64,000 nt of DNA. Source: Schmidtea polychroa (Eukaryota). The position numbers and the translations under genes were made by a program. The notes below the pieces were generated by a model. It saw nothing but the letters and a program-made list of their open reading frames with translations, searched no databases and had not been told where the DNA came from. Positions 1-64,000 of this stretch are shown here, piece after piece. The stretch is taken from contig CM097887.1 of assembly GCA_044892525.1 (NCBI GenBank), positions 1,302,001 to 1,366,000 of the forward strand, given 5' to 3'. The stretch's first letter is position 1, and each line of letters opens with the position of its first letter.

Positions 1-964
1 AATTCACAACAAAGTAATTAAAGTGCAAAAATATTAATTAAAAATCAAAAAATTTTAAAAACGAATATTTCCCAAGGGATGCCGAAACAATAAGACGAGT
101 TCAAATATAATAAAATAAAATCAGTGGGGGGGGCTCTAGAGGACTTAATTACAAAAAACTAAAATTAATTAAAAATTAATTAGCTAATGGAGAACCCGAG
201 CAATGTGAGAGAACCTGTATGGTCAATCAAATTAGTAGGGGCAATTAAATCAGCGGACTAATAATTAAATTGGAAGAAACCATCATAAGAGACGAGCAAA
301 TTCTTCAAACTAGTTAGAGCGACAAGAGGAAGTTCGAGGGAAATGGATCCGAAATAATTTGACAATGTAAAATCAAATTACGAGATGTATACAAAAGCAA
401 CCGGCAAGTAAACAGAATTGCCAGTAGGTCGAAGAAACGTAAACGAATAATTTAGCGAAAGTAAATAAAGAAAACTTTGAACTTAGTGATAACTGAATAT
501 TTTCGAATCGAGCGTACCAGAAATGGACATCTCCCATTGGAAGATTAGGTTTACATTGGTATTGAAAAGTGCAGAGCAAAAAGAGTTGTTTAAAGTGTGG
601 TTGTGTCAATAAAGAGTGTAATCAAAGTGTAATTGTATTAGTCTCGAATAAATATTCTGTGTTGGGTTGTTTAACTTAATTTCAAAAGGACACCAAGGAG
701 TCAGGCCATGATACCGTCTTGCACCAAATATCCAACAATAATAATATGAACATAACAAAAAATAAATTACAAGATTGAAACAAAATCAAATGGATTGCGA
801 TAAGAAGGAATAAAAGATAAAAATAAAATTTCGCAAAAATAATTTTAAAAAAGAAATAAGAAAAAAAACATTTGTAATAGGTTAAATTATCAAAAAAGGA
901 ATCAAAATGAATGAAAGTCTTGAAATATTTGAATTTGTTTAAATGAACTAATGTACGCACATCA

Positions 965-1366
965 ATTCGAATGGTAATACTTAAGTTTTGGGGGGGGCTG
1001 AATTCAAAAATGAGTTAATTAATATATACTCTGAGTTTATCCGACAAGATATTCTGTCCCCCTATGGGTATTGCTCACAAGGTACTACTCACATTCAACA
1101 TGTCGTAAGGGTATTAGTCGTAAAGGTATTTAATGCTTTTATTTGAATGATTATTTAGGCAAATTTGTTGTTTAAGGCATTCATTGATAATTTTACCAAA
1201 AATTCACAAAAATGATAAAAATTACGACATGTTGAATGTGAGTAGTACCCTTGTCTTGAAGTACCCCATAGGGGGACAGAATATTTTGTCGGATAAACTC
1301 AGAGTATATATTAATTAACTCATTTTTGAATTCAGCCCCCCAAAACTTAAGTATTACCATTCGAAT
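965..1366. mobile_element. Foldback MITE with ~145-bp inverted arms (Merlin-like termini)
   Basis: 965-1108 is the near-perfect reverse complement of 1222-1366. The palindrome ATTCGAAT sits at both ends and could be an 8-bp TSD, leaving GGTAATAC...GTATTACC termini. GG..CC ends with an 8-9 bp TSD are typical of Merlin; the superfamily call is inference. Confidence 0.8.
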
Positions 1367-1489
1367 ATTAAAAAACTTGTGACACTTCTAACAAAAAATA
1401 TTAAATGTCCTCATTAATCGCTGTTATTTATATAAATTATTTTTGATCAGACATTTAGGCCATTCTTTCAACATGGGTTATCTTGATCT

Positions 1490-1920
1490 CTAGATCTTGA
1501 AAAAGAAGAGTCGTGAATGGCTTCAGTGTTCTAGCAAAATCAATGAAGCCGACTTGCCGAGTCTAAATAGAAAAGCAATCATCCCAATCATCGCATCTCA
1601 TGTTCACGATTTCATTACTAGTGCCTTCATCACCCAGGCTCCAGTACTCTTTGTTCTGTCAGTTTCCAATCAATATATATGGCCCTTTCTTAAATTGAAA
1701 AATCTTTTGAATGATAGCTTCACCAAATGGAGATTCAAATCACGTTTTCTGATAAAATTCAACGTCTTAATAACTTGATCCATAACATGTTTCATTATGA
1801 TACATTAGGGACAAGTGCTAACACAATGATACAATTTGTTCCTTCAACTTCTCTTTCAGAAAATAGATAAGCCCCAGCTTGTAACCCACCATAGCTGGAA
1901 CGCCACCTATAATTACTCCT
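1490..1920 (-). pseudogene. Decayed hAT (Buster/SPIN, GTF2IRD2-like) transposase fragment
   Basis: Minus-strand frames give GGVPAMVGYKLGLIYFLKEK (cf. DGAPAMVG motif) and MKHVMDQVIKTLNFIRKRDLN (cf. M.HVM..VVKTVNFIR), broken by stops and frameshifts. Confidence 0.6.
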
Positions 1921-2590
1921 ACTAGGTTGTTCCAATCAAGTGCATTAAATATATCATATTCTGAGAACGATTTTCAATTGATAATAATTCTTGGAAAACG
2001 TTTACGAGCTGCAGTTCAACAGTTCGAGAGCCGCTGATTTAGAATGATAATTTCCTGCACACACATTTTATGGAAATGCCTACAAACGAGCGTATGTACA
2101 GTAAGAACTGAGCAGGAAACTGAATTCACAGAGCAAAAGAAGCACAGAGGACCTGATCAATTGACCATATCATTATGGAGCATCCAGTCTAGATACAGTG
2201 CAAGGAGAGCAATTGCCACCAATACACAACTGGCCTGTCCATCAACGAATTCCAATGCGTGATAACGCCATAGTTAATATTTGTACGCAAGCAGCTACCC
2301 AAGGGGTTCCCGTCCTCCAGAGCAATTTATCAGGAACATTGAGAATTATTTCCTGAGCAATTGGATGAACTGAGCTCTTTCATTTTTGCTTACAATGCTG
2401 AGGAATTCACATTTACTGAATCCTCCCTATGCTGACCTTACAGGGATACACAATGCGCAGCCCCCATCGCTCCAGGAGTTACTATTAACTCATTATCGAT
2501 TATCCATTTCATTTGTATGACGGCATCATGAATACCACGAACTGCTGTAACCCTCCCTCTCCTACCCACCCCTCACCATCATGCCACCCT

Positions 2591-2722
2591 NNNNNNNNNN
2601 NNNNNNNNNNNNNNNNNNNNNNNNNNNNNNNNNNNNNNNNNNNNNNNNNNNNNNNNNNNNNNNNNNNNNNNNNNNNNNNNNNNNNNNNNNNNNNNNNNNN
2701 NNNNNNNNNNNNNNNNNNNNNN
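2591..2722. other. Assembly gap (N run)
   Basis: Run of N. Confidence 1.
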
Positions 2723-2723
2723 C

Positions 2724-2841
2724 CAGTGGCGCACTCAGAACAGTTGCCAATGGGAATGAAATCAAATCCTCCATCAAATCATCACCTTGAAAGAGCGAGC
2801 AAATAAAGGCTCCCATTAGCAACTATCTGGATACGCCACCG
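2724..2841. mobile_element. ~120-bp hAT-type MITE just downstream of the UQCC1 stop
   Basis: Imperfect TIRs CAGTGGCGCACTCAGA ... TCTGGATACGCCACCG. The TSD cannot be checked because the left flank is in the gap. Confidence 0.5.
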
Positions 2842-2868
2842 AGATGAGAGAATGGAAGAAATTATATT

Positions 2869-4007
2869 TTATTGAATGCCAACATCCCCAGGTAAAGTAA
2901 GGCAATGTGAAATCCTTTCCTTGGCATAGAGCTTATTCAATGAATCGCCTTCAATGGGCAAAAATGAAATTTCACCCAATTTCAGGAACGCTTCCGAGCT
3001 TATTGTGTTCAAGTGAGCCAGCTGTTTGTATATATAAATGAGCATTTTCTCAATCAGAATCACATCGCCATCTTTGATCTCAGAGAACTGAAACATGATA
3101 TTGGTCCAAATGACATCGGCAAGAATGAAATCAGACGATTTCAAGATCGATTCGTCAAGTCCCACCATTAAATAGAGCATTTGAGATGTTTGGAAATTTA
3201 TAAATTGCTTCTCCTGTTCCCGAGTAAACTTTTTTGCACGTTTCTTCGTGTCCTTATAGAGCGTCTGAAAGGAATTCGTGTCAAAATGTGCTTTAATAAA
3301 TATCGCAATTATTCACATTCTAATTTCAGATTATTTCATACAAAAATTACTAAAAATGGCGGCCAATTGATGAATAATAACAAATGGCTGTATCATATCG
3401 AATGATTCCAATGTTTGTCTCTGTAATTACCAATTAATAAAATGGCACTTTTACATGATGACAAAAGTTTAATTATCGAAATCGAAGAATTTATGAAATC
3501 AATATTGAAATGACTAATAGAAATAAATTTAATCAACCAATCAAAATTCTGTATTGAAATAAAATAAAATTTAATTTCAAGGCTTTCAAATGTTACACTT
3601 ACATCAAACATAACATATTTGGCCATTCTACCCTCTATTCCTTCATCTTCCAATCTCAATCCAATCATCCAAACATGAATACACATCATTGTAAACCAAG
3701 TCTGATAGCAATCTGGCAATTTAAAATAATTTAGATAAGTAGAAAATTCGGGATACTCTAAGAAATAATAGATATATTATTTCATACATCAAATTCAATT
3801 ACCTGCTGCAATAGCATACAACTTTGCGCCAGATCCATAGATCTCTCGTTCTCTAAATCTTATTTTAGTAAGTCCAACGCCTATTTTGACATATTCCCAA
3901 GCAGATAAACCAATTCCAGAAAAGTTTACTTCCTTTTTCCCATAATGTTGTGATAAAACGATTATTGGTTTGAATTTACATATATTTGTAATTGCCCTTC
4001 TGAGCAT
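2869..4007 (-). CDS. UQCC1: Ubiquinol-cytochrome c reductase complex assembly factor 1 (Cbp3 family), 3 exons, ~251 aa
   Basis: Exons 4007-3803, 3757-3603 and 3264-2869 join in frame via GT-AG introns. Motifs LPDCYQTWFTMMCIHVWMIGLRL, GLDESILKSSDFILADVIW and YIYKQLAHLNTI match the Cbp3/UQCC1 pattern. The N-terminus (MLRRAITN...) is basic and resembles a mitochondrial transit peptide. Confidence 0.88.
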
Positions 4008-4656
4008 TTGAAAAAACAACCTTGAATCTAAACAATCTTTAATTCATTTAAAGTTTAAACTATAATGAAAATTATAAATCTTAATTTTCAACAATATTTT
4101 ATTAAAAATTCATAAAACTTTCAATAACCTTTGATTTATTTAAGAAACAAAGAAGTTTTTCAAGACAAAATTCATAATCAAGTACAAATTATGAAATTAG
4201 TTATTAATTAAAAATCGAAAAGTAAGCACAATATATGACTATTGACAACTACAGTTAAGTAGAATAAAATAATTACTATCTAAGACACATTTATCCATAG
4301 AAAATATTTTTTATTTTCAAATTCTTTTCAATTGGTTTTTATAGTTTTAACCTGCCCACGCGCAATAAAAGTTTACAACTTAAAACTCTAAATTCTATTT
4401 TTCTTATTGTACAGAATAATATATCTGATCCGTAACAGATGCATCACCATCTCAACTCGACAATTTGATATATTTAGTACATTCAAATTGTCACCGGTCC
4501 AATCAAATATGATTATCAATAAAGAGATAATCAACCAATCAAATTCTATTAAATATATTTATAACAGCATCACCACCCGTGTCAAATCAACCCCAATAAA
4601 AACGGATGAAATTAAAATTAAAAATTACATCGCACTGAAAGACCGAAAGTAGTGCC

Positions 4657-6228
4657 TCACCATGGGCAACTATCGGGGAGGGCCTCAGCGCTATTGAATA
4701 TAAGGATGTTGCCGAGTTCTGTCAGTCGGGCAGCATCGCTAGGCAATTGTCCCAACACGAACAAATTCATGCCCATCTTTGGCTCGAACTTGTTGCCATA
4801 GGCGTCTTGAACGATGAAATGGTGAGCACGCAAATCGAACCGCTTGATAAGGTGCCGGGAGGAGTCAAGTGCGAACCAGCCCTCGTCATCCTCCCACCAT
4901 GGAAACGTACAGAAGAAATAGCAGGGACAGCCATCATCGAGTATCTGATTGATGCGATCTGCCACATTCTTCATTAGGTCATTCAGGAAGGGCGGGTTGA
5001 CCGACCAGCCGCCGCAATGCTCCCGCATATCCACATCAAAGAAATTGCCCAAACTCCCAAACACCCGATCTGTATCCGGGAACAAGCTGCAGAAATGCGT
5101 CTCATCGTACTCTGAATGCAACAATTACGATTTCAATTTAATAAAATGATAATAGCGAGAGTCAAAAAGAAACGGTTGCTATGGCTACCGGATAAATCCC
5201 AAAAGTCGGTTATGGGCACTCATTAGTCACGCAAATTGTCAAATATCAAATAAAGGGCAAACAAATGAACCTCACACACACGCACGCGCACACACAAACT
5301 GATTGCTTCAACCAATACAATTACGATAAGCGCCAAATCAATAATGCCCACCTATAAAGCGAGAATTCACTGGCGATGCGAATCCTTCGTGACGAACATT
5401 GAATTGATCGTAAAGAACTTTATGAACCTCCTTTGGATCACCCCATTGATAACTGCCGTTACCAAATGATTCGTAACGGAGGAGCATGCGAGCTGAGGCG
5501 ATAATTCCTCCCTTTGTGACGAGTAACTCGACACGTGGGACTTCGGGACTTTGAAATTTGTTGACAACGATGATTTTCCGGCTGCTATTGTATTCTACAT
5601 GGAGCGGTTCGGTTAGGTTATGAGGAATGACATTTGAATGATTTTTAGCTATAAACTTCAGGATTGCTTCTGTTTTCTCGTCAGCTTCGTCTACTGTCAC
5701 AAATCGTTTTTCTATAATTGCAGCTCTAAGAAACTGAGCTGCTGGGTCTTTTAGAGAGATTTTGGGTAAAATGGAGTAATATTCATATTTTGGAACGCGA
5801 TTAAAGTCTTCGTTTACGAAAATGAACCACCTTTGTAAGGTATTTGTAAACTCTTGTTCACCTTTTGAAGTAGAAATATTCATTAAATATTTTCCTTTCT
5901 CATATAATTTGTTATTGATAAAATCCCATTGAACATATTCTTTATATAATTCAATATCATTAGCTTGGTCTATAATTTTATTGTCTTCTTTGCTATTGCG
6001 CAACCTCCTTTCAGATTCCATATCATTATTTCTATCATTTTGACGTTTTTGTCTCTCTGAATTGGAATTAAGATCGTTTGATAATCGCTTTGAATTAATT
6101 TTATTTCTTAAGTCGGAGCTAGACAGACTACCGTTCATGTCACTATAGTTAGTCGTATTATTTCGATTGCTAGTATGATTTCTTTTAAATCTTTTATAAT
6201 CATGTTTATAAATTTGTTCATGCGACAT
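4657..6228 (-). CDS. PCIF1: PCIF1/CAPAM-like cap adenosine N6-methyltransferase domain protein, 2 exons, ~443 aa, no WW domain seen
   Basis: Exons 6228-5352 and 5111-4657 join in phase 1. They give EGFASPVNS, FCSLFPDTDRVFGSLGNFF, catalytic NPPF and F.PWW, the motif series of the PCIF1 methyltransferase domain. Orthology to animal PCIF1 is not established. Confidence 0.8.
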
Positions 6229-6659
6229 TCTAAAAAGAAAATTATAAATAACATTTGGAAAACTAATAGACTAAATTTTAAAAATCTTCATACTAAAATA
6301 TTTAAATTAAAGTTAATGTTATAGAAATTTAAAACAAATTCATTTTAATTTAATTTTCCTGATTTTAGATGTTTTTTAATTTTCATAAATTAATAAGTAA
6401 AAAGTGGTTCTCTCAAATTGCTTTATTTGAGATAAAACAAAAATTGAAATGATTTTCTATAATTTTAAAAGTGATTATTTTTAGAAAAATTTTAATGAAA
6501 ATATTTAATCTTCATAACCATTGATCAATTTTCATTTTTAATTTTCTTGATCTTCATTTTTGGCAGTACATAAATTTGGCGTAAAATAAATAAAATATTG
6601 ATATATTTTTTGAAATGAAGATAAAAGAAATTCAATCTTTCTGTAATTTATCTTATAAT

Positions 6660-7730
6660 TGTTGGCGCTTATGGGGTGTGTTGTTAAATTTTCAAGGGTT
6701 TCTTTCAGATTTCTCAACAACTCTTTCATTAGCACCTTCGTGGTTATTTTCCTTTTTACCGCCCGTGTACCCATTGCTATTAACCATGTTGCTAATGCAG
6801 AGAGTAACTGAAAAAAAATTGCGCAGGTGAGCTCCACCGCTAAAACTATTCCTCATCGCATTTTAACTTTCGGGTTAATAACTACTGAGAGAGGTCTTAC
6901 GTCGCTTTATCATTATACATCCATTTCTTGGAATATTGTTCTTTCTTGTTTATTTAGTTATGATCCTCATTATTTGACGTCATTCAATGTTATTTTCAAA
7001 AATTTGAGCAGGGATCTACTCTTATTTCTCATTTCGAAAATGCTGTTCCAAGATCTTTTACAGTGATTGTTATTGGCTAAGTATAATTTATGCTGTGAGC
7101 CTATACGAGAGAAAAATGCGATCATTTTCATTAATGTGAAATTATGAAGTTTAACTCCCCGAGACAGAATGTTTTGCTAACTATTCTGTTATGACGCAAG
7201 ATTTTGGTCGGTATTTTTGCCAATTTGTGATACTCATCCACGCATTCTTTGCCACTCTAAAATTCGCGTGTAAAAATTTCTGAAAAAACTTACTCGAGTG
7301 ATGTATGATTTATTTAATTGTGCTTGAATGATTTTTTTGCATTTAATTGATTGTTTTAAACAATTAAATTATTTGATAATTTTTTTCATTTTTCATTGTT
7401 TTTCCTTAGAGATATTCATGGAAACTTTTTATTATTATTATTTAACGAATTCTCTCATTATTATTTTTAAATTCTCCACTTTTTGTTGTAGCTTTTCAAG
7501 TGTCCAAATTTTTCGAATGTGTTGCTTGTCACTGAACTAAGTTTGTGATTGTAACTTCTTGAGTTTATCATTTTTATTATAAGTGTTTATTTATTCTCAA
7601 TGTGTTGTATGCTTTACTTTGTATTATTTGATGTATAATTATAGATTTTTATTCCATTTGGTGCGGTTTCCATGTTATGTATTTCCTAGGCATTTTAACA
7701 AGCTCGAAATATTTTGCCTCTAGCTCAACA
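6660..7730 (-). mobile_element. Solo-LTR-like dispersed repeat, copy A (internally deleted, inverted)
   Basis: On the minus strand it starts TGTTGAGCTAGA and ends GCGCCAACA. It shares blocks (AATACATAACAT..AACCGCACC; AGTGGCA.AGAATGC.TGGATG; GAT.CC.GCTC..AAAT.TTTG; GAGCTCAC.TGC) with 26223-28132 and 46575-48337. Flanks TAAT/TAAC may be a decayed 4-bp TSD. Confidence 0.75.
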
Positions 7731-8735
7731 TAACCCTTAGAAGGCTAGTTCTCTTTCACTGGCACAAAATACGATGTTTAGATACTTAATGATTAGGTAT
7801 CACATAAGGAACCAAGTAACTTTAAACGCTTTTGGCTTGATTAGTTACGGGAGTGTTGGCCTTTAAAAGTTAGAATAATTTTATTTAAAACATAATCAAG
7901 ATTTAAATCCTTGTAACCTCTTCTCCACTTACTAAATATCTTACAAATTAATATATTTAGTCTCCAATTGCTTCATCTCTAGATTCGAGGCACCTTAAGT
8001 GCTATTAGAAAAAGATCTAAATTTATTCATAAGTTGTTTCAAAAATATATTATTAAAACAAAAACAATTTTCCAAAATAATATAGGTGGAGAATTTAGCT
8101 AAATATAAATAATACATTCCGATTAATGTCATTATACAATTTCAACATTTCACAAACATACGAATTCATAATAATATTTTTAAATACATATTACAACTAC
8201 TATTAATCTTATAGTTATTAGAAGTTGTGTTATGTAAATATTATGATAAAAACGAACTTTTAACTATATATAGTTACTGAAAAACAAACATTTAACACTG
8301 AAATGCCGTTCCAAATTTTAATGAAAAATTACTCATCAGTCCGATTCATAGATTACTCGGTATTCCAAACATAATCCAGTTGACTGCCAACAATTCACTA
8401 TCAGACCCACCCCGTCACTAAATGAAGTCAATTGGCTTGTTCAACAGTGCAACCTTATATTCAAAGTTAATTTACTCTCAAAAATCTTTAATCAACAATT
8501 TTTATTTAAATAAACAACATCTGCACGGTTGAATAAATCTGAGCTTCACGGATCAAAAATTCTACTGAACAAAGTGAAACTGTTAAAGTTCATCAACTGA
8601 AAAATTTTCTCAGTTTTATGGTTTTTATTATGTTTGGTCACGCACAATCGAAATGAAAGATTCCAGCCCACTCGATTTATGGGAGGTATAAAATGATCAC
8701 AAAATGATTACAGCATTCAATAACAAATATCAACC

Positions 8736-9189
8736 ATGAAATTGCTGATCCTGGTCGGTATCTTCGTGGCGTTGGCATTGGTTAATGTCGAATGCGTTAG
8801 CAAGTCAAAAAAAAGTAACCTATAAACTTGATAAAGATTTCCTAAACTTGCTTTTCATTTATTCAGATGTTGATTGCTTGTCGATGTTGGATAAGATTGA
8901 TAGGGAATGCGACAGGAAATATTTGATGCTCGACAGCAATTGTGACAGCCGTTACGCTTACTTGCACAAGGTTTGTGATATTAAATACGAGAAACTAAAA
9001 GGCCGATGCAAATTGAGGATGTCAATGCGTTGCATTCAAAAATATGGGAAGCTGGACAGGAAATGTCTGCGAGAATATGACAGAGTTGATAGCTTTTGTG
9101 ACCAAAGGTACAACGTATTGGATACTCATTGCGATGGCTTGTACAAGTTGCAGAAGAAATGTGAGGATAACAGTAAGGCGAAATTTTGA
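8736..9189 (+). CDS. Secreted cysteine-rich protein with 11-residue periodicity, 2 exons, ~133 aa
   Basis: ATG at 8736 encodes a signal-peptide-like MKLLILVGIFVALALVNVEC. A phase-1 intron 8815-8866 (GTAACC...TTATTCAG) joins in frame to VDCLSMLDK...; there are 10 Cys after the junction. Confidence 0.8.
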
Positions 9190-9421
9190 ATTGGTATAAT
9201 CTTATGATCTCAATTTCTAGGTAAATGAACTGTTGAATGTTTTTTATTCGTAATAGTTTTACCTTTCGCTGAGTTGAATAAATCCTTACTGTTATTTTTG
9301 TGTTTTATCATTTTTAATTACTCAATAATTAAAGAAAAAATTATTAAATTTTTATCTATTTGTGTGACCTTGACATTCATAAGTATTTTAATTTAATTGG
9401 ATTATGTTAATTATATATTTT

Positions 9422-9448
9422 AACTAGCTTTGTACCCGGCTTCGCCCA
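9422..9448 (+). mobile_element. Possible Helitron/Helentron-type terminus fragment
   Basis: AACTAGCTTTGTACCCGGCTTCGCCC resembles the common ACTAGC..ACCCG..CTTCGCCC helitron-like end; the other end was not found. Confidence 0.3.
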
Positions 9449-9622
9449 AATTTACATTTATTATAATAATTCATTTAAAATTATTTTTTTATTTTAGATA
9501 TTTTCACATAATCTCTGACACATGAGTTTATCTTCTAAATAAAACAATTTAAAACATTCAGAAAACACAAACCATCGAGATGTATAAACACTACTCAAAA
9601 TTCTACTTTTATATGTATTTAA

Positions 9623-9827
9623 CACTAGATTTACGGGTAAAAATAGTTATAAAAAATTCGATATGCGAAAAGAGGGAGTCGGTAGACGAGAGTAATTAAT
9701 ATTTACCTATATTTCATGACGTATCTAATAACCAACATGCGTATTCAAAAAATAATAAATCAGTATTATGTATATGTAGCAATAGAATTTTAAATGAGTC
9801 AAATTGGCTTAGTCCGTAGATCTAGTG
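9623..9827. mobile_element. 205-bp piggyBac-type MITE
   Basis: TIRs CACTAGATTTACGG / CCGTAGATCTAGTG, flanked on both sides by TTAA (9619-9622, 9828-9831). Confidence 0.75.
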
Positions 9828-11837
9828 TTAATTTCAATTATTTGATTTGATTTTTATATCAATTATTTACTGAAATATGTTAATTATTAGTAAATATTAT
9901 TTATAATTTTGATCAAAGCTTGATTATGTCAATTAATTGTTTAGGATTTGTTATGAACCAAATTATTTATTATCGAAATATAAAATTAGCGTAATAAAAT
10001 TCAAGTAAAAAACTATAAAATTAGAAATTAACATTATTAAATATCAAGGTCACGCGAGTTTTCAGTCATTTTAATTGAATTTTAATGATAGGAAATTATA
10101 AATGATATTGTTAGGATTCTCATCCGTTAAAATATTAATATCGGTTTGCAAATTACTCGATAACTCCAAAAATTTTATTTAATAAATTATGCACTTATTA
10201 TTTAAACAAATTTCAATGTTCTTTTTAAAATATTTTTAAAATTTAACAAAATTTCTGATTAAATCTTTTAGAATCTTTCCTCTTCCTCATAAATATATTT
10301 CCTTCATTTTATTGTAAGGACGTAAATAAGTAGGTAAAATTGAATGAAATTCAGAATCAATTTCTCAGCCCATAGTAGAAAATGTACAATAACTGCATAA
10401 GATAAAATTTCCCCATTCTTTTCATGTATACAACGCCTTTTGTTAGATTTGTCAGATTTTGTAATTAATGTTTTCATTTGATATCCTCTGTACCTTTTAC
10501 TCTTATGTCCATTTTATGTGAATGGTAAAATCAAGGAACAATACATAGTGAGAGGAGCAAAATAAGGATTTGTCTATCCATGTCGACAACGCTACTATGC
10601 CTGTCTATAGGCTACATAATGATACATATCTTAAAAATCCAACCTTATGATATTATATATCTTCCACAGATGCTACTGTAATGAGTTCATTAAACGAATA
10701 AAACTTCATTCTTTGAACATCATTAGGTATTCTGATAATGATGGACCTAGATTTTGTTTATCACAATCTGACTACAATCAAACGCTAGAAAAATATTCTG
10801 ACAGAAAATGAGTGACAAGAGTCTTTTTGGATGTTCATGAACCATATGAAACCCCTTTGTAGTTCTGAAGTTATGTGTAAGTATAATATGTATTTGACGA
10901 CTGATGATGCCACTGGGGCACAAAGTTAAGGAAACAATTAGGAAGCTGTAATATATAGTAACCAATATTTGGGTAGGGTTGGTTCATAAAGGCAACAAAG
11001 GAATGATTCTGTATCTCAGGTACAATAAAACAAAGGCATAGGAAACATTTATTTCATTCCATTATTGCTAGTCCAAGCCTAATCACGTCCGTTTTCTCCA
11101 TCATTTCAGCCATTTCTAAAAATAAAAAATTATGAAATATATTTTTAATATTGTTTAATAAATTTGATTTTAATTTGCATTTCATTTCATTTGATTTTAT
11201 TATCATATAATCTTTTATCTTCTTCACTTTTTATCTTTATTACTTTCACCTAGTCGATAAATACTTTGCTTACCATTGAACACGAATGCTTGCCTCATTC
11301 GAGTCTTTCAACACAAAATATTGATCAATAATTGGAAAAGAAATAATAAAAAGATTAAATTGTAAAAAATTATAAAATAAAAATTAATCCTTTGAAATTA
11401 TCAATTGAAATATTACCCCCCCCCCTCCCCTGCTCTGCCATATTTTATGGGCGACAATGGATTGAATAATTCATTACACATTTTACAGTGAACAGAGATT
11501 CAATAAGGCGTTAGTAGATAAAGGCTATGACTGATGGGCCCAGTGTCATATGTCGAGTTTGCCGCTGGCCATGCCTGTGAGACATTTTTCTATATTTATC
11601 TATTATTTTCATTAAAAAAGCGCAAGAAAATTTGTTTTACCAATGAAAAATAATTTTTCAAGTCACCTCTTCAATATGTCAAAAGGGAACCATATATGTT
11701 GGTGAAAATGGCTCATAGGGTACAAAGATACTCAGCATATGAACCTTTATCGACACACAAATGATGAAAATACTCTTGGCATTAACAAATTGGATATTGG
11801 AAATATTCCTACCCATCCAGAAAGAAAAGGTAAATAT

Positions 11838-12079
11838 CTTGGTCCCAATAGGCTTGGTCCCAATAGGCTTGGTCTCAATAGGCTTGGTCCCAATAGGCGT
11901 GGTTCCAATAGGCTTGGTCCCCATAGGCTTGGTCCCAATAGGCTTAGTCCCAATAGGTTTGGTCCCCATAGTCTTGGTCCTAATAGGCTTGGTCCCAATA
12001 TGCTTGGTCCCAATAGGCTTGGTTCCAATAGGCTTGGTCCCAATAGACTTGGTCCTAATAAGCTTGGTCCTAATAGGCT
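11838..12079. repeat. 15-bp minisatellite (GGCTTGGTCCCAATA) x ~16
   Basis: Directly visible tandem units with scattered substitutions. Confidence 0.95.
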
Positions 12080-12621
12080 CACATCTACCTACTAATTTGG
12101 GGAAAAAAGAAAAATATTTTAAACAATGGGCATTTTTGTCGCACTTTTTCAACACCAAACCCAAATGCTTTTGATAATATTGTTGATAATATTGTCTAGG
12201 GGGAGCCGCATAAATAATATGTTAGTTCGGTTTTTTAGGAATAAAATTGTTTTAATACAACGGTAGCTCTTAATATAAACCCTTTCACCCTTTTATTCTC
12301 AGGCAACCAAATTTCTACAAAAAAGTTAAAAATTTTCTTAATTGTGAAATGAATGAAATAAGAATTTGACTGGAACGCCTGTTGATTGTTAAATGAATTT
12401 CATGGTCATGAAGTATATAAATCATTTGATACCTGATGGCACATGACGTTCCACAAGGGTAGAGGTTTGCACAGTAATACTTGTTTGATTTGTACCTTGC
12501 AAAGCAGTGCAAGTTGTGGAAACAACTGAATTTGGGGGTGCAATTTATGGCCGTATTATGGACCCATTTCCTTATTCGGGACCCCAATAGCTCATCAAAC
12601 TGGGGACTACCTAAATGATGA

Positions 12622-12894
12622 NNNNNNNNNNNNNNNNNNNNNNNNNNNNNNNNNNNNNNNNNNNNNNNNNNNNNNNNNNNNNNNNNNNNNNNNNNNNNNN
12701 NNNNNNNNNNNNNNNNNNNNNNNNNNNNNNNNNNNNNNNNNNNNNNNNNNNNNNNNNNNNNNNNNNNNNNNNNNNNNNNNNNNNNNNNNNNNNNNNNNNN
12801 NNNNNNNNNNNNNNNNNNNNNNNNNNNNNNNNNNNNNNNNNNNNNNNNNNNNNNNNNNNNNNNNNNNNNNNNNNNNNNNNNNNNNNNNNNNNNN
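12622..12894. other. Assembly gap (N run)
   Basis: Run of N. Confidence 1.
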
Positions 12895-13286
12895 AATATG
12901 GCAAATTGCTTACATCGGTGTTGGGACGGGCCCAGGATGAACGTTATGACTATCAAAATTTTCACCGAAAAAGAATTCATCATTTGAAAAAATGATCTAG
13001 ATTCACCCGGGGCCAGAAGATATAAAATGTGGAATGAAGGAAAATTGACATCAAGAGAATCTGATAGGATCATCGCAGGCCACTCAGCAATTCTCACACG
13101 GCAAAACGCGTATAATTAAATTACCGTTCTCCCGTTTCCAGCGTCGGCTATCCCGAGTCCACATGGGCCCTCAATCGCATTGCCGAACATCGGGTTAATT
13201 AAATGGTTTTAATAAATCTGCAACGACTTCCATACAATTAGAGCTTTGAATGGGGTGTTTGCTTTCCATTTATTATAATAATAATA

Positions 13287-13288
<2 letters not shown>

Positions 13289-13349
<61 letters not shown>
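13289..13349. repeat. (ATT)n microsatellite
   Basis: Directly visible. Confidence 0.95.
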
Positions 13350-16300
13350 GGGCTACCCGGTGCTTCAGAATTTTTAATTTTTTTTATGTCGTCATACGCC
13401 ATCGACTATCCGTAATGTCACGATGACTGCTACTGCTATTTACAATATCTTTTATGGATAATAGCCTCCCGTTACTAACCTTACCATCTAAAAGATTTTC
13501 ATATAGAAAACGGACAAAACTTATACTAACTTGCAGGTCATTTTACTTATTCAAAACGCAAAATAATGGACAAAAGTAAGAAAAGCTGTAAAATTAGATA
13601 CACAAGATTCCTAGCTGGGCCTACTAAGCAATTAAAAAAAGTAAACTGATTATACAGTAAAGCACATGTTACAAAATCACAATTTCAGATCCCGATGTCA
13701 AAATATAGAAATGTCCAACTCCACATCCTCTCTGGCACTGACATAGGATCACCTCGGTTCATATCAGCAGAAATTGGGTTAAGGAGTAATGCTGCTAAGC
13801 ATTTGCCAGCCACTGTATTACATACACGATATTACAGCATAGCCTTTATCAAGTGTGTATCAAAGGTGAAATCAAAAGATAATTATGATTGCTAAGTATA
13901 TATTTAATTGTAAGTATAAAGTGATGATTGATTAATTAAATATTAACCAATTAAATGATAATTTAAGCCTTTTGCTGCAAATCATATATTTAATACAAAT
14001 GAAAAATATTTTCGACTATAATATTCGACTATATTACAAATATATTTTATTTTCTTTTTTGTCAGTAAAAATATTTTTATTTTCAATTGAGATCTTTGTA
14101 CATAATTGCAATAGGGAAACATTCTGCAATCAATAGAGATAATGATATTCATTGTCATAGATGAGGATGGGGGCACTCAGGCAAATTATAGCTTATGGAC
14201 TATTCGATGCAGATATATTATCTATGATTGCTGTCATTTCATTTATTATTCTTGGTAAGTGTTCATCAGTCCTATAGGGTCAATCTTCACTACATCTCCT
14301 TTCATATCCCATTTTGGTGTACTTTTACTTTCCCTTCCTTATATCTTCTTAGAATGCAAATATATCCCATATACAACATTTTGTTGATAAATGGCGCCGT
14401 AGCCATTTCTGTCACAAATATTTATTTACAACTATTAACAAAAATAAACAAAACTGAAAAATAATATTAGAAAGAAAAATTTCCATTTTGTCTGAGAGGA
14501 TTCCTAAATTTACATTTGCTAGCGATTTCATTAGGTATAATCGTCTAAATTTATGCGGTTGACGGGTGCGAATGTCGCCTTCAATCTCTCTAATGGGGCT
14601 CTGCGATGTATATAAATTAGTTTATACATATACATATTTATATCTTAGATTGGAACAATGGTGAGACTTTATGATTTGATTTCTTCATGGATTCCTTTGG
14701 AAGAATCATTTGATTACTTATTATATTAGAATCGTCAATTCTTTCTGATGCTGATCGCCTCGCATTTCTTCATATGCAAGGGCTCCCAAAATGACGCTCC
14801 AAGTATATACACCAAATGTAAGTCGTTACTGAACGGCGTTAAATTAATCATATCTAGGTTACGGATGGTCCTACGAGATATGCATGAAATGTTGTAACAC
14901 AAACCTCTGCAAGGACACATTGAGTGCGCGAGATAATAAAAATAACTATCTGACATTGTTTCAATGCGAATCTTGAATTGAATATTTGCATTTGTTAATG
15001 ATGGAGAGGAGAATCTTGTTTTTCAAATTATGATAAAAATGGAGGCTATTTAGATTGTTCAAAATGAGTTTTGAAAGTTTTGAAAAGGATTCAAGGGGTT
15101 CCAATTATCATTTTCTATACAACGCTAAATTTTAATCAAATTTAAAAACCAAATAAAAGTAAAAGATAATCCAATTGCCGCAGCTTATAAATCAGTAATT
15201 TTTATTATGAAAACACCGACTTGGTTGTGTGTTGAAAATCTTGTTACGCTCGATAACACCATTATTATAGAATTCTAACTTGGTCAAAGAAATAAATTTT
15301 CTCTCGCCACAAAATCCCTACAATAAAAATTATTGCATTCAATAGCGCCCGAATAAGTTTTTTTAAAAATTAAATTTTAAAGTTATTATTCTGTAATTAT
15401 AAAAAGTTGTTTTTTAATTTTATTATTTACTAATAACAGCTGACATAGTTTATTCATAAATAATTTGAAAATTTGGCTATTATGTACAATATTATCCCCA
15501 ATTTTAATTGTGTTTAAATCAATTAGATATAATAATTATTATAATAATTTTAACAATTTCACATGGCCATGAATTTATTAGACTTGTTTAGCATTGTAAC
15601 GATTCCGAATATTTAATTATTGGTGTATTGAAAAAGGAATTTTACACAAAATACCGCTTTGTTCAGTTTGTCACAATCTTATGAAATTATCCAAACTAAA
15701 AAAGACAACCGATCGATATTTTTTTGGAAATGTAGATCTAGACCTTCTGGAAATATACATGATGGAATAAGAGGATTTTTTTGCAAACTCAAAGCTCTCA
15801 TTTAAGCGTTTAATAAAACCCCAGTAGATCGTGCCTCAAAGAAATGTGGAATTGGCCTAAAATGGCAATATATTGGTATAAAAAGCTTAGGAGTTTAAGT
15901 TCGTTGAAAATTAATCCAAACATGTTACAATATGGCGGTGAAAATTGTACAAATATTATTTTACAAAAAGTGGGGATACTATTGTACATAATAGCTGAAC
16001 ATTTTTGTTCAGAATAAATATTAAATTGCATTTAAAAAACTTATTTATAAATAAAAATATGAAGGTCAAAGGAGGAAATAACAAATAAATGCTATTGGCT
16101 TGCAACGTGTGACAATTCAACGAACACTACAAAAATGCAAGAGAACCAACCGGATGAATTGACCAAATAGAACAAAAATACATTTTGAGAATAATTGGCA
16201 ATTCGTGTTACGATTGAATGACATGATGTCATAGAGGTAATCGGTGGGATCAGATGGGGAATTATAGGAAATAACTTATCATAATCTGATATATATGGAT

Positions 16301-17819
16301 CATATAGGCATTTTGATCATGTGGCAACTAATATCCACAAACATTCTGAGTTAAAGATAAACAATAAATGTTCATTTGCTCTTTCTTTACCGAAAAATTC
16401 AATTATCCCTTTCCCGTTTCAGTTAGACATCGTATAAAAGGTTAACAGAAAGGTTAAATATTTTCACAACCATTCACACGTACCGCAGCCTTCCCCAGAA
16501 ATGAATCCTTAGTCACTCAAAACTTCCATATAAACAACTTATCAGTCCTTACAACTAATATCTCAGTCTTGACCTAAATGCTTGATTCGCGGCATTCTAG
16601 ACACCTCTCTTCAATTAAATCGGAACCTGGGAAGGATACAATTAGTGCTTTCGAATTATAACTTACATGTCTTACTAAGAACACTTTTGTATTCCAATGG
16701 TTCTAGAACAACTTCCAAAATCCAAGTAGTGCGTATAATAGGAATCCTAGGGCCCCCACCCCCAATTCGCTCATAAAAAACAAGTTTGGGGAGTGCTATT
16801 ACCACTAAGCTATCTTTTTAAATTTTATTTTTATAAATTCTAAAAATTAGAGGGTCACATTATGAATAGTAACTTTTATTGATAAAACTTGTTTTATCAA
16901 TAAAAGAAAAATATAAAAATTGAAAAATATAAAAATATAAAAACATAAAAATTGAAATTTCTATTATAAAAATGAACAATATAAATCTCGAGATTTCAGA
17001 AAAAAAATAAATTAAATCTTGATTATGATAAACAGTTTATTCATAAAATCAAGAAAAATGATGTACTTAAAATTTGCTAAAAAATTTTAATGAAATAATT
17101 TCAATATTTCATTACATGTAAATTGATAGACGAAATCAGTACCAATCCAACTAAAGTTTAAGACTTATTATAAGCATATTGCGTACTTTACATGAATTAG
17201 TGACGATTTTATAATTTAAATTCCCGAACTTGCTTATATTTCTCTTATAAACTGTAAAGTCTTTTGAGTAGGGCAAAACCAACACAAATTTAGGCTCATC
17301 ATTCTTATATTCACTCTAAAAGTTATTTACCTCACCATCCAAATCACCCACATCAGTCAAATTAAGCCTAGACATTCTCAAACATGAATCCTTATGATTT
17401 TCCATAAATTTATCAACAGTCTCTTATATCTGCATTAATCACAAAGATTTTGAATAACTGTTAAATAATAAAAAGTCTGGTTTATTCTAAATTCTATTTT
17501 ATGACATAATAGTTCAAGTATTTATCTCTTTAGGATTGAAAACTATTATGTAATAATGAACATAAAATACGAGACATGTTTCAGACATACAATAACATAC
17601 ACACACGCATCAAGCCATTCACGATAACTATTAATGAGGTAATTTAATTATTAGATTACTTGTAATACCTATTCATCAACAATCCAATCAATTTATCAAC
17701 AATTTTTATTGAATTTTTAAAAATCAAAGATAAAGACCATGAATGATAAATCAATCTTTTTATCGTATTTCTCTTATACTTATTCACAAAAGCTTTCAGA
17801 AAAAGTATGTATACCAATA

Positions 17820-18363
17820 TCAGTTTTTATAAATCTTTGTCTTGTGGTGTTTCTCTTTGCGTTGTATTAACAAATCCATGAAAGCAAGTGATGATTTCCA
17901 CTCCATTTTGAATGTGAATACAATGTTTTTATGTAGACAGTGCAACACTGGTTTAAAATAGTTCTGATTTTCAAATATAAGAAAAATATCATCCACATAG
18001 CGTTTATAAACTGTGGGTTTCATACATTGGAAAGATGCAATTTTCTTTTCTAAGCTTGCTAAAAAATTGAAGCCATCGTTGATGCTAGAAAAGAACTCGT
18101 AGCAACTCCATCTATTTGTTGATACCATTCGTTGTAGAAAAGAAAATTGACTTTTGAAATAACAAATTCAAGAAGTTCACAAAATGCCCTTCCATCCAAA
18201 ATATGATGTTCAGAAATGTTTTCATTCCATAACTAGCAACATAAATCAATTGTGTCAACCAATGGTACATTAGCAAACAGACTACAAACATCAAACGAAA
18301 CCATAATTTCATCCACACTTTGTCTATCATATTGTGCAATGCAGGAAACAATATCAAATCCAT
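17820..18363 (-). pseudogene. Penelope-like retroelement reverse transcriptase remnant
   Basis: YKRYVDDIFLIF (YVDD catalytic motif) followed by FTFKMEWKSSLAFMDLLI (cf. FT.E.E....LPFLDVLI of PLE RTs); frameshifted upstream part. Confidence 0.75.
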
Positions 18364-19315
18364 CCAAAAATTTGGCTATTTTATACTGATCAGTGCCAAC
18401 CATTCATTATAACTGCCTATGACATATCCCTTTATCCCGTTTATCATCGTAATCCCAACCAATGGGAAATGAGAAATATTCTTCATTTGGACATTACAAT
18501 TGGGAATTTCGTGAATAATTTGGATTAGGAAAACTTTCTATGAATTCTGTCTTGCGGTTGCTATGTATTCCATATATGGTAATGAGCAATAATTTCCCCA
18601 TAATTTATACCGTTATTTCCCTTCGTTACCTGAGCACAATAAATTGCAATAAAAGGCAAACATTTACAGAAATCCACAAAATAAAATCGTAATCATTATG
18701 GTGATGTTTTTTGCAATGATTAAAACAAAACTTATAATTTTTATTTCAGAATAGAATGTACTTGATAATTTTTGTGGCTCTGGGCCTTCTCATTTTTCAT
18801 GTCTGTGACATACAAGCTATTATTTACAGTGATACATGTAAGTCATAGGTAGAGGTGGTTAAATTATTCCTATATAGGTTTTGGATTCTCCTTTGTTCAA
18901 TGCATGGGGTGCTGCGTTTCTGAGGACTGCTACAAAACCCTGACGCTCGTACGTGAGGACAAATCAGAGTTGAGCTTCTTTCAGTGTAGAGTTGGATAGA
19001 CTATTTGAATCTGTTGACCTCATCCTGTTGTAAATAGTGACCTCTCCATGAGAGACGGGCATTATATTCGAATAAAACAAATGAGAGAAAATGAGAGTAG
19101 TAAAAATTATTGACAAAATGAATAATAAAATTAATTTGAAATTATGTTTATGAAAATATAAATTAAAACAAATCACATTTCAAAAATCTCGCCAGAACTC
19201 GCCTGCGCGATAACAAACAACGCAAATTCAATAGTTTCTTAGTAACTCTTCATATATCCATCTTGGTAACGGACTATTTCAGATATTGAAGGTGGCACAC
19301 CAAGATAATAAATCC

Positions 19316-19449
19316 GAGGTTGAATACGCATGAGAGATTGAATACGCAGGAGCAGATTGAATACGCAGGAGAGATTGAATACGCAGGAGAGATTGAATAC
19401 GCAGGAGAGATTGAATACGCAGGAGAGATTGAATACGCAGGAGCAGATT
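19316..19449. repeat. 18-bp minisatellite (GAGATTGAATACGCAGGA) x ~7
   Basis: Directly visible. Confidence 0.95.
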
Positions 19450-19649
19450 GGCTACCACCTCCTTGCTCAACTTTCAGCAAAGGCCAGTAAAGACAATTTG
19501 GAAATGGATAGTATTATTACTGTTTGAGTGTTGTCTATCGGTGGAAGGGCTGCAGAACTGACAATACACCAAGCACATGTTTACCTTATTAGAAATCATA
19601 AAGGATAAATGTACCTTCCAATACTCGTGGCGGGCTTGGTGTCCAATTG

Positions 19650-20100
19650 CATCTAATATTGAAACATTTGCCTTATTTTCAATATTTGGAGTGATAGAAG
19701 CAGATGTTTAGAAAGCCTTTGCTTGGATCGTCTGTGATATGAAGGGGTATTTGGGTTGCTATTTCTGTCAGAGGCAGTGTTGATCTATTTGAGAGATTTG
19801 ATATGTTCTTTTGCTTATGCTGTTTAGTAATGTACTTTCTATGGTCATCTGTTTCGGTTGTTGGACAGTCAGAAAACATTTTATTTGTAGGTTATTATCT
19901 TTGAGTAGCGGAATGATTTCGTGGATCTTCTTCGCCATTTTCGACAGAATATCTTCTAGAGATAAATTGGGAATTTGTTAATTTATGGTTGGTAGTGAGC
20001 TTATAAAGGATTATCTTAATGCCTGCTTAGACCTGTCCAATATATATATTTGTGTTTCGGAACCATTTATAAAGGGCATCGGCCATAAAACTTGGGAATG
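19650..20100 (-). pseudogene. Probable Gypsy gag remnant
   Basis: Fragments LSLEDILSKMAKKIHEII and ICFYHSKY (cf. the C.YH.KFG..A.KC gag knuckle of some Gypsy clades), broken by stops. Confidence 0.4.
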
Positions 20101-20336
20101 GTGGTTAATTCTTAGTAATTTTTTATAATTGCCTTGTTGTTATTGACGGCATTGGTGGTGATTTGAGTGATATTAGTTCTCTTTCTGCAAGGGTTTCCCT
20201 TTCTAGTATCACAATGCCTGTCATTGCTGTCTGCGGGTTGGGGAGTGTGGGCACTGTAAATGGGTATAATAATAATTAAAGAAATCTTGGAAATAATTTC
20301 AATTTGAAGAGTAGTAATACAAAATTAATTTGCCCA

Positions 20337-23124
20337 CAGGGCCGGTGCTAGACTTTTTGCTGCCCTACGGCCTAGTGAAAAAAGTAAAAAACAGTTTTCT
20401 TATGAACTATAAAACATAAATACTACGAGTAGAAGAATTAAGTACAATAATAAAAACACAGATTTAATTGTTAATTATTCATTTGCAAATGCACAACAAA
20501 AAATCAAATTTATAATAAATAAAATTACCTTGAACTATAATAATAATTAAATATAAAAATAAATCAGGAATAATTACAGTAACAACAACTTTAAATTTTG
20601 TGGTTTTGTTTCAAATCGATGACCATTAAACAAAGAAGAAAAACTTTTACTTTCTTTAGCCACTATTCACTAACTTATACAAAATAAATACAGTGGAATT
20701 ACATATAGAAAAAATTGGACACCTTAATCTAGTAGTCGTATAATAAAGTTTAAAATTTTCTTCTTGCTTTTATATTTGCAAAATCTCGTAGTATATCTTC
20801 TTTATCTATTGCTCTCGAAATATCATTTTCAATGGACAAAATAGATAGCCCAGAGAGTCGGTTTTGTGACATGCATGACCTCACGTAGTTTTTTATTAAT
20901 TTTAGACGAGAAAAACTCCTTTCTCCGCTAGCAACACTAACTGGCATTGTTAATAATATTTTTAGTGCAATATAAAAATTTGGATAGATTGGTAGCAGCT
21001 CATTCTGTAAAATATATTTCAAAACATCGTTTGGATCATCTGATGGTTTCAGCAAACTTGTAATAAATATTAGTTCTTCCGTTGCATATCGTCAATGTCT
21101 TTTTTATTACAATCGCTCAGTATAATTTCTAAATCCTTACAATACTTTAAAATATCTTCTTTCCTCCATGTAGTTAATTTTGAAATGGAATGTAAGAATC
21201 CAAATGTATTTTTATAATATGACAGCTGTTGGAAACGTTCCTCTATTGAGTTGATAGCAACGTCTAACAAATTAAAATAAACAAGTAAATATTTTTGTGT
21301 TGAATCTTCCATTGGTTCGTCAGTGGCTTCGTATTCAAAATTCCGTTTACATTTTTTAATTCGAATTTCCTCAAATTTGGGTTCCAAATCAATCATTTCA
21401 GCTAATTCACGAGCAGTTATAAAAAGGTTTTGAAACTCGTCATCGGTTCTAAACTTTTTCAAATTATTGAAAACGGACTCAATTGTTTCTACTGCGGCAC
21501 AAATAAAAAATGTTGGATTCTGCATTAGAAGATTCACTCTATTAACTTCTAATAACACATTGTACCAAAGCATTGCAGTACAAATAAATTGATAATTTTT
21601 CAATTTTTGTGCCAAATTTTTTGCATCCATTTTCGTTTTGTTTCCATGAGAACCCATTAACGATGGATATTCCATGATATCAATTAGTGCGTCATAAATT
21701 TCTCAAATTTGGTAACAAATTGGTCTTATGGCACTGATTCTGCTTTCCCATCTTGTTGAACACACAGGCTTTAAAGTCAAACTAGATATATGTTTCAATA
21801 ATTCAGACCATCTGTGTGTTGATGGAGAGAAAAAATTATATATAGTTTGTACCGTTCCAAAAAAATTCACCATTTCAATATTCACTTTAAGTGACAGAAA
21901 AATAATTTTACATACAAGCACATCACACATAATATAAAATACACGCCAAATTAATTTAGCTTTTCTTATTCCGAAAGTGAAAAGTAGTTAACTTATTGTT
22001 AACATATCATTATTTTTAATATATTAAAACTCATGGCGGAAAAAATTTTGGATTTTCAATCGGACAACTCTGCTTTGAACTTTCGATAAAAGGACAACAA
22101 AACATCGTAAAATCTATTTAAAAAATATTTTTGAAGTTATTATTTCTTTAGATTTTTAGATATTTCTCTGGAAACGCTAGCTTTTTGCGAAGGTGAAGAA
22201 TTGACAATGTAAGAATTTTTTCATTTAATTACAAATAATTAAAATATTTTAAAGTATATCAGATATTTCTTGTCAAACGACTTTGGGTGAAGATAGCATT
22301 TCTAATATTCAACAAGGTCAATCAACATTTTCAGAAAAAAATTCGAAAATCGTAAATTTTAATAACTTGTATAAAAAAATAATAATTTCATAGAATTACA
22401 TAAAATGATAAAATTCGCCATATCAATGAGCTGGAGAAAGAAGATTACAAAAACTTAAAAAACTACCCCGCTTCTTTCTTAAATGTCTTATAAAAATAAA
22501 TGTGTTTGGTGATTTCTTTATTTATTTATAGTTAAAAATATTAATCTAACTTACATTTTATCGAAATAATTCCAAATAAATTCAAAGTCATAAAAATCCT
22601 AAAAAACCTGAAAATTAATTAAAAATAATTTATAATCAAAATATTGACTACGAGTAACATTTACGAGCTTGAATAGTGATCTCATAATTTTATAAAATCA
22701 AAATTCAAACCTAAAAAGTTACTTAAATTAAAAAAACTTACTTGTAAAATTGAATAAATGAAATGAAGTAAATAACTTCACATTGTCATAAATTGTGAGT
22801 CATCCACCGATGAACACACCAACATGTATTATAGAGACTTTTAACTTGTGGAATTAGGTGTAATAGCTCGCAAAATCAAAATCTACAAAGTTTTGTCTCT
22901 CATACATTAAAGTATATGTTGCAATGGCTTGTAGCCTATACAAGGTCTGGGAAATAGCTATAATGTTATTTATTGCATGGAAATCGCTTTATTGATTTTT
23001 CCGAGATTATTCTTTGTACACTTATTTTTTGTTTTTTAAATTTAAATTTTGTTTTTCGATTTTTGCAATTAAGTATTAAAAAGGTGAGGGCCGCCTGCTC
23101 TGCCTGTGCGTAACGCCGGGCCTG
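20337..23124 (-). mobile_element. Decayed hAT transposon (ZMYM1-like transposase, C-terminal part only)
   Basis: Broken ORFs 21930-21703, 21675-21070 and 21055-20750 give HRW..KPVCSTRWESR and the hATC dimerisation motif ASGERSFSRLKLIKNYVRSCMSQNRL. Termini CAGGGCCGG (20337) and CCGGGCCTG (23124) are hAT-like; no TSD seen. Confidence 0.75.
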
Positions 23125-24807
23125 GTTTTTACGTGTTTTTATTTTGACTTGACTTTATGTTGTGTATGCGTGCAACATAACACTAAAAGATAGATACATA
23201 TATCAACCCATTAAGCTCAATTATGATAACACTGTACCCAGTGGCGTAACTAAAGAAAATAGCGTCTAAAGCAAGAAGTGATATTGTACCCGCCCCCAGA
23301 GAAACCAATCGAGGAAATTTATAAAAATGGCATACGTTATTTTCAGCTTAACTAGCAGTTGGTTCCTCCAAAAAAACAAAAAATATATATGTGAATCACC
23401 TATGTGCTTTTATTGGCTACTTCGAAATTTTCTGAGAAGATCCAGAGACCCTTAAACGGTGGCTCCCTCTCTCAGAGAAGGTGGGTAGATTTGTCTATAC
23501 CATGATATCAGCTGAAAAGTATAAGTCAAGTTCATTATATATAAATAATAGATAAAATATTTGTGCGCGATAAGACGCATGAATATACATTGACACCAGC
23601 TACTCCAATCCAATCATCAATCATTTATATTTACATGTGTGTTGCAAATTCATTAGCAGTTAATTATACGAATTTATAATTGGTTTCAAAATATTATAAA
23701 AAAACGAAGAAACACACAAAAACACCACTAGCAATTTCTATAATAAAACACTCACAGCAAATTAATTTTAATAAATTCTAAAATTTTAATGTGAATTATT
23801 TGATTGTGTAATAATTAAAAAATCACTTATGTAATATTTTTCAATGATTTTCCCATTAAAAATCCAAGAGAGTTTAAAATGAAATTTCCTGAGAGGAATC
23901 ATAAACCGATTGATTGCATGCTGGCACAATTTCAGTTGCAGAAATTTGTAGAGATTTTCAAATGATCTCGAAAATTCGGAGGACAAGAAAAATTTTTAAC
24001 GCAGCTCATCAACCTAACGGCCGATTCACTTTAAAATTTCAAAAATTAATCTGACCTGTTACTATATTTACTATAGCTATCTTACTTATTATAATGCCTA
24101 TGCTTATTGCTAACTGTCGATTGGGTCAATGTAAGAGTTCTTGTAAAGATTCTGCCCATTGATAGTAAATGACTGCTTAAATGCAGTACTTTGACTTCTA
24201 TTCACACTGTCACTGCTAATGTTTAATTCCAGACACTTGTTGCCTATGGATGTCCTAAACCTGATTGATGAAAGCACCAAAGTTTTAAAGCCTTAAACCT
24301 AACCAATATCTCAAAAGCCTTTCATTTACCTCTGCTAATGTCAGTTACATACACTGTTACCAGATTGATGAAATCTCACTAACCAGCTTATCCGAACACC
24401 AAAGTCCTAAAGCAAACCTAACCAATGTCCTGAAAAGCCTACATGAATCCCCGGTCATGGTTTTCCATTTTATTCGCTAACTGCTTAAAGGATTCCAATA
24501 CGAAGATAGACCCACGGTCTAACGATTGAGCTTCGGCTTATTGTTCATAGATTAAAGAAATAAAAGTTTTAGAATTTTAAGGGTGAGAATTTCTCCCCTT
24601 CAGCCTTAACCGGCACAAATGTTTATTAGAATAAAATTTGATTTTTTTTTAATTTGACAATCATGCAAACATTCTCAGAATTTGTTTGTAACCAATCAAT
24701 AATTCATTACTCTTTTATAGTTGTCGGTATCTGACCCTGAAGCTTCAAACAATCAACACATCGATACTTGATATGGATAAGAATAAATATTAACTAATAT
24801 AAACAGT

Positions 24808-25530
24808 ACAAGCTTTGTGATACCCAGTGCAAATCCCAATAGTAGACTAGTTTCGAGCTTTTGGCTCTCATCAGTACTTTGCAGGAGACGCGCAGATTTC
24901 TCTTCTCGCCAGGTAAGTATACAATATTGCTGATTCAACTCTATTGCATACTTTCCCTGTTACACTGGAATCACATCACTTGCAAATTAGCTAAATCACA
25001 GAAAAAATATATGCAGGGAAAAGTGTGCAATAGAGTTGAATCAGCAATATCTTCGCGTCTCCTGCATAGTACCATGGGCGTCCGCAGGAATTTTTCCAAA
25101 GGGTGCAAAAATATATTTTTTACCAAGTAGACAATTTTTCTATGGGGGAAGAGAGTTGAAAAAAATACAAGTGTATAATAAATATTTGGGGAATGATACA
25201 AAATAGGACTTTTTTTTCGTTTATTTACAAAATAGAACACTTTTTTTTAAAACCGAATGTCTGTTAATATTGAAAGTTTTTATACAAATAAGATGATTTG
25301 AAATCATTGATTTCCAGATATAATTAATAACATTAAAAAAACAGGAAGCCTCTTTACATTAAATTTTTTTATTAATTTTTTTATCTTGGGTTTTTCCAAC
25401 ATTGTTTGAGTTCATCTATTAAAACTTGCCGCCCTCCTTGCGGACGCCCATGCATAGTACTGATGAGAACCAAAAGCTCGAAACTAGTCTACTATTGAGA
25501 TTTGCACTGGGAATAACAAGGCTTGTAATG
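24808..25530. mobile_element. Foldback element (outer) interrupted by a nested MITE
   Basis: 24808-24960 is the reverse complement of 25013-25072 joined to 25461-25530 once the inner insertion and one TSD copy are removed. Confidence 0.8.
25073..25452. mobile_element. 380-bp hAT MITE with perfect 8-bp TSD
   Basis: TIRs CATGGGCGTCCGCAGG / CTTGCGGACGCCCATG; TSD CATAGTAC at 25065-25072 and 25453-25460. Confidence 0.9.
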
Positions 25531-25712
25531 TTAATATTATTTTAATGTTAGACATCCGTAAAAAAAATATTTTACACCATTATAAATATTAACTATTATT
25601 TAAATTATTTATTTGGATATCTTCTGACTTGAAGAATTTTGGCTAAAATAATTATTGTAAGAACTTTTTTTTCCAATTTCACCACTGATTTTATTTTCCA
25701 TTGTGCTTAATA

Positions 25713-25889
25713 AAAAGAGCTTGAAGAGTTATGGACTATAAATCAGTAAATATATCGATGTTTTTGATACACATGAATTTTCGGCAATACCTTTTTCAAG
25801 TGAATTTCAAGTGAAAAAGGCGGTGCTGAAAATTCGTGAATATCAAAAACATCGATATATTTAATGATTTATAGTCTTCAAGCTCTTTT
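25713..25889. repeat. ~175-bp imperfect palindrome (small foldback/MITE)
   Basis: AAAAGAGCTTGAAG..GACTATAAATCA.TAAATATATCGATGTTTTTGATA mirrored at the right end; loop of about 15 nt. Confidence 0.75.
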
Positions 25890-26222
25890 AAATATAAAAT
25901 AATTATATAAATAATTAAATTAACAGTTTTGGGAAAAGAAACAGAAACTGAAAACGAGAATTATAAAAGGACCTGAAGGGTTAGAACGAAAGAGAGTATC
26001 AAAGGAATTCGGATCCATGAGCGGACAAAAGAATCACCAAGTGAAACTTAGTTTAAATCGCACAAGGTTGAGACATTCCAGAGCGAGGCTCGATCTGGTA
26101 GTGTAATGATTGTTCCTGATTGAAAATTGTTATTTATCACCGAGAGTTGTAAAGTTGTGATAAACAAATATACGTTGGGAATTTGCGTTTATAAATTTTG
26201 GAACACATGAGGTCAGAGTTAC

Positions 26223-28132
26223 TGTTGGGCTAGAACCGAGAATTGAGAGTTTGTTTTAATAGATCGAAAATACATAACATAAAAACCACACCAAGTTGAA
26301 TTAACATCTATATACCAAATATATACACCAAATAATGCAAAGTAAAGTACACAACAGTGACAACACACGAAGAACAAATAAAACATGTATAATAAAATCA
26401 AGAAACACAAGAAGTTGCAATCTCCAACACAGTTAAGAGAAATATCGCATTCGAAAAATCTACAAAATAAAATAATAATAAATAAAATAATCGGTAATAA
26501 ATTAATTAATAATATGAAAATGTTCTAAATAAATAAATTTAAAATCGAAACTAAAATATCCAGTAAACTGATAAAATAATAAAAATTAAAGTAGAATTAG
26601 TTGAAATTATGTAAATTCAGGGCCGTAACTAAAATAAAATAAAATAATTAATTAAAATAAAATTAGCTAAAATTATTTAAATTATAAAATATGCAAAATT
26701 AAATTGTTGAAATTAATAAAAATTAAATTAATTAATTAATTAAATCAATTAAATAAAAAATAAATAATTATAAACACTCATACATGCATGCAAAAGTAAT
26801 TCAAATTTTACTCCATTCTGATTGGATCTAGTGGCAGAGAATGCATGGATGCACAGTTAAAATCAGTATACTGATTTCAAATTCAGTTGAACAACTTGTT
26901 TTCCGACAGTGACCAATTCATTTATTTTTGACATTTAAGAAAACTTGCGATCAGCTCCTTCAGTTTTCAGTCTATGCCATCGCGGTAAGTTTGAATCGGA
27001 TTTGGTAATTTTATGTAATGTTATGATTTAATAAAATTTTATAATCAATTTAGTTTTAGTTAATTTTTATTGTTGTCTTGTTTTGTTTTGTTCTTTTTAA
27101 CATTTATTTCTAAGTTGATTTTTACTGAACAATTTTATGTGCTGCGGGATTTTAGAGGGTTCCCGGTGGTTAGATGCCTCGTACATTTATCCTGGTGAGG
27201 TCCTCGAGAGTCTTAAGCACCAGTCGGTTGGATCTGCTCGGAGACCTCCCGACGGGTTCGTCGCTGATATTTTTATGAATTTTATTTGAGTTAGGAGCTG
27301 GGATAAAGTAAATAAAATCGTTTGTTAGTGGAAAGGGTTTAGTCTTGGTTAATATTATGAAATTTATGAGTTTTTATGATACCAAAAAGGCCAGGATTAG
27401 AAATATAGGCAGATTCCTGCTCAAATTTTTGGAAGGATTGGTTGAATATTCGCAGGTATTGCATAGAATAATAGAATAATATTTATTTAACCGGGAAATA
27501 AGAGCGGATCCCTGCGTAAAATTTTAGAAAATAACAATAGGAAATATCCGTAATTGAGGACCACAAATAATCTAACAACAGCATAGATAGTGAATAATGA
27601 CGTAAGACATTCTATTGGCAGTCTAGAACCCGAAAATGAAAATATCATGAGGAGTTGTTTTGATGAAAGAGCTCACCTGCTCATGGTATTTCAGCCATTG
27701 TGTAAGCCTCGCAGAAGAACGTGTTCGTTGGAAAGCGAGACGAGATGGTGCTTGTTGGGAAAAGGTCGAAGTATGATTGATGGCATTTGACAGGTGACGA
27801 CAGACGAAGTTCTCGGAGAATATACTGTAAAATATATAATATATATAGACTGAGCTTTTTTCATGCGTTGCTTAAGAATCTAAATAATGTTAAATATACC
27901 TTTCCCTGTTAGCTAAGCAGTTTGCAAGGAGTGGACAAATATAAAAAAGACCAGAAATTGAAAGTCAGCCTCCTATGGGCTGTATTTGGACTTGTAACCT
28001 GACTACCATCCATTTTATACAGGACCAACGTAGTAAAACAATGAGTATCAGGAGGTTCCGGTGACTAAAACAATTTTCTTTGTGTTAGGAACAATGAACT
28101 GGAATATTTTTACATCGAGCTGCCACCCAACA
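26223..28132 (+). mobile_element. Solo-LTR-like dispersed repeat, copy B
   Basis: Starts TGTTGGGCTAGAACC and is homologous to 46575-48337 over about 1.5 kb. The candidate end CCCAACA at 28132 is uncertain because no TSD is seen. Confidence 0.7.
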
Positions 28133-28875
28133 ATTAGGTAATCATAGAAGACTTGTTGATAAATCAGATAAATTAAACATTGAAGAAAACATTCATACAC
28201 TAATTAAACACTTGCTGGAATGACGTCCTATGTGACTCAACTTATATCTGTATTAAATGTCGATATTAAGTGCATAACATATCATATAATCTTTGATATC
28301 GAAGGTCAAAATTAACTATTTAAGGCCACGCATGTTTATTTCATTTTTAGTTTCTCTTATTATTCATTAATGGTGACAAATTAAAAATTTCTTCACAAAT
28401 TCTTGAACTATTTTATTTTTTCAATAACTCTTTCACGAATTAATTTATTCATAGTTTATTATGCTTGATATACTTATCAATATAATACATTATGCGTAAA
28501 AATATTATCTCGAAAAATATGTTGGATGTTTCAATACACGACAAAAAAATATTTTTGAATTAATATCATTTTTACATCTCCTAATTATTAAAATGAACTT
28601 TATTGAATTAAGTTTATTTCAATTTGTTTAATTATTTCAATAAGCATATATATGTAAATAATATCTATTTATATTAGCTAGAAGCCATTTTGAATTTATG
28701 GATGTTGCTGTATAATTGGTGTACATATTTCTGCTTTATTATATACAGGTAAACTAAATAAATAAACTTTAATTTAATTAAAATTTTACAAAAATTTTTA
28801 TAAATGAGATATTGTTTTTTAATCTATAAACTTAACAGAATTTATAATACTTTTTTTGAATTTAAATTTTTAGAA

Positions 28876-31800
28876 ATGACTCAGCCATTAGAAGAAAATA
28901 GATTATATTCATCTTGGAGTAGAACACCTGGTAAACCAAGCAGCTCATCTAATTTTAGTACCAAAATTTCTAACATATCATCTTCTACAGATAGCGGTGT
29001 AGGACGAACTCCTAATTGGAACTCTGAATCAGATAAATTTGTTTTGTATGATTCTAATCTTTGGTCAAATAGTAATGCTTTATCATCTGATATTGATAAT
29101 CCCAAAAAACCTTTGTGGGAAGATAACACAAATAAAATAGGCAACAATTTTACTTTTGGTTTTTCATCACAATGGCCAACTAATAACGAAACAGTTCCTT
29201 GGGGATTATCTAGAAATAATTCATCAGATTTCATTGTGAATAATGATTCATCAAGTAAACTGGATAATTGTTGGAATAATTCTCAGTCCAGCGACTTATC
29301 GAATGATAGATTTAGCACTCGAAGTATTTCAATTTGGGCAGCTAATCAAGCTGCATCATCAAGTAATTCCATTTCAACCTCTGCAAATATCATAGATAAT
29401 AATCCTATTCTAAATGGTCAATTTCAAATTGTCGACCCGATAAATAAATCATCTTCCAAATTTATCAGTAAAAGTATTCAATTACAATCTGAATCATCGG
29501 ATATTAAATCCGAATTTCCTCTATTCAGTGCTTTCAATAGTTCAGCTGTTAATGATATTGGTTCTTTAGATGATAGTGACTTAAATAATCCAGACTCGAG
29601 AGGAAGTAATGAGAAAAACAGCGAACATCAAACTTGGGCTCAAGCTGCTGGAAAAGGCCTTCAAACATCTGTAAAAAATGACGATGGTGTTAAACAGGAA
29701 GTAGATGAGCAATTTCTGAACCTTATTAATCGAATTGATGGCTGGGGTAGTCACACAGTTGACCAGAGTACTCCGTGGGTGATTGACAGTGAGATTGGGG
29801 CAGACTGCAGTGAAAAATTAGGAAATCCATCATCGGGTAGTCAACGAAACAGATCAACTGTCGAATCTAATGTATGGACGAATGAACCTCCCAATGGTGT
29901 CGGAGTCTGGGAAAGCCATTATGAGAATATCGGGGAACGCACGTCAAGATGGGGAGCAACACCAGCAATTTCTACATCGAAATCAAAGGTATCGAACAGT
30001 TGGGAACTCTCTGACAATGCAATCAACAGTCAATGGACAGATCGTGACGACAACTCGGTATGGAGCACAGCGACAAATTCCGCTACTGTCACTGGCGCAT
30101 CTTCGACACAGAAACAGCAGTCTTGGGGAATGCTTGGACCCATCAGCAAACCGGACCAAGCCGCCACAACACCAATTGGGTCAGGAACTAACCGGAACAG
30201 CACAAACGCAAGCATGGTTGCCTCGCAACGCAACACGAATGCTCCAGCTGCTACAATAACCGGGCCGCCGGTAGTTGACATGAGCGATCAAGTCAACAGG
30301 CATTCGTTCTATCACAATCAGGTGAGCTGGTGTTTTGTTGTTATTTCAGTGACGAATTGCCGCATTTAAGGGTTATATCGATTGATGTAAGGCGATTTAT
30401 TGTTGTTGTGTCATTTTGAGTGTTTGTTATCGATGCGGGGGACTTTTGAGGGTTTATTATTTATCCGGGGGACTTTTGAGGTTTATTATTATCGATCCGG
30501 GGGACTTTTGAGGGTTTATTATTGATCCGGGGGACTTTTGAGGGTTTATTATTGATCCGGGGGACTTTTGAGGGTTTATTATTGATCCGGGGGACTTTTG
30601 AGGGTTTATTATTGATCCGGGGGACTTTTGAGGATTTGTTATCGGCCCGCGGTGAGTTTTGAGGGTTTCCCTCTGAATTTGGGTACCATAGGATACACCA
30701 GATGAGCTGCAGAACATTTATTCACATTCATTGTCACTATAATGCATTTATATCGACTAAATAATTTATATTTTTATCTGCATTTCAATTGGTTGTCGTC
30801 AGCTGATTAATGATTTCATTTCTTGCCTGCTGCTGTCAATGTGGCAAGTTATGCGCGTGTGTGTATTGTTATCTGTTTGTGTGTGTGTGTGTGCGCTTGT
30901 GTCCGTGGCTGCCTGGCTACTGTCGCTGTCGTGTCTGTGTGCGCTACTGATCTCTTTGTTGGGTTTCATGCAATTCGGTTAATGCAATTTTTGTTTCTCT
31001 ATCAATATTATCGATCGATCCATTATAACGGGCCCATAGGCGAGACCGCAATATATCGATTGATTTGTCAATGTAGGGCAGGGGGTGGAGGGGCAGGGAC
31101 AGGAGAAGGGTTCCATTTTGTTATGCTAGCTGCTGGCAATTGATGTGAGAGTCACAATGGGAAATTTGCACCGATATCGATTGAACCCATTGTGATATTG
31201 ATCATATTCAGCCGTATTATTGATTGCTTGTGATCCAAATTACATTTGCCAGGAGCCGCTAGTCCCCCTGCTAACTGGCATATCCAGTGAATCGCAACGA
31301 TGCCACTGACAGATAGGAATTATACAGATTCAATCAATGGCACAGGAGGAGGGGGGAAATGTATTATATTTCATAAACCCTGCTGAACGCGCATTTTTAT
31401 CTCTTACGCTGCAAATTTGTTCTTTCAAATGAACTTTTGATTGCTATTGACCTTCATGTGTACTTTGTAGCTGATTGCCTGCTGAATTATTGGTCCTGAT
31501 TCTGATTGGCTGTACAATTTATCTATGCCGCGTTTGATTGGACATTCGCATCATCCATTCGTTGATATTTATCGATTTGTTTCGTGATTGGAGGCTTGTG
31601 AATTCATTTATATATTCTGTTGTAGAATATCAATATGATGTCCAACAGCAATCGGATGGGCCCAAACACAAAATCAAAGATGATGAATGTTGGGTTCCGC
31701 AAGGAGGAATCCCAGAACTCCATGTTCAATAATTCCATGGACATGAACCGCTCATTTATGGATATGAAGAACAACTCGTCTCAAATGGGTCATTCAAATA

Positions 31801-34800
31801 TGATGAATTCTCGGGGCGATTGGAACATATCTCATGATAATTACCGCGTGAATAGTGCAGTTCCCGATGGTGACAATGGTGGGTTGATGCTGGGACCGGG
31901 TTACCTGCAGCAACAGCAGCAGCAGCAGCCATTGCCACAAATGCAGCAGCAACAACAGCAGCAACAGCAGCAGCCCCAATCAATGATGCCCACCAATAGC
32001 GGCCAATCAATGCACAAATCTCACATGATCCATATGCAGCAAATGTCCATGGCCAACCGGTTGCCGCCTCCCTCAGATAACAATCACATCCTGCTGGAGA
32101 AGCAAATCATTGCTGAGATCAACCAGCTGCAAACGAAACAGCAGGACCTTGTACAGCGCATTCATGGCCTGCGCTCAATCGCCGGATCTCAAGCCTTTAT
32201 TCAGGAGATGACTCGCACCCTCAGTGAGGTGCGGCAGCAATTGAATACCCAGCAAACCACTCTCAAAGTTATCCGATCTCAGAATTCCTTGGTGAATAAT
32301 AGCCAGATGCCAAACGGGATGATGAATAGCAACTCAAATAACGCCATTCTCTCCATGGTGACACGCACCAACCAGCCTTGTGCATCGGCTGGCCAATCAC
32401 AGGCTCAGTCGGGCCTCGTTTCAGATCTTTCAGTTCAAATGAACGAATTAAAGCTCCAAAGTAATTTTTTTCTATTCATTTATTACCAATATTGATATAA
32501 TCGATATCCTAATGTCCCGCGTGTTCCTGCAGCGGATCACAATAACTACGATCAATAGGGCTGCTTTTATTGGCCGCTACGTCTAATATTAACCAATCGC
32601 TATCGATTGATATTGTGACATTCGAGCACATCCAGACAGCCTTTATGATTCATTTATCGATTATCTATTGCTTTACGGTTCACTGTTCTTTCATTCGATG
32701 TTACACGCGTTCCTATGGATTCATATTGCAGCGCTATCATCCTTTTCCCCTCGTGACTGCTTTCAATTGTAATTTCTAATAGCTGTTAGTGTGGCATTGT
32801 GTTCACCGGTTCCCTTCAATGTGCTTATTGGCCAATTGAATGCATTGTATCATGATTATATCATAATAACTGACTTCTTCATTCTTGCTGCCGATGTGTT
32901 GATTGAGCCACTGTAGCGCAACCAATAACAGGGGTGACACGGGTAACGGGCCATTAGGAGGCATTTAATAACGAATTGCAAATAAGGAATGATTTGATTG
33001 GATAAATTTAGAAAGTCGTATGGAGCTCTGGTCTCAAGGAAATTTGCCTTCACCCAGCACCATATCACCTTACATGGGAACCGTTGATAAGCCGCCCTCT
33101 GGGTTCTACAATCCAAGCATTCCTAATGGGGGCCCGATGCCCCCTCAGCCGCAATTCAGCAATTACAGCCGCAATTCTCAATTCAATTGTGTGGCCGTGC
33201 CGAATCGGGCGCCCAATCAGATCTGGCAGTCGCGGATGATGCCGACCAATCCCAATTCCGCCGCCACGTCCGCCAGTACAAATGTGGCAGCATTCAATGC
33301 GGGTAGCACTGATTCCCATTCGATATTGAACGGGCCAATCATGGGAGGGGGAATCAATGACGACATGGAGCCCTCCAACAATATCATCCTATCTGGCGGC
33401 GGTGGCGGTTGCGGGGGCAACAATTCCAATCAGAAAATGCAAATCATCACATCAAACTGTGCTAGTGATGTGCAGCTACCGCAGGCACCGCAACAGCAAC
33501 AGCAACAATTGCCATCTGGCAATCACAATGGCAACAATTCATCGACTGCTAATAGCGCAATTACTACTGCTCTTTCATTGTCTCAAACGCTGCCTTCCTC
33601 AATCGGTGGCAGAGTCTCTTCAGCATTTAGTTCTTCTCGTGGTATTTGTTTCTATTCATTGATCGATTGTTGTTAATATTGACCGATGGCCCCCGTTCAG
33701 ATATCTCTCATATATCGGCCAATATATCTGAATTTGTTCCCGGCCAGCCTTGGCCTGGTATCAGCTACTCACAACGCGACGATCCCAATGTCACCCTTGG
33801 AGCTGGCCCGAGGAGTTTATTATCAATCACAAATGATCACTTGGAGAAGCTGGCCAACTCCAGTGTCAATTCGATCAGCGGTCCAAATGATGGTTTATTT
33901 ACTTTCTATTATTGATTTATTTTCCATTTGTGTATTTTGTCCTCTGTCACATGCTTGATACCTGTTTATGCCCGTCACCTTGGGAGCGCGTGCTATGATG
34001 TGTCGGGCGGGGGGAGAGGAGGGCAGGGGAATCCTTGGCCATGTCACTCAGTACATGCGCATCACCATGCAGTCAGTCAGATAGACATGCCGTGATGCTG
34101 TGAGATAATAAACCGTAACCATAGCAATAGCGATATAGAGATGATCCCACTGCCCAATTGACAAATGCAAATCAGTATACAATTAGTCGCGGTGATTGTA
34201 ATTGTCCCATGTTGACATTTGTGTTGCCAGTTTGTTCTCATTTCTACTTTCTCGCATGCAATTGCATCAGCGGGTTGGCCGGTTGAGATGGTGACGGTGA
34301 TGGTAAGGAAGGCGGCGGGTAGGTAGGCAATGCAATCTCCTCTTGCAATTAGCAATGATTGATAAGCTCCGTGTGAGTATTGCATCTGTTACTATGCCAA
34401 CAGGCAAATATATAGACATACACACACATGCACATGCATGCAGAGAGATAATTTGCCCGTGGTTACGATCAATATCTGTGCAACAGAGGTTGAATTGTGC
34501 CAATAATTACTCATATATATATATATATATATATATAATCTGGCGAAATTAATTATGAATCTAATTTGCAGTCGGTATCAGCAACAGTTGCAGTGGTAAC
34601 GGTGCAGGCGGCTGCGGTCCAAATAACTCATCGCGCCTGCAGATGCAGTCAGCCAATAGCAACAGCAGCAGCAACATGAATGGGATGCGTAATTCTGCTG
34701 CCGCAGCCACCGCTACAATGATGACATACGTATTGATCCGTGATCTACCTAGCCATATCAATGTAGAAATGTTAAAGCATGTCCTGAATCCGAACAGCTT

Positions 34801-35002
34801 CCCTGGCCTCGTCCATATGCATCCGAATCTTGCATCTCGGTGGGTTCTGTTGCATTTCACCTCGAACGAGGAAGCATTGAAAGCATATAAAAATCTCTAC
34901 AACAAAGTCGGCGTTGTGGAACTGTTGGCAGATCAGGAAGTTAACCAGGTAATTCGTGGCCACCGAAACAATGGGGTAATTGATCATCACCCAATGTTTT
35001 AG
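28876..35002 (+). CDS. TNRC6: GW182/TNRC6 miRNA effector, 5 coding exons, ~1177 aa
   Basis: Exons 28876-30321, 31626-32460, 33012-33641, 33701-33892 and 34572-35002 join in frame. Features: Trp/Ser/Asn-rich N-terminus (DGWGSHTVDQSTPW, NGVGVWESHYEN), Q-rich middle, PAM2-like EFVPGQPWPG..DDPNVTLG, and a C-terminal RRM (VLIRDLPSHINVEML...FTSNEEALKAY). Confidence 0.88.
30437..30635. repeat. 30-bp intronic minisatellite (GGGGGACTTTTGAGGGTTTATTATTGATCC) x ~7
   Basis: Directly visible, inside GW182 intron 1. Confidence 0.95.
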
Positions 35003-38000
35003 CGCCACCAGTGTAACAATGCTGTAACTGTGCCGCTAGTCCTGTGATCCTTGTTGTTATGGAGTGGTGGTGATGATGATCGTGATCGTGATCATGATCA
35101 ATCGACTCTCATCAATCACAGCAACAATCTCATTACTAATTACACTAGAGCCATATTTATATATAAAGATATTGTAAAAATGACTTTGATTTTTGTTTAT
35201 TATTATTGCTACGAATATAATTATCAGCATCATCATCATTGAGCGGGTCTGTGGAGTGTTCCATCTTTGTTGCAGTGTTTATTATTATCATTGTCTGTGT
35301 GATTGCTGCTCTCGTCTTATTTATTATTAATATTATTATTATCTATTATCATTATTTATATTATTATCATCATCATCACTATACGGGTGACACGTGAAAT
35401 GTTCCGTTTATATTGTATAGGAATGCTCGATGAGTTTATTATTTTGTGTTTGTTTGATGCTCTCATTATTTTTATTATCATTACTATTATTATTATTCTG
35501 TGTTATCCGAGAGCTTTATATATTAATATTTCTCCCTTATTCTCTATCTAAAATAAGCCAATCAATTTATTGTTTGTTGTATACACACACACACAAAACA
35601 CATTCCTCCAGTGACGAGTTTGATTAGTCGGTTTTGATTTCGGTGGTGTTTCATATCGATGAGAATAATTGATTGGGTTTTGTTGGGCAGTGCGCGATAA
35701 CACATTGCGATGGACATTTATACATGTATATTTATACATAATTTATTAAATTCTTGTGGTTATATGCGCTTGCTATTCGATGACATTTATAGTAACATGT
35801 TACCGTGAACCTTCTATCGCGTGACCTTTGTAACCAAATATATATATATATACAAATTAATAAAAGCTAATAAATTTGAATGACAATGGATTTATTTTAT
35901 GAATGTCCCATATTTTTCTATTTTTGTGATTTATTTGTATTTTTGAATCCATTCTCCCGGATGTAGGCCAATTATTATTTAGCTATAAATATTGTTTGTA
36001 ACGGCTCTGTGTGAATTGGCTATGTTTTGTCGGACGGATTATTAATTCTAATACTAATAATAATAAATGATATTACCGATGTTAATTAGGATCATTTTGT
36101 GATTGTTTTTGCATAACTATTATTTTATTATTATTATTATAATTATTGATTTCACCAGAATTATTTTATCTAATTCGTTCTTTTCGTATAAATCGAGTAC
36201 AATTTTTGATTATTTTTATTGTTTTTGTGTAAATTTCGATTCATGTTAAAAAATTTGTTTGATAAAATAGACTGATAAAGAATATTTTCATTCGGAATTG
36301 GCAATATTTGGGAAACATTTAGGAATATTTCACCATTAATGTGATGGAAACTCTTGCATCACTAACTGGTTATGTTACTTAATCATTTTGTTAATTATAA
36401 TCCACATTTAATAATTCATTCGTTAGGAACAATTAAAAATTGACCTTAAAGTTCATAACGCATAATGCATTGCTATAAGTAAGAAAATACAATATTTATT
36501 TAGTTGTTACACTTTGGAGTCATTTGGTATTCATTTTCATCAATACAAGATTTACAAAAAGCTTCATAAATGAAGACCTAGTTAAATGAGTGTTTTATGT
36601 CCATTGTTGATTTAGTGTTATTAGCTACTGATAGTATGCTCTCCATTGACAATGTTACATAATTGTAAATGCTAGGTATTTTACATTGCACTAAACATCC
36701 TAAACTGAGTAAATTTATTCAATTAACAATACAACTTTGTTGCATGCCGTACAGATCAGCAATTCTTTCCAACTTTAATATTTACATTCATTAAAATGAG
36801 TTTCTCTTAATCATTAAGTATCCTTATCGAGGGTTGCCCCGATCCTTTAAACCTGTGTATTTATCACGAATTTTTAAGTAAAAATAAATGAAGCATAAGA
36901 TTAAAGTATAGCAAAAGGATGTCACAAATACAATATTCAAGTCAGTATAGATGTAATTACATTGACTATTTAAGTATCGGATTACCTGTCTGTCAGTTTC
37001 CACATAAAGAACTACTATAGGAGACACATGATTATGCTCAGACTTTAAGTGCTAAAAAGTGATTGTAGATACGAAAAGTTATTTGGTAATTTCAAAAAAC
37101 TTGCCAAAGTGAATTATATTTTTAGCGACTTTGCCCACATGTAATCTGTAACTGCAGCGGGTAAAATTTAAAATGAAATTATCTACAATACATTTACATT
37201 ACAACAGAAAAATTATGTGTATATGATATAAATGTATTATAAAGGCATCATTTCTATGATTGATGCATTTTGCTTTAAGAGAAAAAGTCACTTCTGAAAA
37301 AACCAGTTATACATAACTGTAACAATGACACTTTTTAAATACACAATTTTCCAATACACTTGTAAGTTCTCAATTAGTCTCGCCAGGTTTATAATTTATA
37401 TCATATTCCAAATGTCAAGAAAGGCAAAAGGTTCGAGATTTCCCTGTCTATCAAGGATTCATTATTGCAATGAAGACCATGTCAGCAGGACCTTGTACTA
37501 GCCAGTTCTCAAACTGCCAAATATGTGTGACCTTTGCACGTATTGTACGTGTGCCTTTTAAATCTTTCATGTTTATGTAGTATATGTTTGGCCATGACAT
37601 CCACACCACATGTACAATAACTGACTTGTGTTACATTAATGCACTAGATAACCTACGTTATAACATTCACAAACGGTGCGACGATTGAATCTCATTCACC
37701 ACTTAAGCATTATACTTTTAAATCGGTAAGCTAAGAAGCTTGAATCTGAAAAACCCCAAACAATAAAGTTCAATATCGAAGTTGCTTGTGATTCTTTTAG
37801 GAAGCACATGACTTCAAAGTACATTTATTTTAATTGCTTGCACGTCAGTTTGTATAATCACCAAGCGAGAACGATCATGTTACAGAATATATACTTTGGA
37901 AAACTGACGAAACAACCTAACCTGGAGAAAGTAAATTATATTAATAAAACTCCAATTTCAACATGAACCCATCATCTTTATTGCCGAAGAATATTGGAAT

Positions 38001-39177
38001 ATTTGTAACATTCACTTCTAACAACAATTCAAATAGAATGGTAAATATAGCAATGTTTTCATTCTTCAGAATTACTATTTCAACGTTTCCTTAATCTTCT
38101 ATCTGGCATTTCTTTCACGGCATTTTGAGGAGGCATTTCATATCACATTCCATCATACTGAAAACAGAACCAATGACCAATAATGATTTATATCGAAACA
38201 TTCATTTATGGAATTTATAACTTTTGATCCTGAAACTTACCTGAAATTTGAACATTAAATAATTAAATAAGTCAACCCATTTTATTATGTGAAATGGTTT
38301 TGCTTTTATATCAAACTTTATCACTCTCAATAGATAATTAAAAACGTTAAAAGGTAACATCAGATATTTTAACCCTATGATCAATGACTGTGCAATCATT
38401 TTTAATAATTCAATGGACAAACACAGTCGAAGGTCTCAGGGAGATTATAACTGATCAATGAATGAGTAGAATAATAGACTTACTATTGTAGATTTTGAAC
38501 AATTAAGACTAAATTGAGATTTGTATGACGTTTAAGAAACAAAGCTCCAACATTTGTCCTTAATTTAAGACAATCGTAGCTAGAATAATAACCAATCTTA
38601 ACAGAGATGTGGAATGCGCGTATGTTGTGCACACGTAAACCATACATGTTTATTGGATTGCATTCAATGTTGATTCAATGTAGAATCAGACAGACAGAGA
38701 ATGTCTGATCATCCTCATTGGTTGGTTCTTCATACAAATGAGCTTGTGTGTAGTATGTTGTGTGTCAAATATTTGACCTGATAAGGTGAATAATCGATTG
38801 TCTGAAATATTTCACAATTCTATTTATATGATAAATACAAGATTTTATCGGCAATTTATTAATTTTTTTATCGATAAAAATTAAAAATAAATTTAACCAA
38901 TTTAAATTTCAACAACTTCATAAAAAATGTCAAGAAATATTTCTTTTCAAAGAGTTTAAAAAAAAACAATTTACTTTGTTTTATTGTATCAATGTTGATG
39001 TTTAATGACCACGACCTACTTTTAGCCAATCATATTAATTTTAGGCAAATATAATACTCCTTACAAAGTTTGATAATTCAGTATAAATACATTTGAGTTC
39101 AAAATGGTGTGCTTAGATATAAATTTATTGATTAAACATTTTTTTATTAAAATTCTATATATTGATTTATTAAAAAT

Positions 39178-42100
39178 ATGGCAAGCAGGTTTGTTATATT
39201 GGAATATATACTTCAATAAAATTTTTGTTTTCTGATTGTTAAGACTTGATAAATTATTTGAATTACTGGAAAGTAATCATCAAAACATTCGAAATGCTGC
39301 TGCTATTCAAATTGGACAAATATCTGCCAACAACCAAGTCAACATTTCAGCATTATTAACTAAAGTATGTTTTGAAAATGAATATTTTAAATAAATTTCG
39401 ACAATGAATTTTATCTAGTTACTACCTTATGCGAAACACAAGATTTGGGTAGTGAGAATTGCAGCTTCTGATGCTGTTAGACATATAGGAAATAATGCAA
39501 AATTATGGACTCCAGAAACGTTTGATTCCAAAGTAAATAATGTTCCTAATTTAATAAATTTGGAAAATTTGAATTTACATGAAATTCTAAAAATTGGAAC
39601 TCGATTATATAGTAAAGACTTAAAAGATTTAGACGAAACTAATGCTAATCAGAATAGTAAATTCAAATTTGTTTAGCATCGATGTTTACAATATCTATAT
39701 AGTTAATGGCGATGAACTTGCTCGGCATTTAGGATTTTTGATTCCAGATGAATGTGAAATAAAGAATTTAATAACTAGCAAAGATTGTGAATTGATTGAA
39801 TCAAAATCGGAAAATAAAGTAACTGCAGAAATTTTATTATTTTTGAGAACTCGATTTAGATGAGTGTTGAGTTAGCTGTTGAGAAATCTATGGAAAATTC
39901 ACCTAAAAAATCTATTAAGAGGCCTCACGAAGAGTAGAAATATAATTCGAAATTGACAGGAATTTATTGAATTGAATTATTCAGAATCAAGGACGTCAAT
40001 GAGCCAGGGATAAAAGTGAAATGTGTTGAGAAATGTGAAAATGAAAGCGACGGTAAAGGTAAAGTAAATGCTGAATGGCCATGGGTGGATTTCTGTGAGG
40101 AATTGTTGAAGAGCTTATGGGATGCCAAATGGGAGATCCGGCATGGTGCAGCAACGTGCCTACGGGAATTGATCCGATCACAAGGCTCAATAATGGTGCC
40201 GAAAAACATCAATATTTTATCGACTGGCGAGGTAAAATTTGGGGTGAAATATTGTGACTATTAATATTGATGAATGGGAATTTAGTTTGTCGCTTGCCAT
40301 GAACGGTTTAAGGAGGAAATTGTCGTTCGGTTACTGTGCACGTTAACACTGGATCAGTTGTCAGATTTCGTGTCGGATGAGGTATTGTTGATAATGAATG
40401 ACGCGGATGGGGTTATCGATTGAATTGTCGCATTGTAGATGGTCGCACCGGTCAGGGAGAGCTGCGCACAAGCACTTGGTGTCATCAGTGTTCACTTGTC
40501 AAGGCCATTGGTCGAGATTTTGGCCAATCAGCTACTGAGTTTGCTGAACCACAACGAGTGGCGGGTGAATCATGGAGCATTACTGGGATTGAAGTATTTG
40601 CTAGCGGCCCGCATGGTGAGTTGTCATTGTTTTGTCGGTTACAGTCACATAATGACGCCTATCGATTGGTTTGTGTAGGACTTGGTGGGGATACTGCTGC
40701 CGATTATTTATGATCCGATCAGCAGGCATTTGAAGGGCAATTGTGATGATGATGTGCGATGCGCTGCAGTAACCGCGCTGATGCCTCTGTTTGGTGAGTG
40801 CTCTAGAGATGCGGTTGCTATTGGCAACGAAGAATTGGACACGCTCAGGACCGATTTATGGGATGTGCTGGCTGTGCGCATTGACTGTACGACATCAGGC
40901 GCCACATGCGCAGTGTTACAGCTGCTAGAAAGGCTCTATGAGAGATGTGATAGCATCAAACAATCAGCTGAGCGGGTGAAAACATTGAATGGCTACATCA
41001 ATCGGTTACACTGGTGCTATTACAATTACAGCGATCTCGTGAGACTGGCAGCCGTGCGCACCTGTCGAGCAGTGCTGCAATCGATGGGCGCAGAAATAGG
41101 AAACATTCTCGAGCATGCAACAATTCTGCAGGTTTTATCTCAATTGGTGCAGCGCGTGCTCATTGATGACAATCGGGAGGTTGCTGGAGAGGCTCATTCT
41201 GTGTGGAATCAATTCATTGATACGCTCCCATCGCAACTGCTTGCTCGTGTCTCGCTGGAGCGCCTGGAGATCTGGATGTGCTGTGCAATGCAGCCTGCAC
41301 GCCTCAGTTACACTGCTGGTTCTATTCTCATGCCCGATAATGCTACAGCAGGGGGGACACTGGGGCTCGGTCATGATCATGGCGATGGCGATGGCGATGG
41401 CGATGAGGAGGGCGGCGGCGGCAAGCACCAGATATCAACCGAGTTCTACATTGGCGGCAGGGAATCATTCATTGCCGAGGGATCATCAACTGCCAGGGAG
41501 GATCTGGTATTGAGGGCCCGATTGGCTGCCTGCCAACTCCTGGCCAGATTGTGCCAGAGGTTCCTGTTCCATGAAGCGTGCACGAGGAACATTCTCATAT
41601 CGATTATCGCCCAGACCCACCTCAAGGACCGATTGGCTATCCAGCGATTTATTGCAGCGATGATCCTCGCCTATTGGGATCCGGATCATTTGCAGGCCAT
41701 GCGGAACCTAGAATATTGCTCCCTTGAGCCTCTACAGTCCCAGTTATTCACTGCACTAGAGGAACCGATATATTACCAGGAAATATTATCTCAATTCAAA
41801 CAAATGCATAAAGCGTGTCGCGATCTCATGCTCATCTATATCGATAGGGGAGTTGCGCTGCCCCAATCGATTGTGAGCGCTGTTGGACCGGGTGCAACGC
41901 CAGTGTCAATCGCTCTCAACATTCCACAGTGCCAGTCACTCATAGCCAGCAACATGTGCTCGCTATGCCCACCCGATGCCATGACAACGCTCTCGTGTGC
42001 CACCGCGGCGGTGGACACGTGTGCCCAGCAGCATGCCAGTCTATGCAGATTGGTGGATATAGCAGTTGGTCGAGCGCTCTTGCAATGGGGCTGGCTGCCG

Positions 42101-45100
42101 ACCCGATTGACCCCGCTAATCAAGCCCCTAATCAGTGCGGTACGCTCCGAGCCATGCGTGACGCTCCAGACCGAGGCATGCATCGCATTGGCTCAACTTG
42201 TTGTCGACCATAATTCTCAGGCTCGACTGATTGCTCCCATCACTAAATTGGTGAACAATCTCCTCCAATACCAATCGGATGCGATCGATTCGTTGGCAAC
42301 AGGCCAACCGCATGACGAGGAGCAGCATGAAATCGTGGCCCTCTACAAGACATCGCAATTGGGCAGGGAGGCATTCCCTCGCCAGGAGGACAACCCTACT
42401 GCTGTTGCCATTGACAATGAAGTTTCCATTAAGCTGCGTGGGTCCCGCATGGCGCTGGAGAAGATTTACAGTCGATTTGTTTGCTCATCCGATCCAGATT
42501 TAGGCCATTCATTCCTGATGGAGATAATTTATCACGGCCCCCTCAAGCTGCTGGTGCACCAGGATCAGAACCATCCCCATGACAACAACATCAACAACAA
42601 CAGAATCATAGTGGCGCTGCGTGCCATGTCCACCTGCCTGCCATTCATCAAGCCAGCATCAAATAGATTACATCCAACAATATCATTCACCAGTTACGCT
42701 CAATCAATATTCCACATGGGCCTCTCACACATTGATCCAATCATTCGCCATTGGAGCGCTCGAGTGCTTGCTATCCTCATCATGCCGCAATCACCAACTG
42801 ACAATATCGAATTGTCCTCCAAATTGATCGATATCATTCTCCTCGGGGAAGCATTGAAAGCCCTGGAAACTAGCAGCAATGAGAAACTTTGTTGCGGCGC
42901 CATCGAGCTCCTCTATCTCGTGTGTCACAGTGGCCTGTTGCCATACCGACTGGCTATTGCTGTGATCGTGCTGCCAGTGGTGCTGGTCTGTCTGAATGCT
43001 CCATTTGATCCAGTGCGTCGCGTTGCAACTCATGTGTTCTCTCTCCTGCTCACCTTGCTGCCCCTTGAGTCATCTGGAGCGGACCTATCAATATTGACCC
43101 CAGCTAGACTCCACCAACGCAAGCAGCATCTCACATTTCTCGACAACCTGCTAAATCCTAAGCTGATTGGTCCATATAATGCCCATCAGGCGGTTGTAAG
43201 CGCCAAGCTCCGCCAATACCAAGAGGAGGGCGTCAATTGGCTGGGCTTCCTCAATCGATACGGTCTCCATGGGGTGCTTGCTGATGACATGGGGCTCGGC
43301 AAGACGTTGCAAGCGATCTGTGTGATAGCAGGAGAGTACAGTAGAGCACCAAGCACTTGCCCTCCATCACTCATTGTTTGTCCACCAACTCTCACTAATC
43401 ATTGGCAGCAGGAATTCAAACAGTTCCTCACTAATGTCCCTGATTTCCAGACAATTATCTACACAGGAACCCCAATGTATCGGCAGTGCATTTACAGTGG
43501 TCTCTGGCGTCATCAAGTTGTTATCACATCGTATGACACGCTTCGTAGCGATATCAATTTGCTGGCTAGGCCCGCATTCTCTCACTGTGGCGGCGGTACC
43601 AATGCAGGTACCAATGCAGGTACCAACGGCAGCACCAATCAGGACCAATCAGTTGCATCGAGTGCTGTGTGGAACTATATCGTGCTCGATGAGGGACACC
43701 TCATCCGCAACTACAAGAGCAAGGTTGCCATAGCAACAAAGTCGCTATGTGCCCGGCACCGGCTGGTGCTCACCGGAACGCCGATACAGAACCGAGTCGG
43801 TGAGTTGTGGTCGCTATTTGATTTCCTGATGCCAGGGCTGCTGGGAACGCGCACAGAATTCAATCGGCGCTACGGACGGCTGCTAGAGCAAAACGGGTCG
43901 AATTGCGGCAGGAAAGTTGACAGTGAGGCTGGTACCGCTGCCCTTGAATTGTTGCATCGACAAGTGTTACCATTCATGTTGCGACGGGTTAAGGATGATG
44001 TGCTCCAGGAGTTACCAGCTAAGATAATGCAGGATTACATGTGTACAATGAGCCCATTACAATTGCGCCTCTATACTCATTGCATCCAATCACAGGCAAT
44101 CTCAGATTCCATTGGTCCAGATTTCACTGGCCTCATGGACGGCAGCAGCAGCGGATCAATCAATCAGCACCATCACGGGTTCCAGGCAATGCATTATTTG
44201 CGGCTGGTATGCAACCATCCAAGCTTGGGCCTGACCAGCAGTCACCCATTGCATCGCACCATCATGAGAGAGCTCGCTACCAACAATCAATCTATCGATG
44301 ATATCAATCTGTCTGGGAAACTCGTTGCTTTGAGGTAAGGATTTCTATTGGCTGTTGATCACTCGGTTGGGGGGGGCCGCATATATGTGTGTGTATATTG
44401 ATTGGCTACTGATCACTCGTTTGGGGGGGGGTAGCGCATATATATGTGTATATTGATTGGTTGTTGATCTATTGGTTGGGGGGGGGGCGCATATATGTGT
44501 GTGTATTGATTGGCTGCTGATCACTCGTTGGGGGGGGGCGCATATATATGTGTGTATATTGATTGGTTGTTGATCTATTGGTTGATTGCAGACAGCTGAT
44601 TCTTGATTGCGGCATCGGTGTCAGTGGCTATGGCAACGGTAACACCAACGGCAACGAGGAGGGTGAGGAAGGGGAGAATGACACAGTGAGTAGCGTTGTT
44701 GCTAGCAACCGGTTGCTGGTGTTCTGTCAATCCATCAAGATGATGGAGTTGGTGGAGAGAATGATTCGGTTGGTGGTCATTTATTTGATGATATATAAAT
44801 ATTATTGATTTGGTTCCTTGTCTACCCTATAGTAGCGATATGCCCAAGGCAACTCATCTGAGGCTGGATGGCTCGGTTCCTGTGAGGGACAGGCAACGGA
44901 TCGTGGACAAATTCAGCTCTGACGCGTCAATTGATATATTGCTATTGACAACGAGCATCGGTGGGCTCGGGCTCAACCTGACATCGGCAAACATTGTGAT
45001 ATTTGTTGAGCACGATTGGAACCCGATGCGTGACCTGCAGGCAATGGATCGTGCTCACCGTATCGGACAGAAACACACGGTCATTGTTTATCGATTGATC

Positions 45101-45409
45101 ACAGCACAATCGATCGAGGAGAAGATTATGAACCTGCAGGAATTCAAAAAGTTCGTTGCTAATGCGGTTGTTAGCAAAGACAATAAGCAGATGGGCTCGA
45201 TGAACACGGAAAATATTCTGGACATCATGAACAAGGATGCGAATTGGCCAGCGCCATCCACAGCAATGACAAACAGCAAGCCAAACAGTGGCGGAACAGC
45301 AGTACAGCTCAGTAAGATCAGCAAAGCAGAAAGCGGGGAACGCTCATATGAATGCCTCAGTGAATACGACCAGGAGTATAATTTGGATAGTTTTGTAAAG
45401 AAATTATAA
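39178..45409 (+). CDS. BTAF1: TATA-binding protein-associated factor 172 / Mot1 SNF2 ATPase, 11 exons, ~1829 aa
   Basis: Exons 39178-39188, 39244-39364, 39419-39656, 39703-39818, 39860-39933, 39985-40231, 40286-40381, 40439-40615, 40679-44334, 44592-44768 and 44833-45409 join in frame. N-terminus MASRLDKLFELL..RNAAAIQIG; WEIRHGAA; DFVSDEMVAPVRESCAQALG; Walker A DDMGLGKT; DEGH; HDWNPMRDLQAMDRAHRIGQ. Confidence 0.95.
44345..44590. repeat. ~57-62 bp intronic minisatellite x ~4 (ATTGG..GATC..G-run..GCATATAT(GT)n)
   Basis: Directly visible; fills BTAF1 intron 44335-44591. Confidence 0.85.
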
Positions 45410-45479
45410 ATTAATTTGTAGTTGCATTGTTTCTTAATTTTTTATGGGAGATTTGATGGGGGAGGCTTTTCATATTGGT

Positions 45480-45720
45480 TAATGATGCTTTACTCGTCAT
45501 TTGGTATGATGGCCTATTCATTATTGATTAATAAGATGTTACGCGTCATCTTGGTATGGGAGCGTGGTCCATATTGATTAACGAAATGTTACGCATCATT
45601 TTGTGTTGGAGGCCTATTCATTATTAACGAATCAACTTTTGGAAATTATTTTGGTATAGCTAATTATTCCGTTTATCAGATTATAATAAATAGCACCACT
45701 TACCTATATGAGGGTCCCAA
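45480..45720 (+). repeat. Diverged direct repeat, copy 1 (with ~55-60 bp internal subunits)
   Basis: Shares AATTATTCCGTTTATCAGATTA.A.AAATAGCA.CACTTA and the CATCATTT..GGCCT..TATTGATTAAT subunits with 49080-49260. Confidence 0.7.
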
Positions 45721-45819
45721 CCTTATTGATTAATGAGCTGTTGCAACTGGTGGGTTACGAGTTTTACGAGTCTTGCATATGTTTGTCTTATCTCGTTTAT
45801 TCTGTCGCTCTATTTTTAT

Positions 45820-45856
45820 TATTGATAATTATTATTATTATTATTATTATTATTAA

Positions 45857-45898
<42 letters not shown>

Positions 45899-45940
45899 CA
45901 TCATTATTATCATTATCATTATCATCATCATTAATATTAT
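45820..45940. repeat. (ATT/ATC)n microsatellite
   Basis: Directly visible. Confidence 0.95.
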
Positions 45941-46574
45941 GCTAATTGGTCCAGAGTACTTTTGGTAGCAGTTATGTTAATACTTCCCTAGGGAGGCATT
46001 ATTGCTATCATTCCTGGCAATACTACCAAGGCAATTATTTAGGTCACGAATATGAAACTGTGGAGGATAACGAATTCCCCTAATTTTCCTCTTTTTTAAT
46101 ACTGAGGTGATTCGGGATTCGGAGTATCATTCATCGAACTATTACTCCCATTAGTAATAAAATTAGTAAGGTGGATCATTATCATCACACTTATTATTAG
46201 CAGCATAGGCATAATTATCTTCAAAATTTTGTTTTGTTTGATTCTCATTCCATAGGAGGATTATTAGTTTTGTTATTATGAGTTATTATTCTATACAGTA
46301 CCCCATCTGACAATGGATCACCTCGGTTTTCCATTTAGAATTTTAGAAGTTATTTGAACAACTAGTAATTTATTTTGTAATATTTTGTTTTAATTGTTCT
46401 TAAAGCTATTTAATTTTATAACTCAATTTAGAGTGACAAGACATTTGCAACTAACAGGATGGCAATGTCTTATTTTATTATTTTTATCCAATTTATATTT
46501 TATTACGGTTTAAACTAAATATTTTTACTTTCCAAATGATTTACTCCGTGTTTCGAAATAATTGTTATACAAAA

Positions 46575-48337
46575 TGTTGGGCTGGAACCAATAATTGCGA
46601 GTTTGTTTTAATAAATCGGAAATACATAACATAAAAACCGCACCCAGTTGAATTAAAATCCATGTTCATACACAAAATAATACAAAATAAAATACATAAT
46701 ACATTGAGAATAAATAAAACACGTATAATAAAATAATGGAACGCAAGAAGTTACAATCACCAACACAGTTAGGAGAAATATCGCATTCGAAAAATCTACC
46801 AACTAGACAATAAAATAATAATAAATAAAATAATCGGTAATAAATTAATAATATGAAAATGTTTTAAATAAATAAATTTAAAATTGATACAAATATATCC
46901 AGTAAACTGATAAAATAATAAAAAATTAAAATAAAAGTAATAAAATTTTGTAAATTATAAAATTTATAAGACTAAATTGTTTAAATCAATGAAAACTAAA
47001 ATAAAACTAGCTAAAATTATTTAAATTATAAAATTTATAGAACTAAATCGTAAAAAAGAATAAAAATTAAAAATCTTAGATTAATAAAATTAAAAATAAA
47101 TAATTACACACACTCATGCATGCATACAAAAGAAATTCAAAATGTATCGCATTCTGATTGGATCTAGTGGCAGAGAATGCATGAATGCAGTCAAAATCAG
47201 TATAAATATTGATTGGAAATTCAGTTAAACAACTAGTATTAACTTGAAATCAAACTTGTTTTGCCAGACATTGCGAGACGCTCTGAGTTTTCGGTTCATG
47301 TCATCGTGGCAAGTTGGATTGAATTTTAGTAATTTAATGTAATGTTTAAATTCTATGTAATATATAATTGTTGTATTGTTATGAGTTAATAAAATGTTGA
47401 TTTTAGTAAATTTAGTTTGGTTAATTTTTTGATCGTTGTCTTAATTTTGTTTGGTTCATTTTAATATTTATTTCGAAGAGAATTTCTAGTAATTCTTAGT
47501 TTACATGAATGTTATTTAATTTAATTTTATTAATATTTTTCTGATTTATGAATGCCCCCAGATTGGAATGCGTTTGGTGACCGTTGGCACTAGTGCCGAT
47601 GAACATCAGATGCTGATAGAGTTTGGCACATCTTTCGATGGGGTATAGTAGAGATAGGGTCGATGAGAGGACATAGAGTAGTTTTGGACAGTTTGGAGCC
47701 TTGTTTTAAAAATAAATAGTATAGGACAGATCCGTCACCGTTATTTTTATGAATATTACTGAGTTAGGAGTGGTGACAGAGTAACTAAGATCGGTTGTAT
47801 GTAGATAAGGTTTAGTTTGGGTAATCTTATAGAATCTACGAATGATTAGGATGTCAAATAGGGCAGAAATAGAGATACAGGCAGATCCCCGCTCTAAATC
47901 TTTGGAAGATAAGTTAAATCTTCATAAATAAGACGAAAAATACATAGTAACATTTATTAACCGAAAATTAAGGGCGGATTCATGAACAAAAATATTTGAA
48001 GAGAACTATAGAAAACATCCAGAAATGAGAACCATAGGTAAATGAAGACATGTCAATGTCCAACAATAGAAATAGACAATAAATAATGAGGTAAGACCTT
48101 CTGTCAGCAGTCCAGAATCTGAACGGAAAATACAACGAGGAGTAATTTTAGCAATGGAGCTCACGTGCTCATTGATTTTCAACCATTGCGTACAGTACCA
48201 ACATGTTCGTCGCCATGAGTACACAGATGGTTTAAAGAACAATAGTTATGAAGGAGTTTAGGAAGGAGTCAATTTAACATCTATAATTACCCCTAACACA
48301 TTAAAAAATCAACTGACACACCCCTAAGCGACCAACA
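46575..48337 (+). mobile_element. Solo-LTR-like dispersed repeat, copy C
   Basis: TGTTGGGCTGGAACC ... CCCCTAAGCGACCAACA (TG..CA termini with a 6-bp inverted match); flanks AAAA/AAAT; homologous to copies A and B. Confidence 0.75.
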
Positions 48338-48419
48338 AAAATTATAAAAGTAAAGGAAATGAAATGTATATTAAAATACAAGTCAATTAATCATTAGCAT
48401 AAGATAAGAACAATAAATC

Positions 48420-48790
48420 ATCATTTATCCTCGCTTGTCAGTGGTTGGTTATTTTGTGCGGCATTGAGTTGCTTGACCATCTTTCGCTTTTTCTCCCCGG
48501 GACGCGGTTTGGTTTCCTTGGGTTCATATACTGATGTCGAAAATCTGGTTATAAGAGCGACTAACACTGGTAATAACTCATGCTGAGGATAGATTGCAGT
48601 TTATCCGACGCACGCATCTGTAAAATTCTGCACTCAGTTTGATTAGTCTTTGGGCTTGTTCGCAGATAGTGATTTTAAGTTCTTGAATTATCCCTTGGTC
48701 CTCGTTTCTGGTCTATTCCATCACCTCGATTTGTCGATGGATCTTCTCGACGTAGTCTCATTTGTCCTGCATAAACTCATAATTTTCTGG
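48420..48790 (-). pseudogene. Decayed coding-like segment (coiled-coil-like, unidentified)
   Basis: Higher GC than the flanks. Reads YEFMQDK*DYVEKIHRQIEVME*TRNEDQGIIQELK... and then, frameshifted, ...RKMVKQLNAAQNNQPLTSEDK*. Confidence 0.35.
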
Positions 48791-49079
48791 AAAACATAAC
48801 ATAGGCTCTTGAATTTAAATTTCAAAATAAAATTCTTTTTGTAATGTTGTTTTTTTGCATTTTTAAATCAAATTCTTATTTTATTTCATATTTTTTAATT
48901 TTTATTATATATTTTTAATTTTGTTTTCTCTTTTTCAATTTACTCTAATTTGTTATATCTTTTTCTTGAACTCTTACCTGATATTTTATCTATTTTTATC
49001 TTTTCGCCCCTCTTTTGCACTGTGTTATCAACTTAATTAAACAAAAGATTTCTTTTCCAGTTATGGTCCAACACCCGAT

Positions 49080-49260
49080 TTATGTTTGATTATTCAGCTG
49101 TTCCAAATTATTTGGTATGAAGGCCCAAACCGTATTGATTAATAATGTGTTGCACATCATTTAAATCGGGGCCTGTTTCCTATTGATTAATCAAGTGTTG
49201 CAAAATATTTTGTATGGGAAATTATTCCGTTTATCAGATTAGAGAAATAGCATCACTTAT
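49080..49260 (+). repeat. Diverged direct repeat, copy 2
   Basis: Homologous to 45480-45720. Confidence 0.7.
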
Positions 49261-49973
49261 TGCTGCATACGGGGAATTTCAATGCGTTTGGGATATAGTG
49301 AAATGTTGTGCAGTAAGTTTTGTTTTGATTAATTTCGTGCTGTTCACCTTTTGCAGGTGTGAGATCCTCCAGGCGTATTTACCAGAGAATTTGTGGAAAT
49401 CTCTTTTTCACACGTCAATTATTGCCAGCTGTAGCTTCATTGTTAATATTGTAATTATGCAAATTTGCGTTTGCTAATTAAATGTGTCTGACGTAATCCA
49501 ATCTCGGATAGAATTTCTACATAATCCGGCAGTCGTTTGTTTACAAATGATTTATCTAAATTATTTGTTATTTCATATGCACTTCCAGATATATTTCTAG
49601 AATTTATTTTATCTGAAATACGTTAACGTTCACTGATATTTGTATGAAGAATTCGTTATTATTCGACTCAGTTATACACTAGAAACTCCACTCCACAGTT
49701 AATTAAAGGACATTTGTTTTAAATTTTCATTTCTCAAGGTCAATTCAATATAATCATATTGATATTGTTATTATATCGCAATGAAACTGATGATAAAAAT
49801 GTGAATATAATGATGGTAAAAGTGAAGAATGAATTATATAATTTGCAAATCAAATTCTGCCAAATAAAGTATAAAATAAAATCATGCTATCACAAGAATG
49901 AATTGAATTGGCTGATAAAAAACTGACAATAAATATTTTATATTAAAAACAACATTTATTAGCATCTAATCAA

Positions 49974-50310
49974 TTAAATTGGTGTTTGAGTATTTTTAGC
50001 TACTATCAATTCATTGAAATGTTTCTTACAATAGAGGATTCCTTTGTCTTGGGCATAATTATTCAGTCTGATAATTTACAGATTAATAAACTCACAGAAT
50101 ATCAATTATAATTCTTACTTTAATGACATGTCACATTGAGCACATCGAAAACAAAGTCTGTGCCATATCAAACTCCCAGCTTCCATTCTTTCATTAGCAT
50201 AGACAGATTTCTTGCATCTTTCACACTTCTCATTAGTTGACTAGAATGAATATCAGCAATTAAAATGTGAAGAAAATGAGAAAAAACAAAATTCTAACTG
50301 TAAACGGCAT
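49974..50310 (-). CDS. Single-LIM-domain small protein, 3 exons, 75 aa
   Basis: Exons 50310-50299, 50240-50119 and 50067-49974 splice in frame to MPFTSTNEKCERCKKSVYANERMEAGSLIWHRLCFRCAQCDMSLKLNNYAQDKGILYCKKHFNELIVAKNTQTPI. All 8 LIM zinc ligands (C-x2-C..H-x2-C-x2-C-x2-C..C-x2-H) are present. Confidence 0.92.
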
Positions 50311-51149
50311 CGAGATAAATTGAACTGAAGGAAATTCGACAATTTGAAGTAGTTATACATCTTACATTCACAACTGACTCACAACATGCGTTTCTGCACA
50401 ATGATTGGATGGTAATGGTGAATGTGTGTGTGTTTACACATGTGCGTGCGTGTTCACGCGTGTGTGTGCGCAAACTGTGTGCACTCTGTCCAATACTGTT
50501 TACAAAAATTTGGTCAAAACAAATTCGGTTCACACGGAGAATTTGCACGTGACTAAATGCAACATTTACTATTAATAAATAATTAATATAATTAATTTTA
50601 ATATTATTAATAAATATCATTTCCTTATTCGACTTGCTATAAGTAAAGAAAATTTTATCTCGAAAATCTCTCGCCATCAACATATTTATCTTATATGACA
50701 AATAAATTGAATTAATAAATTTGATTTAATTACTTTATTTCTATTTTCGTTTGATTGTGCCGATGGTAATAATATATAAAAATAGAATTTATAATTAATA
50801 TTGCTTAATCAAATGAATTAATTACATAATTTTAGCATTTGTAATAGTTTTACCCATCTGTTTCAAGGTCATTTTATGGCGGCGCGAAATCAAATTATTG
50901 AGAATAATTATTTGTGAAACATGAATAATATCTAATTATTTCAATCTTAATAAGATCAGTGAATGAAAATGGAATATTTTTGTCTGAAATTTTTATCAAT
51001 TTGAAATTTGAGTGAAATTAAAATTTTATATATTTATTTCGTGTTTTGATTGATAAAATTAGATTGTTTTCTTCAATGTTTCTATTATTATAAAATATTT
51101 GTTTAATCTTTATTTAAGTTGGCATTTGTCGTGAAATTTGACACTGATT

Positions 51150-51400
51150 TCATGCACCTTTGCTGCAATTTAATGGCAACACGAAGCATTGTGGAGTTGT
51201 AGCTGTTGGTGTAATAGATATCCACATCATCACAAGCGACCTTGATACTATCCAGCTTGAATGGAACCAGAAAAACAAAGATGAGAACCTCACGGGCCTC
51301 CTAAAATATAAATCCATTTGATTCAACGTGTCAACCGAAGGATACAAAACATATTTTGACCCGATCAAATATTAAAGTTCTGCCTATTGCACAATAACGC
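51150..51400 (+). pseudogene. Possible LINE apurinic endonuclease remnant
   Basis: LLQFNGN...DIHIITSD loosely resembles the N-terminal ILQWN..DI.. motif of LINE APE domains; interrupted by stops. Confidence 0.25.
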
Positions 51401-51709
51401 TGTAAGTTCAGTACTCATTTCCATGGATTATTCCTTACTGTCCTTATCATTAAAGGTGTGTAACCCTGGAACCGATCAGTTTAATTAATCATACAATTAG
51501 GCAAACCACAATGTGGAACAACCTCCTCACTCGGCTCCTCCCCTAATGCCTATGCCAAGCTTTTCCATTAGTTCACTGTTGGCCACTTAATTTCAATTTC
51601 TTTTCATGGGTTTTTATCCTCTTACTTTGGTGCCTCAATCATATTACCTTTGTAAGGGTTCTAAACCTATAATATTCCATGCAGCAAGTTATCTGGCAGG
51701 CCAGTAAGT

Positions 51710-54700
51710 AAGCCCCCCCTTAAACGCAAGTCTGCCCCCCCCCCAAATAAAAAAACGGACATGAATAAAAAATTACATTCAATATGTTTGATAAAAGAAA
51801 AATTGCTATCGTGCACACATGCATTGACATGGGTGTGCATGAGTTGCACATGTAGAGGTTTATGTAGTGTGGACGGGGGTAGGATGTTCCATCTATCTGC
51901 CTCACTGGAAGAGACTGGCATATGAAGTCGGTGGCGTGGGTAGGGTGCGTGCTGTCTGTGTTTCCTGACTCACAGGCAGTAACAACGCATGGAGGCATGA
52001 TTGAGTGTCAGAGCACGGAGTGGGTGCATTGTGGTCTTTATACGATGGTAGAGAGATAGGCCAATGAGCAGAGTGACATGTTAATTGATCATATTTTGTA
52101 ACATTATTTTCATCGTATTAGAACATGTCGACACAAAAAAGTATCATGAATTTCTTCCAAGTCATTCCAAAGAATTCTGTGACTTCAGTCACTTCATCCA
52201 GTGATAGTATCTCTGCTACTATGTCCTCAACTTGTGCTAGTCCTTCATCTGTACCTGCTATTTCATGTATCCGTGACAGTGCAGTGATGTCCTCATCTTC
52301 TTGTGCACCTGCTAAGACTCTGTCATCTACTAAATGTGATCTGGGTGAAGAAATGCCACGCCAGCCAACTGATGTAAATTTCCCAAAGACTTCGTTTGGT
52401 TCAAGGGAACGCTCATTTTCGTCTGTGTGGTATAATGGAAGACCATATTTGGAGTACTCTATTGAGAAAGATGCAGTCTTCTGCTTTTGCTGTAGAAAAT
52501 TTTCATTGCCCGGCTCTGCTGGCGAAAGTGCTTTCAGAACAGGAGGATTCCGAAATTGGAAATCGGCTTTAGAAAAAGGAAAAGGTTTTCAAAAACATGA
52601 ATCTTCTGCTGGCCACATCCATGCCATGGAACGCTGGAAAGAGAAACAGCTGAGATGTGAAAAAGGTGAGGAAGTTTGCACTTTGATTAATGAAACACAG
52701 CTGAAGAACAACCGTTATTATGTCAACGAAATCGTTGACGTTGTAAAGTTTCTTGTGACAAATGAATTAGCCTTTCGTGGTGACAGTTTCAGTAGAGATG
52801 ATATTGATGAGGATGATAAGCTTCCGTGTGGTCTATTTTTACGTCTCTTCGAATACACTGTTAAGAAAAATCCTGAGCTGGCTCGAATCATTAAAACGAT
52901 TCCCAAAATTGCCACGTACACATCACCTCGAATTCAAAATGAAATTATCGCGTTAATGGCATCAATAGTGCAAGAGTCAATTGTTAAGAAGTGCAAGTCT
53001 GCGGATGTTGAATATTTTACTCTGAAGGTGGATGGTACCAAAGATCGAACAGGGACTGAGAATGTGTCGATTGCCATAAGGTTTGTCTCAGCAGGACAAC
53101 CTCAGGAGCACTTAATCTGCATTTCCCGAACAATTGCTCTCAATGCAGAGGCCTTCACAGATGTAATTTTGACAACCTTGAAAGAGGCTCAGTTGGATCC
53201 TAAAAATATAATTTCCCAATGCTATGATGGAGCCGCTGTTATGTCTGGACAGCATGGTGGGGTGCAGGCCTTGCTTCAGGAGCGTCTACAAAAAGAAATT
53301 CCGTATGTCCATTGCTTCAACCACAAGTTGCATTTGGTTGTTGTGTGTGCCGTTTCTGAGTGCCAAAAACTGCGGGACTTCTTCGACATATGCAGAAACT
53401 TATACACATTTTTGTCATATCCTAAGGTTGCGGCCATATATCAAGGCGATAAATTGACACGGCTCATGGAACATCGTTGGACAGGACACTTGCAGACGAC
53501 TCAGGCAATAACAACTAATTATGATACAATTGTGAATTTGCTTGAGATGTGTTCTAGTAGACATTCTCACTTTTCAATTGATATTCAATTGGAAGCTACT
53601 GGACTCTTGCATCGAGTCAATGAAGTGGAGTTTCAGTTCATTGCACACATGGTGCTCTCATTGCTGACTATCCTTGAAACAGCCAACAATAGCTTGCAGG
53701 GTCAAGCAATGGACCTTTCTTCAGCATGTGATGTTATGGATGCCGTCATAGAGCGCATTCGCAGCCTACGCAATGAAGAGGAATTCCAAGTTCTTTTTGG
53801 GAAATTCGAAGGTCAAATGGATATGGAACGGACACTAAAAAGAAGAAGAACTCAGATGAACTCAAAATTAGACAACTTCATTGTGTTCGGATCTGTGGGA
53901 CAGCCAGAACACCAGGCCTTGCCTATCAGATGCGCATATCGCCAGATGTATTACGAAGTCGTTGATAGGACTCTGCAGGAACTAACAAAACGCTTCGGTG
54001 TCACCAACAGAAGCCTTTATAAGTCTCTTGCATGTTTGAAGACTGATCACGCAAACTTTTTGAATATTGAGGATCTCAAGACTTTAGCGACACTGTGTGG
54101 CGTGGACCTAAGCGAAACCCAATATGAATTTGAAACTGCAAAGGTTTTCCTATTGAAGAGAGCCAGTACTGTGACAAACGTTCATCAGTTAGTGCAAGAA
54201 CTGTACTCATACCGAGATGCTTTTCCATCTGTCTATCGTCTTGCAGCTTCTGCACTGACAATCGGTGCTTCAACTGCCACATGTGAGGCGACTTTCAGTA
54301 CTTTATCTCGTGTCTTAACTCCCTTTCGTACGTCGATGAGCCATTCTCGTAAAGCCAACCTTGTATTGCTCTCATTTGAAAGTGACATCAGTAATAACAT
54401 CAAATCTGATGAGTTTCTTCGGCGGTTTCATGAAATGAAAAATCGTCGACTGCAGCTATTTTCAGTCATGTCGATATCTCACACACGTAATTTCTTTTTT
54501 CTGGATCTAGTTCCTGTGTAATTTCTATTGCACTCACCTTTAGTTTTCAAATCTGTGTGACTGTGTGTTCTGTCTTTGTATGTCCAATTGTCCGTCGTGC
54601 AAATACATACAGCTATTTGTTTTTTGTGTTTGTTCCTAAAAAATGTGCGAAAATCATTTCCTATATACTAGTATATGCAATAATGTAGCAAAATAATGCT

Positions 54701-54871
54701 CAGACAAAATGTCGATTTTGCTTTCCTTTTTTTTAAATTGAACATTTCGGAGTGCAAAGTGTGAGTAGTGACTAGTCTGTATTCATAAAATACTTAGTTT
54801 ACACGAGAATTACTGGCCCCTTTAATGAGAGTCTGGGCCCCCCCGTCAAAAGGTGTCACGGTACGGGGCTG
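51710..54871 (+). mobile_element. hAT DNA transposon carrying an intact transposase ORF
   Basis: Right end ...GTACGGGGCTG is hAT-like. An 8-bp direct repeat CAGTAAGT at 51702-51709 and 54872-54879 is a candidate TSD. The left terminus (AAGCCCC) matches only imperfectly, so that boundary is tentative. Confidence 0.7.
52125..54521 (+). CDS. hAT transposase (ZMYM1-like: TTF-type zinc finger, DUF4371-like core, hATC dimerisation domain), 798 aa
   Basis: Uninterrupted ORF with LEYSIEKDAVFCFCC, KHESSAGH, catalytic D (LKVDGTKD), D (QCYDGAAVMSG), CxxH (HCFNH), RW (EHRWTGH) and E (ATCEATFS). Confidence 0.92.
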   Translation: MSTQKSIMNFFQVIPKNSVTSVTSSSDSISATMSSTCASPSSVPAISCIRDSAVMSSSSCAPAKTLSSTKCDLGEEMPRQPTDVNFPKTSFGSRERSFSSVWYNGRPYLEYSIEKDAVFCFCCRKFSLPGSAGESAFRTGGFRNWKSALEKGKGFQKHESSAGHIHAMERWKEKQLRCEKGEEVCTLINETQLKNNRYYVNEIVDVVKFLVTNELAFRGDSFSRDDIDEDDKLPCGLFLRLFEYTVKKNPELARIIKTIPKIATYTSPRIQNEIIALMASIVQESIVKKCKSADVEYFTLKVDGTKDRTGTENVSIAIRFVSAGQPQEHLICISRTIALNAEAFTDVILTTLKEAQLDPKNIISQCYDGAAVMSGQHGGVQALLQERLQKEIPYVHCFNHKLHLVVVCAVSECQKLRDFFDICRNLYTFLSYPKVAAIYQGDKLTRLMEHRWTGHLQTTQAITTNYDTIVNLLEMCSSRHSHFSIDIQLEATGLLHRVNEVEFQFIAHMVLSLLTILETANNSLQGQAMDLSSACDVMDAVIERIRSLRNEEEFQVLFGKFEGQMDMERTLKRRRTQMNSKLDNFIVFGSVGQPEHQALPIRCAYRQMYYEVVDRTLQELTKRFGVTNRSLYKSLACLKTDHANFLNIEDLKTLATLCGVDLSETQYEFETAKVFLLKRASTVTNVHQLVQELYSYRDAFPSVYRLAASALTIGASTATCEATFSTLSRVLTPFRTSMSHSRKANLVLLSFESDISNNIKSDEFLRRFHEMKNRRLQLFSVMSISHTRNFFFLDLVPV

Positions 54872-56240
54872 CAGTAAGTGCTGACAGGATTTGCTGTTGG
54901 TCTCTCCGCAGGTCTGATCCTGTATTGGGACTCCTAGTCTTAATCTGTTGAAATCCCCACATAAACCCCTAACAAATCATCATTATAAAATCGCGTAACC
55001 GAACTTAATCTATACAGAAGTATGAGGAATAAGAATTGATCACATATCATCACCCAAGCAATGATTTGATGCCTTCAATGAGCCCAAAATCTCATATAGC
55101 AAACTGAAACTCAACTGAGCATAAAAGCCGCCTGATGTCAAATAAGAAAACCATTGATAGGAGTGATATGGTTGTTTAGAGTGGTGCAAAAAGAAATTGA
55201 AATACAGAGAGAATTGATATAAATCGATAAAATGGGCAAAATTTATTAAAATTTATAATGATTGGAATATTGTGGGAGAATCTGTGTGAATGAGAAATAA
55301 TGAGACAAATACGAATACAATTAATATAAAATCAATTGGTGATATGCGAGCTATTTGGAAACCCCAAGCGATAAATGAGAAAAATAATGAAAATCAATAA
55401 TGGGATTTGATTTCCTTACAATCAAATTAGCTCAACAAAGCCTTTGGATATAAAGGTGATAAATTTTGTTTGGTTTATAAAAGACATTGATGGACAATTG
55501 CCATTTGGTTGAAGGTAAAATTCGGATGAGATTTATTCAAAAAATAGTCAAAGAGAAAAGCGTCTACCTTATCACGTTCTATTTGACGATATTGCTAGAG
55601 ATGACGGTGATGTATAATGATTAGTGTCATAGTTCTAATATAACCAGAGAGCACGCGGAGTCAGATTGTGGAACCGAATTGACAATAATAACCCAATAGA
55701 AGGTAAAATGGAAAATAAAGGAGTGATTAAAGGTTTTTACCTTTGCGGTAACCGTTCGGTACAAGCTTGAGCCATCATTTGGCCCTTTCCTTGCCTGCTG
55801 CGTACGCCATGCACCGAGGCGTGATTCCAGCACATAAAGCATGAAGGAATCCAGTAAAGGAGAGCGCGGTGATGCCAAGCACGACGGGAAGCGATCGAGA
55901 GCAATAATGGCAATGAAGGACGAGCAATTTGCATTAATCGTGGAGATAAAATATCACCAGAAGCACGAAATGCAATCATTATCAATCAGCGCAACCATAG
56001 CAACGCAGCTCAGAGTTCAATGGAGAATTAGCAGCCATCTGATTGGCCATCATATAGAGCAACCTGGTAACCATTAGTAACTCACCTATGAAATGAACCA
56101 ATGAAAATGCTTGCCTACTGATTGCTAGGCAACAAACAATTGATCAAACAAAATTAATCTATTTATTGAATAATTGCGATGAGAAATCACAAAACATACA
56201 AATCAATATATCGATATAAGGCACATCAGCATCAGCCTCA

Positions 56241-59200
56241 TCATTTATCCTCACTGGCAACCCGGCGGATCTTCTCATAGCCCTCGGTGATTGGCTCATC
56301 CGGCAGCTTATGCAGGTCATCATTCCTGATAATTGTGTTGCCATCGAGATCAACTGACAGATTGGAGGCGCCGAATTCAGCACTGAGCGTGGCAGCAGAT
56401 GATTCGAATGGTTTAGCAGTGAGCAACTGGCTGGCTTGGTCCAGCTGCACAACATCTAACTGGCGCAGCAATGTTATCGCCTCCGTTAGATCAACATATA
56501 AATTGGCCGATGCATTCCTGAATGTTCCCTCGCAATTTGCAATGGCCCACTGACGCACCTGGGCCTCGAGTTCCCGCTGTGAGATGCCGCCGCCGCTGCC
56601 TGCATATTGATGATGTCAATGGCCAATCAATGATCAATATATATATATATATATGGTTGTGTGTGTGTGAGGCAGCGGGGGGGGGGCACAATCACTCATT
56701 TATAGTGAAAGATATCAATGCGATCATTTCATCCATGCAATTGCACACACACAGAGCATCCATGCAATTGCACACACACAGAGCATCCATGCAATTGCAC
56801 ACACACACAGAGCATCCATGCATTTGCACACACACACCGAGCATCCATGCAATTGCACACACACACCGAGCATCCATGCAATTGCACACACACACAGAGC
56901 ATCCATGCAATTGCACACACACACAGAGCATCCATGCAATTGCACGCACACACACACAGAGCATCCATGCAATTGCACACACACACACAGAGCATCCATG
57001 CAATTGCACACACACAGAGCATCCATGCAATTGCACGCACACACACACAGATCATCCATGCCATTGCACACACACACACAGAGCATCCATGCAATTGCAC
57101 ACACACACAGAGCATCCATGCAATTGCACACACACACCGAGCATCCATGCAATTGCACACACACACCGAGCATCCATGCAATTGCACACACACCGAGCAT
57201 CCATGCAATTGCACACACACAGAGTACCATGCAATTGCACACACACACAGATCATCCATGCAATTGCACACACACACCGAGCATCCATGCAATTGCACAC
57301 ACACCGAGCATCCATGCAATTGCACACACACAGAGTACCATGCAATTGCACACACACACAGATCATCCATGCAATTGCACACACACACCGAGCATCCATG
57401 CAATTGCACACACACCGAGCATCCATGCAATTGCACACACACAGAGCATCCATGCAATTGCACACACACACCGAGCATCCATGCAATTGCACACACACCG
57501 AGCATCCATGCAATTGCACACACACAGAGCATCCATGCAATTGCACACACACACAGATCATCCATGCAATTGCACACACACACCGAGCATCCATGCAATT
57601 GCACACACACAGAGCATCCATGCAATTGCACACACACAGAGCATCCATGCAATTGCACACACACAGAGCATCCATGCAATTGCACACACACCGAGCATCC
57701 ATGCAATTGCACACACACACCGAGCATCCATTTAATTGCACACACACCGAGCATCCATGCAATTGCACACACACAGAGTACCATGCAATTGCACACACAC
57801 AGAGCATCCATGCAATTGCACACACACAGAGCATCCATGCAATTGCACACACACACACACCGAGCATCCATGCAATTGCACACACACACAGAGCATCCAT
57901 GCAATTGCACACACACCGAGCATCCATGCAATTGCACACACACACAGAGCATCCATGCAATTGCACACACACAGAGCATCCATGCAATTGCACACACACA
58001 GAGCATCCATGCAATTGCACACACACACAGATCATCCATGCAATTGCACACACACACCGAGCATCCATGCAATTGCACACACACCGAGCATCCATGCAAT
58101 TGCACACACACAGAGCATCCATGCAATTGCACACACACACACAGATCATCCATGCAATTGCACACACACACCGAGCATCCATGCAATTGCACACACACAG
58201 AGTACCATGCAATTGCACACACACAGAGCATCCATGCAATTGCACACACACAGAGCATCCATGCAATTGCACACACACACACACCGAGCATCCATGCAAT
58301 TGCACACACACACAGAGCATCCATGCAATTGCACACACACCGAGCATCCATGCAATTGCACACACACACAGAGCATCCATGCAATTGCACACACACAGAG
58401 CATCCATGCAATTGCACACACACAGAGCATCCATGCAATTGCACACACACACAGATCATCCATGCAATTGCACACACACACCGAGCATCCATGCAATTGC
58501 ACACACACCGAGCATCCATGCAATTGCACACACACAGAGCATCCATGCAATTGCACACACACAGAGCATCCATGCAATTGCACACACACACCGAGCATCC
58601 ATGCAATTGCACACACAGAGCATCCATGCAATTGCACACACACAGATCATCCATGCAATTGCACACACACACCGAGCATCCATGCAATTGCACACACACA
58701 CCGAGCATCCATGCAATTGCACACACACAGAGCATCCATGCAATTGCACACACACAGAGCATCCATGCAATTGCACACACACACACCGAGCATCCATGCA
58801 ATTGCACACACACACAGATCATCCATGCAATTGCACACACACACAGAGCATCCATGCAATTGCACACACACAGAGCATCCATGCAATTGCACACACACAG
58901 AGCATCCATGCAATTGCACACACACAGAGCATCCATGCAATTGCACACACACAGATCATCCATGCCATTGCACACACACACAGAGCATCCATGCAATTGC
59001 ACACACACACCGAGCATCCATGCAATTGCACACACACACAGAGCATCCATGCAATTGCACACACACACAGAGCATCCATGCAATTGCACACACACACAGA
59101 GCATCCATGCAATTGCACACACACACAGAGCATCCATGCAATTGCACACACAGAGCATCCATGCAATTGCACACACACACAGAGCATCCATGCAATTGCA

Positions 59201-61494
59201 CACACACACAGAGCATCCATGCAATTGCACACACACACAGAGCATCCATGCAATTGCACACACACAGCATATTATCGATTAATTCCAATTCTCCTTGGAT
59301 TCACAGATAGAAATTATCCATCAGCTATGCCGGTTGCGCAGTGCCAGAAATATAATCAATAATGTAAATATTAATAATTGATCAGTAGTTACCACCAGGC
59401 TGAGCGAGGACGTGAACATATGCCAGCAGAGACTCCTTGAATATCTCATCTTGCACACGATCGGCTAGCACACTGATCACACCTCGATTATTGGCAATTA
59501 TCGATCGGTAATTCAGGTCTGATCGCCACTTCCAATAGCTTGTTTTCTTGCTCTGGATCTGCATGCGAATATCAATCAATCAATATCGAGATAATGATGG
59601 CAATCAATTATAGATTATACAATGCTCTTTCATTATTTTAGGTTCGGATGTCTCATGCTGCTATTGGCTAGCAATAAAAATACAACGCAAGTGCAACAAT
59701 TAAAGGGAGACAGAAAGGCAATGAGAAAGCAAGTGAAAGGCAATGAGAAAGCAACAGAAATGCAATGAGAAAGCAAGAGAAAGGCAATGAGAAAGCAACA
59801 GAAAGGCAATGAGAAAGCAACAGAAATTCAATCAGAAAGCAACAGAAATGCAATGAGAAAGCAACAGAAAATGCAATGAGAAAGCAACAGAAAATGCAAT
59901 GAGAGAGCATCAGAAATGCAATGAGAGAGCATCAGAAATGCAATGAGAAAGCAACAGAAATGCAATGAGAGAGCATCAGAAATGCAATGAGAGAGCATCA
60001 GAAATGCAATGAGAAAGCAACAGAAATGCAATGAGAAAGCAGCATGAATGCAATGAGAGAGCATCAGAAATGCAATGAGAGAGCATCAGAAATGCAATGA
60101 GAGAGCATCAGAAATGCAATGAGAAAGCAACAGAAATGCAATGAGAAAGCAGCATGAATGCAATGAGAGAGCATCAGAAATGCAATGAGAGAGCATCAGA
60201 AATGCAATGAGAAAGCAACAGAAATGCAATGAGAGAGCATCAGAAATGCAAATAGGAAATGAAACTAACAACATTCCAATGGAACAGGCCGACAGCTGCA
60301 GAGAGCATTGCCAATGATGTGGCTAGGTGATGAGTGGAATTGAGCAAGCCTGATTCCAGTGCTGGCATGGGCAGCACCGAGTGAACGAGCCAACCTGATG
60401 CAAGCAGGACACCAGTCCAGAATAGGATAGAGTTATCAGTGGCCGAGTGCTTCATCATGACCTGTGGGATCGTGTGGATCAGCTGGCCCTCACTCAGCTC
60501 CTTGAACATCTTCAGCTCGATCTTATTGGCGTTGTGTAGGCGGGTGGCCACGACAACCCTCCTGAATGAGAGGGAGGGGAGAGAGATAATGATGTGTGTG
60601 CGTGTGTGTGTCATATGCAATACTTGTATGTGTGCCCCACGCGGAACGGGTTGACCCTGCCGCCAAGCGCAGCCCGTATCCCTAGGCCCAGCCGCAACCC
60701 CAGCCCATCCAGCAGCCCCCGCATCCTCCCCGCAACCCGCACATCCTCCCTGCCAAGGATCCACACCTTCAGCAACTCATATTGAGCACCATCAACCCAG
60801 ACCTGCAATATAGAACCGCCAATCAATCACAATATCATCATCACCAATCAATCACCTGGAGCGTGTTGAATCCACCCTCGCAATGGAGCAATTTCCCGAG
60901 CTCGGTGCGATTCAATTCACTGAAGTTCCCCAGCTCCATCATCCTAGACAGTTTCTGTACCAGCCAGAACTCCTCATCGAGCACCTGCCGGCGAGCAAGA
61001 GCTTGCTTCACTCCTCCTGAAGCCACTTCAACATCAGGATTCAAATGCTCATAGCTTGCCTATCATTATCACACAAATATTCCCCATCAGTTCTTTGCCT
61101 CATTTCATCAATTAAGCTTTACTTGGACTTCTTTCAGGAAGAAATGATTGCGATTGTAAATGCATGCTTCAAGGTACTTGTTGAACTCCTCAAATACTGT
61201 CAAATTGCTCGAGCCGACCAAATCCGGATTCTGGGAGAGCTTCCTAATGACTGTGGAACGAGCTAAAGGGATAAACTGTTCCCTAGTAGAATGAATATAT
61301 TAATAGGCATTCCACACAAACTGACTGTCACACTTGATACGAGCAACATTATCTGACGGTGAAATTCTAATCACACCGAAATCCAGAGATTTAACTTTAT
61401 TGAAATTCGACGAACGCAATTGAATAAATTTTACTAAATCTGACAGTCGATTAGCTTTTGTCAACATTGCTGTGAGCTGTTTCAGTCGTTCCAT
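56241..61494 (-). CDS. TMEM143: Transmembrane protein 143 (DUF3754 family), 7 exons, ~505 aa
   Basis: Exons 61494-61334, 61282-61123, 61059-60856, 60802-60624, 60561-60273, 59558-59393 and 56599-56241 join in frame. The ordered motifs EQFIPLAR, YEHLNPD, GNFSEL, QYELLKVWILG, YKRVVVATR..LKMFKE, two hydrophobic helices and YRSIIANN...RVQDEIFKESLLAY match TMEM143 as recalled. Confidence 0.85.
56730..59265. repeat. ~2.5-kb intronic satellite, unit GAGCATCCATGCAATTG(CA)n, ~25-31 bp, roughly 95 units
   Basis: Directly visible; fills most of TMEM143 intron 6 (59392-56600). Confidence 0.97.
59700..60250. repeat. 22-bp intronic satellite (GAAATGCAATGAGA[A/G]AGCA[A/T]CA) x ~25
   Basis: Directly visible; inside TMEM143 intron 5. 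Confidence 0.95.
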
Positions 61495-61829
61495 TTTACT
61501 ATTGCAATTTATTATATTAAAGCTAAATTTTAGTCAATTTCCTAGACAATTAATAATTTTACTAAACAAAATAACTTTTTTTTATTTAAGTCTTAAAATT
61601 TAAATTTAAAAATAATTACATTCAAATATATCCCTATTTATTGAGCATATTAAAACAGTTAAAAATATATTCTATTTCCTTTTTCATATTTTAAGAAAAT
61701 TTTTATTAAATTATTTTACTTATTCCTATTATCTAAAACAACTATTCATTGACGTTTCATAAATTTCCTGATAAATCACATTATTTTAATGTTACTATTT
61801 TTTTAATATAATTTATCTATGATATAATT

Positions 61830-63100
61830 CGTTTAGTTTTGACAGCGGTGGTACACCCATTCAAATTAAGAACAAATTTCCATGATATCCTATCCATATA
61901 AATATATTGTGAGGAATTATAACTGTTGAGACATGTTAAGGGATTGATCTTAAATTTCGTTATTATGACTATCATTAGGGTTTGCCACGTTGGAAAAATA
62001 AATATTTGAATAATTTCTGAGCTCCAACGGAAATAGATAACCATAAAAAATACTTCAACCAAATTTAGCATTAAAGTATTAAATTAAATAACATAATTTA
62101 GTTAGAATTCCTTGTCTTATTTTTGCAATACAGGATAATGTCTTCTAAATTTTCTAAACACAAAGGATCATCGAAGTCAGTCTTTGCTTTTACAGCATGT
62201 TTCATAAACATTTATTCTCACAATTAATAATTTTGTCGGCCCTTTGTCCTGTTGGGTTTGTTAACTATGATCAATTTTGCCATTATCCCTCGTTTCATTG
62301 ACTCTATTAGAAGCACATCTTCTAAATTATTTTTTAAATCCGGCTCAAAAGTTAACGTATTAATTCCAAATATTTATTTAATAATACATTGTATAATTTT
62401 AAACAAATTTTCAACCTAGAATAAAATATTTTCAAAACCATTTATTAAAATTTCGATATTTAAAACATATATTTAAAAATTATTTACTAATAAAACTTTA
62501 AAGTATTTTTTTTATCTTTTTATATCTTTAAAGTGTTCTTTCCTCTTTGAAATCGTTCCATCTCCATTATTGTCTTCCCAAATTTGGCTTCAATACTGCA
62601 TATGTGCTATAGCTTCGTTTTCTCGACCTCTTCTACTTTCTATTTTAGTTTTATACCAAATTGTTTTATACAACCAATTACCTCTGGAGTCATATATCTT
62701 ACTATCGTAAACTTTACCCTTCTTTTCCTGCCATTTATTTCTATTTCTAATATTGCTTTACCTTTTGTTTCTACAACACTATTATTTGCACATGTCAATG
62801 TATTAGTCATTGTTGTTAGTCTTACATCTTTAAGTTTCTCAAATTTGCTCCAACTCATGACATTTACTGTAGCTCTTCTATCGAGCAAGCATTCCATATT
62901 CTGGTCTTGTATTCTAATAGTTACACTTGGTCGGCCTTGCATTTTATCATGACTAATAATATCATTTTTCCATTCATCTAATGTGAGTATTTGTATTTTT
63001 CTCTTTCTATTTCTGCAAAATCCTTTGTTATGAATCTGTTCACTTTCTTTATTACATTATTTTCCTCTTTCGTAACCTCTGTATCTTTCACATATTTTTC
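61830..63100 (-). pseudogene. Ty3/Gypsy gag-pol remnant (retropepsin and RT traces)
   Basis: MQGRPSVTIRIQDQNMECLLDRRATVNVMS (degenerate D-T/S-G-A protease motif) and TCANNSVVETKG; weak RT traces downstream; many stops. Confidence 0.65.
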
Positions 63101-64000
63101 TACAATACATGATATTTTACTTTTATTATAATAATTAATAATTTGGGAGTCAGCATCGCTGTTTAATACCCCGACTACCTCATCTTCTATCGGGGCGTTG
63201 ATATTTGGGTATACTCTGTATTTATCTTCTATTCTTTAATCCCTTGCTTCGTCTATGGATGCTACGTATCTCCTGGTGTTCCTTTAGTGTCACTTAGAAC
63301 AATTCTCACTGCAAAGTATTTTCGGCTGCACAGTGTACCAGCAGATATTCTGTTAAACTTTCCTTGTTTAGCTCATGCCCCAATATTTTATCGACTAACT
63401 CGCCTATGAAATATTTTCAAAATCATTTATTAAAATTTCGATATTTAAAATACATTTATTTAAAAATTATTTATTAATAAAACTTCTTTATATAAAATTT
63501 ATCTTTAACAAAATCTTTTCAATTTAAAAATTATTTAAAAAATTATTTAAAAAATTATTTTAATAGTCCATTATTTATCATTTAAAATTATCTTAACAAA
63601 TCATTGAAATATTTAATTCTCAGCGAAAACACCTCACAGACTCTAACTTAGGGATTATTCTTATGGACATTTTTATATCGTTGTCTTTGACCACAGCTCA
63701 TTAATACAACAGCTTCATATTGTTTATTTACCTGTTATCACTTGTTCTCAATAGTTATTTTCTCTAAGACCTTATTTAGATCTTGACGTAATGGCTCTTC
63801 ACTTACACAGGCTTGAACCACATAGCCTTCATTTTTATTTAGAATTTGTTAACAACTTTAATCAGCTCGATGTATTACTTACTGACATATTCCATTTCTA
63901 GCCTACCATTTCAGGGACAGCTATCATTTGCTGCCCCCCTTCACGTTATGTTCCTCTGCTTCATTTTAACTCGACAATAATTTTGTATTACTGGTATAAA

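What the first reader, a model, noticed from the sequence alone, without database searches (positions are those of the whole stretch)
2869..61494. Reversed 5'-to-3' GC switch inside host genes
Four long genes on both strands start at near-intergenic AT levels and become GC-rich several hundred bp downstream, and UQCC1 shows a weaker version. Hand-counted 60-nt lines: BTAF1 39541 20% vs 41881 55% and 43741 67%; GW182 29461 27% vs 30181 52%; PCIF1-like 5881 22% vs 4981 58%; TMEM143 61381 27% vs 60661 73%. In GW182 and PCIF1 the switch falls inside one uninterrupted exon, so it is not an assembly join at an intron. Introns follow it too (the BTAF1 intron at 39365 is far more AT-rich than the one at 40616), so it is not only codon choice. 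The two short genes (LIM, Cys-rich) end before the switch distance and stay comparatively AT-rich. The best-known intragenic gradients (e.g. grasses) fall from 5' to 3'. Inference: a transcription-distance-dependent mutation, repair or conversion regime, such as gene-body-targeted mismatch repair (H3K36me3/MSH6-type) or recombination and GC-biased conversion directed into gene bodies, acting against a strong AT mutation bias.
Basis: partly seen in the sequence, partly recalled or inferred. Interest (0 to 1): 0.8.

Follow-up and report, generated by a model that had tools for sequence, protein, structure and literature searches.

The report
Gene bodies turn GC-rich after start
In this AT-rich, planarian-like stretch of DNA, all five multi-exon genes begin as AT-rich as the DNA between genes, turn markedly GC-rich about 0.5-0.9 kb after the start codon and stay so until about the stop codon; silent sites and introns shift too, which is the reverse of the known gene gradients and may point to a GC-favouring repair or recombination process confined to gene bodies.

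Summary
All nine hand counts reproduce exactly.

**What the window shows**
- A full BTAF1 model (10 exons, 1802 aa) has GC3 of 0.16-0.19 in its first exons and 0.46-0.66 afterwards.
- Pooled 4-fold-site GC is 0.20 in the 5' zones and 0.54 in the bodies (p = 7e-19).
- Introns rise from 0.27 to 0.42. Intergenic DNA is 0.30.
- Change points lie 468-869 nt after the ATG in five genes on both strands, whether the gene is 1.1 or 6.2 kb long.
- GC falls back within -33 to +120 nt of the stop codon in three genes.
- Five random anchors in the window match the mean rise with P of about 7e-4.

**What the evidence argues against**
- Chimeric assembly: reading frames run through the transitions.
- Methylation decay: CpG observed/expected is about 0.8 everywhere.
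- Strand-specific transcription-coupled repair: 4-fold sites show no skew.
- A codon-only effect: introns shift as well.

**Best reading (inferred)**
A GC-favouring process tied to elongation-type chromatin, most likely GC-biased gene conversion. The mechanism cannot be tested here.

**Caveats**
- Only five genes, from one window.
- An intact transposon and satellites are also GC-rich.
- 4-fold sites exceed introns.
- A short cysteine-rich gene has GC3 of 0.48 from its start.

The parts
39178..45409 (+). BTAF1/Mot1 gene, 10 exons, 1802 aa. Exons: 39178-39188, 39244-39364, 39419-39656, 39703-39818, 39992-40231, 40286-40381, 40439-40615, 40679-44334, 44592-44768, 44833-45409.
   Evidence: Pfam SNF2-rel_dom, DUF3535 and Helicase_C. 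The spliced model has no internal stop and starts MASRLDKLF. The intron 39819-39991 is the least certain junction.
39178..39990 (+). BTAF1 AT-rich 5' zone.
   Evidence: GC 0.29, exon GC3 0.16-0.19, introns 0.19-0.29. The maximum-likelihood change point is at 40047, 869 nt after the ATG, with a likelihood-ratio statistic of 132.
39991..45376 (+). BTAF1 GC-rich body domain.
   Evidence: Two-state model, GC state, GC 0.50. GC3 plateau 0.48-0.64 across the 3.66-kb exon. The 3' change point lies 33 nt before the end of the stop codon.
28879..35002 (+). GW182/TNRC6-like gene. Exon 1 is one open frame, 28804/28879-~30300. Later coding segments lie in 31626-32492, 32993-33673, 33631-33912 and 34565-34999; exact junctions were not resolved.
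   Evidence: Architecture only: 18 Trp in exon 1, mostly next to small or polar residues; a Q-rich stretch; a PAM2-like EFVPGQPW; an RRM-like C-terminus. No Pfam hit.
29590..35122 (+). GW182-like GC-rich body domain. It starts inside exon 1.
   Evidence: GC state, GC 0.45. Exon-1 GC3 is 0.18-0.24 for the first 750 nt, then 0.28, 0.34, 0.44, 0.52. Change point 711 nt after the ATG. Introns are 0.41-0.43 throughout, not only in their repeats. The 3' change point is 120 nt after the stop.
4657..6228 (-). PCIF1-like gene: exon 1 6228-~5345, exon 2 ~5112-4657. AT zone 6228-5618, GC-rich body 5617-4631.
   Evidence: PCIF1_WW split over both exons. GC3 is 0.26, 0.22, 0.28, 0.28, 0.50 in exon 1 and 0.62-0.68 in exon 2. 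Change point 611 nt after the ATG. GC state 4631-5748. The 3' change point is 26 nt after the stop.
60240..61494 (-). TMEM143-like gene, exon model approximate. AT zone 61494-61027, GC-rich body 61026-60240.
   Evidence: Weak DUF3754 hit. Exon GC3 is 0.34, 0.49, 0.60, 0.63. Change point 468 nt after the ATG. The GC state runs on past the stop into satellites.
2872..4007 (-). UQCC1 gene, a weaker version of the same rise.
   Evidence: Ubiq_cyt_C_chap in two exons. Exon GC3 is 0.22, 0.25, 0.46. Change point 725 nt after the ATG, likelihood-ratio statistic 13, borderline. GC state 2005-3166 extends about 870 nt beyond the stop and contains the N run 2591-2722.
51154..54969 (+). Intact hAT-type DNA transposon (transposase reading frame 52125-54521). 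It is a GC-state segment that is not a host gene body.
   Evidence: DUF4371 and the hAT dimerisation domain. GC 0.41-0.42, GC3 0.39 with no 5'-3' rise.
20753..21987 (-). Decayed hAT relic at background composition.
   Evidence: hAT dimerisation domain, E = 4e-11. GC 0.30-0.32, GC3 0.21-0.28.
56730..59267 (.). 27/29-nt minisatellite, about 90 units, GC 0.49, inside the GC-state block 55644-61361.
   Evidence: Tandem Repeats Finder; two-state model.
59710..60251 (.). 22-nt minisatellite that overlaps the TMEM143 stop codon by about 10 nt and runs on downstream.
   Evidence: Tandem Repeats Finder; sequence after the stop.
8785..9189 (+). Short Cys-rich secreted-type gene, 134 aa. A partial counter-example.
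   Evidence: GC 0.38 but GC3 0.44-0.53 from the first 150 nt, with AT-rich flanks.
50118..50240 (-). LIM-domain exon of a short gene at background composition.
   Evidence: C-x2-C...H-x2-C pattern; GC 0.37, GC3 0.32.
12622..12894 (.). Assembly gap, outside all five genes.
   Evidence: N run. The flanks 12451-12621 and 12895-13200 have GC 0.38-0.49. Continuity across the gap is not testable.

Best explanation
A GC-favouring process that acts on both strands and is not selection on codons operates on the bodies of these transcription units. It spares the first 0.5-0.9 kb after the start codon and fades at about the stop codon. Everything else, including the 5' zones, drifts to the AT-rich mutational equilibrium.

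The most likely form is GC-biased gene conversion. It would arise when breaks in elongation-marked (H3K36me3-type) chromatin are repaired by homologous recombination, in meiosis or in the stem cells that serve as the germ line of planarians.

**Shown here:** the compositional anatomy, meaning position, silent sites, introns, both strands, and both boundaries.

**Inferred:** the link to chromatin and the conversion bias. A population-scaled bias of about 1.6 would lift 4-fold GC from 0.20 to 0.54, and about 0.7 would lift introns from 0.27 to 0.42. This is my calculation from the mutation-drift-bias equilibrium formula.
For: - Change points lie 468-869 nt after the ATG in five genes of 1.1-6.2 kb on both strands. 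The same points are best when the whole gene is scanned.
- An ATG-anchored rise this large is rare for random anchors in the window, P = 7e-4.
- GC4 is 0.20 against 0.54, p = 7e-19.
- Introns are 0.27 against 0.42, and intergenic DNA is 0.30. GW182 introns are about 0.41-0.43 along their whole length.
- 4-fold sites in the bodies are A .25, C .28, G .26, T .21, so the process is strand-symmetric.
- CpG observed/expected is about 0.8 in all compartments.
- The BTAF1 gene of another animal has flat GC3, so the protein does not dictate the pattern.
- Four of the six minisatellites with units of 15 nt or more sit in the host-gene GC-state domains.
- In S. mediterranea transcripts, AT-to-GC variants are more often homozygous and reach higher frequency, which the authors read as GC-biased conversion (bioRxiv 10.1101/2023.03.20.533553).
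- In planarian stem cells H3K4me3 is promoter-proximal and H3K36me3 marks the bodies of expressed genes (PMC6169894). The mean H3K4me3 peak is 1184 bp (PMC11410931).
- That H3K36me3 channels breaks to homologous recombination is from my own knowledge of human-cell work and was not checked here.
Against: - There are only five genes, from one window, and no polymorphism, divergence or chromatin data for this locus.
- A flat plateau of 5.4 kb with sharp edges is unlike the peaked profile of classical conversion hotspots.
- 4-fold GC (0.54) is well above intron GC (0.42) in the same domains, so something linked to exons or coding adds to the effect.
- GC falls at the stop codon, while the first AATAAA/ATTAAA-type hexamers lie about 280-340 nt further on in BTAF1 and PCIF1. 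The 3' UTR therefore seems to be left out.
- The GC state also covers an intact transposon, satellites and 55644-56700, where no gene was recognised.
- No other note among 3193 on this genome mentions the pattern, so it may be local.
Confidence: 0.45

Rival explanations
1. Lower or biased mutation input in gene bodies. Chromatin-guided mismatch repair of the H3K36me3/MSH6 type, or another body-targeted repair, removes GC-to-AT changes. Bodies then keep an older, GC-richer state while the 5' zones and intergenic DNA have already decayed. This is a lag away from equilibrium.
For: - It predicts the same anatomy as the main explanation.
- The closest public BTAF1 relative, 53% identical against 37% or so for the next full-length hits, has GC 0.66 and GC3 0.84. 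A GC-rich ancestral state is therefore conceivable.
- An intact transposon at GC 0.42 beside a relic at 0.30 shows ongoing AT decay.
- Rare variants in the minisatellites are mostly GC-to-AT: 14 against 3, which are small numbers.
Against: - Lowering the rate alone does not change equilibrium GC.
- To hold GC3 near 0.55 while the 5' zones sit at 0.20, the body rate would have to be roughly five times lower. This is my estimate, and it exceeds what I recall being reported for such repair.
- The organism behind the GC-rich relative is unknown.
Confidence: 0.2
2. Selection for GC-richness of the transcribed body at the RNA or chromatin level. Candidates are avoidance of cryptic cleavage and polyadenylation signals in an AT-rich genome, export or stability of the RNA, nucleosome or exon definition, or GC-ending optimal codons.
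For: - Sense-strand AATAAA occurs once in 12.7 kb of bodies against 18 antisense (6 of them in one minisatellite). The 5' zones have 9 sense and 7 antisense.
- GC4 is higher than intron GC in the bodies.
- GC drops at the stop codon.
- The Cys-rich gene has GC3 of 0.48 in AT-rich surroundings, which hints at GC-ending preferred codons.
Against: - 2.9 kb of body introns are shifted too.
- The first 150-290 codons show no sign of it, with GC4 of 0.20, below intergenic GC. Codon ramps that I know of span about 50-150 codons.
- Removing hexamers does not require raising GC3 from 0.2 to 0.55.
- Part of the AATAAA asymmetry follows from TAA being forbidden in frame.
Confidence: 0.15
3. Local patchiness plus ordinary coding GC. 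This reading sees the window as a mosaic of 1-6 kb GC-richer patches (young transposons, satellites, unknown sequence) that happen to overlap the 3' parts of genes, with no process anchored to gene position.
For: - About 39% of the window is in the GC state, including non-genic DNA.
- Taken singly, the genes' ATG-anchored rises are only at the 2-14% tail of random anchors.
- No other window's note reports the pattern.
Against: - All five genes rise in the sense direction, on both strands, with change points in one 400-nt band, and the joint P is 7e-4.
- Three 3' boundaries fall within 120 nt of a stop codon.
- Intergenic DNA between the genes stays at 0.29-0.30.
Confidence: 0.1
4. Assembly chimera or contamination joining AT-rich and GC-rich sources.
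For: The window holds two N runs.
Against: - Transitions lie inside uninterrupted reading frames and are ramps, not joins.
- The BTAF1 model reads through as one 1802-aa protein.
- The N runs are outside the genes.
Confidence: 0.02

Closest known systems
5'-to-3' GC gradients of grass and other angiosperm genes, attributed to GC-biased conversion at 5' recombination hotspots (PMC4684703, PMC4316631, PMC5460877)
   Same: A strong intragenic gradient in GC3 that introns share. It is anchored to gene structure and is thought to be non-adaptive.
   Different: The polarity is reversed here: lowest at the 5' end, then a plateau to the stop codon. The shape is a step or ramp to a plateau, not a steady decline. 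Intergenic DNA stays AT-rich.
Chromatin-guided repair that lowers mutation in gene bodies: H3K36me3-MSH6 in human cells, and H3K4me1-linked repair in Arabidopsis (from my own knowledge; no paper was read here)
   Same: It predicts a regime that starts some hundred bases downstream of the TSS and covers the body of expressed genes, with exons marked more than introns.
   Different: Those systems are known from mutation rates, not from a large shift in base composition. Nothing here shows the mark, the reader protein or a rate difference.
GC-biased gene conversion reported in Schmidtea mediterranea (bioRxiv 10.1101/2023.03.20.533553)
   Same: The same kind of animal, by other agents' reading of this genome. 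The GC bias was seen in transcribed sequence and is proposed to act in stem cells.
   Different: That work does not describe where in genes the bias acts, nor any 5' exclusion zone. It rests on RNA-seq variants.
Isochore-like structure of Schistosoma mansoni (PMC5010904), and GC3 differences among flatworms (PMC6739440)
   Same: Compositional heterogeneity of silent sites in flatworm genomes.
   Different: I take those to be large regional or between-species differences; I saw only the abstract of the first paper. Here the domains are 1-5.5 kb, start inside genes, and leave the DNA between genes unchanged.
Weaker codon bias at the start of genes (the '5' ramp'; from my own knowledge)
   Same: Lower use of GC-ending codons at the 5' end of coding sequences in species whose preferred codons end in G or C.
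   Different: The ramp as I know it spans tens of codons to about 150, is modest, and does not involve introns. Here the zone is 150-290 codons, GC4 changes from 0.20 to 0.54, and introns follow.

Membership tests
Conversion-driven intragenic GC gradient (grass type) | GC3 changes systematically with position in the gene. | tested here: met
   Per-exon and sliding GC3 in five genes. GC4 is 0.20 against 0.54.
Conversion-driven intragenic GC gradient (grass type) | Non-coding sites (introns) share the gradient. | tested here: met
   Introns are 0.27 in the 5' zone and 0.42 in the bodies, p = 6e-8.
Conversion-driven intragenic GC gradient (grass type) | GC is highest at the 5' end and declines toward the 3' end. 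| tested here: not met
   The polarity is the opposite in all five genes.
Conversion-driven intragenic GC gradient (grass type) | AT-to-GC variants are favoured in frequency or fixation where GC is high, and recombination is concentrated there. | not testable with these tools
   No polymorphism, divergence or recombination data for this genome. No orthologous DNA could be fetched.
H3K36me3-guided gene-body repair | The domain coincides with the H3K36me3 mark of genes expressed in germ-line or stem cells. | not testable with these tools
   Only the general profile in S. mediterranea stem cells is known from PMC6169894, not this locus.
H3K36me3-guided gene-body repair | A lower mutation rate, or a changed spectrum, in bodies relative to 5' zones and flanks. 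| tested here: inconclusive
   Rare variants within the minisatellites are 14 GC-to-AT against 3 AT-to-GC overall, too few to compare compartments.
Gene-body DNA methylation decay | CpG depletion with TpG/CpA excess in the affected compartment. | tested here: not met
   CpG observed/expected is 0.77-1.08 in three bodies (0.50 in TMEM143's 860 nt), 0.59-1.20 in the 5' zones and 0.82-0.95 in intergenic DNA. The direction would also be wrong, since methylation lowers GC.
Transcription-coupled repair asymmetry | Strand skews at silent sites (G over C and T over A on the coding strand). | tested here: not met
   4-fold sites in the bodies are A .253, C .278, G .258, T .212. Coding-strand GC skew changes sign along BTAF1 and GW182.
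Translational codon-usage ramp | Confined to codons, and short. | tested here: not met
   Introns shift, and the zone spans 468-869 nt.
Isochores or isochore-like regions | Long domains in which genes and intergenic DNA share the composition. | tested here: not met
   Domains are 1.1-5.7 kb, and the intergenic DNA between them stays at 0.29-0.30.

The most novel reading that the evidence does not exclude
Planarian-type genomes may run a chromatin-guided, GC-biased recombination or repair system in their stem and germ cells. It would continually rewrite the bodies of expressed genes toward GC, starting about 0.7 kb after the start codon where promoter chromatin hands over to elongation chromatin. 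That would shield gene bodies from a strong AT mutation pressure and leave a genome-wide reversed GC gradient as its footprint.
Probability: 0.3. Interest if true: 0.8.

Novelty: new variant of a known kind. Interest (0 to 1): 0.6.

Why it matters
Intragenic GC gradients are one of the few sequence footprints that show where recombination or repair acts within genes. Every well-known case falls from 5' to 3' and is tied to promoter hotspots.

A rising gradient with a fixed exclusion zone of about 0.7 kb would point to a process aimed at elongation chromatin rather than promoters. It would occur in an animal whose adult stem cells act as its germ line and in which somatic GC-biased conversion has been proposed.

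It also has a practical side. Gene finders, codon-usage measures, dN/dS and tests of selection in these genomes would be biased if composition changes this much within a gene, and amino-acid use shifts with it. G, A, R and P together rise from 0.15 to 0.24, and F, Y, M, I, N and K together fall from 0.35 to 0.24.

The idea can be tested directly with public planarian assemblies, variant sets and ChIP-seq.

Tried and rejected
**Searches for comparative DNA**
- The exact-protein look-ups returned no DNA of this genome or of a close relative. The hAT transposase, P0014, the Cys-rich gene and GW182 exon 1 are not on record. P0001 and P0015 returned only L001 and L002 from other organisms.
- Both metagenome scans, with BTAF1 and with P0014, found no relative.
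- Protein searches gave only one relative with DNA: L001, 53% identical, GC3 0.84. Its contig starts beyond the switch, so it says nothing about a gradient.
- A spliced N-terminal BTAF1 query has no reference form and was not submitted. I left the third homologue search unused because success was unlikely.

**Organism identity**
- I could not establish the species myself. 'Planarian-like' comes from other agents' notes.
- Rfam and tRNA scans of the window found nothing.

**Analyses that led nowhere**
- Polarising mutations from minisatellite copies gave too few events.
- I looked for R-loop-type GC skew at the domain starts. It is positive in some genes but not consistent.
- A gene in 55644-56700, or in 2005-2870, that would explain those GC-state stretches was not recognised.

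**Ideas rejected**
- cDNA-mediated 3' conversion: introns are kept and are GC-rich, and the boundary sits near the 5' end even in 6-kb genes.
- De novo 5' extensions: the BTAF1 N-terminus, MASRLDKLF, reads like the N-terminus of human BTAF1 as I recall it (not tested here), yet it is AT-rich at silent sites.
- A 5'-specific mutator: the 5' zones simply match the background.

**Literature**
- Four searches found no report of a rising gradient in animals. This is not proof that none exists.

Full report
**1. What the window is**

The window has 35.4% GC and two N runs, at 2591-2722 and 12622-12894. A two-state composition model splits it into an AT state (GC 0.289) and a GC state (GC 0.459). The GC state covers 39% of the bases.

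The large GC-state domains are:
- 2005-3166
- 4631-5748
- 29590-35122
- 39991-45376
- 51154-54969
- 55644-61361

Other agents' notes on the same genome call it planarian-like, citing Burro-like giant retroelements and planarian-only families. I could not confirm the species. Background GC fits the 29.9% reported for Schmidtea mediterranea, whose coding average is 36.6% (PMC6739440).

**2. The genes**

- **BTAF1.** It is certain: SNF2-related domain, DUF3535 and Helicase_C. I built a complete model of 10 exons, 39178-45409, coding for 1802 aa that start MASRLDKLF, with no internal stop. Seven introns lie in the first 1.5 kb. They are followed by one exon of 3656 nt.
- **PCIF1.** It carries the PCIF1_WW domain across two exons, 6228-4657 on the minus strand.
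- **UQCC1.** It has the ubiquinol-cytochrome c chaperone domain.
- **TMEM143.** It rests on a weak DUF3754 hit, and its last exons are only roughly placed.
- **'GW182'.** It has no significant family hit. Its build fits: a Trp-rich, Ser/Asn-rich first exon with 18 Trp, a Q-rich stretch, a PAM2-like EFVPGQPW, and an RRM-like C-terminus.
- **Other features.** A LIM exon lies at 50118-50240 on the minus strand, and a 134-aa Cys-rich gene at 8785-9189. The segment 51154-54969 is an intact hAT transposon with a 798-aa transposase. The segment 20753-21987 is a decayed hAT relic.

**3.

All nine hand counts are exact. The shift is at silent sites.

| Gene | GC3 along the gene |
|---|---|
| BTAF1 (per exon) | 0.19, 0.16, 0.18, then 0.46, 0.53, 0.63, 0.56, 0.66, 0.56; plateau 0.48-0.64 across the long exon |
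| GW182 exon 1 (one open frame) | 0.18-0.24 for 750 nt, then 0.28, 0.34, 0.44, 0.52 |
| PCIF1 | 0.22-0.28, then 0.50, then 0.62-0.68 |
| TMEM143 | 0.34, 0.49, 0.60, 0.63 |
| UQCC1 | 0.22, 0.25, 0.46 |

- Pooled 4-fold-site GC is 0.20 in the 5' zones (n = 188) and 0.54 in the bodies (n = 1191), Fisher p = 7e-19.
- Introns follow: 0.27 in the 5' zone (327 nt) and 0.42 in the bodies (2870 nt), p = 6e-8. Intergenic DNA is 0.30.
- The long GW182 introns are 0.41-0.43 along their whole length, not only in their repeats.
- Amino-acid use shifts too. G, A, R and P together rise from 0.15 to 0.24, and F, Y, M, I, N and K together fall from 0.35 to 0.24.

**4. Position**

Maximum-likelihood change points, in nt after the ATG, are:
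- TMEM143: 468
- PCIF1: 611
- GW182: 711
- UQCC1: 725
- BTAF1: 869

For the two 6-kb genes the same points are the best ones when the whole gene is scanned.

The 150 nt before each ATG are extremely AT-rich, with GC 0.13-0.19 in all five genes.

At the other end, GC returns to background at -33 nt (BTAF1), +26 nt (PCIF1) and +120 nt (GW182) relative to the stop codon. In TMEM143 and UQCC1 the GC state runs on, into satellites and into an unexplained stretch around an N run.

Taken singly, each gene's ATG-anchored rise is at the 2-14% tail of random anchors in this heterogeneous window. Jointly, five random anchors match the mean rise with P = 7e-4.

The BTAF1 gene of an unrelated animal (L002) has flat GC3 of 0.37-0.49, so the protein does not impose the pattern.

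**5. What it is not**

- **Not an assembly join.** The transitions are ramps inside open reading frames, and the N runs lie outside the genes.
- **Not methylation decay.** CpG observed/expected is about 0.8 in bodies, 5' zones and intergenic DNA alike. S. mediterranea is reported to lack 5mC (PMC6169894).
- **Not transcription-coupled repair.** 4-fold sites in the bodies show no strand skew, and GC skew changes sign along the long genes.
- **Not a codon-only effect.** Introns shift, and the 5' zone spans 150-290 codons.
- **Not an isochore.** The DNA between the genes stays at 0.29-0.30.

**6. Most likely mechanism**

The 5' zones match the background and the bodies are the special compartment. 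What is needed, then, is a strand-symmetric, GC-favouring process that is switched on roughly where promoter chromatin gives way to elongation chromatin.

In planarian stem cells H3K4me3 is promoter-proximal and H3K36me3 marks the bodies of expressed genes (PMC6169894). H3K4me3 peaks average 1184 bp (PMC11410931).

GC-biased conversion has been inferred from S. mediterranea transcript variants. Homozygous variants are 53% GC and heterozygous ones 35% (bioRxiv 10.1101/2023.03.20.533553).

I therefore favour GC-biased conversion from homologous repair in gene-body chromatin, with confidence 0.45. All of this is inference.

- A modest bias suffices: a population-scaled coefficient of about 1.6 for 4-fold sites.
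- The main rival is body-targeted repair that lowers GC-to-AT input (0.2). It needs a non-equilibrium history and a rate difference of about fivefold. The GC-rich nearest relative (GC3 0.84) keeps it alive.
- Selection on the RNA or on chromatin (0.15) is suggested by four things: GC4 exceeding intron GC, the drop at the stop codon, one sense against 18 antisense AATAAA in the bodies, and the Cys-rich gene's GC3 of 0.48. It does not explain why the first 150-290 codons are exempt.
- Local patchiness (0.1) is kept in view because transposons, satellites and 55644-56700 are also GC-rich. No other note on this genome mentions the pattern.

**7. Comparison and novelty**

The plant gradients (PMC4684703, PMC4316631) share the silent-site and intron behaviour but have the opposite polarity. 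Codon ramps are, as I know them, short and confined to exons. Flatworm compositional studies (PMC6739440; PMC5010904, of which I saw only the abstract) do not treat within-gene gradients.

Four literature searches found no rising gradient in animals. I file this as a new variant of a known kind of feature, on thin sampling.

**8. Limits**

The evidence is one window and five genes. There are no variants, no outgroup DNA and no chromatin data for the locus. TSS and poly(A) sites are unknown. Exon junctions in GW182 and TMEM143 are approximate.

Noticed in passing
window 51154-54969: Apparently intact hAT-type DNA transposon with a 798-aa transposase reading frame (52125-54521; DUF4371, hAT dimerisation domain, a weak zinc-finger hit). 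GC is 0.41 against a background of 0.29. Its ends and target-site duplication were not examined.
   Followed up: partly
window 59710-60251 and 56730-59267: A 22-nt minisatellite overlaps the TMEM143 stop codon (60240-60242) by about 10 nt and runs on downstream, so the 3' UTR may consist of tandem repeats. About 440 nt further on lies a 2.5-kb array of 27/29-nt units (about 90 copies, CA-rich).
   Followed up: partly
window: the 150 nt upstream of the ATGs at 4007(-), 6228(-), 28879(+), 39236(+; first coding base of the earlier BTAF1 model, the ATG itself is at 39178), 61494(-): All five genes have an extremely AT-rich stretch (GC 0.13-0.19) just before the start codon, well below the intergenic 0.30.
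   Followed up: partly
window gene bodies 29590-35002, 39991-45409, 4657-5649, 60240-61099: Sense-strand AATAAA occurs once in 12.7 kb against 18 on the antisense strand (6 of them in one minisatellite). The 5' zones have 9 sense and 7 antisense in 3.1 kb. This may reflect avoidance of internal polyadenylation signals, and partly the in-frame ban on TAA.
   Followed up: partly
window 8785-9189: The short Cys-rich secreted-type gene has GC1 0.37 and GC2 0.28 but GC3 0.48 from its first codons, in AT-rich surroundings. This hints at GC-ending preferred codons in a probably highly expressed gene.
   Followed up: partly
window 39178-45409: BTAF1 has seven short introns (46-173 nt) in its first 1.5 kb, then a single 3656-nt exon. 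Intron positions are strongly biased to the 5' end and coincide with the AT-rich zone.
   Followed up: partly
window 30414-30668 and 44347-44584: GC-rich minisatellites (30-nt and 53/106-nt units, the latter with G9 runs) sit inside introns of the GC-rich bodies of GW182 and BTAF1.
   Followed up: no
window 26223-27704 and 46575-48192: Two copies of an old AT-rich dispersed repeat, 70-75% identical over about 1.5 kb. A shorter related piece lies at 7508-7737.
   Followed up: no
window 55644-56700 and 2005-2871: Two GC-state stretches with no recognised gene or repeat. The first has a 124-codon open stretch on the minus strand (56244-56615) without a family hit. The second surrounds the N run 2591-2722, just downstream of UQCC1.
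   Followed up: partly
L001 (Logan SRR33002330), 60-3920: The closest public relative of this BTAF1 (53% identical; the next full-length hits are about 37%) is a single 1286-codon open frame with GC 0.66 and GC3 0.84. A related lineage may therefore have very GC-rich gene bodies. The organism is unknown.
   Followed up: partly

What the first reader, a model, noticed from the sequence alone, without database searches (positions are those of the whole stretch)
8736..9189. Unrecognised secreted protein with a symmetric CX10C ladder
The ORF track starts in the wrong place; the spliced model has a signal peptide. The 10 downstream cysteines are spaced 10-10-10-10-7-10-10-10-9, with a repeat consensus C-D-x-[KR]-Y-x-x-L-D-x-x. 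Eleven residues is three alpha-helical turns, so the Cys line up on one face. The short central spacer suggests a turn, giving an antiparallel helical hairpin stapled by five disulfides (C1-C10 ... C5-C6). I do not recognise the family. It is a candidate hyperstable secreted effector or structural protein.
Basis: partly seen in the sequence, partly recalled or inferred. Interest (0 to 1): 0.72.

Follow-up and report, generated by a model that had tools for sequence, protein, structure and literature searches.

The report
Planarian PROG-family cystine-ladder hairpin protein
This is a real, transcribed gene of the flatworm Schmidtea polychroa for a small secreted protein whose ten evenly spaced cysteines most likely staple two long helices together like ladder rungs; it belongs to the planarian-only PROG family, widely used as skin-progenitor markers, whose function is unknown and whose architecture I found described nowhere.

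Summary
The gene has a signal-peptide exon (8736-8814). Its 52-nt intron (8815-8866) is removed in transcript contigs of one study. The ten cysteines are spaced 10-10-10-10-7-10-10-10-9.

It moves the stop to 9226-9228, giving 130 aa ending ...EDNSK.

The genome is Schmidtea polychroa schPol2.

AlphaFold2 predicts a helical hairpin (pLDDT 96). I could not read coordinates, so disulfide geometry is untested. Ladder pairing is supported by about 80 paralogues:
- Mirror-image cysteines are kept or lost together (C2/C9, C4/C7, no exceptions in 19).
- Lost pairs are replaced mostly by Phe, Tyr or Leu.
- Rung number ranges from 3 to 6.
- Hydrophobic positions a/e/h form a hendecad core.

The family is not unknown. 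Published qPCR primers for S. mediterranea prog-1 (NB.21.11e) hit paralogues L007-L010 as a 115-bp amplicon. Those paralogues are 31% identical to this protein. [quoted passage not shown]

The papers I read mention only a signal peptide, coiled coil, internal repeats and conserved Cys/Asp. None describes the ladder. The scan already saw a 12-Cys paralogue on other DNA (s1-240866).

Function and expression site remain inferred.

The parts
8687..8693 (+). TATA-like box (TATAAAA), 43 nt upstream of the ATG
   Evidence: Read. All paralogues inspected carry TATAAA(T/A) at a similar distance from their ATG. Function is inferred.
8736..8814 (+). Exon 1, coding part. Signal peptide residues 1-20 (8736-8795), then VSKSKK and one base of the next codon.
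   Evidence: Translation. Covered 8736-8814 by transcript contig X1 record 1. The n/h/c regions, with V at -3 and C at -1, were read by eye. The same exon design occurs in paralogues.
8815..8866 (+). Intron 1 (52 nt, GT..AG, phase 1)
   Evidence: Skipped in contigs of X1 and X3, present in DNA run X6 (table 5).
8867..9172 (+). Exon 2: the whole cystine-ladder domain
   Evidence: Translation. Contigs X1, X3 and X4 cover it (table 8).
8875..9006 (+). Predicted helix 1 (model residues 3-46) carrying C1-C4. C5 is model residue 47, the first residue of the turn.
   Evidence: AlphaFold2 model m7a715bfa09f2, pLDDT 96.1.
9007..9024 (+). Predicted turn (model residues 47-52, C5-KLRMS). The 7-residue C5-C6 spacer runs to 9030.
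   Evidence: Loop length is 6-10 residues in paralogues.
9025..9168 (+). Predicted helix 2 (model residues 53-100) carrying C6-C10
9173..9220 (+).
   Evidence: Skipped in contigs of X1 and X4, two studies. A similar GTAAG..AG at or just after the last Cys codon is seen by eye in L002-L005.
9221..9290 (+). Exon 3. It completes codon AGT (Ser), then AAA (Lys) and stop TGA at 9226-9228, followed by the 3' UTR with AATAAA at 9277-9282. The 3' end is approximate.
   Evidence: Contig pieces 9221-9285 (X1) and 9240-9292 (X4). Sequence read.

Best explanation
Window 8736-9228 (+) is a three-exon gene of the planarian Schmidtea polychroa. It encodes a 130-aa precursor made of a 20-residue signal peptide and a 110-residue basic mature protein (13.2 kDa, pI 9.1, 15% Lys).

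The mature protein is a single domain of two roughly 45-residue helices folded back on each other. Each helix is built from 11-residue (hendecad) repeats with Cys at position a, Tyr at e and Leu at h. This makes a straight hydrophobic stripe. The five Cys of one helix face the five of the other and form a ladder of disulfides (C1-C10, C2-C9, C3-C8, C4-C7, C5-C6). The result would be a stiff rod about 6-7 nm long.

The gene is a diverged paralogue within the planarian-specific PROG family (prog-1/prog-2 relatives). By analogy with its studied relatives, it is probably made in post-mitotic cells of the epidermal lineage. It would be oxidised in the ER, stored in secretory granules (Hyman vesicles) and released at the body surface.

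Shown: transcription, splicing, the Cys lattice, family membership and purifying selection. Predicted: the hairpin. Inferred from covariation: the disulfide pairing. Inferred from relatives only: cell type, storage organelle and surface role.
For: Gene and transcript:
- Both introns are removed in transcript contigs, and the unspliced form stands in a DNA run.

Organism:
- G000 has 1012 contigs and 781,270,316 bp, and C2 is 189,691,935 bp.
- Table 1 of PMC11410931 gives 1013 contigs, 781,290,622 bp and N50 189,691,935 for schPol2.

Fold:
- AlphaFold2 with 26 paralogues gives pLDDT 96.1, pTM 0.78, helices H3-46 and H53-100.
- The prog-1 orthologue L007 gives the same hairpin (H78-125, H131-177, pLDDT 95-98) after a disordered Lys/Asp/Ser-rich N-terminus.

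Hendecad core:
- Over 274 repeat units, hydrophobic content is 0.96 at a, 0.82 at e and 0.92 at h, and 0.30 or less elsewhere.

Ladder pairing:
- 292 of 310 Cys in 36 family sequences fall in mirror pairs about one centre.
- In the five-rung paralogues, once the misaligned L013 is excluded, C2/C9 are both present in 10 and both absent in 9, never one alone. C4/C7 are both present in 6 and both absent in 13, never one alone.
- Lost Cys are replaced mainly by Phe (23), Tyr (9) or Leu (7).
- Members with 3, 4, 5 and 6 rungs and one with four tandem hairpins all occur.
- Solved CHCH proteins show the same outer-outer and inner-inner pairing for CX9C-CX10C hairpins (PMC6743065).

Family:
- About 80 loci match the profile in this genome, with the same exon design.
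- Published primers for Smed-NB.21.11e (prog-1; PMC4477255) hit L007, L008 and L009 with 3+1 mismatches. They are correctly oriented and give a 115-bp amplicon. Background best hits have 5-9 mismatches.
- L007 against this protein: 31% identity over 99 residues without gaps, E 2e-16.

Literature on PROG:
- PROG proteins are small, secreted and planarian-only (PMC4507787).
- They are Lys-rich with conserved Cys and Asp positions (PMC5750089).

Selection:
- dN/dS is 0.24 against the closest paralogue L002.
Against: - No coordinates were available, so S-S distances in the model were never measured.
- AlphaFold2 tends to build hairpins from any such repeat.
- The mirror co-loss may reflect as few as two evolutionary events. 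The tree joins the C4/C7-less groups, though weakly (84/70).
- Mirror symmetry is equally expected for an antiparallel disulfide-linked homodimer of extended helices.
- The window gene is a singleton, not in an opposed pair.
- By eye, its promoter lacks the CATG..CATG sites seen upstream of the prog-1 orthologues. Its cell type may therefore differ from prog-1.
- No S. mediterranea orthologue of this particular gene was identified.
- The runs called 'RNA?' are a guess by the tool. Splicing itself is what shows them to be cDNA.
- Signal-peptide cleavage was judged by eye.
Confidence: 0.75

Rival explanations
1. The protein and family are the same, but the cysteines make intermolecular bonds. 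Extended helices would pair antiparallel as disulfide-linked dimers or polymers, forming a cross-linked granule or mucus matrix rather than a monomeric hairpin.
For: Mirror-symmetric Cys patterns are also what an antiparallel homodimer predicts. Several paralogues carry one extra, unpaired Cys (L007, L030, L036, L037, P0024, P0037) that could make interchain links. Secretory-granule cargo is often polymerised.
Against: AlphaFold2 places a confident turn at the short central spacer. Loops are short and often hold Gly or Pro. P0007 strings four complete 8-Cys units on Pro/Ala-rich linkers, which suggests each unit folds on its own.
Confidence: 0.12
2. It is a defensive or predatory toxin of the disulfide-stapled helical-hairpin type, like nemertean neurotoxin B-IV, rather than inert granule cargo.
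For: B-IV is a secreted helical hairpin cross-linked by four disulfides and found in the epidermal mucus of another spiralian worm (PMC6410017). This protein is basic (pI 9.1). Cheng et al. recall old proposals that such epidermal granules repel predators.
Against: There is no sequence similarity to any solved chain (best E 0.16). It is twice the size of B-IV with different Cys spacing. The authors saw no observable defect after 3 months of soxP-3 RNAi, and no toxicity was tested. Activity is entirely untested. This rival concerns function, so it can coexist with the structural reading.
Confidence: 0.1
3. The cysteines, with the neighbouring conserved aspartates, bind metal ions instead of forming disulfides.
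For: Asp is enriched next to the Cys position (b 27%, i 42%). The CHCH protein Coa6 binds Cu(I) through ladder cysteines.
Against: The protein has a signal peptide and would fold in the oxidising ER. Lost Cys pairs are replaced by aromatic or aliphatic residues, not by His, Asp or Glu. A protein disulfide isomerase is among the top transcripts of the cell fraction enriched for PROG genes (PMC4507787 supplement 2).
Confidence: 0.03

Closest known systems
PROG family of Schmidtea mediterranea (prog-1 = NB.21.11e, prog-2 = NB.32.1g, prog-1-x, prog-2-x; Eisenhoffer 2008, Zhu 2015, Cheng 2017/2018, Almazan 2018)
   Same: Both are planarian-only, small, secreted and Lys-rich, with conserved Cys and Asp positions, internal repeats and coiled-coil propensity. 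Both form a large, partly tandem gene family. This protein is homologous to the S. polychroa prog-1 orthologues (E 2e-16).
   Different: This gene is a distant paralogue (31% identity to the prog-1 orthologue). It has the full 10-Cys lattice and no disordered N-terminal extension. It stands alone, not in an opposed pair. Its expression site is unknown. The papers I read do not describe the CX10C lattice, the hairpin or the disulfide ladder.
CHCH fold / twin CX9C proteins, including the CX9C-CX10C proteins Coa6 and Cox6B (PMC6743065)
   Same: Both have an antiparallel helix-turn-helix stapled by disulfides in ladder order (outer with outer, inner with inner). Cys are spaced about three helical turns apart.
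   Different: CHCH proteins have two rungs on short helices, sit in the mitochondrial intermembrane space and are oxidised by Mia40. Here there are five rungs (3-6 in the family) on 45-residue helices with strict 11-residue spacing, plus an ER signal peptide and secretion. No sequence similarity was found.
Nemertean neurotoxin B-IV (PDB 1VIB; Barnham 1997, reviewed in PMC6410017)
   Same: Both are secreted spiralian-worm proteins. B-IV is a solved helical hairpin cross-linked by four disulfides.
   Different: B-IV has 55 residues and irregular Cys spacing (from memory, not tested here). It has a known paralytic activity on crustacean nerve. There is no detectable homology.
Generic long alpha-helical hairpins (T7 gp14, phasin PhaP, PLC-beta C-terminal coiled coil, designed helical bundles)
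   Same: These are the best structural matches to the model (VIA-align Z 11.0-11.6, TM up to 0.79).
   Different: They have no cysteines. Scores are within the range expected for any long helical pair, since Z under about 13 is uninformative for such folds.

Membership tests
PROG family (planarian prog-1/prog-2 relatives) | Detectable sequence homology to prog-1 or prog-2 | tested here: met
   Published prog-1 (NB.21.11e) qPCR primers map to L007-L010 with 3-4 and 1 mismatches as a 115-bp amplicon in exon 2. L007 against the window protein gives 31% identity over 99 aa, ungapped, E 2e-16. One HMM recovers both. The prog-1 protein itself was not available, so orthology rests on the primers.
PROG family (planarian prog-1/prog-2 relatives) | N-terminal signal peptide and small size (average 179 aa) | tested here: met
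   MKLLILVGIFVALALVNVEC has n, h and c regions, read by eye. No SignalP tool was available. The precursor is 130 aa.
PROG family (planarian prog-1/prog-2 relatives) | Lys-rich, with conserved Cys and Asp positions (PMC5750089) | tested here: met
   The mature protein has 17 Lys of 110 (15.5%), against 14.6% reported for the family. Family profile: position a is Cys in 79% of units, b is Asp in 27%, i is Asp in 42%.
PROG family (planarian prog-1/prog-2 relatives) | No homologue outside planarians | tested here: inconclusive
   The profile search of 1.84 billion proteins found about ten convincing relatives. Four are 2015 UniParc entries, probably S. mediterranea. The others are unnamed Logan/ENA contigs whose species I could not resolve. 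The remaining hits are spurious 11-mer repeats or phage tape-measure proteins. Pfam gave nothing.
PROG family (planarian prog-1/prog-2 relatives) | Genes in tandem arrays or opposed pairs | tested here: not met
   The window holds only this one member. The nearest paralogue lies 394 kb away. Paralogues do form arrays and opposed pairs (C4:60.74-60.94 Mb, C1:206.5 Mb, C3:5.28-5.42 Mb). This is a tendency of the family, not a requirement for each gene.
PROG family (planarian prog-1/prog-2 relatives) | Expression in early epidermal progenitors dependent on zfp-1/p53/soxP-3, with protein in Hyman vesicles | not testable with these tools
   Only transcription and splicing in whole-animal-type runs were shown. 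By eye, the promoter lacks the CATG..CATG sites seen at the prog-1 orthologues.
CHCH / twin CX9C fold | Helix-turn-helix with two CX9C (or CX10C) motifs, disulfides in ladder order, and Mia40-dependent import into the mitochondrial intermembrane space | tested here: not met
   The hairpin and CX10C spacing are shared. However, the protein has an ER signal peptide, five rungs and no sequence match to any solved CHCH chain. It works like a CHCH staple but is not a member.
Nemertean B-neurotoxins | A peptide of about 55 residues with four disulfides and homology to B-II/B-IV | tested here: not met
   The profile search against all PDB sequences gave no hit better than E 0.16, and 1VIB was not listed. 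Size and Cys spacing differ.

The most novel reading that the evidence does not exclude
The PROG family is a modular 'cystine-ladder hendecad hairpin' fold. Strict 11-residue Cys spacing would let any number of rungs (3-6 observed, and tandem hairpins) be added or swapped for aromatic pairs. This would make it the first natural extended disulfide ladder on a straight two-helix coil. The acidic residues flanking each rung (Asp at b and i) might let the rods condense with Ca2+ in Hyman vesicles and disperse on release into fresh water. That would give the long-unexplained prog markers a physical role in forming the planarian surface coat.
Probability: 0.2. Interest if true: 0.75.

Novelty: new member of a known kind. 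Interest (0 to 1): 0.5.

Why it matters
prog-1 and prog-2 are among the most used markers in planarian stem-cell biology. Yet the papers read here recognise only a signal peptide, coiled coil, internal repeats and conserved Cys/Asp in their products. No function is known.

A concrete architecture turns 'novel gene family' into testable biochemistry. That architecture is a rigid helical hairpin stapled by 3-6 disulfides on an 11-residue lattice. It suggests tests of disulfide mapping, stability, Ca2+ or surface binding, and antimicrobial or anti-predator assays. It also explains why ordinary homology tools see nothing.

For protein science, it would be a natural, length-tunable extension of the two-rung CHCH staple.

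For this particular gene the result is more modest.

Tried and rejected
Searches that found nothing informative:
- Pfam on exon 2: nothing above threshold.
- Word-indexed protein search with the single sequence: nothing.
- The same search with a 36-row alignment: only P0015.
- PDB sequence profile: best E 0.16.
- Foldseek against PDB and AFDB clusters, VIA-align wide, and the ESM Atlas by shape and by features: only generic helical hairpins or nothing.

Rejected readings:
- My first guess was an insect (gall-midge or dipteran) salivary effector, based on AT-richness, tiny introns and the signal-peptide exon. I rejected it when BTAF1 proved equidistant from all Metazoa and the assembly statistics matched schPol2.
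- The large hits of the profile search are not relatives. P0008 is a phage tape-measure protein. P0004, P0010, P0017-23 and P0028 are translated 11-mer tandem repeats.

Steps that failed:
- No printed PROG protein sequence could be found. The supplements hold only transcript ids.
- No prog-2 primers appear in the texts I read, so the prog-2 subgroup was not mapped.
- Model coordinates are not exposed, so disulfide geometry could not be measured.
- The family tree is too weakly resolved to count independent Cys-pair losses.
- The bacterial promoter/terminator scan is irrelevant here.

Full report
**1. What is in the sequence**

- An ATG at 8736 opens MKLLILVGIFVALALVNVEC-VSKSKK.
- A GT at 8815 and an AG at 8866 bound a 52-nt phase-1 intron.
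- Exon 2, from 8867, continues N-VDCLSML...

The ten Cys after the signal peptide are separated by 10, 10, 10, 10, 7, 10, 10, 10 and 9 residues. Only 1 of 10^6 shuffles of the mature sequence reaches seven equal gaps. A TATAAAA lies at 8687-8693.

**2. Is it transcribed and spliced?**

Yes. Contigs of runs X1 and X3 (one sample, study P1, 2017) join 8814 to 8867. A DNA run of 2024 (X6) holds the uninterrupted genomic form.

X1 and X4 (a second study, 2016) also remove 9173-9220 (48 nt, GTAAG..AG). Base 9172 then joins GT of exon 3 to give Ser, followed by Lys and TGA at 9226-9228. The product is 130 aa and ends ...KKCEDNSK, not ...SKAKF. The transcript ends near 9290, after AATAAA at 9277-9282.

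A matching GTAAG..AG at or just after the last Cys codon is visible in paralogues L002-L005.

**3. Whose genome?**

My first impression was of an insect. It was wrong.
- The BTAF1 exon in the window is only 40-44% identical to every named metazoan and fungal homologue. It is 82% identical to one unnamed 2015 UniParc entry.
- The genome handle has 1012 contigs and 781,270,316 bp, and its second contig is 189,691,935 bp.
- Table 1 of Ivankovic et al. 2024 gives the Schmidtea polychroa assembly schPol2 as 1013 contigs, 781,290,622 bp and N50 189,691,935 (PMC11410931).

The window is therefore chromosome 3, 1.30-1.37 Mb, of this freshwater planarian.

**4. A large family with one design**

The exon-2 protein finds 72 places in its own genome. 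A profile of 26 paralogues finds 80 at E <= 0.001, a lower bound. They are concentrated in arrays at C4:60.74-60.94 Mb, C1:206.46-206.67 Mb and C3:5.28-5.42 Mb.

Most of the 19 paralogues modelled share the design. It is a signal-peptide exon usually ending in a Cys, a short phase-1 intron of roughly 45-70 nt in the better models, then one exon for the mature protein. The window holds only this one member. Its closest relative (L002, 75% identity) lies 394 kb away. dN/dS between the two is 0.24 (dS 0.64), so both are under purifying selection.

**5. The fold**

AlphaFold2 with the 26-row alignment gives two helices, residues 3-46 and 53-100 of the 101 modelled, at mean pLDDT 96.1 and pTM 0.78. 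Structure searches return only generic long helical hairpins at uninformative scores. Examples are T7 gp14, phasin and designed bundles.

Over 274 eleven-residue units from the family, hydrophobic residues occupy position a (0.96; Cys 79%), e (0.82; Tyr 42%) and h (0.92; Leu 43%). No other position exceeds 0.30. This 4-3-4 spacing is the hendecad core pattern. Eleven residues are about 3.06 turns of an alpha-helix. A Cys every 11 residues therefore drifts only about 20 degrees per repeat and can stay in the interface over many repeats. The CX9C spacing of CHCH proteins cannot do this. That last point is reasoning from helix geometry, not a tool result.

**6. The ladder**

I could not read model coordinates, so the pairing rests on comparative evidence.

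(a) In 36 family sequences, 292 of 310 Cys fall into pairs that mirror each other about a single centre. Most of the rest are signal-peptide Cys, partners that I had trimmed off, or single extras.

(b) The five-rung paralogues give the following counts once L013 is set aside. MAFFT misaligns L013, but it obeys the mirror rule when counted by hand.

| Pair | Both present | Both absent | One alone |
|---|---|---|---|
| C2/C9 | 10 | 9 | 0 |
| C4/C7 | 6 | 13 | 0 |

This yields the patterns 10-10-21-[7 to 10]-21-10-9 and 21-21-10-21-21.

(c) Where a rung is lost, the two sites are taken mostly by Phe, Tyr or Leu. That is what one expects of residues that touch in a core.

(d) Rung number varies while symmetry is kept. 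There are 6+6 (L011, L012), 5+5, 4+4 (L038, L035) and 3+3 versions. One relative (P0007) carries four complete 4+4 units in tandem.

(e) Crystal structures of CX9C-CX10C proteins show this outer-outer and inner-inner pairing in a helical hairpin (Coa6 Cys58-Cys90 and Cys68-Cys79; PMC6743065).

Caveats: the tree does not resolve how many independent losses there were, possibly only two. An antiparallel disulfide-linked dimer of extended helices would give the same symmetry.

**7. Which family?**

Pfam, the PDB sequences and the word-indexed protein search are silent. The exhaustive profile search gives about ten convincing relatives among 82 hits. Four are 2015 UniParc entries, most simply explained as S. 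mediterranea gene models. The remainder are translated 11-mer repeats and phage tape-measure proteins.

A note from this scan on another piece of the genome (s1-240866) had read a 12-Cys paralogue the same way. It guessed the PROG family. I tested that guess.
- The qPCR primers printed for Smed-NB.21.11e (prog-1) in PMC4477255 match L007, L008 and L009 with 3 and 1 mismatches, and L010 with 4 and 1.
- They lie in the right orientation, 115 bp apart, inside exon 2.
- The best chance matches in 40 loci and the window have 5-9 mismatches.

L007-L010 are thus the S. polychroa prog-1 orthologues. They align with the window protein without gaps at 31% identity (E 2e-16). They also fold into the same hairpin behind a disordered N-terminus.

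The literature fits.
- The PROG family has at least 24 members of about 179 aa, with only a signal peptide recognised and no relatives outside planarians (PMC4507787).
- Members are Lys-rich with conserved Cys and Asp (PMC5750089).
- They are tandemly arrayed in opposed pairs, with 'coiled-coil and internal repeats'.
- PROG-2-5 is a 16.8 kDa precursor and 13.6 kDa mature protein in 'Hyman vesicles' of the epidermis.
- The authors saw no observable defect after three months of soxP-3 RNAi (10.1101/179986).
- A protein disulfide isomerase is among the top transcripts of the X2 cell fraction that is enriched for PROG genes.

None of these papers mentions the CX10C lattice or a disulfide-stapled hairpin. 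'Hyman vesicle' occurs in only one paper of the library.

**8. How it most likely works**

Shown: a spliced mRNA, a conserved open frame under purifying selection, the lattice and membership of the PROG family.

Predicted with support: a monomeric hairpin rod of about 6-7 nm held by five disulfides.

Inferred from relatives only: synthesis in post-mitotic epidermal-lineage cells, oxidation in the ER, storage in secretory granules and release at the surface.

The surface role is open. It could be structural coat, defence or antimicrobial. This gene is a singleton. By eye, it also lacks the p53/p63-like CATG..CATG sites seen at the prog-1 orthologues. With L002 and L003 it shares instead an ATCGAAA(T/A) element upstream of the TATA box. 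It may therefore be expressed elsewhere.

**9. Verdict**

The structural reading is well supported but not proven. The 'unknown family' is the known PROG family, of which this is a new, divergent member. The scan had already met the same architecture in a paralogue on other DNA.

Noticed in passing
window 9430-9489: A very high-copy repeat lies just 3' of the gene, with word depth up to about 22,000 in DNA run X6 and many contigs ending there. It is probably the end of a MITE/SINE-like element.
   Followed up: no
window 56730-59267: A satellite array with a 27-29 bp unit (CATCCATGCAATTGCACACACACAGAG) repeated about 90 times. It explains the long ORFs open in several frames on both strands there.
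   Followed up: partly
window 40682-44338 (+): A large BTAF1/Mot1 exon (SNF2 and DUF3535 domains). Its helicase part is only 40-44% identical to named homologues from any phylum, which illustrates the long planarian branch.
   Followed up: partly
window 52125-54521 (+): An intact 798-aa ORF with DUF4371 and a hAT dimerisation domain, probably a hAT transposase.
   Followed up: no
G000:C1:171545508-171545777 (not fetched): A 3178-aa open frame in the same genome matches the ladder profile at E 1.6e-7. It may be a giant protein with hendecad repeats or a chance periodic match.
   Followed up: no
L007 and L013, 110 nt upstream of the ATG; window 8640-8735: The prog-1 orthologues and their opposed partner genes carry CATG..CATG p53/p63-like half sites upstream of the TATA box, in line with the TP63-like motif reported for prog-1. 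The window gene, L002 and L003 share ATCGAAA(T/A) instead.
   Followed up: partly
L007-L010, L030, L036, L037; P0024, P0037: Several paralogues carry exactly one extra Cys outside the mirror lattice, for example CDC in the prog-1 orthologues. These might make interchain links. Another scan note (s1-254519) speaks of 'complementary odd cysteines' in an array.
   Followed up: no
L042 (ENA contig, phage): The ladder profile picks up phage tape-measure proteins and apolipoprotein-like 11-mer repeats. These are hits by periodicity alone, a trap for profile searches with this family.
   Followed up: yes
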